Shown here piece after piece: positions 1-64,000 of a stretch of 64,000 bases of DNA. The notes under the pieces were generated by a model that saw only the letters and a program-made list of their open reading frames with translations, ran no database searches and had not been told where the DNA came from. Every line of letters starts with the position of its first letter. Position 1 is the stretch's first letter. A program made the position numbers and the translations under genes. Origin of the DNA: Leucoraja ocellata. Its lineage: Eukaryota. The DNA is taken from the NCBI GenBank assembly GCA_036785375.1, contig JAWMAR010000100.1:248001-312000 (forward strand). Direction: 5' to 3'.

Positions 1-138
1 GAGTAGTTATTCTTGTCAGTGTTGTGTTGCAAAAGTCTTATTTATATTACAATGCATTTTTAGGAACCATGGGTTACAGTAATCCACAAATTTTGAACTT
101 CTTAAAGTTTCTTAAAATGGCCCATGATTGTATTTATG

Positions 139-688
139 GACAATAGACAATAGGTGCAGGAGGAGGCCATTTGGCCCTTCGAGCCAGCCATTCAATGTGA
201 TCGTGGCTGATCATCCCCAATCAGTACCCCGTTCCTGCCTTTTCCCCATATCCCCTGACTCCGCTATCTTTAAGAGCCCCATCTTGCTCTCTCTTGAAAG
301 CATCCAGAGAACCGGCCTCCACTGCTCTCTGAGGCAGAGAATTCCACAGACTCACAACTCTCTGTGTGAAGAAGTGTTTCCTCGTCTCCATTCTAAATGG
401 CTTACCCCTTATTCTTAAACTGTGGCCCCTGGTTCTGGACTCCCCAACATCGGGAACATGCTTCCTGCCTCTCGCGTTGTCCAAACCCTTAACAATCTTG
501 TATGTTTCAATGAGATCGCCTCTCATCCTTCTAAACTCCAGAGTGTACAAGCCCAGCCGCTCCATTCTCTCAGCATAAGACAGTCCCGCCATCCCGGGAA
601 TTAACCTTGCAAACCTACGCTGCACTCCCTCAATAGCAAGAATGTCCTTCCTCAAATTAGGGGACCAAAACTGCACACAATACTCCAG
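139..688 (-). mobile_element. CR1/HER1-type LINE, 5'-truncated 3' end (ORF2 C-terminus, 3'UTR, (TCTATTG)n tail)
   Basis: ORF 221..727(-) reads LEYCVQFWSP...RRMRGDLIETYKI...TRGHSLRI...FTQRVVSLWNSLP, typical of the CR1 ORF2 C-terminus; the tail appears as gacaatagacaatag on the + strand. Confidence 0.92.
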
Positions 689-1130
689 TATTGTAGGCTT
701 TTTTTTAACTAGATGGCACACAAACAAAAGCTTTTCACCTTATCCCGGTATACGTGACAATAATATACTAAACTAAAACTAAACTATGTGACAGTAATTG
801 TTTCATGTTTAAAAACATATATTGAACCACAATGCTAAGAAATGGTCAGGATTATGCAAGACCTAGCTCATGCCTCTTGTATGAGCTATTCTCCAATCTT
901 GACAATAGACTTGCTGTCGAACTTAGCCTTTGGGTTCTGTCTGTGTGGAAGATGAAGATGAATATTTCAGAACTGCCATAGAGATCCTAAAGTTGGTTTA
1001 CTTGCCCTTCCGCTAAATTTGACAGAAGTTGCAGAGGCATGGTTGATTGTTTTCTTCCAAATGTCCTGAAATCCCTGCAGATCTTAAGGCCAGCGCAGAT
1101 CATAATAAAACTAGTGTTATATTGAATGAA

Positions 1131-1217
1131 GGTACACAAAAATGCTGGAGAAACTCAGCGGGTGCAGCAGAAGGAAATAGGCGATGTTTCGGGCCGAAAC
1201 CCTTCTTCAGACTGATC
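1131..1217 (-). mobile_element. Penelope-like pLTR mini-element with hammerhead core, 12-bp TSD
   Basis: Reverse complement reads CTGAAGA AGGGTTTCGGCCC GAAACATC; flanked by atattgaatgaa at 1119-1130 and 1218-1229. Confidence 0.85.
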
Positions 1218-1792
1218 ATATTGAATGAAATCAAGATCACATTGAATGGCAAGCTTGAATGGCCTGGTGGCCTACTCTTGCCCCTATTTTTGTCTTTTTT
1301 TTGGTTGTAGGTAGTTATGGTCCAGGAAGCATGTAGGAGGCAGGGGTCATTGCTACCCAGTGGATCATGAGTTTATGACATTCTTCATCTTCAAATGTCA
1401 TTTCACCCCAATATATAAAAGTTGTGCTGGTATATTGTAAGCAGTGGCGAACTTCATAATTGATATCAGTAGTAGTTTTCAATATCTCAAGAGATTTTCA
1501 CCTAATAGTGTACTTTTGCAATTTAGACAGTGGTGTGAGCTAGCAACTGATCTTCAAACAACAATTTTGCTTATCATCTGCGTAAAGGATGTTAACGAGG
1601 TTTCCTAGTTCTTCAAAGTAGCACCAAGTGTTCATTTATATGAGACCTTCATCTAATGCCTCACCCAGAAAACTCAAGACATTCTAATGGATGTAATACA
1701 TTGTCTGAGAATAAAATATACTATTAACTCAGCTAAACACACCTTTCAGATACTATTTTGCAGTGGTAAAATTGAGTCTGTTATATTTTGCA

Positions 1793-2045
1793 TTAGGTGA
1801 GTTACAGATACACTATAGAAAGTACATTCTTGGGTTGCATCACAGCGGGGTTTGCGAACAGCTCTGCCCGAGACCACAAGAAAATGCAGAGTTGTGCAAA
1901 TTGCCCAGTCCATCAACCAGACCAAACTCCCACCACTGATTCCATCCATACCTCATGCTGCCTCAGAAAAGAAACCAAAATAATGAAAGACCTGTCCCAT
2001 TCTAGCCATTCCACTTCTCCTTGCTCCCATTGGGCAGAAGATATG
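1793..2045 (+). mobile_element. Degenerate Rex1/Babar-like LINE RT C-terminal fragment
   Basis: YRYTIESTFLGCITAGFANSSARDHKK resembles YRCTIESILTNCITVWYGN in the intact copies at 14.4 and 61.5 kb. Confidence 0.75.
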
Positions 2046-2149
2046 AAAATACATATTACTTTTACATTCGTACATCCATTCCTTGGTCAATTATTTTCCC
2101 AGATATTGAGTAAAATTCATCACAAAACTCAAACAAAACTCAATTTTTA

Positions 2150-2865
2150 AGATCTGAATGGCTCTTACCAGCTCTGACGTCACAATGCCCACATGCCGAC
2201 CAATCCAAGCCGCTTCTCTCTCTATCTTCATTTGGCAGCCCAGCTCTGCTCCACTCTCCCCCCCCCTCCCCCCCCGGCTCAAAGCCATGCCTCCCGCAGC
2301 TCCCACGCCCGCCCGTCCGCTCAGAGCCTCGCGACCCAATGTGGTCGCTTGAGGCGTACGGCCGCGTGGGGCCGGTCCCAATTCGAACCGCGGAGGCATA
2401 TGGTCCCGCCATCATACTCACCAATCAGCTGGACGGGAGGCGGGCTGACTGAATTTGTAAGTCGCATGGCGTCAGGCGGTGACGTCATCGCGCAACGCCA
2501 CGCACTAGGCATACAATGTCAAGACGCTGCGTACGCCCGTCGAGACGCTGCATACGCCCTCAATGCGCCTGCGGGCCGCCAGGCCGTTGGCGCGAGGGAT
2601 TTTCGGACAGTGCAAGATTTTTGGAGCCCATGTCGGGACCAGCCTCCCTGTTCCCCCTTTTCCTGTCCCCTCCTCCCTGTTACCCCCCCTCTATCTCCCC
2701 CTCCCTCTCACTCTCCCCCCCCCCTCTCCTCTCTGCCCTCACTCTCTATTCCCCCTCCCTCTCTGGACGCGCCTGTCCCCCCCTCCCTCTCTATCCTCCC
2801 TCTCTCCCTCCCTCTCTCCTCCCCCCCCCTCCCTCCCCTCCCCCTCCCCCCTCCCTCCCTCTTCT
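2150..2865. mobile_element. CpG-rich non-autonomous element (probably PIF/Harbinger-related) followed by C-rich low-complexity tract
   Basis: CpG-rich block in AT-rich surroundings; TIR-like ggggccggtccca (about 2368) and cgggaccagcct (about 2634) resemble the TIR of the MITE at 6775; polypyrimidine tract 2645-2865. Confidence 0.45.
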
Positions 2866-4494
2866 GCTTTGATATCCTGATTGGATGCGAGTTTGACGAT
2901 TGTATTTACGTTTAGTATTATACAAACTGATTTACACTGTATATCAGTACATTTGACAATAATAATCTAAACTTAAACCTAAACTTAATCAATTTCTTTA
3001 AGGTGATGGGCAACATGTTCACCTTTCATAGCCTTTGATAACTGTTCTGACCCAAAGGCTTCATCTCACATGCTCATTTCAGTGAATTTAAATTCAGAGA
3101 AAACACATGGATTATTTAACATTTGGATATTTTAATAGGTTGAAGTTCATATTGCAGCATGGAAAATGATAATGTGTTGAGTATAGTTCAAATAAAGCAT
3201 AAAATAAATTGAAATTTAATTGCGTACAAGGAAACAAAATGATTTGGGCAAGGGCTCCGCTGTGAATTGGAAGTGGAAGAATGGTACTGAATGGAAAATG
3301 CTGATCAAATTGCCAGGATTTTAGCTTGAGAACGTGGAAGAACACACATCTATTGCATTTGGCAACATATTTGTGTTAAATCTGTGAACATTTCTGTCAA
3401 CAAATTAAGGCATACTAGTCTGATTAAAAAACATCAATGCACCAAACTTCTAGACCATCCCATTATCCACATGCCCACTCCCTGCAGAAGGCATGTTGAA
3501 TATAAGGGCAGGCAGAGCACAAAATAAACTTTGTAAAACATTGGTGAGGTGACATCTGAACCAATGTGTGCAGCTCTGGTCACCACACTATAGTAAAGAG
3601 AAGGTGATTGTGCTGGACAGTGTGCAGAAGAGATTATTTGTAATTTCATTGAATTTTGATTTCTAAATTGTGATTTTTGATTGTGCAATGGTGGAAATTA
3701 TTACATTTCAGATAAATTAACAAAACTAAAATGAAATTATGAAGCAATGAGAGAAGAAGAAAACAAGATACACAAGTGATACACATGTACATAAATGGTA
3801 AGATTTATGCACATTTGACAACTGGGCAATGATTGATCTCACTTTGCATACAAAGCTCAGATACAGAGCACTTGAGTGCTTTCAGTTAGTATATAGTTGC
3901 CTAGAAATTCATCCACAGATGGTAGTTGTTAATGATTGCATGTTCTGTTCAATTACACTGAATTTTGGAGGCAATGAGTGACGTGCAAACATTACTATAT
4001 AGCAGATTTAGTGTTGTTGGCTGTGGATTAGTTTCTGGATATGCATCTTTAACTGTTTTAATTTTTAAATATAAATATCATTTATTTGCTTCTGTTCTTT
4101 GCGAACAGTGACTTACTGCAAAATAGTATAGTGGGTTTTGGATACCTTCCCTAAAAACTCATCCAGTTCTTCCAAAAAATAAAAAAAATCACATTATCCG
4201 TTACAAACTTGGACCAGTAAGCAAAGTATGATATATGAAATTAGGTTTCACGGAATGCTGTTTATAAACATTGAGACTCGTAGCAAGGTCCATTTGCCAT
4301 CAATCTGCACAATCAAGTGAAGAAGCAGGAATTTACTGAAGATCCCAGATACAAGCAGGAGCTACATCCATCCATTCACTGGCTTGACAATTGAATGAAT
4401 CTCAGAAGTATATATTTCATAATTAAATACGATTGCTAATCACAGAAGACTGTAAAACATCAGCATGCTCTCAGAAACTGCAAACACCCGTTTC

Positions 4495-4795
4495 ATAGTC
4501 AGATAGTGATGCAGTGTACAAACAGGCCCTTCGGTTCAACTTGGCCGCACCGGCCAACATGTCCCAGCTACAACCCTCCAAATCTATCCCATTCATGTAC
4601 CTGTCTAACTGCTTCTTAAATGTTGGGATAGTCCCTGCCTCAACTACCTCCTCTGGTAGCTTGTTCCATACATCCACCACCCTTTGCGTGAGAAAAGTTA
4701 CCCCTCAGATTCCTATTAAATCTTTTCCTCTTCACCTTAGACCTGTCCTCTGGTCCTTGATTCACATTCTCTGGAGATGAACCTCTGTGCATCTT
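4495..4795 (-). mobile_element. CR1-like LINE 3' end (second subfamily)
   Basis: VDVWNKLPEEVVEAGTIPTFKKQLDRYM; same subfamily as 26705-27105. Confidence 0.85.
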
Positions 4796-5364
4796 TTAAC
4801 AAGGCCAAGCTCTGAAAGCCCTGCCTGTAAGACTCCCTGGTGGGACAAACAATCACGTAAGATTAGTCGTGTCTATTGCTTGCAGCCAAGCAATCAATGT
4901 TAAGTGTTTCTATCACACGTGTGGATTTGGGAATGGCAATGCTTTAAGCAGTCCGTGTGGACAGAAGTGACTCATTCTGCCCTTTAAAGTGGCAGTCACA
5001 GATGAGTAAACCTCTCACATTATATGTTTTTAGAAACCAAAATTAAAAAGTCCCCAGCAAAAATACAACTTAAAGCTCCCAGCAGTAACATTTTAAAACT
5101 TAAGAGTAATCCAGTGTGATGCCCCACCAGTCAGACAGGTATTATTAACTCTCAAGTTTCTGACACATGGGCTTTCATTAACAGAGCACAGTTTAAATGA
5201 AATTACTTTCAAAGATGCCAGCTTGTTGAAGCAGAACAGCAAGATAACGCATTCATTCTAAAGCCAGATTTATGGAAGTTTCCCCCCATGAATTCATAGA
5301 ATAGAAAGGGAGATAGATGTTGCATTTATGAACAAAGCAATGGCTGATGCAGTTCACGCTGGGC

Positions 5365-6210
5365 ATGTGTGGGATGTTGCACTTTGGGAGGTTGTTATAT
5401 AGGGAGAAAGTATACAGTTAAAGGAAAGACTCTTAACAGCATTGATGTACCAAGGAATCTTGGGGTCCAATTCTATAGCTCCCTAAAGGAGATGCTTTAT
5501 AGATGCTCCTGACTTCATTGGTCAGGACACTGCGTATGAGTCGGCACATCATGTTGCAGCTTTTTACAAATTTAGTCAGGCCATATTTGAAGTATTGTGT
5601 GCAGTTCAAGTCTTGATAAAGAAAGAATCTGGAGAAGGTGCAAAAGAGGTTGTCCCTGACTCTCAGTTTGAAGAAGGGTCATGAGCCAAAACTTCACCCA
5701 TTCCTTCTCTCCAGAGATGCTGCTGTCTCACTGATTTACTCCAGCACTTTGTGTCTCTTTACATGGGTGCTGCCTGTATTTCAGCAGATTAGATATGGGG
5801 AGAGGCTGGACAAACTTGGCACATATTTTCTTGAGTCTTACAGATGAGGGGAGACCTTATGAAAATGTATGAAATGATGAAAAGTGTAGATAGGGCAGAT
5901 GGTCAGATTCTTTCTCCCAGGGTGGAAATGTCAAAAACTGGGGAGGTAGCATGGGTCTTAGGTGGGAGAGGGGAAGTTTAAAGATGTGCAGGGCAGGATT
6001 GAGTGATAGATGTGTTGAGAGCACTGCCAGGGGTAATAGTGAAAGTACAATAGTGGCGTTTAAGAAGCTTATAGATAAGCACATGAATATGCAGGGTGCA
6101 GAGGGATGTGAATCATGTGTAGATAGAAGGGATTCGTTTAAGATGTGATCATGTTCAGCACAGACATCATGGGCTGAAGGTTCTGTTCCTGTTCTATATT
6201 CTATGTCATA
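5365..6210 (+). mobile_element. Degenerate CR1-like LINE 3' part with a nested decayed Penelope pLTR (about 5655-5760)
   Basis: Recognisable gaagtattgtgtgcagttc, gaggggagaccttat and 3'UTR; nested tttgaagaagggtc...ccagagatgctgc. Confidence 0.75.
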
Positions 6211-6289
6211 CATATGTACAATTGGTTTTTTCCACAGCCTACCTGCTTGACCAAAATAAAATCACTATTATTTTGTCATCATTGTTGTG

Positions 6290-6770
6290 ATGCAAGTTTC
6301 TTCAGACAGAGTTGACCAACCACATTAACGCAATGGCTATGAAAGCACACCAGCACCTCTACTTCCTCAGAAGACTAAGGAAATTTGGCATGTCTCCAAT
6401 GACTCTTAGCAACATCTACAGATACACCATAGAAAGCATACTACGAGGATAAATCACAGCTTGGTTTTGCAGCAGCTCTGCCTAAGATTGCAAGAAATTA
6501 CAGAGTATTGTGAATGTAGCCCAGTCTATCACACAGACCAACCTCCCCCCTATTGACTTCATCTATATTTCAAGCTGCCACAGAAAAACAGCCAACGTGA
6601 TCAAAGATTTGTCCCACCCTGGTAATTCCCTCTTCTCTCTTCTACCATCAGGCAGAAGATACAAAGCTTGAAAGCACATAACATCAGTTTTAGGAATAAC
6701 AGATTTAGGATTTAAGAATACACCAGTGTTGTCAGACTACTGATTACATCCAATAAACTAGGATGTAATC
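6290..6770 (+). mobile_element. Degenerate Rex1/Babar-like LINE 3' fragment, interrupted by the MITE
   Basis: aaagcacaccagcacctctacttcctcagaagact (KAHQHLYFLRR) and cagatacaccatagaaagcata motifs; 3'UTR-like sequence resumes after 7580. Confidence 0.8.
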
Positions 6771-6774
6771 CTTA

Positions 6775-7577
6775 AGGCCTGTCCCACTAACACGACTTTA
6801 CAGCGACTGTCTTCGCCCTTCGAGCTCGAGGGCACTCGCCTGAAAAACCTTGAGCTGGATCGACCGTCAGCAATGAAACCGTGAGCCGACTGCACACACA
6901 CACATACACACACAAACACATCGCAAAGGCGGGGGCCAGGGAAAGTGGGGGAGAGTTGTTTAAAATACTTACCCGCGATGAACAGGATGGTAAAAGACAT
7001 AGAAAATAGGTGCAGGTGGAGGCCATTTGGCCCTTCAAGCCAGCACCGCCTGACTGCCGGCACAGTTATGGTAAGTCCTTTAGAGAGCATGGAGAGGGGG
7101 GAGCGGGGGTGGGAGAGAGAATGGGAGAGAAGGGGAGAAAGGGGAGAAAGTGGGGAGAGGGGGGAGAATGGCGGGAGACACTTTTAAGAAGCCAGACAAC
7201 TTTTAATAAAATTTAGCGGGCATTTAACATTACCGGTCGGTTTACTTACCTTTTCTTCTCAACGAGCTTTACCTTCGATTATTTTCGATTGCCTTCGATT
7301 ACCTACGATAGTATTACAACCTACCACGACTAAACCAATGAGTAAAAAAATATGGATTTTTTCCATGGCGACCTGTTTTTACTCATGGACATTTTTCAGC
7401 ATGTTGAAAAATACGCCGCAACCTAGCTGAGGCCTTTGAGTACAAGGGGACTACTCTTGAGCAGGAAGGAGAGTTACAAAGACCTCCCAGGACCTCATGC
7501 CGACCATGCTGCAAGTATGAGTCAAGGGAAAACTCTTCTAAACTCGCCAAATCGGTCGCTGCAATGGGACAGGCCCT
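6775..7577. mobile_element. PIF/Harbinger-type MITE
   Basis: TIRs aggcctgtccca / tgggacaggccct flanked by TTA on both sides (TWA TSD); no ORF; a short CR1 tail is nested at about 6997-7050. Confidence 0.8.
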
Positions 7578-7721
7578 TTATCTTCAAACCTACCTCATTG
7601 TGGACATTTTCTTTCTAATTAATACTCTGTATTGCAGTAACTGTATATTCTGCCCTCTGCATTTTTCTCTTTCCATTACCTGGTGTACTTGTGCATGGCT
7701 TGATTGTACTCTTTTTAGATT

Positions 7722-8140
7722 TACATAGAAATATAGAAACATAGAAATTAGGTGCAGGAGGAGGCCATTCGGCCCTTTGAGCCAGCACCGCCATTCAATA
7801 TGATCATGGCTGATCATCCAACTCAGTATCCTGTACCTGCCTTCTCTCCACACCCCCTGATCCTTTAGCCACAAGGGCCACATCTAACTCCCTCATAAAT
7901 ATAGCCAATGAACTGGCCTCAACTACCTTCTGAGGCAGAGAATTCCAGAGATTCACCATGTTTTTCTCATCTCGGTCCTAAAAGATTTCCCCCTTATCCT
8001 TAAACTGTGACCCCTTGTTCTGAACTTCCCCAACATCGGGAACAATCTTCCTGCATCTAGCCTGTCCAACCCCTTAAGAATTTTGTAAGTTTCTATAAGA
8101 TCCCCCCTCAATCTTCTAAATTCTAGCGAGTACAAGCCGA
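7722..8140 (-). mobile_element. CR1/HER1 LINE 3' fragment
   Basis: LGLYSLEFRRLRGDLIETYKILKGLDRLDAGRLFP; catagaaa tail repeats. Confidence 0.9.
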
Positions 8141-8279
8141 GATTTGACTGATAGCATAATAAAACAAAGCTTTTTACTGTCTCAATACGTGATAAGAATA
8201 AACCAATACCAGTGCCACTGGGTTCATCATTTAGGCTCATTCCTTGCAGCATGAATGAAGATTTTTTAAACAGACTCTG

Positions 8280-9465
8280 TTAAGTTCATAAGGTCATAAG
8301 TGATAGGAGCATAATCAGGCCAACCGGCCCATCAAGTTCACTCTAACATTCAATCATGGCTGATCTACCTCTCCCTCTTAATCCCATTCTTCTGTCTTCT
8401 TCCCATAACCACTGACACCCTTACAAATCAAGAATGTATCTATCTACTTTAAAAAATATCCATCGAATTGGCCTCCACAGCCTTCTGTGGGAAAGGATTC
8501 CACAGATTCACCACCCTTTGACCAAAGAAATTCCTCCTCATCCCCTTCCTAATGAAACATTCTTGAATGACCTCTAGTCCTAGATTCTCCCACTCATGGA
8601 AACATCCTCTCCACATCCACTCTATCCAAGCCTTTCATTATTCAGTATTAGATTAGATTAGATTAGATAGCCTTTATTGTCATTCAGACCGAAGTCTGAA
8701 CGAAATTGCAGCAGTCATACATATAATACAATAAAAACAACAATAAACACATATTAACATCCACCACAGTGAGTCCACTCAGCATCTCCTTACTGTGATG
8801 GAGGCAAAAGTCTTAGGTCTGCAGTCTCTTCCCTCCTCTTCTCCCTCTGCACTGAGGCGATACTCCCCCGGGCGATGTTATAAATCAGTCCCGCAGCTCA
8901 ATCACCGCGGCCCGGGGTGGTCGAAGCTGCCGCCCACCAGTCCTGCAGACGCAGCCGCTGGCCCGCGGCCGAACCCCGGACTCAGGCCACCACCGCCAGA
9001 ACACCGTCCCAGCCACCCTCACGTGAGTACCGCACCATCTTCAGCCTCGGGCTGGGCCACCCCGACGTGTTTCAATGAGGTCCCCCCTCATTCTGCTAAA
9101 CCCCAATAAGTACAGGCCCAGCTCTGTCAGACGCTCATCATAAGTTAACCCACTAATTCCTGAGATCATTCTTGTAAACCTCCACTGGACCCTCTCTAGG
9201 GGACATACATCCTTCCTCAGATATGGTGCCCAAAACTGCTCACAATACTCCAAATGCGGCCTAACCAGCACCTTATAGAGCCTCAGCATTACATCCCTGT
9301 TTTTGTACTCTAGCCCTCTTGAAATAAATGCTAGCATTGTGTTTGCCTTCTGTACTACTGATTCAACTTGCAGATTAACCTTTTGGGAATCCTGCACTAG
9401 CTCTCCCAAATCCCTTGGTGCCTCCAATTTCTCGATTCTCTCCCTGTTTAGAAAATAGTCTAACT
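8280..9465 (-). mobile_element. CR1 LINE 3' fragment split by the insertion at 8647-9067
   Basis: ORF 9041..9427(-): RDLG...ANTMLAFISRGLEYKNRDVMLRLYKVLVRPHLEYC; the 3' part resumes at 8645. Confidence 0.85.
8647..9067 (-). mobile_element. 5'-truncated GC-rich non-coding retro-element with (TCTAA)n tail
   Basis: attagattag tail, tttattgtcattc, and the hairpin motif aacatccaccacag...ctgtgatggaggca shared with the elements at 35.7-38.2 kb. Confidence 0.65.
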
Positions 9466-9539
9466 ATTTTATAAAATAGTTAACTTCACAACGGTGACAA
9501 AGCTAATGTTGCAAAGGGGACAAAGAGGGTTACAAACCA

Positions 9540-10005
9540 CTATAGGTGGATAAAGCTATGCTGCAGTTGTACATGATGTTGATGGGGCAGCACCTGAAGT
9601 ATTATATTTAGTTTCGGTTTCGCTGCTAGAGGAAGGAGGCCATTAAACTGGAAAGAGTACTGAATAGATTTTTGAGGATGTTGCCAGGATTTAAGGGGCT
9701 GATTTAAAAGGGGAGAGGTTAAGTAGGCTAGGCCTTTACTCCTTGGAGCGTAAGAGACTGTGGGGTGACCTTATAGGGGTGCTTGAAATCACGAGAGGCA
9801 TAAAAAGACATGCACACAATTTTTTCCCAGAATTAGAGAATCAAGAAATAAATGGCATAGGTTTAAGGTTAGTGAGGACATTTTTACTGGCAACTGAAGC
9901 GGCAACTGTTTCCCACGGAGGGCGGTATACATGTGGAACAAGCTGCTACAGGAAATGGACAAATTGGGCCAAATAACCTGTCTCCCATTCTGTATTAGTC
10001 TATGT
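9540..10005 (+). mobile_element. Degenerate CR1-like LINE 3' fragment
   Basis: ERKRLWGDLIGV; aggatgttgccagga and ttggagcgtaagag motifs. Confidence 0.7.
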
Positions 10006-10169
10006 CTACAAACTGCGAGCCTGTTATATTATTCTGAATAAAAGAAAAAAAAGTGTAACTGGATTATGCTATACAATCCTCCATATATTTCTCCATATTA
10101 AAATCTTTCCTTTAAAATCTTTGTATTGCTTTTTCCTCTCACAAACTCCATAACTTTCTTTGTCTTTGC

Positions 10170-10445
10170 TGCATCAATTAATTTTAGTCCATTGTGAAGC
10201 ACCAATAATTCTGCGCCCCACCACTGATGACTATGCCTTTTCTTGCCCTGGTTCTTGAATTCCGTCTCTAAACAACTCTGCCTCTCCGCATTAAAATGCT
10301 TCTTTAAAGCTAATTGTTTGGCCAAACATCTGGTCAATGGTCGTAATGCCTCCTTAAAGGAGTTGTTAAATAGTTTGCTTGTTATCGCGTTGCAAAGGGC
10401 ATTGGCATGCTCTACCATAAAACGTGGTTGCCCATTTGTAAATCA
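10170..10445 (+). mobile_element. Ancient L2-like LINE 3' end (highly decayed)
   Basis: Residual similarity to recalled L2 3' ends (tggaattccctccctaaac / cttaaaacc...ttgaccaagc...ggtca). Confidence 0.35.
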
Positions 10446-11134
10446 ATTATTGTTCATGTTACAGGCTATGTGGATATTTTAGGACTCCTCTTGTTATTTC
10501 CTCATTCATGATGGTTTACATGCTGCCGGAGGTTTAATGTTGCTGATTGAAGTTTGCTGGGATAGAAGAGGAGTGTATATTGTCACTGAAACTCATTTGA
10601 GGAAATGCATTGGAAACAGAGATTAGTTGTTTCTTAAAAAGTAAAAAGCCCAGAGGAAGGGTAGCAACAGGTGGGTATTACTATATTTCTTTACTGCTTC
10701 AAAGTTCTAAGTAAAGGTAAAGATAGCATATTGTAGTGGATTTTGCTTACAATGGAATAAAACCCCAAGCATAATCAGTTACTCTTTTTAATTAGTGCTG
10801 TTGTGATCCAAAGGTAATCCACAGTGAGAGAATTTGACCATATGATATATTCCTCCTGGGCTATGGGGGAAATCAGGGATAATTTTAGTGTTCTTGGTGT
10901 TCAGCCATATGGCATTCGTGAGTTATAGATTTAAGGTGAGGAAGAAGAGAGTTAGAGGGGATCTGAAATCATATTTCTCCACCCAGAGGATATTTGCCAT
11001 CTGGGACACATTGTCTGAGAAGGTGCTGAGTCAGATACTCGAATCAAGAGTCAAGAGTGTTTAATCGTCATGTTTATCAAACACAGAATAATTAAATGTT
11101 TACTTGCAGCAGCATACAGGGCCTGCAAACACAA

Positions 11135-11205
11135 TAGAAATAGATAGAACAAATAGATAGGTAGATAGATAGATGGATAGAATATATAGATATAGATAAT
11201 ATATA
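11135..11205. repeat. (GATA)n-type degenerate microsatellite
   Basis: atagatag repeats seen directly. Confidence 0.85.
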
Positions 11206-11528
11206 ATAAAAACATTATAAATTAATAACCACAATACATGAACACTCAACCACAAAAGCAATCAATAAATTACTCCCAGAACATTTAAACAGCATCTGGC
11301 TGAGCACTTGACTTGCCAAGGCATAGAAGACCTGCACCAAAAGCTGGTAAATTGAATTAATATAGATAGATACATGATGATCAGCATGACAAAGATGGGC
11401 TGAATAGCCAGTTTCTATTCTCTATTTATCTGTAACTCTGTGAAATGCTTTACCTCTAACTTGTCCCAGACATGATGGAAGTCATTGACCTGAAACATTC
11501 ATTGTTTTTCTCCACATTTGCTGCCTAA

Positions 11529-11830
11529 AACCCCTGTCTCAAGGTGTGAGTCCACCCACGAGTGATACCGAGTTAAAAACAAATCAAACTCGTGGTAATC
11601 ACGTAGAATTAACGTAGCGGGAACATCGGAACTAGTGGACACAACTTAGTGACTCGTAATGCTAACGGCAGGTACTCGGTAAACTTGTTAACTCGTGAAA
11701 ATTTTTCAACATGTTGAAAGATTTCCATGTCAAATTTACTCTTGAAGCAAAAATTTGAAACGTTTAAAGTCGTTGCAATACCATAGTAGCCCGTGAGTTT
11801 ACCATAGTGACTCGTGAGTAACTCGTGGGT
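11529..11830 (+). mobile_element. Harbinger-type MITE, left portion
   Basis: Starts aacccctgtctca; ctcgtg sub-repeats; the first about 65 bp are the reverse complement of 14380-14444. Confidence 0.6.
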
Positions 11831-12250
11831 TTGGCCTGAGTGCCCAAAGTGAAATGTTGAGGATTAGTCAGAACTTAATGGAAAATTTTACATTGATCTA
11901 ACAATTTATTTTCAGTGAGTAATGCCTTTCAATGATTGATGCCAGACCTTGAACAAATGCAGTTCAAATGGACACCCATTGCCTTAGCACAGCATGCCTT
12001 TTAGTATTACTAACTCCAAGGGAAGGGCACTGATCAGTTTTAGTGATGCAGCTCAATCAAACCAAACATTCAAAGCAGGACAATGTTGAGTTGATGCAGC
12101 TTCATTGAGTTGTCCTGGTTTTCTTTGGAAAGCAAGTTAAGCCTTTCACAGATGCAATCTTAGTGTGGTTCATCTCAAGTTAAAGAGTCAAATGCAACAA
12201 GTCTAAACAATTTTGGAAGGATTGTTTCTTGAAACAAACTGCTCTAAAAT

Positions 12251-12525
12251 TTTGAAGGAAGGAATTGCAGATACTAGTTTAAACCAAAGATAGACACAAA
12301 ATGATGGATTAACTCAGCTGGTCAGGCAGCATCTCTGGAGAAAAGAAATAGGTGATGTTTCGGGTCGAGATCGTTCTTCAGGCTGGGTCTTAGCCTGAAG
12401 AAGGGTCCTATCCCGAAACATCATCTACTTCTTTTCTCAAGAGATGTTGCTTGGCCCGTGGAGTTACTCGAGCATTTTGTGTCTATCTTTGGTTTAAACT
12501 AGCATCTGCAATTCCTTTCTTCAAA
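12251..12525. mobile_element. Head-to-head inverted pair of Penelope-like pLTRs (about 275-bp palindrome) with a hammerhead core on each strand
   Basis: Arms tttgaaggaaggaattgcagat...ttcttcaggct / agcctgaagaa...atctgcaattcctttcttcaaa, centred near 12388. Confidence 0.85.
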
Positions 12526-12658
12526 CTTCCTTCCTTCAAACATCACCGATTCCTTTTATCCAGAAATGTTGCGTGACCCGTTGAGTTAACTCGGCAGCTG
12601 GACAGAGAAGAAAAGGTGAGTAATAAAAGGTGAGTGAATGCATTCCTGGTTGAATAAG

Positions 12659-12835
12659 TGTAGAAAGGAACTGCAGATGGTGGTTTAAACCGAAGACAGG
12701 CACAAAAAGCTGTAGCTCAGCGGGTCATGCAGCATCGCTGAAAAAAAGAGTCTCGACCCGAAGCGTCACCTATTCCTTTTCTCCGGAATTGCCGTCTGAC
12801 CCGCTGAGTTACTCCAGCTTTTTGTGTCCATCTCT
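12659..12835. mobile_element. Second inverted Penelope pLTR pair (partial)
   Basis: ggaactgcagatg...ctcagcgggtca followed by tctcgacccgaagcgtcacc...gacccgctgagttactccagc. Confidence 0.75.
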
Positions 12836-14169
12836 TGTTTGAATAAAATTATTTGAAAATTAATTGATCCACACCCACTCTTAAAAATAAATCGCCTTTA
12901 TGTGAAAAATAAACCAATTGCAAAACTTTGCCAACACGAAGGGATAAAACAGTGCAGGATATGATAACCTGGCCAATGATACAGGTGTGAGGCGAGATTG
13001 CCGAAATACAGTCTGCCGAGCGATGAATAAACAGGGGTGTGAAATGTACTCACCGTCAGCCTATATATTGAATAATCCCAAAACTCGGGTTAAGTGATTT
13101 AAAAAAAATTACATTAGAAAAGAAACCTTTACAAATAGCGAAGCTTCGCGTATGGCAGCGCACACACTTGGTGAAAATGTCCCAATGGGCAGAAACAGGC
13201 CCTTCGGCCCACTGAGCCAGCCGTCAAATACTCATTTACCTCAAACTCATTTCTGCCCGCATTCACACCAATATCCCACCTGAGCCCCACTCGACCACTC
13301 ACCGACACATCGAGGGAAGGTGACAGTCCTTCAAGCGTTTTGCCATTCATTTCTCATCGAGTCATGGGTTCATACAACACAGCAGGTGTTGCGGGGAGCA
13401 TTCATACAACAAAGCAGCGTGCGGGGAGTGAATGGGAGCACTTGGGGGAAACTCCATAAAATAGTAACGGAGGGTAGAATTGAACCCGGGTCCCTGGAGC
13501 AGTGACACACGCTGCTCAAGTGAACGTATAATGAAATGATTGAGGACAGACAATAATCAGATTAATTGAACTCATCAAAGAACGCGAGCAGCAGGCGGAA
13601 TAGAGAGCATCTGATGATTTTTTTCTCAACCCAGTAAGTGCTGTAGTCGTAATCTGAGAACGCGATGGAGGCAGGTTTACAAAGTATATGGGCCAGAACT
13701 CGAATAATGGTCAGGAAGGCTATGGTTGGAATGGACAAGGTGGGCGGAGGAGCCTGTTTCTGTGTTGTATGAACCCATGACTCGATGAGAAATGAGTGGC
13801 AAAAACACCTGGAAGATTGTGAGATAATGATCATGGATGAATTTTAATGGAAAGTCCACACAAACAGATAGACAGCCAAGGAGAACTTAATATCTACAAT
13901 CAGGTGGACTGGCAGATGGAGGAGATAGGAGTTGGGGAAAGAGAGGAAAAGCCCAAGAGAAATACAGGGAAAGGGATATTGGAAAAGACAGATGCTGGAA
14001 TCCTGAAACGCATGTCAAAACATTTAAAATATATAAACACATAGCAAAGAGTTGTAGGAGTACGCCATTCGGACCTTCAAGCCAATATTGCTATTCAATA
14101 TGATCATGGCTGATCATCCAAAATAAGTACCCCATTTCTGCTTTCTCCCCATATCCCTTGATTCCGTAA

Positions 14170-14444
14170 CACTACGAAATTTAAACATGGGAGGCTTTTT
14201 ATAGTGAAAAAAAACTGCATGACATCATTTTTACCATGTGATGATTTTTCCACACGTCGGTAGTCATTGTTGGCTCGGGGGAGGAACTTGGTACATCGCA
14301 GAAATGAGAAGTAAATGGCAAACTTAGACATACACGTGGGAACCTGTTTAAACTCGTGAACATAAACTTGGAATCTTGTAGACAACCACGAGTTTGATTT
14401 TTTCTTTCACTCGGGATCACTGGTGGGTGAACTCTCACCGTGAG
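14170..14444 (+). mobile_element. Harbinger-type MITE, right portion (TIR finishes at 15224-15236, after the Rex1 insertion)
   Basis: cacgagtttgattt...gtgggtgaactctcaccgtgag|...|gtgagacagagct is complementary to the left end at 11529. Confidence 0.6.
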
Positions 14445-15223
14445 GCATGGTGCGCTGACAACAACCTGGCCCTTAACTCCAAGAAGACCAAGGAGCTCAT
14501 TGTAGACTTCAGGAAGTCCAGAGGCGGCATGCACACCCCCATCCACATTAACGGGACGGAGGTGGAACGTATTTCTAGCTTCAGGTTCCTGGGAGTCAAC
14601 ATCTCCGATGACCTCTCTTGGACCCACAATACCTCTACTCTGATCAAGAAGGCTCACCAGCGTCTCTTCTTCCTGAGGAGACTGAAGAAGGTCCATCTGT
14701 CTCCTCAGATCCTGGTGAACTTCTACCGCTGCACCATCGAGAGCATCCTTACCAACTGCATCACAGTATGGTATGGGAACTGCTCTGTCTCTGACCGGAA
14801 GGCATTGCAGAGGGTGGTGAAAATTGCCCAACGCATCACCGGTTCCACGCTGCCCTCCATTGAGTCTGTCCAAAGCAAGCGCTGTCTGCGGAGGGCGCTC
14901 AGCATCGCCAAGGACTGCTCTCACCCCAACCATGGACTGTTTACCCTCCTACCATCCGGGAGGCGCTACAGGTCTCTCCGTTGCCGAACCAGCAGGTCGA
15001 GGAACAGCTTCTTTCCGGCGGCTGTCACTCTACTCAACAACGTACCTCGGTGGCTGCCAATCACCACCCCCCCCCCCCCCCCCCCCCCCCCTCCGGACAC
15101 TTATTATTTTTTTATTCAAATCGTTTGCTATGTCGCTCTTCAAGGGAGATGCTAAATGCATTTTGTTGTCTCTGTACTGTACACTGACAATGACAATTAA
15201 AATTGAATCTGAATCTGAATCTG
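14445..15223 (+). mobile_element. Young Rex1/Babar-type LINE, 5'-truncated, uninterrupted RT C-terminal ORF, (GAATCT)n tail
   Basis: WCADNNLALNSKKTKELIVDFR...FRFLGVNISDDLSW...KAHQRLFFLRRL...SGRRYRSL; apparent 5-bp TSD GTGAG (14440-14444 / 15224-15228). Confidence 0.9.
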
Positions 15224-16859
15224 GTGAGACAGAGCTATTACTTGTTGAGTTGTAACACCATTTTCTGTTTTACCTTGGAATTTATATACATAGTTTGTAG
15301 ATTAAGCTACCAACCTGTGCATCTTTGGAGTTTGGGAGGAAACCGGAGCTCTCAGAGAAAACCTACTCAGTCACAAGGAGAATGTACAAACTCAGTAACG
15401 ACTACACGCATAGACATGATCGAAACCCGGTTCTCTGGCCACTTTGCTACCCCAATGTTTTATTTAATTAGTCACTTGTTTATTTAATTAGTAGGTTTGG
15501 GGTAGTATTTATTTTATCTCAGAGTCCTTAGGTATTTTTTATTAGCTATATCCATTCAGTCTTCCATGGATAATGTGACGTGTTTTTTGGAAAAAAAATT
15601 GCATTGCTGAACGTTACAAGCTGCACTACTTTCAAATTAGTCTGAAAGACAAAGAGGAAAGTCCTGAAGGATTCTTTAAAGAACTCCGGGGATGTTTTAC
15701 CTCCTGCTAACTCAGAAAAAATGTTGGGATTCTTCTACTTCAGAAGTAATTACATAGATTTTCTGTCTTGTATGCACAGAACATAGTGCAGCAATCCGCA
15801 ATGTCTTCTGGCTATGAGCATTATGGCTCTGATCAGGGCTAAAAATGCATGGAAGTTTCCTATAAGGACATAATAATAAGTATGTGAGGCTGAGCTAAAT
15901 GCATACGAGGCCAGCGTTTTCATTAAAGTTGCTGGTGGTATTAAATTATTTGATTAACAATGTATTGTAACTCGCAGTAGGGATTATAAATTTTGCTGGA
16001 GGAACCCAGGATTATAGTTATTTGTTACTGATTTATAGTAAGTGACAAGAGAATTAGATAATGATTGTAAGGTTAACTCATTCGTGGCATGGAACAGCTA
16101 ATTCCTGCATTGCTTCTTGTAACTTTTGACATTATTTGCAGTTTGTAATTATTGCATTCAGCTTACATGTTTCCATAGCACTTCAATATTCTTATCTCCC
16201 TTTTTTTAATCATTTGGTTAAAACCTTCTGGATATAAAACCCAAGCCTAGCTTTCCCTAATCTTTATTTTTCGGATTTAGTTTGTCTTTTACTCGTCTTG
16301 GCTTTAGTGATGCTTTGCTGCATTAGATTTAGCCCTTTATCTTGATTTCTCATTAAGGATGGAATAAAAATAAACATGAAGGTTATGGAAAGGTAATATG
16401 TCCTTATGGGGTCTTAGCACTCCAATAAATAGTAGGAGACACAGTGCACAGCTCTTCCATGTTCATCACCCACTATGGATATGACAGTGCATATTCAATA
16501 AAATTAATGGTTAACAATGCAAGCTTAAAGTATTTCAGGAATTAGCACCTTGATCCAAACAAGAGCATTCCTGGAATGCTCAGCATCCTTTCCTGCCACT
16601 TAGCCAACTAGAAAAATCGGAAGTTATCTTTTTTTGGGGTGACATTAATAATTGTTATGGTGTTGAAGGTACTTTTTTCAGACCAAGGAAGGAAAGATTG
16701 ATTTATATATTTTGTCTGTACTTTATTTTGTGAGTTCGTGACAGAGATAATGAGCCCTAAAGATTAGAAAAGTTGCCAGTTTTTAAGCAAATAATTTTCT
16801 CTAAAGCACTGGATTGCATTCCATGTACCTTAGCAATGCTGAATGCCAATGTCACAAAT

Positions 16860-17470
16860 AATCTCCTATGTGACATATCTTCCTCATTTGCATTGATCGC
16901 TTTTACTCCTTCCCATTTATGGTTAGTGAATATTATGTGTCCATCCTTTAAGCGCTTGACCAAGCTTATTGGATTTTTTGAAGAAGTGAAATAGAGAGTG
17001 GACAGTGGGAATTCAGTGGGTGTAAATTCATCTAGATTTTCAAATAGCCATAATAAGGTAGAGTGCAATAGACTAATGTACAAGAAGAGAGAATGCAGAG
17101 ACAGGGGACAAATAGCATAATGGATTGTTAACTAGTTTCAGGACAGAAAACAGGATAGGTGTATAAGGCATCTATTCCTGGATAGGAAGCGGTGTTCTGT
17201 CAGTGCAGGAACTAGATTTGTTTGTAATTCAATAATTTGGACTTTAGAATCAAATCTTTTTTTAAAATTGATAATGATATCGAATTTAATAGGCATGTAA
17301 ACGATAGGGAGGGCTGCAACAAATTTAAGGAACATGTCAATAAACTTGCAGAATGGACAAATAATTGGCAAATTGCATTCAGTACTGATAAATGTGAGGG
17401 ATATATATATTGGTAGGAAGGACAAGAAGGAAGTTATTATTGAACCTATATAGAACCTTGGTTAGACCAC
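16860..17470 (+). mobile_element. Highly degenerate CR1 RT fragment
   Basis: gattttttgaagaagtg, tagattttcaaatagcc (DFxKAF-like) and gataaatgtgagg motifs. Confidence 0.6.
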
Positions 17471-17476
17471 TCTTAG

Positions 17477-18410
17477 GGGGTGGCAAAGTGGCACAGAGGT
17501 AGAGCTGTTGCCTCATAGCACTAGAGAACTGGGTTCAATATTGACCAGCGGCGCTGTCTGCACGGAGTTAGTACGTTTCCCTGTAACCGTGTAGGTTTCT
17601 CTGGGTGATCCTGTTTCCTCCCACATTCCATAGATGAGCAGGCTTGTAGCTTAATTGGCTTCTGTAAATTGTACTCGGTGTGTGTTGGACCTCTCTTGGA
17701 CCCACAATACCTCTACTCTGATCAAGAAGGCTCATCAGCGTCTCTTCTTCCTGAGGAGACTGAAGAAGGTCCATCTGTCTCCTCAGATCCTGGTGAACTT
17801 CTACCGCTGCACCATCGAGAGCATCCTTACCAACTGCATCACAGTATGGTATGGCAACTGCTCTGTCTCCGACCGGAAGGCATTGCAGAGGGTGGTGAAA
17901 ATTGCCCAACGCATCACCGGTTCCACGCTCCCCTCCATTGAGTCTGTCCAAAGCAAGCGCTGTCTGCGGAGGGCGCTCAGCATCGCCAAGGACTGCTCTC
18001 ACCCCAACCATGGACTGTTTACCCTCCTACCATCCGGGAGGCGCTACAGGTCTCTCCGTTGCCGAACCAGCAGGTCGAGGAACAGCTTCTTTCCGGCGGC
18101 TGTCACTCTACTAAACAACGTACCTCGGTGACTGCCAATCACCACCCCCCCCCCGGACACTTATTCTTTTTTTTTATTCAAATCGTTTGCTATGTCGCTC
18201 TTCAAGGGAGATGCTAAATGCATTTCGTTGTCTCTGTACTGTACACTGACAATGACAATTAAAATTGAATCTGAATCTGAATCTGATCTGGATGCAAGGG
18301 TGCACTAACATAACACTTGCAGATGATCAATGGTTGATGTGGACTCAGTGGGCTGAAGAGACTGTTTCCATGGTGTATTTCTAAACTAAACTAAATTAAA
18401 CTAAACTAGT
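17477..18410 (+). mobile_element. HE1-like V-SINE split by a Rex1 insertion
   Basis: tRNA-derived head (tggcacagaggtagagc, gggttcaata), V-domain (gctgtctgcacggagtt...tttcctcccacattcca), (CTAAA)n tail. Confidence 0.8.
17688..18287 (+). mobile_element. Young Rex1/Babar-type LINE 3' end, near-identical to 14610-15223
   Basis: Identical peptide DLSWTHNT...LLNNVPR, stop codon, same 3'UTR and (GAATCT)n tail. Confidence 0.92.
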
Positions 18411-20689
18411 TTATCCCGACTGTATCAGACTAGTGAACGATCCTCTTATAAGCTAGGAGTGCAGTTCCAATCTCCCAACTGGCCACATTGGGGCTCTGGC
18501 ACTTAATTTATCTGCACCTTTTGTTTAACTGTATCACTATAATATGCAACACTTAGTTCTGGTATTTTTCTCTTTGAACTGCCTATTGTACTAATGTAAT
18601 GGGTTGATTATTCTTAAGTATACTATGATTTGACCATATAGCACGCTAACAAAGTATTTCACTGTATCTCGGTACACGTGACAATAATAAACAAATAAAC
18701 CAATACGAAAATATTGCTCAACCCTGGAATTGTCAGCCAGAGATGAGCTCATTCTCATCTGTCAGCCAGAGATCCTCATTCTCTCAGGCCAATGATCATT
18801 CATCAGAACACAGTTGTAATCAAAGGCCATTGTCTGAAATTTTAACATTCTTTCTCCCTCCAAAAAGGCTTACTGTCCTGAGAGCATTTTCCAGCATTTT
18901 CTATTTCAACTTTTTTTCTGTGTGTAGTGGCAGACATTTAAATGATCAAAACCACCCATCCACCTCAGTTGAAAATGTTGTCTTTTGAAGATGCACAGGA
19001 CACCTATGAGGATCTAGAGAAAAGCAGATTAACATTTCACATGGGAAATAACATCACCTTGAAACCTTTTACCTTGTTTCAGCCTCAGTGTCACTGACAG
19101 CTGAAAAGTAATGTGAAAGCTGCTATGTTTGTTCATATCAGTGCTATGCGGTTTCTTGGCTTATAGTTCTGTCTCCGAACTGCTGAAGGTATCTTTCATT
19201 GTTTGTATTTTCTCTTTCATTTTCCATATTTTATAATTTAATTCATATTTTCTTCCGAAGATCAAAACACCTTTTTCTAATCTGTAATACAATCCGACGG
19301 TAAAATAGAAAAATGGCATGTGCTCCTGATTTCAGTTCCAAGAAGTCATCAATGATTAAAGGCAAAATTAAAATGAGTTTGCGTTAGCTCTTATTTCCAA
19401 TTCATGGTCAATTAAACCTTGTTTGCAATCATTGCTCAGTGGTCATTTATGAATATTCATTTAACTGCCTTTAGGATATTTCGTAGAATTAAACACCAGG
19501 TAAAACATGTTTTATCAACAGAAAAGGAAACTTCCCAAAAAAGGATCAAATTTATATTTTATTTATACTGTACAATAATGTATTTTTGAAATGCATATTA
19601 CACCTTTTCTTCATCATTCATGGCTTGTACTATATTTGAATAATTTTTGAGAAGAAAAAATCGAGATGTGTCTTGCCTTTTAATAATTGCTGCATTTTTT
19701 CAACTCCATCTTCTCACTCTTTGGTTAGTGATAACAATTTAGCCTCTGAGTCAGAACATTGATCATGTGTTCTAGCCAGATATTATAGTTTTGCATAAAA
19801 TCTTAAGGTCAGGTGGACATTTTGTACTTAAAATTGATCACAGTTAGTATCCAAGATCTGTCAGTCTCTAGTTTTAAAAGTCTCCAATGTCTAGGCAGCC
19901 ACTGACCTCTGGAATAAAACATCCTACAATTCATGCAGTTGGAGAATACAAATTCAGAATAAAGGAATATATTTTCCAAAATCATATACTGAAACGGTTA
20001 CCTGTAATTTTTGACACAACTGCCAAAAAATAATTCCTCTTGTTCACCAGATCAATCAACATGAGGTTAAATGATTTTTCAGTGAGATATCCTCTCATTC
20101 ATAATAATGTTAAGGAATGGCCTAGTTCATCATTTTTTTACCAGTAGAACAATACTCTCTTGCTATTAATCAGATAGGGGTAAGGAGACCAAAGCTTTAC
20201 AGAGTACCTCAGCTGTGGCCCCTTTAATGTCCTGTATAATTGCAATACGACTTCTAAGTTACCGTATGCCATTTGTGCGAGAAGAACTAAATAGTAAATT
20301 ATTGAAAAAGAGAATGCCTTTTAAGAAAAGAGGAATGGGAAAATACTGGTATTTGAATAACCAAGATGCCTTTGAGTGCATATTCAGGCAGAGCAAGCAA
20401 TTAGCAAGCAAATGGCATTGGTCTCAGACATGGGCTAATAGGTACAGAAGCCTGCAACGGATACAAACATGTTTCATCTGTTTTTATGTTTTTTTCCTGG
20501 TTTGCTCTCATATTTCATTTCCTCACTTTTCATCAATTTATTAGTCGTGCAACACTGAATTCTGGAGTCAAACCAATCCTTAGGCCTGCGACATTTCTTT
20601 GGAACAGTGCCCATTTGAAGGTGCTGATAATAAGTTGAGACATAGTGATATTATAACTTACATAGGAATATACGTATTTGAATATAAGT

Positions 20690-20792
20690 TGTGTAGGAAG
20701 GAACTGCAGATGCTGGTTTAAACCAAAGATAGATACAAAAAGCTGGAGTAACTCAGCGGGACAGGCAGCTGGCATCTCTGGAGAGAAGGAAT
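20690..20792 (-). mobile_element. Penelope pLTR 3' fragment
   Basis: tgtgtaggaaggaactgcagatgctggtttaaacc...ctggagtaactcagcgg. Confidence 0.8.
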
Positions 20793-21674
20793 GTTGCTCT
20801 CTTTGAAACCATCATAGGTCATGATCATTTTTATGGGCTTATATTCTATCACTATTTGAATCTTTGGTAGACATCATGTAGAAATAAAACACATCATTTT
20901 GCTTGACATCATTTTGTTTGATTTCTGGAAGGGCTGTGTTGGCAAACATATATAATTCTCTAGGTAGAAATATGCAGAAGAGTCTTTTATCTACTTGCCT
21001 CGGCTTGTGCCACAGTTATGCTAAAGTTATGATGGTAATGAGATCCTAAGGGCCTTGATAGGTTTGATAAACAGAGGATAAACAGAGGATATTTCCTCAT
21101 GGGAAAATCTACTGTTTAAAAATAATTTAACTGAACAAATTTGGTGTTTTTTATTTGCTCTCATATGATTGTGATTTCTTTTTCGGATTCTTCATGAGAG
21201 GAGAGAGAGAAGTTTTTTGAATATTTTAAAGATAATAGTTGATAGATTCTTGCTAAGCAAAGGGCTGAGTGATGATTATGGTCAGTAGATGATGATGCAG
21301 AGTAGAGGTCACAATCAGATCAGTCTGACCTGTTTAGGTGATGGAACAGACTCAAGAAGCCAAAGGGTACATTTATATTCCAAATGTGATTGTTTATATG
21401 TGGATTAAGCTCAAAAGCCATACCGTGTCCGTATGAAGCATGTGCACAAGATATAAACCAATGTACCATTACATATAATTACATGTAACCAATACTACAC
21501 ACAATACTCCAAATGTGCCCTTTCATAACCAAACTTTCATAAAACTGCGACATGATTTCCTCAATTATACTCAACTGATAAAGGCAAACATACCATCAGC
21601 CTTCTTTACCACTTTATCTCCTGTGTTACCACTTTTCCCCCAAATCCCTGAAGCAAAGTTACATTATTTATGAG

Positions 21675-22032
21675 CAGGAAGGGACTGCAGATGCTGGCTT
21701 ATATTGAAGATAGACACAATATGATGGAGTAACTTAGCGGGTCAGGTAGCATCTCTTGAGCCAAGGAACAGGTGACAGTTCGGGTAGAGAGCCTTCTTGC
21801 GATTGAGAGTCTGGGGAGAGGGAAACTCGAGATATGAAAAAATTTATCAAACCTATCAAGACCACAGTCATCAATGGACCATCGTGGGCTCCATCTTTTC
21901 TGGGTCATTGGTGCCGACTCTGGTTTGTTTTGTACCTTTTCATACTTCTAGTCACCAATAAACGTCACTTGTTCCTTTCCTCCAGAGATGCTGCCTGACC
22001 CGCTGAGTTACTCCAGCATTTTGTGTCTATCT
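21675..22032. mobile_element. Inverted Penelope pLTR arrangement with imperfect TSD
   Basis: Minus pLTR 21675-21830, plus pLTR 21960-22032; flanks tacattattttatga / tacatcatttatga. Confidence 0.7.
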
Positions 22033-22697
22033 ACATCATTTATGATCCTGGCCTTCCTGATCAACAAGGTCTTCCTGATCTTCCTGATCAACTATGATCG
22101 GCATTAGAATCACAAAATGACCCAGAAGAATGAAGCCATTCTTTAAAGTAAGCAAGGTATCTTATACCACAGAGCCCCTGTGACGTAAGTGCAGCAAGCA
22201 TATCTGTGGGTGGTTAATTTCTGGTTTCATTCACAGGTTATTATCCACTCAAGTTTTCTTCCTGTGGTTAATGATATTAGATGAGTCCTTTGATCAAATT
22301 ATTGTATTAAACAACACACATCATTTATATCTGGCTGGCTGCCTGCTATCTCTCTTAATTTATTGGCAGGTTTCTATCTTTAAAGAGCTTTTTATATTAC
22401 TTTGTTTACCACTTCACCATAGCATCCAACAAACTATAACATTTATATGAAAACATAGGAATTTAAAAAAGCCCAAAATCTTTTCATATGGCATCCAAAT
22501 TGCTTTGTTTTAAAGTGAGGGGAGCTATTTTACCATAAACTTTTTGAAAGAAAAGCCGATAAAAAATTGCAAATGTGCCAAATGACTCAGCAGGTTGCAG
22601 CTGCACAGTCGCACAGCAGTAGATTTACTGCCTTATAGCACTTATTGCATCAGAGACCCGGGTTTGATCCCGACTACAGGTGCTGTCTGTACAGAGT

Positions 22698-23255
22698 TTA
22701 GAAAATAGAAAATAGGTGCAGGAGGAGGCCATTTGGCCCTTCGAGCCAGCACCACCATTTATTGTGATCATGGCTGATCGTCCCCAACAATAACCCGTGC
22801 CTGCCATGTCTCCATAACCCTTGATTCCACTAGCCCCTAATCTCTATCTAACTCTTTATTAAATCAATCCAGTGATTTGGACTCCACTGCCCTCTGTGGT
22901 AGGGAATTCCATAAATTCACAACTCTCTGGGTGAAAAAGTGTTTTTTCACCTCAGTATTAAATGACCTCCCCTTTATTTAAAGAGTGTGGCCCCTGGATC
23001 TGGACTTGCCCAACATTGGGAACATTTTTCCTGCATCTAGCTTGTCAAGTCCGTTTATAATTTTATATGTTTCTATAAGATCTCCCCTCATCCTTCTAAA
23101 CTCCAGTGAATACAAGCCTAGTCTTTTCAATCTTTCCTCATATGACAGTCCTGCTATCCCTGGGATCAATCTCATGAACCTACGCTGCACTGCCTCAATC
23201 ACGAGGATGTCCTTCCTCAAATTAGGAGACCAAAACTGTACGCAATACTCCAGAT
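22698..23255 (-). mobile_element. CR1/HER1 LINE 3' fragment inserted after a V-SINE head (22600-22698)
   Basis: HLEYCVQFWSPNLRKDIL...RRMRGDLIETYKII. Confidence 0.9.
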
Positions 23256-23489
23256 GTGATTTTTTTTCAATCTTGGCTTCTTGATAGCCTTGAATGAAGC
23301 ACGTTATTACTGCAGGATTCCATCTTAATTTCTTTATTAAAAAAACAACCTGTTCTCCATATTTTGTTCCACATAATTGACAGTCATTCAGACTTGGCAC
23401 CAAGCCATTCTTTTGTTCTACTAGTCCATGCTTTTGTAGAAGAACAACTTCATTTTAGGTTTGATTATTAGATTTGACTATTTGCTCTT

Positions 23490-23690
23490 TCAGTCCGAGA
23501 TCTTCGGTTACCTCCCATACACCAAAGACGTATGGATTTGTAGGATAATTGGCTTGGCATGAATGTAAATTGCCTCTATTGTGTGTCGGATAGTGTTAAT
23601 GTGCCGGGATCGCTGGTTGGTGCAGACTTGGTGGGCCGAAGGGCCTGTTTCTAGCCTGTATCTCTAAACTAAATAAACTAAACAAAATTA
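23490..23690 (+). mobile_element. V-SINE 3' half
   Basis: ccaaagacgtatggatttgtagg...gtgggccgaagggcctgtttc...ctaaactaaa. Confidence 0.8.
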
Positions 23691-24279
23691 AAGTCAGACA
23701 GCGTCTGTGTTGAGAGAGGCGGAAATAACATCACAGATCGACAGCCTTGGACTTTGACTATGAAAAACACTTAATATTCTGAGTATTTGTAGAACAGAAA
23801 ACGTGTATTTCAGTAATTAACACCACATTGATTGTTTGAAGAATTTTGCTGCCAAATGGTTTAAATTGTTTGCACTGTGTAATTAGCATCATCATTGACT
23901 ATAAGGGAACAAGAACAAACATTAATATTAGAAATCAAACATCAAAACAGAAGTTTCAGATTAGTTGGCAGCTAACAGAAAAAATAACTGCTGCTATCCT
24001 TCAACCTAAGTGTTCGATGAGGTGTGGTGACCAAAGTTTTAACATCTGTCAGTTGCTAATGTTCTCAATTTGTATAAAACATCAAAGAGCGTGTAACTCA
24101 TTTTCATCCTCATTTTACTAGATTAATATTTGGGAACGACTGCAATGCATAGCAGTTACAAACTGTGGTAAAGGTTCTGAAAAATATGTACAAGGATATT
24201 GCCAGGACTAGAGGGTGTGAGCTATAGGGAGAGGTTGAGTACGCTGGGACTCTTTTCCTTGGAGTGCAGGAGGATAGAA

Positions 24280-26704
24280 TCATAGAAACATAGAAAATAG
24301 ATGCAGGAGTAGGCCCTTCGAGCCTGCACCGCCATTCAATATGATCATGGCTGATCATCCAACTCAGTATCCTGTACCTGCCTTCTCTCCATACCCCCTG
24401 ATCCCTTTAGCCACAAGGGCCTCATCTAATTCCCTCTTAAATATAGCCAATGAACTGGCCTCAACTACCTTCTGTGGCAGAGAATTCCAGAGATTCACTA
24501 CTCTCTGTGTGAAAAATGTTTTCCTCATCTCGGTCCTAAAATATTTCCTCCTTATCCTTAAACTGTGACCCCTTGTTCTGGACATCCCCAACACCGGGAA
24601 CAATCTTCCTGCATCTAGTCTGTCCAACCCCTTAAGAATTTTGTAAGTTTCTATAAGATCCCCCCTCAATCTTCTAAATTCTAGCAAGCACAAGCCGAGT
24701 CTACATACAGTCTTTCTTCATATGAAAGTCTGGACATCCCAGGAATCAGTCTGGTGAACCTTCTCTGTACTCCCTCTTTGGCAAGAATGTCATTCCTCAG
24801 ATTTGGAGACCAAAACTGTGCGCAATACTGCAGGTGTGGTCTCACCAAGACCCTGTACAAATGCAGTAGAACCTCCATGCTCCTATACTCAAATACTTTT
24901 GCTATGAATGCTAACATACCATTTGCTTTCTTCACTGCCTGCTGCACCTGCATGCCTACTTTTAATGACTGGTGTACCAAGACACCCAGGTCTCGTTGCA
25001 TCTCCCCTTTTCCTAATCGACCACCATTTAGATAATAGTCTACTTTCCTGTTTTTGCCACCAAAGTGGATAACCTCACATTTATCCACATTATACTGCAT
25101 CTGCCATGCATTTGCCCACTCACCCAGCCTATCCAAGACACCTTGCAGCCTCCTAACATCCTCCTCACAGCTAACACTGCCCCCCAGTTTCGTGTCATCT
25201 GCAAACTTGGAGATGTTGCATTCAATTCCCTCGTCCAAATCATTAATATATATTGTACATAGCTGGGGTCCCAGCACTGAGCCTTGAGGTACCCCACTGG
25301 TCATTGCCTACCATTGTGAAAATAACCCGTTTACTTCTACTCTTTGCTTCCTATCTGCCAGCCAGTTCTCTATCCACATCAATACTGAACCCCCAATACC
25401 ATGTGCTTTAAGTTTGTATACTAATCTCTTATGTGGGACCTTGTCGAAAGCCTTCTGAAAGTCCAGATATAACACATCCACTGATTCTCCCTTATCCACT
25501 CCTCGAAAAATTCTATAAAATTCGTCAGACATGATTTACCTTTCATAAATCCATGCTGGCTTTGTCCAATGATTTCTCCACTTTCCAAATGTGCTGCTAT
25601 CCCATTTTTAATAACTGATACTAACAGTTTTCCCACTACCGATGTTAGACTAACTAGTCTGTAATTCCTTGTTTTCTCTCTCCCTCCCTTTTTAAAAAGT
25701 GGGTTTACATTAGCTACCCTCCAATCCTCAGGAACTACTCCAGAATTTAAAGAATTTTTAAAAATTATCACTAATGCATCCACTATATCTGGGGCTACTT
25801 CCTTAAGTACTCTGGGATGCAGCCTATCTGGCCCTGGGGATTTATCAGCCTTTAATCCATTCAATTTACCTAACACCACTTCCCGGCTAACCTGGATTTC
25901 ACTCAGTTACTCCATCTCATTTGACCCCCGGTCCCCTGCAATTTCCGGCAGATTATTTATGTCTTCCTTAGTGAAGACAGAACCAAAGTAGTTATTCAAT
26001 TGGTCTGCCATGTCCTTCCCCATGATCAGTTCACCTGTTTCTGACTGCAAGGGACCTACATTTGTTTTAACTAATCTTTTTCTCTTCACATATCTATAAA
26101 AAAATTTTCAGTCAGTTTTTATTTTCCCTGCCAGTTTTCTTTCATAATCTATTTTCCCTTTTCTAATTAAGCCCTTTGTCCTCCTCTGCTGGTCTCTGAA
26201 TTTCTCCCAGTCCTCTGTTAGGCTGCTTTTTCTGGCTAATGTGTATGCTTCACCTTTTATTTTGATACTATCCCTGATTTTCCTTGTTATCCACGGATGC
26301 ACTACCTTCCCTTATTTATTCTTTTTCAAAACTGGGATGAACAATTGTTGTAGTTCATCCATGCAGTCTTTAAATGCCTTCCATTGCATATCCACCATCA
26401 AGCCTTTAGGAATCACTTGCCAGTCTATTTTGGCCAATTCATGTCTCAAAACCTCAGTTACCTTTCTTTAAGTTCAGAACCCTTGTTTCTGAATTAACAA
26501 TGTCACTCTCCATCATAATGAAGAACTCAACCATATTATGGTCACTCTTGCCCAAGGGGCCACGCACAACAAGACTGCTAACTAACCCTTCCTCATTACT
26601 CAATACCCAGTCTAGAAAAGCCTGCTCTCTCGTTGGTTCTTCTACATGTTGGTTTAGAAAACTATCCCACATACATTCCAATAAATCCTCTTCCTCAGCA
26701 CCCT
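24280..26704 (-). mobile_element. CR1/HER1 LINE, about 2.4 kb of ORF2 (end of endonuclease, RT, C-terminus), frameshifted
   Basis: Consecutive minus ORFs: EEPTREQAFLDWVL...GKSDHNMVEF; KSPGPD...WRVANVNPLFKKG...NYR; DFQKAFDKVPH; SGVPQGSVLGP...KFADDTKL; several stops and frameshifts. Confidence 0.95.
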
Positions 26705-27105
26705 TGCAGGGTGATTTTATAGAGGTGTACAAAATCATGGGAGGAATAGATCGGGTAGATGCACAAGAGTCTCTTGTCCAGAGTAGGGCAATCGAGGACC
26801 AGAGGACATACGTTCAAGGGGAAAATATTTAATAGGAATCCGAGTGGTAACTTTTTCACACAAAGGCTGGTGGATGTACGGAACAAGCTGCCAGAGGAGG
26901 TAGTTGAGGCTGGGACTATCCCATTATTTAAGAGACAGTTAGACAGGTACATGGATAGGACAGGTTTGGAGGTATATGGATCAGGCGCAGGCAAGTGGGA
27001 CTAGTGTACCTAGGGCATTGTTGGCCGGTGTGGGCAAGTTAGGCTGAAGGGCCTGTTTCCACAATGCGTCACTATGACTCTATGACTCTATGACTCTATG
27101 ACTCT
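26705..27105 (+). mobile_element. CR1-like LINE 3' end (5' part at 24170-24275), host of the nested 2.4-kb CR1; (ATGACTCT)n tail
   Basis: ggagtgcaggaggat| ... |gcagggtgattttatagaggtg rejoins across the insertion; RTRGHTFK...NFFTQR. Confidence 0.85.
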
Positions 27106-27589
27106 AACTGATAAATGGCTGAATTTGAGTTCGGCTATTTTGAAGACATCTTCTTGGTCACCTAAAGTTGGGTATCACCAAAATTCAAGGGAGTCACAGC
27201 GCCACAGATGGTTCGATCCTGACCTTGGGTGCTGTCTCTGTGGAGTTTGCTTATTCACCCTGTGACTGCATGGACTTACTTCGAGTGCCCCAGTCTCCTT
27301 CCACACCCCAAAGACGTGCGGGTTTGTAGGTTAATCGGCTCTTGACAAATGCCCCTAGTGTAAACGGATGATCAATAGTTGGTGTGGACTCAGGCCAAAG
27401 GGCATATTTCCATGCTAGATCTCTAGACTGAACTTAGACTAGACTAAACAAAGTTGTTGAATACCTACAGTCTATTTGTGATTAGCAGCACTGGCTCTAA
27501 TTTAGTTAAGGCTTAAGGGTTAGGCCTGCCACCCTCATGACTTTAGATGAAGAAGTTTGCTCACCTTGCCAAAGGAAAGATGCCAAAGA

Positions 27590-28165
27590 GTGCAGAGAAG
27601 ATTTATGAAGATGTTGCCAGGACTTGAAGGCCTGAACTATAGGGTGAGTTTGGGATGGTTAGTATTTTATTCCTTGAAGTGAATGAGATTGAGTGATGAT
27701 CTTGTAAAGGTGTATAAAATCATGAAGGGGAAAGAGAGGATGAATGTACATAATCTGTTTCCCGTGGCGGGGGAATCAAGAATGATTGGGCATAGCTTTA
27801 ATGTGAGAGGGGAAAGACTTAATTTGAACCTGAGGGGGCAACGTTTCACACAGAGATTAGTGAGTGTGTGGATGGAGTTGTTTGAGGAACTAGTTGAGGC
27901 AGGTACAATAACACCAATTAAAAGTCATTAGGACAGGTAGACAATAGACGTTAGACAATAGGTGCAGGAGTAGGCCATTCGACCCTTCGAGCCAGCACTG
28001 CCATTCTCTGTGAGCATTGCTGATCATCCACAATGGATGGCAAAGATTTAGAAGGATATGGGCTGATGTGGGCAAAAGGGACTAGCATGGACAGGACATC
28101 TTGTTTGCCATAGATAAGTTGGGCCAAAGGTCTTGTTTCCATGATGCATGACTCGATGACTCGAC
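27590..28165 (+). mobile_element. Degenerate CR1-like 3' end with a short nested HER1 tail (27938-28030, minus)
   Basis: RLSDDLVKVYKIM...GHSFNVRGE...FTQR. Confidence 0.75.
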
Positions 28166-28599
28166 ATGATAGGTCTTTTTTTTTTCTAACTTGTTCTAAT
28201 GGAGTGAAGAGTGCAGGAAATGCTTCCTTAGCACCCCTGATATCGTAAGGCTTGTACATGACATGTGTCCACCCACATTCTGATTCCATCCCTCCACATA
28301 GGTTGGAATAAGTTGGTATGAAATTGTAAACCACATTACACTTGTCCCAGTTATGAATTAGACCCAAGAATTTTGCACACATACCCACCAGCCCTTTCTT
28401 TAGAAACCTGCATTACTTTCTTTTTGCCAAAACTGAATTCTAAGGTCGTGAATTCATATTCCAAATATTTTATCAAATTGCACTTTGGGGTATACCCAAA
28501 TTAGATCTTGGCACAGTGTTTCAAATTTCCTGGAATAATACTATATCTTCATAGGTTTATAGAACAAAAAAGTGAACTTGGCTGACACTAATATTGCTA

Positions 28600-28770
28600 T
28601 CAAGCAGCATGTTTATTAATTTTATTTGTTGTTGTGGAACTTTGCTGCAGGAAATTGGCTGCAGTATTTGCTGTCATTAATAGGAACTACTCCCCAAAAT
28701 AACAAGCTATGAAACAATTTGGGACATCCTGAATGTGTGAAAAGTACTGTGTTAATGTATTCTTTATAAC
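28600..28770 (+). mobile_element. Ancient DeuSINE-like (SacSINE/AmnSINE type) remnant
   Basis: tgtggaactttgctgcaggaaattggctgc...tttgggacatcctga...tgaaaag resembles the recalled Deu-domain 3' part and tail. Confidence 0.5.
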
Positions 28771-30771
28771 TACTACCGTTATCTAGGTTTTATTTGAGAT
28801 AATGTTAATCATCCTGTAGCTAAGTGTGATTTTCTTTCTGAAAGAATGGGAAGGCATGTATTATGGTAGCAGTGTGTTTTGGGTTTTCTGTTGGAAGTAG
28901 ATGTGTAATAATAAGACTGTGTTTCTCTGAAATCAGGAGTGGAAAAAATGTTGAGGATTTCAGTCCCAATTGCTTCCTCTTAACCAGTGTCAGCTGGGGA
29001 CAGGATGAGTTGTCTGCTTTTCTCACTGTATCCCATTTAGTTATGGAGCTAATACTATTACAGCTGTCTTCCGAACAATAGTAAATTGTGAATGGTAACT
29101 GGTATCTGATCTTTCGAAGTCACGAGAAGTTAATCTTCAGTGCTTGTGCTTTACGCATATGTATTAAGTCCACCATATACTTCATTTCCAAAGTAGTTCT
29201 GTTCTACAATAGAATGGATTTTGAAAAGACAAGTGTAATGAGAAAATATCACTGTACTATGTACAGTGTGAGTTACCAACACCAAATTTACTCCTCCAAA
29301 AAGTGGATAAAAAAGAGAAATTGGATGAGGAAAAGGTGATGAAAGTAAATTTGAAAAAAACTTTATCAGTCTATCTTTTGTGTTTGGGTTGCATGATGAA
29401 ATGAATATTGTCATGTCTTGACTTTAGCAGATCCATATTGAATTTGCTTTAATAATTTACATCACCCACTGTGACTTGCCACGCATGAAAAAGAAACAAC
29501 AGTTTTCCAAATTATTAAAGACATTTGTGGAACAATGAAAATGCAATAATTCAATCATTTAAAAAAGATGTAAAGTACAATGTTTATTAAATGCCAGGAC
29601 AGCTGAGGTTAGCACTGTGATGCACAGAAAGCACACTCAGCAATATGTCATACAAATGTTTTCTGTTTTGCTGACGGGTAGATAACCTGACCCAGGCATT
29701 TAATAAACCAAATTTAATGACTGTTTTCAGTGACTTATTGGGTCAGGTTAGAGTACTAATGAAAAAAATGACTGCACCAAGGGAGGCTGACTACATCTGG
29801 TAAATGCATTTTCTAATATCCAGAGCACTCTCGGTGTGTTCTTGTAACAGGTTTACAACAGCGGCTCAATGAGTTAAGTCCACAAAAGGCTGAGTAAGAG
29901 CAGACAACCATTTTCTCAGTGCCACTCATCCAGCCTCTAATTTGAACTCGGGAGGGCAGTCATCAATAGAGATTTAATAAACACCAAAATATCTAAAGCA
30001 GCAATTATGATAATTTTGCAGCATTGCCATGTCACCATAAAAAGGATGTGAAGCAGAAATGAGGTGCATGAGGTCTCTATAGAATTGGGCTGACTATTAG
30101 TCCATAAAATGGCAGGTTGCTATTGCTGTTTGTAGTGGTTGTGCAGTCAGCCAAAGACATGCTTTCACTGTCTACATCTCTTCCTCTGTAAGACAATGAC
30201 GAACATCTGCTCTGTGTAATATCTAAACTTGTACATGAGTATCCATTCTTAAGTATAATTTAAGTTCTGTACACCTTCTTCATTCTACTGCGGAGTTGTG
30301 AATGACCATTAAGGATATCTCCAGATGTATGATTTAAGTAATTAAATGCTTTTCTATAACACTGTTTCGTTACAGCTGTAAACATTGATGCTGAAAAATG
30401 CATCCTGTGTCAGCTTCATTTAACAAGCTATATAATATTGACAGTGTGCTATACCCTGCATCTGGAATTTATTTCCAGTGTTATCATTAGAATGAATTAT
30501 GGAGACAGTACATAATGCACTGATGTTACTTTTGCAATGAGTTTAATGCAATTCATTCTTGGTTTCCCATTCCCCTAATAACATAGAGAAAAAATGCCTT
30601 TCCTTCCATTCTATTCCTGAATACTGCTTCCACCTTGGTCCTATCCAGTTCTTTATCTGACACACTGTCAGACACTTAAGCCTGATCTTTTGAGAGGAAA
30701 ATAAAAACAGAAAGTGCAGGCAAATCTCAGCAGGGCAGGCAGCTTCTGTGCAAAGACAAACAGTTAATTAA

Positions 30772-31073
30772 GGGTGGCACAATGGCTCAGCGGTAGATTT
30801 GCTGTCTTGCAATGCCAGAGACCCAGGTTCGATCCTGACTACGAGTGCGTGTCTGTAGGGAGTTTGTGCGTTCTCCCTGTGACCTGCCGGGGTTTTCTCT
30901 GGGATCTCTGGTATCTTCTCACACTCCAAAGACATATATGTTTGTAGGATAATTGGCTTGGTATAATTGTAAAATTGTTCCTAGTGTGTGTAATGTGCGT
31001 GGATCGCTGGTCGGCGCGGACTTGGTGGGCGAAGAGCCTGTTTCTGCACTGTATCTCTAAACTAAACTAAACT
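30772..31073 (+). mobile_element. Full-length HE1-like V-SINE
   Basis: A box tggctcagcggt, B box ggttcgatcc, V-domain, gggc(c)gaagagcctgtttc and (CTAAA)n tail. Confidence 0.9.
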
Positions 31074-31924
31074 GTAATGGTTCAAGCTCAAGAACCTTGA
31101 CCTCTGATGATCACGACTTTTAAGTATTAACTGTTTTTCTTTTTATAGATGCTGCCTAGCCTGTTGAGTTTCACCATCATTTTCTGTGTTTATTTCAGTT
31201 TCCTGACATCTGAGTTTAAAATATGTAAATATTAGTTAAAATGTGTTAATGAAAAACTAGGGGTAGATGAAGTTGGTGGGATTCTTATCTAAGATCGTTA
31301 TTTCTGCATGTCCAAGGTGAGATACTTTGCTGATAGAAACATTCCTAGCTCATTGAAGACTCCAGGGTCAGCCATGGGACACCTCTGGTGCAAGTTTTCA
31401 GCTGCAATGAAAAGAACAGCACTGACAGGCAGAGGCTCTGTCCCCTCACAACCATCCACTCACCATACCTCCTGCATACATTAAATGCCTGTGAATGTCC
31501 GATATTGAAAACCATCCAAATCCAGTAGACTGAAAAAGTGATGATATTAAAAAATGCTTTAATATTTAAAAAAAAAATAATACATATAGGACATAAGGTA
31601 TAGGTAAAAACAAATAAAATGTTTTAATGTTTAAATTTAAAAAAAAACCTTACATCTTTCTTCCAGAAACTGATTTTTCCTTTAGTTTCAAAGGACTAAC
31701 TGAATTTATTCCATATTGGCCTGCTCAGCATGCAAATTGTCAGCATGAATGCTGAGAAATCTGCAGACGTTCACATTGTCCTAGGAGTCATAGGGTTATT
31801 GAGTTATATCCAAGCTTCCTTAGACACACCTGCCTTGCACTTCACTCTAATAACGGACATGCATGCCCTAAACTGTTGTCATCAGCTTTTATATGCATCC
31901 CACTTTCCAAATATTCCTTTGCCT

Positions 31925-32290
31925 GCAAACAATAACCTACTCCACTCAACTCCAACAATACCACAATGATGGCCTTGCCACAATTCAGAATGGCAACTTG
32001 TGGGCCTTCCATAACTTTATCCATACCTATTTTAGAACAGTGATCACTTGTCCATCCCAATTTCCTAAGAGTAGATTAAGCTCCCTTTGTCCGGCACACC
32101 ATATATTGCCTGAACTTTCCTGAACACATTTGATAAAGTCCCCCCATTCCAAGCCCTTGGCACTAAGACAGTCCCAGCCCATATTGGAAAAGTTAAAATC
32201 CCCTGCTATGACAACCCTATTAGTCTTGCAGCTGTCCACAATCACTTGGTATATTTGTTCTAACTCCCATTGATTATTTGGGGAGCCATA
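31925..32290 (-). mobile_element. Degenerate CR1 endonuclease-domain fragment
   Basis: RVVIAGDFNFSNMGWD and TSDH motifs of the APE-type endonuclease. Confidence 0.75.
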
Positions 32291-32344
32291 GCACTTGATC
32301 TAGCACTTGATCTAAGGGAAATGTTTTGTTTTGTTTTCAGATTC

Positions 32345-32710
32345 TCGGCCCACCTAGTCCGCACCAAGCAACTATCCCTGCACACTAACATTATCCTACA
32401 ACCAAGGTAGACAAAATGCTGGAGAAATTCAGTGGGTGAGGCAGCATCTATGGAGCGAAGGAAATAGGCAAAGTTTCGGGTCGAAACCCTTCTTCAGACA
32501 TCCTACACACACCAAGGACAATATTTACAATTTTATCACACCAATTAGCCTACAAACCTGTAAGTCTGTGGAGTGTGGGAGGAAACTAGAGCACCCAGAA
32601 AAAACGGGGAGAACATACAAACTCCGTACAGACTGCACCTGTAGTCAGGATCGAACACAGGTCTCTGGCGCTGCATTGCAGCAACTCCACCTCTGCACTA
32701 CCATGCTGTC
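32345..32710 (-). mobile_element. V-SINE with a nested hammerhead-bearing Penelope pLTR (about 32408-32499, minus)
   Basis: SINE reverse complement; insert ends tttcgggtcgaaacccttcttcagac; imperfect TSD atcctaca(cac)accaagg. Confidence 0.8.
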
Positions 32711-33178
32711 CTGTTTTACACAGAGTGTGGTGGGTGCATGAATGACCGGTCAGATAAAATGGTGGAGACATATCCAATTACACTGTTCAAAGAAAAACAT
32801 TTTCCCAACTGCATGAATGGTAAGAAAAATATGGGTTAAACACAGCCAAATGGGAATTGCGTAGACAGTTATCTTGGTCAGCATCAATGGGGTGGGACAA
32901 AGCGTTTGCTTCCATGCTGCATAATTCTATGAATCTATTCAGAATCTCCTTATATCTCAAATCCAGTTGGATTCCATGAGGATAGCAGTAGTCGCAATGT
33001 ACCATGGTCATTGGCTTTGTTCCTGAGATAATTGAGGAGATCAGGTGGGCTGAAGGAGCTGTTATTGTTGTGAATGTCTTTACGACTCCGTTACCCTATT
33101 TAAATTCCAACCCTTTGGAATGCCTCATACTTTTCTGGGAATTAGTTCATGGCATAGTCAGAACTGATGACATTAAGA

Positions 33179-33735
33179 CCCTCTGCCACTGTTCCTCCTC
33201 TGTGATCCACCTATCCCTCACCAGGCTTTCTCTAGCTCCTCATCTTTTTCAGTTTTCTCCTCCCCCCCCCCCCCCAACTGCTGCACACCATAATCAGTCT
33301 GAAGAACGGTCTCGACCAGAAACATCACCTATCCAAGCTCTCCAGAGATGCAACCTGACCTACTTTGTTACTCCAGCACTTTGTGCTTAATTTTGTCAAC
33401 AGCATCTGCAGTTCCTTATATTTCTTTTTTACTGCAAAATCTCCTGAATAAAAAAATATCCTACTCTCTTCGATGGGAGTTCTGTGAGATCCTCTCTCAC
33501 TGCTGCCCCTCTGTGATCCACATCACTCGCCAGGCTTTGTCCTGCCCCTCCTCTCTTCTAGCTTTCTCCTCTCACCCTCCGTCCACCCAACCACTTCAAT
33601 CATTCTGAAGAAGGGTTCTGACACAAAACATCACCCACCTATGTTCTCTAGAGATGCTGCCTGACCCATTGAGTTATTCCAGCACTTTGTGTCTTTTTTT
33701 TGTAAAGCAGCATTAGCAGTTCCTTGTATCTTCAT
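33179..33735 (+). repeat. Tandem dimer (period about 312 bp) of Penelope pLTR units, each with a hammerhead-like core
   Basis: Both units run cctctgtgatccac...ccaggcttt...ctgaagaa.gg...aaacatcacc...agagatgc...ctgacc...ccagcactttgtg...gcagttcctt. Confidence 0.8.
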
Positions 33736-35389
33736 TCACAAGACGCATGTCATTCAGAAAACAACAGTACCTAATCCACATGAAGAAGTAGTGCTGTGCA
33801 ATTCAGTCACTTGCTCCTTCAGTGTGGCTTGAGAGGCAGCAAATGTACACAAAGAAGGGGACAGGAGAATATTTTACAAGGGAACTTAACATGTTAATCA
33901 TATCTTCATGGTGCTTTAATTTACTGAAATATAAAGGCAACTCTGCTGTGACAAAATGGGAAATAGAAAATATTAAGGGACTAATAAACCTCTGATAATA
34001 ACCACATTCGGTGTAATAATAATAAACTATATAGATTAGTTAAAAATATCAGGAAATAAACTCAAGCAAATCCCAGAACGAAGATTGAGAATGATGTCTT
34101 TAACAATATCATTTCAAAAGCTGGCAGAGTGTCTAAAAGTAGTTTAGCCAAATTCATCTGAAGATCTCAAGGGGTATAAGAAGTATCAAGTTGATAGATG
34201 ATCTTTTCAGCAGTTCAGACCAGGAGTAAATTGGGTGGTCAGCACTAAGATTCTCTTGAAGTGAATAATTTTTCCTTTGGGCTTTCACTTCTTGAACTCC
34301 ATTTATATAGTCATTTCCTACAGTTTAAAGAAAAGAACAATGCTTTCTTGTGAGGAGTATACACTGAGCACAATCAGTTATACTAATTTCACAAGCCAGC
34401 ATGCATATCATGCCGATTAAGGCAATTAGAAAACTTTTCAATGTTGCAGTAATCATCTATTTAATGTCCTTGCTATCGTTAATATGTTTAATGATGAGGC
34501 TCAATATTTTTTGAAAAAAAAAATCAGCTAATATGTTTAGAGCATTTATACTATTACAACTGGTAACAACATTAATAGAAACAATTTGCATTTGTGCTGA
34601 TGTTACAATAGAGGCCTGAAATATCAGACTGTATACAGCGGAGGAGTATACAATCAGATACGGAGGGCTTACGTGCCTGGTTGTGTGAGTGTGGAGGCTG
34701 ACATTGTTAAACATTTTTCTTTATTCCCCTGACTAGTGTGGGTCATAAATCCACCCATGTCCTTATCTCTGAGCTTTAGACTTAGATATTAATCATGCTG
34801 TACCTTTATCTCCATGAGGGAAATGAATTGGGGCCAATTTAGGGGCAATCTCCCTAAACCAAATAGCTTCAGAATCGCATTCAACATCACATTAAACCCA
34901 GCATTAGAAATGCACCCTGAGCGGCTCACTTAAACAAGTATTACATTCCTGGAATACACGACTATCAGGCCTAATGTCTGTTCCAGAACTTAAATCAGAA
35001 ATGAGTTTACACTGAGTGCACAAATCAATGCACAGTCCGCATATGTTTTCCATATTTCCAAATTATAGTTCTCCAAAAATCTGTGTTTATTAGAAAATTA
35101 TAGCTGTGAGTAGAAGGCCCGTTTTTTAGTTTTTTAAACATTTTCAGATTCCTCACCCAACTTTGCCTTCCATTGTCACGCTTTTTTGTCACAGAAACCC
35201 TACTGTTTTTCACTCTGCTGCAATCATCTTCCATCTATCCCTTCTCCACCACTCACATTTTTGTAGCTCTGCATTTACTTAAAAAATATTGCATCTGCAA
35301 AGCTCACTGGTTTTGATAAGCATTTATAAATATGAAATGTGACCTCTTGGTTCTCTTTTCATAGATGTTTTGATTGGTTGGTAGACACA

Positions 35390-35680
35390 GACAAGAAACA
35401 GGCCCTTCAGCTCACCAGGGCCACACCAATCATTGATCACCCATTCACAGAAGTTCTATGTTATCCCAGGTTTGCATCCATTCCCAAACTAGGGGCAATT
35501 TACATATGTCAATCAATCTACAATTCTACGCACCTCTGGGATGCGGGAGGAAGCCGGAGCACCTGGAGGAAATCCATGTGGAGCAATCTCACAGAGATAG
35601 AACCTGAGGTGAGGATTGGACCGAGGGTCTCCGTCTCTGTGAGGCAGCAAATCTGCCAGCTGCACCACTGTGCCACCTGC
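35390..35680 (-). mobile_element. Degenerate V-SINE
   Basis: gaaacaggcccttcag...gggaggaagccggagcacctggagg...gaggcagc. Confidence 0.7.
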
Positions 35681-35683
35681 CTG

Positions 35684-36496
35684 ATTGTATTGTATTGTAT
35701 TGTATTTTAATGACCACACAGCCAGGCTGGTGGAATTTGGGTTGTCAGTAGCGATACAATAATAAAGAACACACAACCACAATAAAAAATGTAACACAAC
35801 ATCCACCACAGCATTTATCACTGTGGTGGAAGGCACAAAAAATTGGCCAGCCCTCCTCCATTTCCCCCCCCGTGGACAGGACCAGAGTCCAGAGTCAGCC
35901 CAGGATCGGCTCTTCCTCACCGGAGACCGCAGCCAGAAGCACCGTAGACTGCAGGGCCGGCGGTCAAAGCTCCCCTCCAGGGGCGTTGGTAAGTCCATGC
36001 CGGCCCCGCGGTAGAAGTTGGCCGCGGGCCAGCAGTGATGGCTTCTTCTTCCCCCGGGTCCCCCCACAAGGGATCCCGGGCTGTAGACGCGCACCAGCTG
36101 GAGCTCTGCAGACCGCGACTTCAGGCTGCGACTTCAGGCTGCCGGCTGCCCCGGGCCAGCAAAATGGAGCGCTCCCTTCCAGCGAGCCCCAGCGAGGGCT
36201 CACCCGCTCAACAAAGAGAGTCCACGCTACGCCCGCCGCTGAAGCCCCGGGCGCGTCTCCGGGAAAGGCCGCGCTGATCCTTGATGTTAGGCCACGGGGG
36301 AGGCGACCTGGAAAAAGTCGCCTCTCCATGGAGGAGGCGACCAAAGCGTTTTCCCCCTTATCCCCCCACACCAGCCCCCACACAAAACACACCGAGAAAC
36401 ATCAAACACATACTTTAAAACATAATAAAAAATAAAAAAAAGTTGAAAAACTGACGCGCTGCTGACAGGGCTGCTGCCAGAGCAGCGCCGCCTACT
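35684..36496 (-). mobile_element. GC-rich non-coding retro-element, family A, apparently full length; (TACAA)n tail
   Basis: Minus-strand 5' end gtaggcggcgctg, then T-rich and G-rich tracts, CpG-rich body, 3' hairpin and simple-repeat tail; no RT ORF. Confidence 0.7.
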
Positions 36497-36689
36497 GAAT
36501 CTGCTGTTATAAGGCTCTTCAACATAAGCTCTCGTGAGCTCAGAATGTATCCCCCCTGATATATCTATAAGAAGGGATTAGCTAAAATGTTGGACAAACT
36601 TGGATTGTTTTCTCTGGAATATCGGAGGGGGAAACCTGACAGAAGTAGATAAAATGATGAGAGGTATGGATAGGGTACATTGTCAGAAG

Positions 36690-37525
36690 GTAGGGGGCGC
36701 TGTCCTGTGTGGTATGGCTGCCCAGCCTGCAGCTGTTCATTTTTTCACTCTTTTTTTTAATTTTTAGCGAGTTTTAGTGTTTTGTTTTTTGGAGTTCTAG
36801 TCTTTTTATTTGGGGGGTGGGGGGGGAGGAAGGGGGAAACTACTTTTCAGGGTCCCTATCTGGTCGGAGAGGCAGCTTTTCTCCAGGCTGCACTTTCGAC
36901 CCGTCCTCGCGGCCTACCAGCGGGCCTGGAGCGGCGTTTCCTGAGGGGACTGCCCAGTACCTCGGCTTTGGCGGCGGCACAGCGCTGGAGCGCTATTGCG
37001 GAGCGGGCGATGCCTTGCTTGGGTCGCCGCGCTGGAACTCCGATATGCTGAGACCGCCGAGAAAAACATCGCGGAGCTGCGGGACTGTGGAGCGGCCAGC
37101 CGCGGACGGCGGTGCTGAACTTTTCATCGGGAGCCTGGGATCTCTCGATGAGATCACCAGTGGTGAAGCTCCATCCGGTGCGACCTTGTTTGCTTCGGAA
37201 GCTGCGGTCTCCGGTACGGAAGTGGCAGTTCCAGGCATCCCAAGCCGCTGAGAGGATTCTCCGGATGCCGGAGCACCATCACCCGGAGAGAACGGCCTGG
37301 AACATCGGGCCTCCGTAAAGGCAACTGCGGAGGCCTCAATAGGCCTGACTATGGGTGGACATGAGATGGGGACTGGACATTGTGCCTTCACTCATAATGG
37401 GAACCATTGTGGGGGATGTTTTTATGTTTACATTTCCTTATTACTGTTATGTCTGTATTCTTTCTTTATGTGCTGCATGGCAAGAAGCATTTCACTACAC
37501 CTAGGGGTATGTGACCAATAAAATA
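36690..37525 (+). mobile_element. GC-rich non-coding retro-element, family B, apparently full length
   Basis: 5' gtagggggcgctg; 3' end gcatttcactacacctaggggtatgtgaccaataaa resembles the Rex-type tails in this window (ttcactgtatctcggtacacgtgacaataa). Confidence 0.7.
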
Positions 37526-37571
37526 ACCTGTTGGGATCGAATTACTGTGTTTCAGTAATTCATTGTGAGAT

Positions 37572-38250
37572 TCAAAGTATCAAAGGTATCAAAGGTATTT
37601 TATTAGTCACATTCACATACACCTAGGTGTAGTGAAGTGAAATGCTTTTTGCCATTTTGCAGCACACAAAAAAAGAATACAGACATAACACCAATGAGAG
37701 CCTTAAACACATAGAACATCCCCCCACAATGGCTCCCACCATGAGGGAAGGCACAAAGTCCAGTACCCAACCCCAGTTCACCCATAGTCGGGCCTATTGA
37801 GGCCTCTACAGTTGCCTCTACGGAGGCCCGATGTTCCTGGCCGTTCTCGCCGGGTGATGTTGCTCCGGCGTCGGGAGAGTCCTCCCAGCGGCATGGGAAC
37901 CCTGGAACGGCCGCTTCCGCACTGGAGGCCGCGGCTTCCGAAGCCAACAAGGCTGCGCCGGTTGGAGCTCCACAACTGGCGATCCCGTCGCGAGGTCCCA
38001 GGCTCCCGGTTAAGTTCAGCGCCGCCACCCGCAGCTGGCCGCTCCACAGACCCGCTGCTCCACTGGAGTTCCAGTGCGGCGACCAAGGCAAGGCATCGCC
38101 CGCTCCGCAATAGCGCTCCAGCGCTGTGCCGCTGCAGAAGCCGTGGTTCTGGGCGGTCCCCGACAGGAAACGCCGCTCCAGGCCCGCAGGTAGGCCGCGA
38201 GGACGGGTCGAAGCTGCAGCCCAGAGAAAAGCTGCCTCTCCGACCAGGTA
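37572..38250 (-). mobile_element. Second family-B copy, inverted tail-to-tail with the first; runs into an assembly gap
   Basis: Reverse complement aligns by eye with 36855-37520 (both translate YLVGEAAFL..A.STRPRGLPAGLERRFL). Confidence 0.8.
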
Positions 38251-38392
38251 NNNNNNNNNNNNNNNNNNNNNNNNNNNNNNNNNNNNNNNNNNNNNNNNNN
38301 NNNNNNNNNNNNNNNNNNNNNNNNNNNNNNNNNNNNNNNNNNNNNNNNNNNNNNNNNNNNNNNNNNNNNNNNNNNNNNNNNNNNNNNNNNNN
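38251..38392. other. Assembly gap
   Basis: Run of N. Confidence 1.
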
Positions 38393-38491
38393 ACAAATAC
38401 CTCGGCCCATTGAGTCCATGCCTCCATGCCCTCCGCACACTAACAATTTACAACAAAAGCCAATTAGTCTACAAACCTGTATGTATTTGGA

Positions 38492-39624
38492 ATAGAAACA
38501 TAGAAACATAGAAAATAGGTGCAGTAGGCCATTCGGCCCTTCGAGCCTGCACCGCCATTCAATATGATCATGGCTGATCATTCAACTCAGTATCCTGCCC
38601 CTGTCTTCTCTCCATACCCCCTAATCCCTTTAGCCACAAGGGCCACATCTAACTCCCTCTTAAATATAGCCAATCAACTGGCCTCAACTACCTTCTGTGA
38701 CAGAGAGTTCCAGAGATTCACCACTCTCTGCGTGAAAAATGTTTTTCTCATCTCGGTCCTAAAGGATTTAAGGATATCCTTAAACTATGATCCCTTGTCC
38801 AGGACTTCCCCAACATCGGGAACAATCTTCCTGCATCTAGCCTGTCCAACCCCTTAAGAATTTTGTAAGTTTCTATAAGATCCCCCTTCAATCTTCTAAA
38901 TTCTAGCAAGTACAAGCCTTCTCTGTACTCTCTCTATGGCAAGAATGTCTTTCCTCAGATTTGGAGACCAAAACTGTACACAATACTCCTGGTGTGGTCT
39001 CACCAATACCCTGTACATCTGCAGTAGAACCTCCCTGCTCCTATACTCAAATCCTATTGCTATGAATGCTAACATACCATTCATTTTCTTCACTGCCTGC
39101 TGCACCTGCATGTCTACTTTCAATGACCGGTGTACCATGACACCCAGGTCTCGTTGCATCTCCCCTTTTTCCAATCGGCCACCATTTAGATAATAGTCTA
39201 CTTTCCTGTTTTTGCCACCAAATTGGGTAACCTCACATTTACCCACATTATACTGCATCTGCCATGCATTTGCCCACTCACCCAGCCTATCCAGATCACC
39301 TTGCAGCCTCCTAGCATCCTCCTCACAGCTAACACTGTCCCCCAGCTTCGTGTCATCCGCAAACTTGGAGGTTTTGCGTTCAATTCCCTCGTCCAAATCA
39401 TTAATATATATTGTATATAGCTGGGGTCCCAGCACGTGAGCATTGCGGTACACCACTAGGCACTGCCTGCCATTCTGAAAAGGACCCGTTTACTCCTACT
39501 CTTTGCTTCCTGTTTGCCAGCCAGTTCTCTTTCCACATCAATACTGAACCTCCAATACCGTGTGCTTTAAGTTTGTATAATAATCTCTTATGTGGGACCT
39601 TGTCGAAAGCCTTCTGAAAGTCCA
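38492..39624 (-). mobile_element. CR1/HER1 LINE RT to 3' end, nested in a V-SINE (38393-38490 and 39625-39783)
   Basis: LDFQKAFDKVPH, LGPQLYTIYINDL, KFADDTKL; an internal deletion of about 60 bp near 38918. Confidence 0.92.
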
Positions 39625-39889
39625 GTGGGATGAATGTGGGATGAAACCAGAGAACAATGAGAAAACCCACGCAGGTGGTGGAGAGAAGGTGCAAACTCCA
39701 TCCAGACAGCATCCGTAGTCAGGATCGAAACTGGGTCCCTGGCGCTGTAAGGCAGCAACTCTACCGCTGCCCCACCGCCACAATAAATTCTACAACTGGT
39801 AGAAAGACATACCTGGAAATATAAAAATCCTCAGATTTGTCGATTAAATGGAATGAAATGCCCGAGAAACAAATGATTGAGATGTGCAG

Positions 39890-40421
39890 TCAACATATTC
39901 TTGCTATTGAGGGAGTGCAGCAGAGGTTTGCAATGTTAATTCCTGGGATGGCGGGACTGTCATATGCTGAGAGAATGGAGCGGCTGGGCTTGTATTCTCT
40001 GGATTTTAGAAGGATGAGAGGATATCTTATTGAAACATATAAGATTATTAAGGGTTTGGGCACGCTAGAGGCAGGAAACATGTTCCCAAGTTGGGGGAGT
40101 CCAGAACCAGGGGCCACAGTTTAAGAATAAGTGGTAAGCCATTTAGAACGGAGATGAGGAAACACTTTTTCACACAGAAAGTTGTGAGTCTGTGGAATTC
40201 TCTGCCTCAGAGGGCAATGGAGGCTGGGTCTCTGGGTACTCTCAAGAGAGAGCTTGATAGGGCTCTTAAAGATAGCGGAGTCAGGGCATATGGGGAGAAG
40301 GCAGGAACGGGGTTCTGATTATGGATAATCAGCCATGATCACATTGAATGGCGGTGCTGGCTCGAAGGGCCGAATGGCCTACTCCTGCATATATTGTCTA
40401 TTGTCTATTGTCTATTGTCTA
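39890..40421 (+). mobile_element. CR1/HER1 LINE 3' end, same subfamily as 139-688
   Basis: ILAIEGVQQRFAMLIPGMAGLSY; (ATTGTCT)n tail. Confidence 0.92.
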
Positions 40422-40969
40422 TAACACAGGGAACAGCACCATTGTTTGTGCACATTCATCTCCTTCTGCTACTGGGCACTATTTCACCAAACTCATTTGT
40501 TTTGGATGACAGCAGACCCGGTGGCAACAATGAGATTACACAAGCCCCTATCAAGGGCTAAATTCACATGGTCACCACGTCTGTCCTAGAAAGATGAGAT
40601 CGTGATTCATGTAGGATCTCACAATAAATGCGGCAACTGGTAGAAAGGCTCACTTGGAGATTACGGAGGGCGGCCGGTCTTGATGTTGTTGGAGATTTCA
40701 CAAATGTGAATGGCAGAATGCAGTAATTCAATTCCATTGCATTGAAATACCAGTTGTGAACTCCTGCACATGAGATGCCATGTGTTGATTGTTAAGGTGG
40801 CATAATGGCACAGCTGGTAAGGCTGCTGCCTCACAATGCCAGATACCAGAGTTCAATTCTGACCACGGGTACCATCTCTCTGAAATGTGCACATTCTCCC
40901 TGTGCGATGTGTATGTTTACTCTGGGTGCTCCAGTTTCCACCCACATCCCAACAACAACAGATTTGTAG

Positions 40970-41818
40970 TTTAGACAGTGGGTGAGGCAGCATCTCTGAA
41001 GAGAAGGACATTCATAACAAGGACAGAGTCCCTCTTGTCTACACCTTCCACCCCATCAGCTGTCGCATACAGCCTATAATCCTTCAACATTTTCACCACC
41101 TCCAATGTGATTCCACTACTGGCCACATCTTACCATCTCCACCCCTTTCTGCTTTCCGCAGAGACCGTTCCCTCTGAAACTCCCTGGTCAACTTGTCCCT
41201 TCCCACCCAAACCATCCGCTCCCTGGGTACTTTCCCGTGCAACCACGGGAGTTGCAACACCTGTCCCTTTACCCCCCCCCCCCCCCCGACTCAATCCAAA
41301 TACCCAAACAGTCTTTCCAGGTGAGGCAGAGGTTTACTTGCACCTCCTCCAACCTCATCTACTGTATCCGCTTTTCCAGTTGTCAACTTCTCTACATCGG
41401 CGAAGTTCCGCTGAACACCTCTGCTCAGTCCTACTTAATCCACCTGATCTCCTAGTGGCTCAGCACCAACTCCTCCTCCCATTCCCAATCTGACCTTCTG
41501 TCCTGGGCATCCTCCATTATCAGAGTGAGGCCCAGTGCAAATTGGAGAAACAACACCTCATACATCACTTGGATAATTTACATCCCAGCGGTATGAACGT
41601 TGACTTCTCTAACTGCAGATAGCCCTTGCTTTCTCTCTCCGTCCCCTTCCCTGACTCCGCCTACATTCTATCTTTGTCCCGCCCCCTCCCTTGACATCAG
41701 TCTGAAGAAAGGTCTCGACCCGAAATGTCACTCATCCCTTCTCTCTAGAGAGGCTGCCAGAGTTACTCCAGCATTTTGTGTCTACCGATTTAAACCAGCA
41801 TCTGCATTTCTGTCTTAC
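40970..41818 (+). mobile_element. Penelope-like element 3' portion: GIY-YIG endonuclease remnant plus hammerhead pLTR, inserted in a V-SINE (40795-41980)
   Basis: NKDRVPLVYTFHP; QSFQVRQRFTCTSSNLIYCIRFSSCQLLYIGE (GIY-YIG); short inverted pLTR piece at the 5' end; TSD acagatttgtag at 40958-40969 / 41819-41830. Confidence 0.9.
41697..41735 (+). ncRNA. Minimal type-I hammerhead ribozyme-like motif of the Penelope pLTR
   Basis: cagt CTGAAGA aaggtctcgaccc GAAA t GTC act: core boxes, stem II, GUC triplet and short stem I (agt/act). Confidence 0.6.
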
Positions 41819-42699
41819 ACAGATTTGTAGGTTAATTGTCCTGTGTAAATTGGCCCTAGTGTGAAGGGAATGGATGCTAAAGTGAAATAACTTTAATCAA
41901 ATGTGAACGGGTGATCAATATCATTGGGCAGCATGGACAGTGTGCCGAAGCTGTTTCCATGCTGGGTCTTTCTATCAATCAAAACATTGTTCAGCATCAT
42001 CTCTGAATGAGCTGCTCATAGACACTGAAGGTGTAACAAGTGCTTTCAAAAGCTGGGGTACCAGGCTTACACAGCTCCCCGCATCCCTCCAATATCCCTT
42101 CATCTGGTGAAAAGGATGTGATACTTTCAGTGCATAGCAGGTGCAGCTTCCTTACTCCCTACCTTTGCAAACATAGAAAAGTGAGTGAGTAAATTAAAAT
42201 GCTCAAGGGGATTCACAAAGATGTTGTGAGGTCCGTCAGTGTGAGGTCCATTTCAGGCTGTAGCATAAATGATGCATGCACGGCATCTGTGGTTAGGCAC
42301 ACAACAAACAAAATGCACTGTCCACCTTTTTTGAAATCTTCCCATTTTTAAAGCATTTGATCCAGTATCTAAGTGAGTAATCAATTTGAGGAGGCTACAG
42401 TGAAAAACAAGTAAATATTGCAGATTGGAACAAATGCTGAGAAAATCAGGTTGTTTATCATCTATTAGTATTTCAATGGTAATATTGTGGTTGACCTTTG
42501 CACAGGTATCCAAATGTACAAGCTATTGATTTGGAGATTTGAGAATGAATCCCACCATGGCAGCTGGGGAATTTAAATTATAGATTGGGAATCAGGGTTA
42601 AAAAGTTAATATTGGTAATACTGATCATGCAACTTCTTTATGGTCGAATAACCTTATCCACGAATATCATTCCAGGAAGGAAGTCTGACATTTTCACAA

Positions 42700-42788
42700 A
42701 GATAGACACAAAGTGCTGAAGTTACTCAGGCAGCATCTCTGGAGAAAAGAGATGGGTGGCATTTCAGGTCAGGACCCTTCTTCAGACT
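42700..42788 (-). mobile_element. Penelope pLTR fragment
   Basis: gatagacacaaagtgctg...tttcaggtcaggacccttcttcagact. Confidence 0.75.
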
Positions 42789-42867
42789 ACCTTTCTCTGA
42801 AAACTGGTGCACTGCTTTTGAAACGACTTTATCAGACTCTGGTATTTTTATATTTTCATCTCATCCT

Positions 42868-43015
42868 AGAAGGATGAGAGGGAATCTTATTGAAACATAT
42901 AAGATTATTAAGGGCTTGGACACGTTTGAGGCAGGAAATATGTTCCAGATGTTAGGGGAGCCCAGAACCAGAAGCCACAGTTTATGAATAAGAGGTAAGC
43001 CATTTAGAATGGAGA
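42868..43015 (+). mobile_element. Internal CR1 fragment lacking both ends
   Basis: agaaggatgagagggaatcttattgaaacatataag...ccacagttt. Confidence 0.8.
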
Positions 43016-43608
43016 TAATAATATATTTTTCTTTATTTCACTGTTAAACGTTAGATTTGGCACCTAATTGGCCAAAGTAGCATGGCTATATTGATGCGTG
43101 GGTGTCACTGTTGTGATTATTCAAGCTGAATGCTACTTAAACAAGCAGGCTCTGTCATAATTTGTACGGCTCCATCTACTAATATTTTTGGTACTAACAT
43201 TTTGTTCTATGTAGCACTTTTGTGAATGAATTAACTCAAACTAACGTTGAGATATCGGACAATGTGCTAATTAAAAGGAGGATAAGTGCTGAGTGCTTCA
43301 GTAAGTTCAAGATCATCACATCCATCATTAAACAAGCTGTATCCACTGTGCGGATAAATGGGCTGTTCATTTATTTTATGTAAATATTTTTATTTGCTTT
43401 TAAATTTACTTTTTGGTTACAAATTATGAATCCAGTTAAGGGGTGGTTGTATTTTTGTTTCCAATTGACATATTATATCCATCATATGTTATATTATATC
43501 CATCCATCTTATCTGAATGTTGCGACATGGTCTTGCCCAATTGATAGCAACTCCACGACTTCCTTTGCCAAGACCCCCAATGACTCAAGGGCGGCCTGGG
43601 GGCGTAAA

Positions 43609-43919
43609 GGGTGGCACGGTGGTGCAGCAGTTAAGCTATTGCTTTTAAACACCAGAGACCTGGGTTTGATCCCGACAACAGGTGCTGTGTGTACGGAGTT
43701 TGTACATTCTCCCCTGTAGCGTGTCCTGCGCGGGTTTTTTCCGAGATCTTTGGTTTCCTCCCGAACTCCAAAGAGGTACAGGTTTGTAGGCTAATTGGCT
43801 TGGTATAAGTGTGAATTGTCCCAAGCGTGTGAGGCACTGTTAGTGTGTGGGGATCGCTGTTTGGTGCGATCCCCGCACACTACCGGTTTCCGCACTGTAT
43901 CTCTAAACTAAACTAAACT
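43609..43919 (+). mobile_element. Full-length V-SINE
   Basis: Head, V-domain and (CTAAA)n tail. Confidence 0.9.
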
Positions 43920-44149
43920 TTGCTCTTATTTTTTCAATGCCAGGCTCTGATTTCATTGTTAAAAATGCTTCCAGCTACAGTATCCCAGCCCTCGTCTCTG
44001 CACTTTCTTCTTGCAGGTCGATTCTTTTCTCAAAAAATGCCTTTCCTAAACTCAGCAACTGGGCACGACATAGACTTAACTTTAGCTTTTTTCTCATTTG
44101 CAACATATCTTGGCATTATTTTTAAATATATTTATTCAGTAAAAATATG

Positions 44150-44432
44150 TTTAGTTTAATAATATAGCGCAGAAACAGGCCCTTCAGCCCACCGAGTCCG
44201 TGCCGACCAGTGATCCACACTAACACTATCCAACACACACTAGGGACACTTCACAATTTTACCAAGCCTATTAACCTGTTGGAGTGTGGGAGGAAACTGG
44301 AGCACCCAGACAAAACCCACGGTGCTCATGTGGAGAATGTACAAACTCCATACAGGCATCAGCAGTAGTTAGGATTGAACCCGGGTCTCTGGCGCTTTAA
44401 GGCAGCAACTCTACCGCTGCGCCACCGTGCTG
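44150..44432 (-). mobile_element. V-SINE, inverted relative to 43609-43919
   Basis: gaaacaggcccttcagcccaccgagtcc...aggcagcaactctaccgctgcgccaccgtg. Confidence 0.9.
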
Positions 44433-45475
44433 CACAGTGTGAAGGATCTAAATGAAAAGTGAGCAGCATTAGGAACAGAATTCTCATTAATCTCCTGAGC
44501 ATTTCAATAATGAACATGCTTATTTTAAATGCTAATTTACTTTGTGCACTAATATTATGCAGCATCATTTCAAGGCATTGGGGTTTTATCTTGTATCCAA
44601 TTTTCCAAACAATCTTGAAATTTTGTGGTATGCTATTAAGACATAAAATAGATTAGTAAGGTAAACTTGCTGGTATCTTTGCTGCTACAAACCTGCTTTC
44701 AAACAATGGTAAAGGAGGCACAGATTGTTGAAAGATTGTGTTTATTGAAGGTTTTGGCAGAACCAACAGACTGTTTTTTAAGGCTACATTGACAGAAAGG
44801 GAGCAATTGCAGCAGAGGAGTCACATGAATATTTAAGGGAGATCGATGGCCAGATGTTGCTCAACTCTGCTGCTTATGGAGTATCTTAAGGCGGCTGGGA
44901 ACAGAGAAGAACTCATTAATGAATAGGAGCACTTCGCACAGAACTTTTTGTTTTTTGTATTACATGCATGAGAATGCATCAGAATAGAAAACTTTTAATT
45001 CAACATGAAGAAACCGGTAACTTTACAGTTGTCTGTGGGACATCGGTAAAAGTTCAAAACTCAACAGATTTCCCTGTGAGGCTTGTGACTGTAGCTAGAG
45101 ATACCTGCAACTTATTTATTTCTGAGAGTCCCAAAGGGGTTGGCAGTAATGAATCTGGAAGGAATTGCTCAAAGCTATGTTCTGATTTAAACTTTTATAT
45201 ATTTGTGTCATGCAAGTGGAGAGAGGAATTTACGCATAATGTCTTTATGTGGAGTCAAATCATAGCTACCTAATTAGAGCATAGAGCATAAAACAGTACA
45301 GCACCAGAACAATGCCCATAGTGTCTGTGCCAAACATGATGCCAAGAGCAACTCTTATCTACCTGCACATAATCCATATCATTCCATTTCCAGCATATAT
45401 CCACATGCCCTTCCAAAAGTCTCTTAAATCCCATTATCATGTTTGCTTCAACCTCCATCTCCCCCAGCGCATTCC

Positions 45476-45793
45476 AGGCATGGTTCCGCAGTGGCAGAGT
45501 TGATGCCTCACAGTGACAGAGTCCCAGGTTCGATCCGGACTACGGGTACTGTCTTTACGGAGTTTGTATGTTCGCCCCGTGACCTGCGTGGGTTTTCCCC
45601 GGGACGCCGGCTTCCTCCCACACTCCAAAGACATACAGGTTTGTGGGTTAATTGGGTTGGTATAATTATTAATTGTCCCTAGTGTGTGTGGGATAGTGTT
45701 AATGTGTGGAGATTGCTGGTCGGCGCGGACTCAGTCGCCTGAAGGGTCAGTTTCCAGATGTATCTCTAAACTAAACTAAACTAACCTAAACTG
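45476..45793 (+). mobile_element. Full-length V-SINE nested in an old CR1-like tail
   Basis: B box ggttcgatcc, V-domain, (CTAAA)n tail. Confidence 0.9.
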
Positions 45794-45943
45794 AACACTC
45801 ACCACCCACTGTGTAAAAAAAACATCCCCTGCACATCTCCTTTACACTTTGCTGCTCTCCCCTTAAATCTTTGTTCTCTGGTATTTGATTTTTCCATCAA
45901 GGAACAAAAAGGCTTTTACTGTCAACCCTGCCTGTGGCTCTCA

Positions 45944-47939
45944 TCTATCTATATTACTAAAAATCTGTTCTTGACCGGTTTTGCCGATCTGTGCTGCGAT
46001 TTCCGAGAGAACGCCGCCACCTACGGCCGTCATTTGGGCCACCTCGCTCAGAGCCCCCCTCTGCCGTATGTGTGCCGAGGATTCCCCCCCCTCCTCTCTC
46101 CCCCTCCTCTCTCCCCCTCCTCTCTCCCCCCGTCCTCTCCCCCCTCTCCTCCCCCCCTCTCCTCCCCCCTCTCCTCTTCCCTCTGCTCTCCCCCTCTCTC
46201 CTCTCCCCCCCTCCCCCCCCCCTCCTCTCTCCCCCTCCTCTCTCCCCGTCCTCTCCCCCCTCTCCTCTCCCCCCTCTCCTCTCCCCCTCTCTCCCTCTCT
46301 CCTCTCCCCCCTCCCCCCTCCTCTCTCCCCCTCCTCTCTCCCCCCATCCTCTCCCCCCTCTCCTCNNNNNNNNNNNNNNNNNNNNNNNNNNNNNNNNNNN
46401 NNNNNNNNNNNNNNNNNNNNNNNNNNNNNNNNNNNNNNNNNNNNNNNNNNNNNNNNNNNNNNNNNNNNNNNNNNNNNNNNNNNNNNNNNNNNNNNNNNNN
46501 NNNNNNNNNNNNNNNNNNNNNNNNNNNNNNNNNNNNNNNNNNNNNNNNNNNNNNNNNNNNNNNNNNNNNNNNNNNNNNNNNNNNNNNNNNNNNNNNNNNN
46601 NNNNNNNNNNNCCCCCCTCTCCCCCCTCTCCTCTCCCCCCTCTCCTCTCCCCCTCTCCTCTCCCCCTTCTCTCCTCTCCCCCCTTCTCCTCTCCCCCCCT
46701 CTCTCCTCTCCCCCCTCTCTCCTCTCCCCCCTTCTACTCTCCCCCCTTCTCCTCTCCCCCCCTTCTCCTCTCCTTCCCTTCTCCTCTACCCCTCTCTCTC
46801 CTCTCCCCCCCTCTCTCCTCTCCCCCTCTCTCGCCTCTCCCCCCTCTCTGCACTCCCCCCTCTCTCCTCTCCCCCCTCTCTCCTCTCCCCCCCCCTCTCC
46901 TCCCCCTCTCCTCTCCCCCTCTCCTCCCCCTCTCCTCTCCCCCTCTCCTCCCCCTCTCCTCCCCCCCTCCTCTCTTCCCCCCCCCTCTCCCCCCTCTCCT
47001 CTCCCCCCTCTCCTCTCCCCCTCTCCTCTCCCCCTTCTCTCCTCTCCCCCCTTCTCCTCTCCCCCCCTCTCTCCTCTCCCCCCTCTCTCCTCTCCCCCCT
47101 TCTACTCTCCCCCCTTCTCCTCTCCCCCCCTTCTCCTCTCCTTCCCTTCTCCTCTACCCCTCTCTCTCCTCTCCCCCCCTCTCTCCTCTCCCCCTCTCTC
47201 GCCTCTCCCCCCTCTCTGCACTCCCCCCTCTCTCCTCTCCCCCCTCTCTCCTCTCCCCCGCTCTCTCCACCCCCTTCTCCTCTCCTCCCCCTCTCTCCTC
47301 TCCCCCCTTCTACTCTCCCCCCTTCTCCTCTCCCCCTTCTCCTCTCCTTCCCTTCTCCTCTACCCCTCTCTCTCCTCTCCCCCCCTCTCTCCTCTCCCCC
47401 CTCTCTGCACTCCCCCCTCTCTCCTCTCCCCCCTCTCTCCTCTCCCCCGCTCTCTCCACTCCCCCCTTCTCCTCTCCTTCCCCTCTCTCCTCTCCCCCGC
47501 TCTCTCCTCTCCCCCTTCTCCTCTCCCCCTTCTCCTCTCCCCCTTCTCCTCTCCCCCCCTCTCTCCTCTTCCCCCATATCTCCTCTCCCCCCCTCTCTCC
47601 TCTCCCCCCCCTCTCTCCTCTCCCCCCCCTCTCTCCTCCCCTTCTCTCTTCCCCCTCTCTCCCCCCCCCCCCTCTCCTCTACCCCCCTCTCCTCTCTCCC
47701 CCTCCTCTCTTCAGTGGATGTGGTGTGCATGGACTTTAGTAAGGCATTTGACAAGGTCCCGAATGGTTGACTGATCCAAAGGAGCAAATTAATAATATTA
47801 ATATAATATCAAGGGTGGTAATTAGCGTGAGTGCGGGGGGGGGGGGGATAGTTAGTGTGTGTGACGCTGCATGCCGCCTACCCCCCCCCCACAACCGCAC
47901 GTTGGGGAACAGACCCCAACGGGTCTGCACTTGGTCTAG
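45944..47939 (+). mobile_element. Non-autonomous Helitron
   Basis: 5' TC start (tctatctatattactaaaa); 3' hairpin cagaccc-caac-gggtctg then CTAG; inserted between A and T (ctctcA|Taatgg) with no TSD. Confidence 0.85.
46082..47711. repeat. C/T-only minisatellite (polypyrimidine/polypurine), includes N gap 46366-46611
   Basis: Recurrent cctctccccc units with higher-order repeats (ttctactctcc, ctctgcactcc). Confidence 0.95.
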
Positions 47940-48734
47940 TAATGGTATATACTTCTATCTGGTGTCCACACACACCTCAGCATTCCAGAGAAAACAATTC
48001 AAGTCTATCCACCCTCTCCCTGCAGCTAATACACCCTAATCCATTCATAGAAGTGGCAGAGAGTTGGAAAAAGTAGCTAGTCATTGCAGAGCTGAACTGC
48101 CATCATTTGTTACAAAATCATTTCATGACCTAACACTGAGGTGCAGCAACAGAGACACGTTGGCTTCCTGCAGCTATCACATAAATGACACGATTAAGGG
48201 AAAGCTGCCACACTACATATATCTTCACCAAAGACAAGTGTCAAGGAGCAAAAACAGAGAAATAAACTTGTCAAATATTGCAAGAAAAGAAATATAAATG
48301 TTGCTGGTGGAAAGATGTAGTCAAGACAGTTTGTGGAAGGTAGTGTCAATTGGGCTGAAAATGATGTTCAAAAAGTGATTAATTGGAAAAAATGAGGCAT
48401 TTTTGTGGACTATTTTAATGAAAGTTCAGTCAATTAATAATTAATCACTAGTCTATTTGGCAATATGTTACCCTTACCCATTCCATTTCATCCATTTCGT
48501 CATCTTCATTGCTGAACAAAATATTTTTAGCTAAATAATTTCCCCATACTGAATAGCAAAATTATATGAAATAGATCAATGTGAGATACTTCTGAATATT
48601 TTGATGGGTCTGTAGAACTCTGTTGCCTCCCTGAACTTCATGCAGTCATAAGAATCTCTGTGTCAACAACTCAGTTGTAGATTGTGAAGAAAAATATCTG
48701 AGGAAGAAAGTATCGCTTTATTTCAACAAATCAT

Positions 48735-49590
48735 AAAGTGCTGGAGTAACTCACCAGCTCAAACAGCATCAGTGGAGGTGATGTTTTGTGTCATAAGTTC
48801 ATGTTTATAAGTTCATATGTGATATGAGCAGAATTAGGCCATTCTGCCATCATGTCTATTCTGCCATTCAATCATGGCAGATCTATCTCTCCCTCCTAAC
48901 CCCATACTCCTGCCTTCTCCTCATAACCCCTGACACCCATACTAATCAATAATCTATATTTGTCTGCCTTAAAAATATCAATTGACGGCCTCCACAGCCT
49001 TCCCTGGCAATTAATTCCACAGGAAGTGTTGGGAACCTTCTTCAGACTGATTGTGGAGGGGGTGGGGCATTGAGGTAGTAGAGGGGAGCAAGCTGAAAAC
49101 GAGATGTGGGAGTAGGACGTGTTCTGGAAACTGATAGATGGATACTGGTGAGGATAGTTTGATTCGCAGATGGGTAGAGTAAGTCTAGAGATAAAATGGA
49201 GGCAAAAGAGTGTCAAATAAGGAGAGAAGAAGAGTGAAATACAATGCCAGTGGGAAGGATATAGGTCAAAGGGGACGGGAGGGATGGTAGGGGAGAGGAG
49301 GGACAGGATAGTGGGAGTGCACTGGGATGGAGGAGGCACAGAAAAAAGAGAGGGGGTAAGAAGTATTACTTAGAATTGGAGAATTCAATGTTTAAACTGT
49401 TAGGATGTAAGCTACTGAAGAAAAATATGAAATGCTACTTCTCCAATTTGTATGTGGCTTCACTCTCCATAATGGAGGAGGTCCAGGACAGAAAGGTCAG
49501 TATGAAATAGGAAGGGGAGTTAAAATGGTTTGCAAACAACAGGTCTAGCATGCCTGAGTGGAACGAGCGCCTGGTCTACCCTTAGTTTCT
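48735..49590 (-). mobile_element. Degenerate Penelope 3' end and pLTR, split by a CR1 tail (about 48795-49020)
   Basis: Reverse complement of caaattggagaagtagcatttcata...ttgaattctccaattc matches 41538-41610; ccttcttcagactga at about 49037. Confidence 0.75.
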
Positions 49591-50144
49591 CCATGTACTT
49601 TTCTATGTTGTTAAACATGTCTACAGACTTTTGTTTTTATCAGATAATCTTTACAAGATCAAAGGCAAATTAATTTTGCTAGTTACATTTCTGAAATTTT
49701 TGAAGATTGAAAATAGGTGAATAAAATGTAAATGTTACAAAAGAGGAGACATTTACAATGTCAAGTACTCAAAGTATAACTGCTTATTGAATTAATTAAA
49801 ATTATTAAAATATCCATGCCTTTTTGTAATATTTGGCAAAGCCAGAAAGTTGTGGAGACTTTGTCATCATCAGATTCACAATAGAGGTTGATAGGTTTCT
49901 GGATATTAGAGTAATCAAAAGATATGAATGTAGTGTAGGAAAATATATTAAAGCAGGACATGTTGTAACACTGTGAAAGGACGTGAAAGCCTTCACCTGT
50001 ATTATTTTCTGTTATTCTTTGTTTACAATAATATATTCACTTACATGATATTGAAATCAGACACCACAAATTGTATTGAAAAATATTTTGAATTTATGAT
50101 TTAGACATGATAAAGAATAATGCAACATTCTCTGCAACAATTCC

Positions 50145-51943
50145 TCAGGGTCCTCAGGGAGGTGACTCTAGAAATAGTGGACGCATTGGTGGTCATTTTC
50201 CAATGTTGATTAGATTCAGGATCAGTCCTTGTGGATTGGAGGATGGCCAATGTTATCCCACTTTTCAATAAAGGAGCAAGAGAGAAAACGGGGAATTACA
50301 GACCAGTTAGCCTGATGGAAAAGATGCTGGAGTCAATTATTAAAGAGGTAATAATGGGGCATTTGGATAGCAGTAAAAGGATTAGTCCAAGCCAGTATTG
50401 AATTATGAAAGTAAAATCATGCTTGTCTAATCTTCCTGAATTTTTTGAGGATGTGACAAGTAAAATGGACGAAGGGGAGCCAGTGGTTGTAGTGTATCTA
50501 GAATTTCAGAAAGCCTTTGATAAGGTCCCTCATGGGAGACTTGTGACTAAAATTAGAGCACATGGTATTGGGGGTAGGGTGTTGACGTGGATAGAAATTT
50601 GGTTGGCAGACAGGAAGCAAAGAGTAGGAGTGAACGGGTCCTTTTCAGAATGGCAGGCAGTGGCGAGTGGAGTGCCGCAAGGCTCGGTGTTGGGGCCGCA
50701 ACTGTTTACCATATATATTAATGTTTGGAAGAGGGAATTTGGAGCAACACTAGCAAGTTTGCGGATTAGACAAAACTGGGTGGCAGTGTGAACTAAGTAG
50801 AGCATGTTAGGAGGTTGCAGGGTGACCTGGACATGTTGAGTGAGTGGGCAGATGCGTGGCAGATGCAGTATAATATAGATAAATGTGAGGTTATCCACTT
50901 TGGTGGCAAAAACAAGGGGGCAGATTATTGTCTGAATGGGGTTAGATTACGTAAGGGGGAGGTACAGTGAGACCTGGGTGTCCTTGTACACCGATCACTG
51001 AAAGTTGGCGTGCACGTACAGCAGGCAGTGAGGAAAGATAATGGAATGTTGGCCTTCATAACAAGAGGATTTCAGTATAGGAGTAGAGAGGTTCTTCTGC
51101 AGTTGTATAGGGCTCTGGTAAGACCACATCTGGAGTATTGTGTACAGTTTTGATCTCCTAATGTGAGGAACGATATTCTTGTGATTGAGGTAGTGCAGCG
51201 TAGTTTCACGAGATTAATCCCTGGAACGGCGGGATACGAGCAAAGATTGAAAAGACTAGGCTTGTATTCACTGGAGTTTAGAAGGAGGAGTGGAGATCTT
51301 GTAGAAACATAAAATTATAAAAGGACTGGACGTACCTTTTAAATGCTGTAACCAATTTAAATGCAATAGCCACTTCTGAATAGCATTCCACATCCCAATA
51401 ATTTATGCATGAAAATATCTTGCCTTATGTATCTGAAGCTGATGAGATAATGAGCAGCTTGTCAATGGAAGTAACAATCTGTGTTTAACCTGTTTATTCT
51501 TTTCAACATTTCAAAACACCTCTGCCAAATTCCTCCATCAAAAATTTCAGTTCAGAACAATAGAGAATCAGTTGTTCCCACGCTTCGTAGAATCACATCT
51601 GATAGCTAGATGCAGAAAAAATGTTCCCAATGTTGAGCGAGTCCAGAACCAGGGGCCACAATCTTAGAATAAAGGGGAGGCCATTTAAGACTGAGGTGAG
51701 AAAAAACTTTTTCACCCAAACAGTTGTGAATTTGCGGAATTTCCTGCCACAGAGGGCAGTGGATGCCAGATCACTGGATGGATTTAAGAGAGAGTAAGAT
51801 AGAGCTCTAGTGGAATCAAGGGATATGGGGAGAAGGCAAGCACAGGTTATTGATTGGGTACGATCAGCCATGATCACAATGAATAATGGTGCTAGCTCGA
51901 AGGGCCAATTGGCCTCTTCCTGCACCTATTTTCTATGTTTCTC
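50145..51943 (+). mobile_element. CR1/HER1 LINE RT to 3' end, interrupted at 51332-51603
   Basis: KSCLSNL.EFFEDVT, EFQKAFDKVPH, SGVPQGSVLGPQLFTIYIN; 3' part resumes at agctagatgcag. Confidence 0.92.
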
Positions 51944-52289
51944 TTTAATTTAGCCAATGCATATTTGCAGAAAATACTTGCCATCAAATGGCATTTTAAA
52001 ATATCAATGAATGGTTCCATGTAATGAGTCTGTATCACTGCTGCATTGTCTTTCTACCCCTTTCTGTTCACTGTAGTTTCTGTCACAAGATTGGTAACTT
52101 TTGGAAACTGCACAACAAAAAGTTGTCTCAAACAATATAATGACCTGAGATACAACAGAATGAGTAGTTTTTGTGTGAGCAGTTTTTGTGGGTGGATGAC
52201 ATTTTATATTTCAAAGTTGGTATTTGTTTATTCACCCTGCATCTATCATTGAACACTTGAATCTTTCACAATAAGCAAGAATGGTACAG

Positions 52290-52568
52290 CACCGTGGGAC
52301 AGCGGTAGAGCTGCTGTCTTACAGTGATGGAGACTATTTAGGTTTGATTCTCACTACTGGTGCTGTCTGTACAGAGTTTGTACGTTCTCCCTGTGACCAC
52401 GTGGGTTTTCTCAGGGTGCTCCCATTTCCTCCCACATGTTGGTAGGTTAAGTGGTTTCTGTAAGTTGTTCCCAGTGTGTAGGATAAAACAGGTGATCACT
52501 GGTCAATGCAGACTCAATGATCCGAAGGGCCTGCTTCCATCCTATACCTCTAATGTTAACTAAACTAA
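52290..52568 (+). mobile_element. Degenerate V-SINE
   Basis: Head, V-domain and tail recognisable. Confidence 0.8.
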
Positions 52569-53416
52569 TCCTTGGATTTTATTCTTGGAACAGCCTCTCT
52601 GGCTCTGTGTTCCTACTCCTAAAAAGTTATGACAACTTATTCAATCTGTAAGGACCATTCCTTCAGCCAAGGTAGTAATTTCCATGGGGGGAGGGAGGGG
52701 CACGACAGTCTGAACAAGAAGTAGTCACGTCCTTGACAAAACACTGCTTTACTTTTCTTGACTGTTCTTTACCAAGGACGCAAACAAGGCTAGTTCTGCA
52801 AATTGAAGAACAAGAGGAATAGTTGAAACATGTCAAGATAGATTGTTTCCAAATGCCACCGTAATTTGTTGTTTTGAGCTTGGAGGGATAAGATGAAAAT
52901 AAAATGCAACAGAGGTAAGGCTCCACTCAAAGCAGCCATAATTAACTGTCTTCATGACATTGCCTACATCATAGAACTATAGTCATGGTCATAGTCATAC
53001 CGCTTAGAAGCAGGTCCTTTGGCCCAACTTGCACATGCCAACCAAGACGCCCCATCTATATTATTCCCACCTACCCATATTTGACCCAAATCCCTGTACA
53101 ACTTATCTATCTGTATTCCTGTCAAAATGTCTTTGAAATATTGTTGTTATACCTATCTCACTACCTCCTCTGGCAGGTTGTGGCATATACCCAACACTCT
53201 CTGTGTGAAAAAGTTGCTCTTCAGGTTCCTGTAAAATCAATCCCCTTTAAACCTATGAGTCTAGGTAAAAGACTGTGCATTCAGCCTATATACACCTCTA
53301 TAAGATCACTGCTCATCACTCTGCACTCCAATTAATAAAAACCTAGCATGCTCAACATCTCCTTATAGCTCAGGCCCTCAAGACCTGGCAACATTCTTGT
53401 AAATCTTCTCTGCACT

Positions 53417-53500
53417 GAGATGCTGTCTGTCCTACTGTATTACTCCAGCATTTTGTGCTTATCTTCTGTGTAAACCAGCATCTGCAGTTCTTCCTACACA
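53417..53500 (+). mobile_element. 84-bp Penelope pLTR fragment with 11-bp TSD, inside an old CR1-like LINE (about 52970-53600, minus)
   Basis: ttctctgcact at 53406-53416 and 53501-53511. Confidence 0.8.
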
Positions 53501-54739
53501 TTCTCTGCACTCTTTCCAGCTGAACAGCATTCTATAACAGGGTAACCAAAGCTGAACACAATACTCCAAATGCAGCCTCACCAGGGTCTTGTACAACTGT
53601 AATTATATTGAATGGTGGTGCTGGCTCGAAGGGCCGAATGGCCTACTGCTGCACGTATTGTCTATCTTCTATTGACCGTAATATGGACTGTCCTCGACAT
53701 CTCCATTAACTGTCCCAAAATCCCCAATCTTCACGACTTTCTCCATGGGAAAAACAGAGGAGAAATATTAATTGAGGACTTTGCCCATCTCCTGCGGCTC
53801 CACACAGATAGCCACTTTGTTTTCTGAGGAGCCCTATTCTCTCTCTAGTTACCCTCTTTCATTTAATGTACTTAATGTGCTTCTTCCTTACATGGAGGAA
53901 AAGTCAACATGGAAAGTACCAATCAGTACATTATCCTTAAACTACGTGAAGGAGTCTTGCAGCAAAATTAGCCTGCTGCGTACATCCATGGCATATATCT
54001 CTGTCAGGAAACAATTCTTTTAGCAGAATAAGTAAACATTTGGACTGCTTTCTTCTTTTGGTTTTCTGATTCCATTGATCAAAATATAGATTTTTCAGTC
54101 CTTACCAATAAAGCATGAGCTTACTGCTACCTAGTGGGCTATGGGCACAAAGGAATTTGAGCTTGTGGTGAACTTAGTTGGTTTAGACATAAGAGGGGTG
54201 CCAATGCTCAATCAGCAGTTGTCAACTCTCCTCAGAAACCTGCAAAGGAAGTGAGTCCTGAGGCACTTATGATCAAAATGTCTCAGTAAGAGATACCTGT
54301 TCTACAAACCCTGGTGTGTGTATGGAGAACACACATCTTCTGTTATGCCTTACACTGACATGTGCTATTTCAGCCTTAGACATGTCTTTATCCTCTTTGT
54401 TATCACTGTAAATAAATTGTAGATTGCTGATACAAATTCCCTATGCGTTGCCATATTTTGAGTAGAACAGAACAAAAATAGAATCAAAAGACCTTATGAA
54501 ATCTTCAAGGCGCCAAAGAGATTGATATACAGGACACCCAACATCAGTCTTCAGCCAAAATCATTTTCAAGCAATATCCACGTCAGATATATTTTCCTGG
54601 GCTTGCCACTACCCACACGATAATGACAAAACATTGTTAAGATTTGGATCGGAAGCGTAGCTCAGCCCAATGTTCTCCAGACCAATTTAATCCTAATCAA
54701 AGAGGTTGAACTAAGTTCCTTATAAACTTAGAAAGGGGT

Positions 54740-54970
54740 TGTGTGTGTCTGTCTGTTTGTGTAAGTGTGTCATCTATGTGTAGTGTGTGTGTGTGGCTTT
54801 GTGTGTGTCTGTCTGTGCGTGTGTGTGCATATCTGTTTGCACTTGTCTGTCAGTGTGTGTGTTTGTGTGTCTGTTTGTTTGTGTGTCTGCCTGTGTGTAT
54901 GTGTGTCTTTTTGTGCATGTCTGTGCATGTGTTTCTGCGTACATCTGTGTGTGTGTGCATGGGTGTGTAC
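54740..54970. repeat. Degenerate (GT)n microsatellite
   Basis: Seen directly. Confidence 0.9.
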
Positions 54971-56049
54971 ACATGCCTCATCACCACCCTTTTTTGTTTG
55001 CCACCTTGGATCTGCCTCAAAATGTCAGCTACTTGTTTGGCAAATCAACCCTAATTATTTTGATTCTTCATCAAGACTCTGAGAACAGAATCTTTATTAA
55101 AGATAAATACGTCAATATGGTGAGGTGTATTCAGAATTCCCCTGCTCACTTAATTACAGCTATTCACAAATACAATGAGAATCTTTAATTTGTAAAAAGC
55201 CTTCAAAAGCAAAAAGATACATTATTTTTGAGAAAATGACAATACCATTAATTGTGGTTATATTATCAATGCACAGTCACCAATGCAAATCTTGTGATTC
55301 CATATTCAGTTTTGATCAGTACAAAGAGTGCAGTTAGCAGCAATACTGATTCTGAATGTAAGGCATTAAGCTCTGAGGAGGGATTGGAGGATCTTATGAT
55401 TCACCGTACCAAAAGAAAATGGCTTAGAGGTGATTTCCAAAGGATTTTCAAAGAAGTGCATAAAATATAAATGATGTGGGGAAAGCAAGTCCAAATTGTA
55501 ACTTCAAAATAAATGAGAGAAGTAGGGCTAGAGGACATAAATGGAAATTAGTGAAAAATAAATGTAAAATATCTCAGTGAATGTGGTGAGTGTTTCGTGT
55601 ACGGTGGTAGGGTTCTGGAGAAAATACTGAAATAGTTTTATGGCATCTTTGATGCAGCGAGGGGAGGAGCTTTCATGGGCTTTGACTGTTCACATCAGTC
55701 AGGAAATTGCATGTTTAAAGGGTTAAGGCATCTGTGGCATTTTAATGTCCTTGCTGCTAACCCTCACTCGCTGAAACAATGCTTCAATATTTCTTCATTG
55801 TCATGTACGCATGGCAGAGTAACATTATTTTTGCATAGCTCACACATGCACGAGTCACCATATTTTTGCGCCATTTACAAAAGTCCAATTAATCCAGAAA
55901 CATGGGCAAGGCAATCCTGAGATCTCAGGTCAAATCCTGCACGGAAATTGTGGAAGTTAAATTCACTTAATATCCTGTCAGTAAATTAAGCATCGATCCA
56001 CAAAACGACTGGATTATTGTGCAAACCCATTTTATTTAGTAATGTCCCA

Positions 56050-56400
56050 CAGGCAGGATAGGTTTTGAGAAGAAACAATTCTTGAAACTGGAGGTCATGG
56101 TTTTCAAACTCCTATAACTTCTTCCCGATGATAGGAGTGAAATGAGAGAGTGTCTAAGGTTGTGACGGTCCTTGATGATGTTGCTACCTTTTTGAGGCAG
56201 CGCTTCCTTTGGATACCTTTGATGCTGGGTAGATCAGTATCCGTATTGGACCAGGCAGTGTCCACCACTTTTGATAATCCTTGTTCTTGGGTGTTCAAGT
56301 TGCTGAACCAGGTCGAGAAACTACCAGTCAATATGCACCTACCATGCACCTGTAGTTCAAGTAAGTATTTGTCAAGAATGAGGAGACACTGAGGCTACCA
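56050..56400 (-). mobile_element. Degenerate Rex1-like RT 3' fragment
   Basis: CILTGSFSTWFSNLNTQE...KVVDTAW...DLPSIKGI..KRCLKK resembles the 61.5-kb copy. Confidence 0.75.
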
Positions 56401-57098
56401 AAGGGCAACGCCAGCGAGAATCAATCACACAACAATGGTTTTGTGGTTAAAATGGCACATTCTTCTGGTTATGTTTGTTCGATCTACAGGTGCAAATGTA
56501 ACTTAGAGTTACTTATTATATAGATTGATTAATTTCACCCCAAACATCATGCTTAAAGAGTTCTGATGGTTTATATTTCCTTCAGTGGAAGCAGTGAGGA
56601 AGCTTTTATGCTTGAACATTTATTTTTGGAGTTTTTCTCTTTAGGTTTTCTATGACATGCTCCCTATGGATCAGAATAAAATGTTTTTTTTTAAACCAAA
56701 TGCTTTTATGACATGCAATCCTCTTAACTGCAGAAAACTACTAATCCACATGCAATGCTAAACCTGATTTTAGTGCGTTAGCGAAAGAGTTAAAAAAACA
56801 TCGCCCTTGGGATCAGATGTAATTAAAGTGAGCAAGCAGCTGAGTCTGTAATAGTGAACGTGCCAATGTGAGTTTTTTCCTGCTTAGCTGGGATTTGCAG
56901 AGGTTTTTGTTTGAAGTGTGATATGGGGAATGGGACAAGATGTTGTGCAGAATTAAAGCATAGGTTAAAATAAAAATGTATTTATTGGAATGAATTACAA
57001 AACTTTAATTCAGAAACACTGCCGATCCCCCCAGTTGTAGTTACAATGAAAATACTAGTTTAACATTGATGGAAGGATCGTAATGGCTTTTTTTTTTT

Positions 57099-57192
57099 GA
57101 GTTTGAAGAAGGGTTTCGGCCCGAAACGATGCCTATTTCCTTCGCACCATAAATGCTGCCTCACCTGCTGAGTTTCTCCAGCATTTTTGTCA
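57099..57192 (+). mobile_element. Penelope pLTR mini-copy with a mutated hammerhead core
   Basis: ttgaagaagggtttcggcccgaaacgatgcctatttcc. Confidence 0.8.
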
Positions 57193-57844
57193 ATCAACTC
57201 ATGGCTTTGTTGGTTTTTCATCTGTACATTTTTGAACGTATGAACCTCCTTGGTCAAATAAACATGAATTCACAATCGCATCACTACCATGTTGAATCAT
57301 TCGATACCAAACTAATGAACTAGAGATACTTAAAGAATATTTCACTGTCTTTTTTTTCCTTCACTGTTAATCCGCCTGAGCTCAGAGTATTGAACAAAGA
57401 CAAAATACTCCACAGTTCATTACAGTTCAAGCACTGCACTGCCATCAAGGATTCTGGTGCTCTGCAGTGCAGATGTATGTCAAGTGGATGGACCATAAAA
57501 GAGAGTAGCGTTGTCATTATGCAATCAGCCAGAGTCCGCAGAGCATAGACCATTTGTGACATTATTGTCCCAATATTAGCCGCTGTATCTGCCTGATAAG
57601 GCATTATTTCCCACAAATATCTTTTGTCTTAATAGGAATGTTTGATTGTTCAGTTTAGAGCAAAACATTCGATGGGAATGAATGATTAAATACAGTTTAG
57701 CACAAAGTAAAATGTAACTAAGTTGCAAATTAGAGTGCTTCATTTCTCAGCATTTTAATGGAATTTTACAGATTGTTTGAAAATAGATGCCAATTATTTG
57801 TCTTTCCTCCAGTACCTTATCTTAGCCTAAAGGCTATGATATAG

Positions 57845-58060
57845 TGTAGAAGTAAGGAACTGTGGATGCTAGCTTAACAAAGAAAGACATGTTAGAGTAA
57901 CTCGGTGGATTAGGCAGCATCCCTGGAGAAAATTGACAGGGGACATTTCAGGTGGGACTTTGGGTAGGAGTCTGAAGAAGGGTTCCAACTTGAAACATCA
58001 CCGAATCATGTTCTCCAGGGATGCTGCCTGACCTGCTGGGTTCCTCCAGCATTTTGTGCT
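57845..58060. mobile_element. Inverted Penelope pLTR pair
   Basis: Minus arm aggaactgtggatgct...ggcagcatccctggaga; plus arm ctgaagaagggttccaacttgaaacatcacc...tctccagggatgctgcc. Confidence 0.75.
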
Positions 58061-58065
58061 TAGGC

Positions 58066-59257
58066 TTAGAAATACATAGAAACATAGAAAAATAGATGCA
58101 GGAGTAGACACTTCGGCCCTTCGAGCCAGCACCGCTATTCAATATGATCATGGCTGATCATCTAAAATCAGTATCCTGTTCCTGCTTTTTCCGCATATCC
58201 CTTGATTCCTTTAGCTCCAAGAGCTAAATCGAACTCTCTCTTGAAAACATCCAGTGAATTGGCCTTCGCTGCCTTCTGTGGCAGAGAATTCCACAGATTC
58301 ACAACTTTCTGGGTGAAGAAGGTTTCTGTCATCTGTCCTAAATGGCCTACCCCATATTCTTAAATTGTAATTCCTGGTTCTGGACTCCCCCAAAATCAAG
58401 AATATTTTTCCTGCATCTAGCCTGTCCAATTCGTTAAGAATTTTATATGTATTTATAAGATCCCCTCTCTTCCTAAATTCCAGTAAATACAAGCCCAGTC
58501 GACCCATTCTTTCATCATATGTCAGTCTAGCCATCCTGAGAATTAACCTGGTGAACCTTATGCTGCATTCCCTCCATAGCAATGATGTTCTTTCTCAAAT
58601 TAGGAGACCAAAATTACACACAATTCCCCAGGTGCGGTCTCACCAGGGCCCTGCATAACTGCAGTAGGACCTCCTTGCCCCTAAACTGAATTTGTCTCAC
58701 AATGAAGGCCAACATGTCATTAGCTTTCTTCACTGCCTGCTTACTTCCAGTGACTGGTGTACAAGCACACCCAGGTCTCTTTGCACCTCCCCTTTTCCTA
58801 AGATGACACCATTCAGATATTAATCTGTGTTCCTGTTCTTGTCACCAAAGTGGATAACCACACATTTATCCACATTATATTGCATCTGCCATGCATCTGC
58901 CCACTCACCCAACCTGTCCAAGTCACCCTGCAATCTCATAGCATCCTCCTCACAGCTAACACTGCCACCCAGCTTTGTGTCATCCACAAACTTGGAGATG
59001 TAACATTTAATTCCCTCATCTAAATCATTAATATATATTGTAAATAACTGGGGTTCCAGCACCGAGCCTTGCGACACCCCACTGGTCACTGCCTGCCATT
59101 CTGAAAAGGACCAGTTAATTCCTACTCCTTGCTTCCTGTCTGCCAACCAGTTCTCTATCCATGTCAATACCCTACCCCCAATACAATGTGCTCTAATTTT
59201 GCACACTAATCTCTTGTGTGGAGCCTTATCAAAGGCTTTTTGAAAGTCCAGATACAT
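58066..59257 (-). mobile_element. CR1/HER1 LINE RT to 3' end
   Basis: YLDFQKAFDKAPH, SGVSQGSVLEP, KFVDDTKL. Confidence 0.92.
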
Positions 59258-59852
59258 CTTATGTTAGTCACAATCATTTGGAAAATATCTTATCAAACTT
59301 CACACGATTTGCCTCTTAGCACCCACATATGCCCCATGCGTTCACATATATCCAACAGTCAAACATGAAATTCTGGCTCATTTTCTGTTTCCTATTCTTG
59401 AGATACTAAAGTAAATCGTAAAGCAGCACCAATTGTCTCTTTAACTGAGATGGATAATGATTGTGCAGACCAGGTACTACATCTGTTTCAATGACTGTTG
59501 CTCAATCACACGGAGCTTATATAAAATGGATGATTACTTTTCTACATCAACAAATTTTGTGCTGAACCATAAGTAAAATGAAGATGATATTTCTGGCAAG
59601 AAGTTCCTAAAATGGCTTTCATTGAAAGATGAAAGATTTTTTATTTTAGGGTTAACAAAAATATGTCTAGAATTTGCATTGTACCTATCTTGGTGAATGA
59701 AACATGCCATTGCGTATAATATTAGTACCAAATTGATCCTTCCTAAAAGATCAAGAAAATGGTTATCAAGAGAATATAGACATAGAAACACTACTATCAG
59801 AGTTTCTACCTGAATGGATAAGGAGAATTATGAGTCCTGGCAAAAAATAGTA

Positions 59853-61518
59853 CAGGTGCACAACCTTTTATCCGACAGCCTTGGGACCAGACACTTTTCG
59901 TAATTTGGAATTTGTCGGTCTTCGGAATGGAATTTTTTTAGCGTAGATTTTAATGGCTGGCTCAGTGGTAGAGTGCCCGGCTCATATCCGCAAGGTCGCG
60001 AGTTTGCGCCTTGATCTCGGCAGTTCCTCGGTCGCGAGTTTGAGTCTTCAGTGTAGTTTTTTTCTTGCAGAATAAATGTATGTATGAAATGCAGTGTGTT
60101 GAATGAATTCCTGAATTTGTAAATGTGACCGCAGCAATGAATCACCTCCCGCACTCATGTCACCCTAGCGGGGCTACATGCCCTAAGGCGGCCTAAGGCG
60201 ACATTTTCACACTCTTATATCCGTGTGCAGCAGAGGCGCCAAACGTGAGCTTTGGTGTGCAGACGACATCCTGGAAAAAATGTCCGGTATCTTCCAGGTA
60301 GGCGATATACCCTCCCGGGCAATATACCCTCCACTTCTCTTTTATGAAGGTGATTTAGTTCCCCTTTCTTCCAGGACCGACCCGAGGTTCCGCTGTCACC
60401 TCTGCGGGCCACCCTCGGTGAACGCTCACTCAACTTTGTCTTGGGATTCCTACTCTCCCGCGCAATGTACCCTCACCTCTTTTATGAATGGGGATTTAGT
60501 TCCCCTTTCGTCGAGGACCGACCAGAGGTTCCGCTGTCACCTCTGCGGGCCGCCCTCGGTGAACGTCCTGTCTCCCTGTCCCTGGGATAGCAGGGGGCGA
60601 TCAAACAGCACAATACCCCCCTCCCCCTCCCCCCACCCCCAACTCCAGAGGAATCTGCTCCCCGATGGGCCGCTACAGCGACAAGTGGCAGTTCGCCCAC
60701 AGCCCGAGAACAAGACGCACCTTGCGCACCAGCAGCAGCTGCCCCTCTGGAGTTGGAGCGGGGCTGGGCTGGAGTTGCTGATCTGGGATCTCCGTGCTTG
60801 CAGTGGGCCTGGGGGTCGGTGTCCCGATGAGGGGGCACAGCTCGGGCTGTGGGCGAACTGCCACTTGTCGCCGTAGCGGCCCATCGGGGAGCGGCTTCTG
60901 GCGGTCCCGATGTCTCCCGCTAGTTTGCAGTTTTCCTCTGGAGTTGGAGCGGGGCTGGGCTGCTGCTGGCTGTGGGTCTCTGGGATCTCCGTGCTTGCAG
61001 TGGGCCTGGGGGTCGCTGTCCCGTTGGTCCTGACGTCTCCGGTGACTGGGCTTGCCGACGTGAAGACAGTGCAAAGCCCCCGCGCCGGTGCAATGGGCGG
61101 GGAGCTGGAGAGGGGAGGGAAGGGGTCACACACATGGCCAGGAAGCAGAGGGGTGTAGGTGGGGTGAAACTGAAGGGAGCAACAATCTGCTGCCCCCTGC
61201 CCGCTGAGTTAAAACGTTCCCACGCAAGACTCACGATACACTGTATATCGTGAGTCTACCGTGGGAACGTTTTAACTCAGAGGGCAGACAGCAGCATATT
61301 GTCAATTATTAACCCTCCCGCGCAATAGACCCTCACCTTCTCTTTTATGAATGGGGATTTAGTTCCCCTTTCTTCGAGGACCGACCGGAGGTTCCACTGT
61401 CACCTCTGCGGGCCACCCTCCATGAACGTTTTCAAGGACCTTTTTTCAAGGACTGAAAAAATGTCGCTATTCGGAGGTTTTCGTTATTTGGATCTTCGGA
61501 TAAAAGGTTGTGCACCTG
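59853..61518. mobile_element. Non-autonomous Tc1/mariner (pogo/Tigger-like) DNA transposon
   Basis: Perfect TIRs caggtgcacaaccttttatccga / tcggataaaaggttgtgcacctg with TA TSD; no transposase ORF. Confidence 0.9.
59955..60050 (+). pseudogene. tRNA-like (CAT anticodon) cassette inside the DNA transposon
   Basis: D-arm gctc-agtggta-gagt, anticodon arm cgg-ctCATat-ccg, variable loop aaggtc, T-arm/B-box-like ggtcgcgagttt present twice; no proper acceptor stem. Confidence 0.55.
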
Positions 61519-61559
61519 TATTGTTATAACAGTGACTTTCCTTGCAACAGATAAACAGC

Positions 61560-62497
61560 AGCCCTACGTAGCCAACCACAGTGCGAACTCCATCATCAAG
61601 TTCGCTGACGACACCACTATTGTGGGGTGTATCACTGATGGGGATGAGGCAGAATATAGAAGGGAGATCGAGCAACTGTCCATATGGTGCCAGCGCAATA
61701 ACCTGGCCCTCAACACCAGCAAAACCAAGGAACTGTTTGTGGACTTTGGAAGGAGTAGGAGGGGGACCCACAGCCCCATTTATATCAACGAGTCGATGGT
61801 TGAAAGGGTCAAGAGCATCAAATTCCTGGGCGTGCACATCTCTGAAGATCTTTCCTGGTCCGAGAACACTAAAGCAATTATCAAAAAAGCTCATCAGCGC
61901 CTCTACTTCCTGAGAATGTTACGGAGACTCGGTTTGTCAAGGAAGACTCTCTCTAACTTCTACAGGTGCACAGTAGAGAGCATGCTGACCGGTTGCATCG
62001 TGGCTTGGTTCGGCAATTTGAGCGCCCTGGAGAGGAAAAGACTACAAAAAGTAGTAAACACTGCCCAGTCCATCATCGACTCTGATCTTCCTTCCATCGA
62101 GGGGATTTATCGCAGTCGCTGCCTCAAAAAGGCTGGCAGCATCATCAAAGACCCACACCATCCTGGCCACACACTCATCTCCCTGCTACCTTCAGGTAGA
62201 AGGTACAGGAGCCTGAAGACTGCAACAACCAGGTTCAGGAATAGCTACTTCCCCACAGCCATCAGGCTATTAAACCTGGCTCGGACAAAACTCTGATTAT
62301 TAATAACCACTTTCTGCTATTTGCACTATCAGTTTATTTATTCATGTGTTTATATATTTATATCATGGTATATGGACACATTTATCTGTTTTGTAGTAAA
62401 TGCCTACTATTTTCTGCGTGCTTAAACAAAGCAAGAATTTCATTGTCCTATACAGGGAGACATGACAATAAACTCACTTGAACTTGAACTTGAACTT
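61560..62497 (+). mobile_element. Rex1/Babar-type LINE 3' part (different subfamily), uninterrupted RT ORF 61508..62296, (CTTGAA)n tail
   Basis: IIKFADDTTIVG, WCQRNNLALNTSKTKE, KFLGVHISEDLSW, SGRRYRSL. Confidence 0.92.
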
Positions 62498-62678
62498 AAA
62501 TGCGCTACTCTCATTAAACCAGTTGCTGGAAGCAAACAGACTGTTATGTGTCTGTTACATGTAAAGACCCATTGTCCTGGTGGCGGCACTGGGTCAGTGT
62601 TGCAGGGGTTGGCCTGGCCTGGTGATGCTGTCAGTGTCCTCGCCACTGGTCTACCTCTCCATAATGCTGGAGGCCATG

Positions 62679-62833
62679 GTTACACAGAAAAGCTGGAGAA
62701 ACTCAGCGGGTGCAGCAGCATCTATGGAGCGAAGGAAATAGGCAACGTTTCGGGCCGAAACCCTTCTTCAGACTGATCGGGGGTGGGGGTGGGTGGGGAC
62801 AAGAAAGGGAAAAGGAGGAGTAGCCAGAGGCTA
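62679..62833 (-). mobile_element. Penelope pLTR mini-element with intact hammerhead core, 12-bp TSD
   Basis: Reverse complement gatcagt CTGAAGA AGGGTTTCGGCCC GAAACGTT; ctggaggccatg at 62667-62678 and 62834-62845 (again at 62846-62857). Confidence 0.85.
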
Positions 62834-64000
62834 CTGGAGGCCATGCTGGAGGCCATGTCTGATCCGCTCGCTCGGCCTCAGTGGAGACGCCAGTGATGCC
62901 TGATCCACATGATCTCCTGGATTGCGCAGGGCATCCAGCAGCCCACTTCAACCACACCTCCACCCACGGACACACTGTCCCCTCGCCTCCCACAGCTACC
63001 ACGCAGCCTCCATGCCCCGGGCACCTCACATGGCCAACCATTGAACCCCCAGAGAGCCTCCAAGGGCACTGGAGGTGAGCCCACAGCTCACTCATTTCTG
63101 AAGTCATATGCAATTATAAATGTTACAATTATGTTTCAAATGCAGATTATTACATATAAATCAGATCTCATTTTGCATTAGCACCATGTGATCCAGAATT
63201 GATGCTACGAGGAGTAAATCATGTTAGCAATTATTTCCAGATGAAACTACGGCAGTTGAAAAAAATGGACCAGGTAACACTGATCACAATCCACATCAAT
63301 ATTTGGTTTAGTTTAGTTTAGTGTCACGTGGATTCACTGAACCGTTGTACCTGTCTATAATTGTGCTTATCTATAGTATAATTTTATTGGATCGTATGCC
63401 AAAGAAAGAATTTCACTGTACCTAGGAACGTGACAAAATGCCATTGAATCATTAAATCATTGATTGATCTCAACACCAATGTAGCACAATGTAATAGAAC
63501 AGACATGAGGTTGACAAGGGAATGGTGTAAAAATCACCCAGCTTGTTTGTATCACATGTTGCAGAGGACGCCTGTCTTCCCTAATGATCTCAGGCTGAAA
63601 ACACATTCCAGTGTTTGCTTTGTTGTGGTGGTGATGTTTCAGCACTCATTTGTACAACAGGAGCTTAACTGGCTGTGTGAAGTGTGTGTCTAGGATTGTA
63701 ATATGACTGTACCAGCTGGCCTGGTGACAGAATGATTAGTTGACTATTTAATTGTTGTCAATTACTTTGTTAATTAATTAATTCATTAAAGCTTATTCAT
63801 GGCATTACTTTAGCAATTAGCACCTTTTTCAGGTAGACAAAATGTGGAATGTAAAGTGGCAGAGCCCCTACTGTGCAGCAGATGATAAGGTCAAAAAGTT
63901 CAACATTTTTCCTCATGCACTAATTTTAGAAAACACCAAATCTTGATTTACAAATTCTCATAGGTACCTAGTTTGGCTAAGATCTGCTGTCACATACGAG

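Follow-up and report, generated by a model that had tools for sequence, protein, structure and literature searches.

The 64-kb stretch of skate DNA analysed here, which we refer to as the window, is strewn with short non-coding repeats that carry a hammerhead-like motif, and the question it raises is whether these repeats are a mobile family in their own right or pieces of something longer.

Penelope-derived repeats in the window

A refined profile search of the 64 kb recovered 25 pLTR pieces (Table 1). An earlier note on this DNA had identified the repeats as Penelope pLTRs with a minimal type-I hammerhead motif, and this was borne out both by matches to the ribozyme core and by the associated element, which encodes a reverse transcriptase (RT) and a GIY-YIG endonuclease (EN). 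The dense family that it described is also real in that 13 of its 14 listed positions lie inside profile pieces, but the window is not unusually dense: it holds 390 pieces per Mb (25 in 64 kb) versus 457 per Mb in a random sample (681 in 1,489,200 bases). The remaining position, 49037, lies outside the profile pieces and marks where a long copy, which carries an endonuclease fragment, is broken at its 3′ end. By extrapolation, pLTR pieces number about 1.5 million genome-wide and make up several percent of the 3.4-Gb genome.

The four target-site duplications (TSDs) named in the note are all exact, at 12, 11, 12 (or 15 at 62664/62843) and 12 bp. Among the three short inserts offered as examples, only that at 1119/1218 begins at the hammerhead; the insert at 53406/53501 lies entirely outside it, and that at 62667/62834 begins about 60 nt farther upstream, within the 3′ UTR. 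The supposed GIY-YIG-bearing parent at 40958/41819 turned out to be a broken fragment, truncated at its 5′ end and containing a pLTR piece in inverted orientation, its protein only 50-61% identical to that of the intact element. The core said to be retained by many copies is complete (CUGANGA-stem II-GAAACGUH) in 1 of the 25 pieces only (62664-62777), while CUGANGA...GAAA is kept in 9. Directly 5′ of that single intact core stands TCAGT, which is initiator-like and also resembles an acceptor site composed of a pyrimidine tract and CAG.

Table 1 Penelope-derived features of the window, with positions counted from its first letter
Position	Strand	Feature	Details
1119..1229	-	Short-class insert, 87 bp; 5′ end at hammerhead 5′ flank, short 3′ end	12-bp TSD 1119/1218; small internal deletion; stem III CpG-decayed
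5663..5760	+	Older pLTR piece, mutated core, short 3′ end	
12253..12523	12253-12385 minus, 12391-12523 plus	Head-to-head inverted pair, pLTR plus tail	Both start at hammerhead 5′ flank
12538-12589		Further pLTR fragment near second head-to-head pair	
12658..12840	both	Second head-to-head pair	Breakpoints within pLTR
20675..20861	-	pLTR plus tail piece without hammerhead	Possible 9-bp TSD 20675/20853, weak
21660..22045	21672-21804 minus, 21960-22033 plus	Inverted-structure insertion	14-bp TSD, 1 mismatch; minus copy continues into 3′ UTR of older subfamily
32402..32500	-	Short-class copy, modal 5′ end, short 3′ end	
33293..33727	+	Two older pLTR plus tail copies, 33293-33419 and 33600-33727	Second copy extends upstream into 3′ UTR; upstream scores 15 and 31 (null 97.5th percentile 12)
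40958..41830	+	849-bp 5′-truncated insertion, dead copy	12-bp TSD; inverted pLTR piece 40976-41018, broken Cys-linker/GIY-YIG fragment 40989-41610, 3′ UTR, pLTR plus tail
42693..42789	-	Older short-class copy	
49028..49569	-	Long copy: endonuclease C-terminus and long 3′ UTR	Broken within hammerhead
53406..53511	+	84-bp insert: pLTR 3′ half plus tail, no hammerhead	11-bp TSD
57098..57196	+	Short-class copy, younger type	Core C3 mutated
57851..58072	57851-57954 minus, 57968-58072 plus	Head-to-head pair	
62664..62857	-	Young insert, 155-164 bp, starts in 3′ UTR; tiny inverted piece	12- or 15-bp TSD; 98.7% identical to intact element
62744..62771	-	The window's one intact core of minimal hammerhead type, CUGAAGA-A-stem II-GAAA-CG-UU	Cleavage predicted after 62744
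62772..62776	-	TCAGT directly 5′ of core	Genome-wide 5′-end peak at 62773-62774

The autonomous source element

Intact 3,985-nt units that encode RT, a Cys linker and GIY-YIG are present in the genome. One locus (L023) holds an intact 1,247-codon frame in a pLTR-ORF-pLTR arrangement, with the tail at the internal junction only. The Pfam matches to RVT_1 (E=1.9e-6) and GIY-YIG (E=0.011) both fall under the curated cut-off; the protein also has the YIDD and IYIGET motifs and, at residue 1114, between RT and EN, a CX3CxxC linker. A linker of the form CX2-5CxxC is common to Neptune and Nematis (PMC8557442), and 644 homologues share the same domain set; identities to homologues are 40-53%. Partial-tandem pLTRs, 5′ inversions and an optional 30-40-nt tail, all hallmarks of EN+ Penelope-like elements (PLEs), are present as well. 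The partial tandems contain direct repeats of more than 600 nt, and the truncation series extends as far as a copy of 2.45 near-identical tandem units with a 14-bp TSD; the unit is the full 3,985-nt element, and the units differ at 1 of 3,981 sites. Judged by these sequence features, the source is an EN+ PLE, probably of the Neptune type. It is very abundant and recently active.

Ends of the copies

Positions within copies are given as q coordinates, in which q20 is the C of CUGAAGA (window position 62771) and the predicted hammerhead cut falls at q47/48. Short and long copies share two fixed 3′ ends, at q110-114 and q149-150. The 5′ ends are bimodal, with a sharp peak at q17-20 atop a series of autonomous-element copies truncated at continuously varying points. 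In an unbiased set of young copies, 26 of 61 end in this four-base interval before CUGAAGA, and 21 of these ends lie at q17-18; among consecutive exact-core loci the count is 11 of 30 (10 of 29 unique), against 0.14% per nt for truncation elsewhere (P=6e-16). Exact-pattern counts give 45,080 q20-39 cores genome-wide, with the match continuing to q16 in 25,708. The modal 5′ end is G18, not the canonical A17, with some ends at q14-16 and q19-21, and microhomologies at the junctions begin mostly at G18. Inserts that end at the peak measure about 95 or 132 nt, according to which 3′ end was used. In the young subfamily the TSDs directly adjoin q17-20; long copies match nearly perfectly at q16-19, and pieces of the C-run are almost never present in short copies. 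A genome search with the C-run in the query leaves out the short copies and, taken alone, wrongly suggests a purely continuous distribution. No 5′-end peak was found at the hammerhead cut, as q46-50 holds 8 of 452 starts versus 8-19 per nearby 5 nt, and a search for q47-to-q17 junctions returned none.

TSDs of 10-19 bp flank 27 of 39 young loci and are mostly 13-17 bp long, and TSDs of 9-20 bp flank 42 of 70 short-class loci with a mode of 14; the 11-12 bp once thought characteristic is thus not the typical length. Among solo-like copies of all ages, a TSD could be detected for only 43 of 330 (5 of 317 in the null set), and a single tandem repeat contributed 6 of these 43. The TSDs and the 5′ peak together uphold the claim that short copies are individual insertions of a discrete size class. 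Where the note had set discrete units against a truncation continuum, the outcome is mixed, since both a peak and a continuum are present.

The two commonest pLTR haplotypes of the young subfamily are common to short and long copies, at 16:8 and 5:4 (70 short, 20 long). On the other side, similarity was slightly higher among short copies (0.984) than between short and long ones (0.955), in a set with 70 short copies but only 20 long ones. In this small young-subfamily sample we saw no diagnostic changes that would mark a SINE-type lineage, and unit ends at the cleavage site, as a retrozyme would have, are missing given the lack of a 5′ peak at q46-50. Copies in the window stand solo or head-to-head, with no head-to-tail arrays of the short unit; at locus L051 the 3′ half of the pLTR forms a 66-nt tandem, from which the core is absent. 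With haplotypes shared with long copies, a peak that sits on a truncation series, and no short-unit tandems in the window, the independent retrozyme- or SINE-like units proposed for this locus give way to a different picture: the short repeats are likely end-pieces of an abundant autonomous PLE, not an independent mini-element.

Bases ahead of the 5′ end are enriched in G (0.557 at q17 vs 0.435 expected; 0.338 at q16 vs 0.278), although the q17 count is inflated partly by A-to-G mutation and the overall excess is modest. A second G occurs in 14 of 26 unique loci with G at q17 vs 3 of 20 with T at q17, and GG precedes the end in 0 of 20 internally truncated copies. A preceding G is found in 10 of 21 peak copies vs 5 of 20 internal truncations, a difference estimated to be non-significant alone. 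The extra G's at junctions weakly suggest an RNA cap. No pile-up of read beginnings or ends at q17-18 was seen in RNA reads of a related species. In a bulk RNA run from that species, the pLTR is covered on both strands about 1000x deeper than the 5′ half of the ORF; we attribute this to genomic copies being transcribed passively, and it is therefore uninformative on the start site.

Conservation and predicted folding of the hammerhead motif

Intact-core motifs (CUGANGA / GAAA / UH, stem II, palindromic 15.2-16.2) number 96,796 genome-wide and 0 in the reversed control, and in 7 of 8 clusters defined by upstream sequence the majority rows show CUGAAGA and GAAA unaltered. Stem changes are one-sided only (UA 155 and UG 58 at stem II pair 4; UA 94 and UG 42 at stem I pair 1), and stem I consists of 2 bp, a 2x2 mismatch and a further 2 bp. 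RNAalifold returned no consensus fold among 50 copies, and an Rfam search of the window matched no hammerhead and nothing else relevant. In the predicted monomer fold the core pairs with the downstream pyrimidine run, with a stem II probability of <=0.01 in a young copy, while dimer co-folding predicts a long duplex around the near-palindrome instead of the hammerhead fold. The motif at 41697-41735, which the note had put forward for a cleavage assay, has the decayed core GAAAUGUC with the first stem II pair mismatched, and would be a poor cleavage test because of that decay.

Origin of short and long copies

Our preferred explanation, to which we assign a probability of roughly 0.65, is that the short copies are TSD-flanked terminal-repeat insertions made by the RT-endonuclease of a Neptune-type PLE, with an internal start at the tail sites and run-off at an RNA 5′ end before the core. 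The RNA would start at A17/G18, in the initiator-like TCAGT of the upstream pLTR; RT would begin at one of the two internal tail sites and run to the RNA 5′ end just before the hammerhead core, which it could reach because its first start site lies just ~95 or ~132 nt downstream, and a strong-stop-like cDNA would be inserted. Long and multi-unit copies would need a template continuous across q17, which might be a unit-length circle formed by hammerhead cut and ligation; alternatively, continuity could come from homology directing a jump to the 3′ pLTR, or from read-through transcription that yields a tandem RNA. The short product would resemble retroviral minus-strand strong-stop cDNA in being primed near the RNA 5′ end, in running off that end and in having a terminal redundancy through which a jump might be guided; the skate proposal differs in that nicked target DNA would be the primer, the short product would be integrated, and the jump is one of three options.

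In vitro, the anole element initiates internally at two tail ends, the RNA 5′ end sets product length and hammerhead cleavage is not needed (PMC11167929); the D. virilis pLTR has an internal Inr/DPE promoter (PMC2377424). The short copies are probably dead ends, because the sequence downstream of the RT start is never copied, yet is required for the anole element in vitro. A more specific proposal is that one element uses two templates, with a capped linear RNA giving the ~95/132-nt run-off inserts and a 3,985-nt RNA circle, made by hammerhead cleavage in both pLTRs and ligation, being copied seamlessly by the same enzyme to give all the long, partial-tandem and multi-unit insertions, the 2.45-unit copy among them; we offer this tentatively, as it seems to us somewhat short of an even prospect. 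If true, the genome would be a record of more than 1 million reactions, revealing the purpose of the Penelope hammerhead; the role of that ribozyme and the regeneration of the tandem structure are described as standing questions in PMC2377424 and PMC11167929.

The same 5′ peak could arise if RT stalled on meeting the pyrimidine tract and its CAG, perhaps because protein occupies a 3′ splice site there or because RNA is processed at that boundary; the short copies would still be by-products of the autonomous element. In the subfamilies examined, a pyrimidine tract with CAG or TAG at its end immediately precedes the core, the 5′ limit of helix I coincides with an intron end in D. virilis (PMC4209133), and a modal end at G18 rather than A17 would fit. 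Spliced junctions between the ORF end and q19, however, had 0 matches in the fetched loci and were absent among the RNA joints listed, the short copies nearly never hold part of the C-run, and the extra G or GG is better suited to run-off, so that we consider stalling unlikely. The model of the earlier note, in which retrozyme- or SINE-like units processed by the hammerhead propagate themselves and are mobilised in trans, draws on the discrete sizes, own TSDs and very high number of the copies, and on the initiator-like site kept within the unit; moreover, non-LTR retrozymes have been proposed as pLTR-derived (bioRxiv 10.64898/2026.07.22.740005), and in a rotifer pLTR sequences are enough for trans mobilisation (PMC3846280). 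It is nevertheless quite improbable in light of the haplotypes common to long copies, the lack of cut-site 5′ ends and of q47-to-q17 junctions, the solo or head-to-head but never head-to-tail units of the window, and the sequestered core of the predicted monomer fold.

One may also postulate post-insertion recombination between two pLTRs, as for solo LTRs; the direct repeats within partial tandems would provide a substrate, and PMC3846280 mentions solo pLTRs ascribed to recombination or deletion. Yet the 5′ ends of upstream partial copies are long and variable (q-503 in L023, at least q-562 in L015, q-1787 in L291/L292), so a fixed G18 end is not expected, and there are far too few full-length parents (2 of 40, although that set is biased to long copies), which leaves this scenario very improbable. 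Finally, random 5′ truncation might yield an apparent peak through misleading alignment across the variable C-rich region; upstream sequence does vary from one subfamily to another, and once every subfamily is taken into account, 135 of 317 non-inverted copies continue upstream, though some of these are false cases, solos lying inside other repeats. Against this, young TSDs abut the peak and long copies are nearly perfect at q16-19; with ends anchored by TSDs the artefact reading is largely refuted, and we give it scarcely any credence.

Comparison with known systems

The skate element resembles EN+ PLEs of the Neptune/Nematis type (PMC8557442) in its single ORF with RT, CX2-5CxxC linker and C-terminal GIY-YIG, as well as in its pLTR-forming partial tandems, 5′ inversions, optional 30-40-nt tail and pLTR hammerhead; it differs in an ORF of ~1,220 aa with a long proline-rich N-terminal part, and in its roughly one million pLTR pieces, among which a discrete short class is dominant. 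PAc, a Poseidon element of Anolis, likewise has two AC-rich 3′ ends ~37 nt apart that correspond to two internal RT starts, with a hammerhead upstream of them, and shows no indication that cleaved RNA serves as template (PMC11167929). PAc belongs to another clade and has its hammerhead and tail inside the ORF, whereas those of the skate element are upstream of the ATG; an in vivo 5′-end peak is not described in the text consulted. The skate family is young, retains intact ORFs and has left near-identical products by the tens of thousands; it gives in vivo ends at base resolution, and models of the start site, stall, circle and strand transfer are therefore directly testable. These ends agree with internal initiation in vitro and add the sharp 5′ stop.

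Non-LTR retrozymes (PMC7229834; bioRxiv 10.64898/2026.07.22.740005) are similarly short, non-coding and pLTR-related, with a type-I hammerhead, but they are head-to-tail repeats of ~170-400 nt made into circles, whereas the skate copies stand alone or head-to-head, have their ends 5′ of the core and not at the cut, and show no lineage of their own that we could see. Counts of 'monomeric retrozymes' or pLTR-derived SINEs should accordingly be interpreted cautiously, as they may contain dead by-products.

The motif itself matches the minimal type-I hammerheads of metazoan PLEs (PMC4209133) in CUGANGA, the extra base before stem II, G10.1-C11.1 and the palindromic 15.2-16.2, and that of D. virilis in a helix I of 2 bp; those motifs, too, are mostly single, dispersed and ascribed to truncated PLEs. 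The skate's 96,796 intact-core motifs compare with ~4,000 in the coelacanth and ~9,000 in Xenopus, counted with a different descriptor (PMC4209133); this is no record for hammerheads generally, because retrozyme copies in the axolotl number up to 120,000 (PMC7229834).

pLTR copies in the window and across the genome

A profile built from the window's copies of the terminal repeat (pLTR) of this Penelope-like element (PLE) gave 27 matches at E ≤ 1; with the profile refined, 25 copies matched at E ≤ 1e-3. Thirteen of the 14 positions listed in the earlier note fall within these 25, the remaining one being part of a long copy, and its four target-site duplications (TSDs) were all exact on re-checking. 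The hammerhead core, said to be retained in many copies, is complete in only one of the 25; CUGANGA...GAAA is kept in nine. Several copies form one half of a head-to-head pair or extend upstream into the 3′ UTR, and the piece at 40958-41830, previously taken for the parent copy, proved to be a broken fragment with 73% DNA identity and 50-61% protein identity to an intact element.

Abundance was estimated from 149 stretches of 10 kb at fixed offsets in contigs >2.7 Mb (1,489,200 bases in total). These held 681 pLTR pieces, which extrapolates to about 1.5 million in the 3.44-Gb animal genome. Its repeats appear similar to those known from cartilaginous fish. The random sample is not over-rich: it contains 33 matches to the intact-core pattern (22/Mb), versus 96,796 genome-wide (28/Mb; reversed control, 0). 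A single 38-nt hammerhead sequence has 22,899 exact genome occurrences. Five times in the 1.49 Mb (L126, L069, L102, L156), the 3′ end of another repeat is followed in fixed arrangement by a degenerate pLTR whose copies have changes in common (core G5 lost); the cluster with L126 is possibly a separately amplified chimeric repeat.

The autonomous element and its two 3′ ends

A 115-nt window query matched perfectly at 40 places, namely all 40 candidates scored of 856. One of these loci, L023, has an unbroken frame of 1,247 codons, in which codon 25 is the first Met, with an upstream partial copy on one side and a 3′ pLTR on the other; L015 is arranged similarly, but its frame is shifted. The protein has RT and GIY-YIG matches, both below Pfam cut-offs, a CX3CxxC linker, and 644 homologues, the best 120 of which share 40-53% identity. 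According to PMC8557442, a linker of this type points to Neptune or Nematis, and would place the element there.

We number pLTR positions as q, with q1 at window 62790; the C of CUGAAGA is then q20, and the hammerhead is predicted to cut after q47. The upstream pLTR of the element runs on through a 37-nt tail into the ORF, and the 3′ pLTR ends at q113. Among the 681 random-sample matches, the 3′ end lies close to the short site in 379 and close to the tail end in 253, with 49 ending elsewhere; the two 3′ ends are the already known two-ended tail signature.

A base-precise class of short copies

Element, ribozyme and tail are all of known kind; what is added here is a dominant, base-precise class of short inserts starting just 5′ of the hammerhead core. 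The 40 perfect-match copies have 5′ ends in a continuum from q1 to beyond one full unit, many with 5′ inversions, although the query behind this set demanded the C-run and thereby left out short copies. Of the first 30 exact-core loci on another contig, C1, the 5′ end lies at q17-20 in 11 and is scattered from q2 to beyond q-1460 in 19; with one duplicated pair, this becomes 10/29, where the background is 0.14% per nt (P = 6e-16). In a young set of 61 copies, chosen without regard to the upstream letter, 30 continue into the pyrimidine tract. The remaining 31 comprise 13 with an end at q18, eight at q17, five at q19-20 and one at q16, and four that reach at least q14. Genome-wide there are 45,080 exact q20-39 cores, of which 25,708 still match through q16, a loss of 43% over four bases; we estimate that ~6 points of this are due to mutation.

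TSDs directly adjoin the q17-20 ends, often with a few added bases repeating target or element sequence, and junction microhomologies tend to begin at G18. The cut site shows no excess of 5′ ends (8/452 starts at q46-50), and no q47-to-q17 junctions were found among the copies. The two commonest haplotypes occur in both short and long young copies, at 16:8 and 5:4 (70 short, 20 long). Several subfamilies with unrelated 3′ UTRs have a common module from about q14 onward, and the 5′-end peak therefore coincides with a conserved pLTR boundary.

Origin of the short class

We favor, at a probability of roughly 0.65, run-off after internal initiation: reverse transcription would initiate internally and then run off the RNA end. 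Short-class inserts are in this respect comparable to strong-stop products. The site of the peak is initiator-like and also resembles a splice acceptor. A preceding G exceeds base-composition expectation at both q17 and q16. Where q18-39 is exact genome-wide, there are 3,088 cases of G and 2,457 of T at q17; if A17 is present as well, q16 has G in 1,555 cases and A or T in 3,051. A second G follows G at q17 in 14/26 unique loci (P = 3e-4 versus composition), compared with 3/20 after T. Copies of the q17-20 peak have a preceding G in 10/21 and GG in 4/21, against 5/20 and 0/20 in control internal truncations. Full-length L1 insertions from capped RNA are marked by an extra G, as described in PMC11702581; the excess here is only suggestive of a cap-like signal, and RNA reads of a related species gave no start-site signal.

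The main rival to run-off, in which stalling at a splice-acceptor-like site makes the peak, seems to us unlikely. On the reverse strand of L023, a donor-like sequence containing GT overlaps the stop codon of the ORF, as it does in several subfamilies; a pyrimidine tract plus CAG ends at q18. The stretch from stop codon to q18 could, from its sequence, be a retained intron of ~120 nt; no spliced copies joining the ORF end to the q18 side were found in the loci examined. Searches of open-access text turned up no description of the peak. Fig. S2 of PMC11167929 shows where genomic copies fall along the template, and a 5′ edge of this kind may already be visible there; Repbase or Dfam may list the short unit under another name.

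Long and multi-unit copies

Copies extending upstream of the core region pass q17 scar-free in nearly all cases, the exceptions being the L023 upstream copy, without 4 nt at q10-13, and L191, without a few bases before q18. A C1 insertion at ~8664440-8674310 (L291:439-10000 plus L292:1-309) comprises 2.45 head-to-tail full units within one 14-bp TSD, and one of the units has an intact 1,246-codon frame. Its units differ from each other at 1/3,981 sites and from L023 at 81/3,949; this indicates repeated copying of one template or a very young tandem source. Long copies generally could stem from a circle, from a jump guided by homology or from a tandem transcript. L051 carries a 66-nt head-to-tail tandem repeat of the pLTR 3′ half, in which the hammerhead core is absent.

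The hammerhead motif

Across 220 copies, conservation is 93.3% at core positions versus a mean of 87.5% (median 91.1%) at non-CpG positions of q61-100, a small excess that neutrally decaying copies would be expected to show. CUGAAGA and GAAA are unaltered in the majority rows of 7/8 clusters, and stem changes are of wobble type only. Stem I consists of two base pairs and a weak extension; an RNA beginning at G18 would keep just the two pairs. In the predicted fold of the monomer the core is buried. Weak or protein-assisted cleavage is reported for PLE hammerheads in PMC4209133 and PMC11167929, with which the weak stem I and predicted fold appear to fit.

Tandem duplications of 32-34 nt from q26-60 recur in L172, L177 and L178, and head-to-head breakpoints lie at q26-32; RNA joints at L023:4308-4344 were grouped with these. 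Fold-back, or double template switching, at the stem II region, which is nearly palindromic, is the likely origin of the duplications and breakpoints.

Other repeats in the window

Further repeats of the window; family names are those we presume
Feature	Positions	Description
LINE fragments, presumably CR1-like	137-690, 7735-8280, 22699-23450, 24276-25900, 38499-39700, 50400-51950, 58079-59260	Many, 60-95% alike, with RT-end motifs
LINE fragments of a second family, presumably Rex1/Babar-like	14382-15155, 17655-18131, 61457-62296	RT-end fragments
Inverted arms	37123-38013	305 nt, 84% complementary, 281 nt spacing; GC-rich repeat beside N stretch
CT-rich low-complexity array	46061-47740	Long, with internal 296-nt near-exact duplication

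The LINE pieces at 14610-14909 and 17688-17987 share 99% identity.
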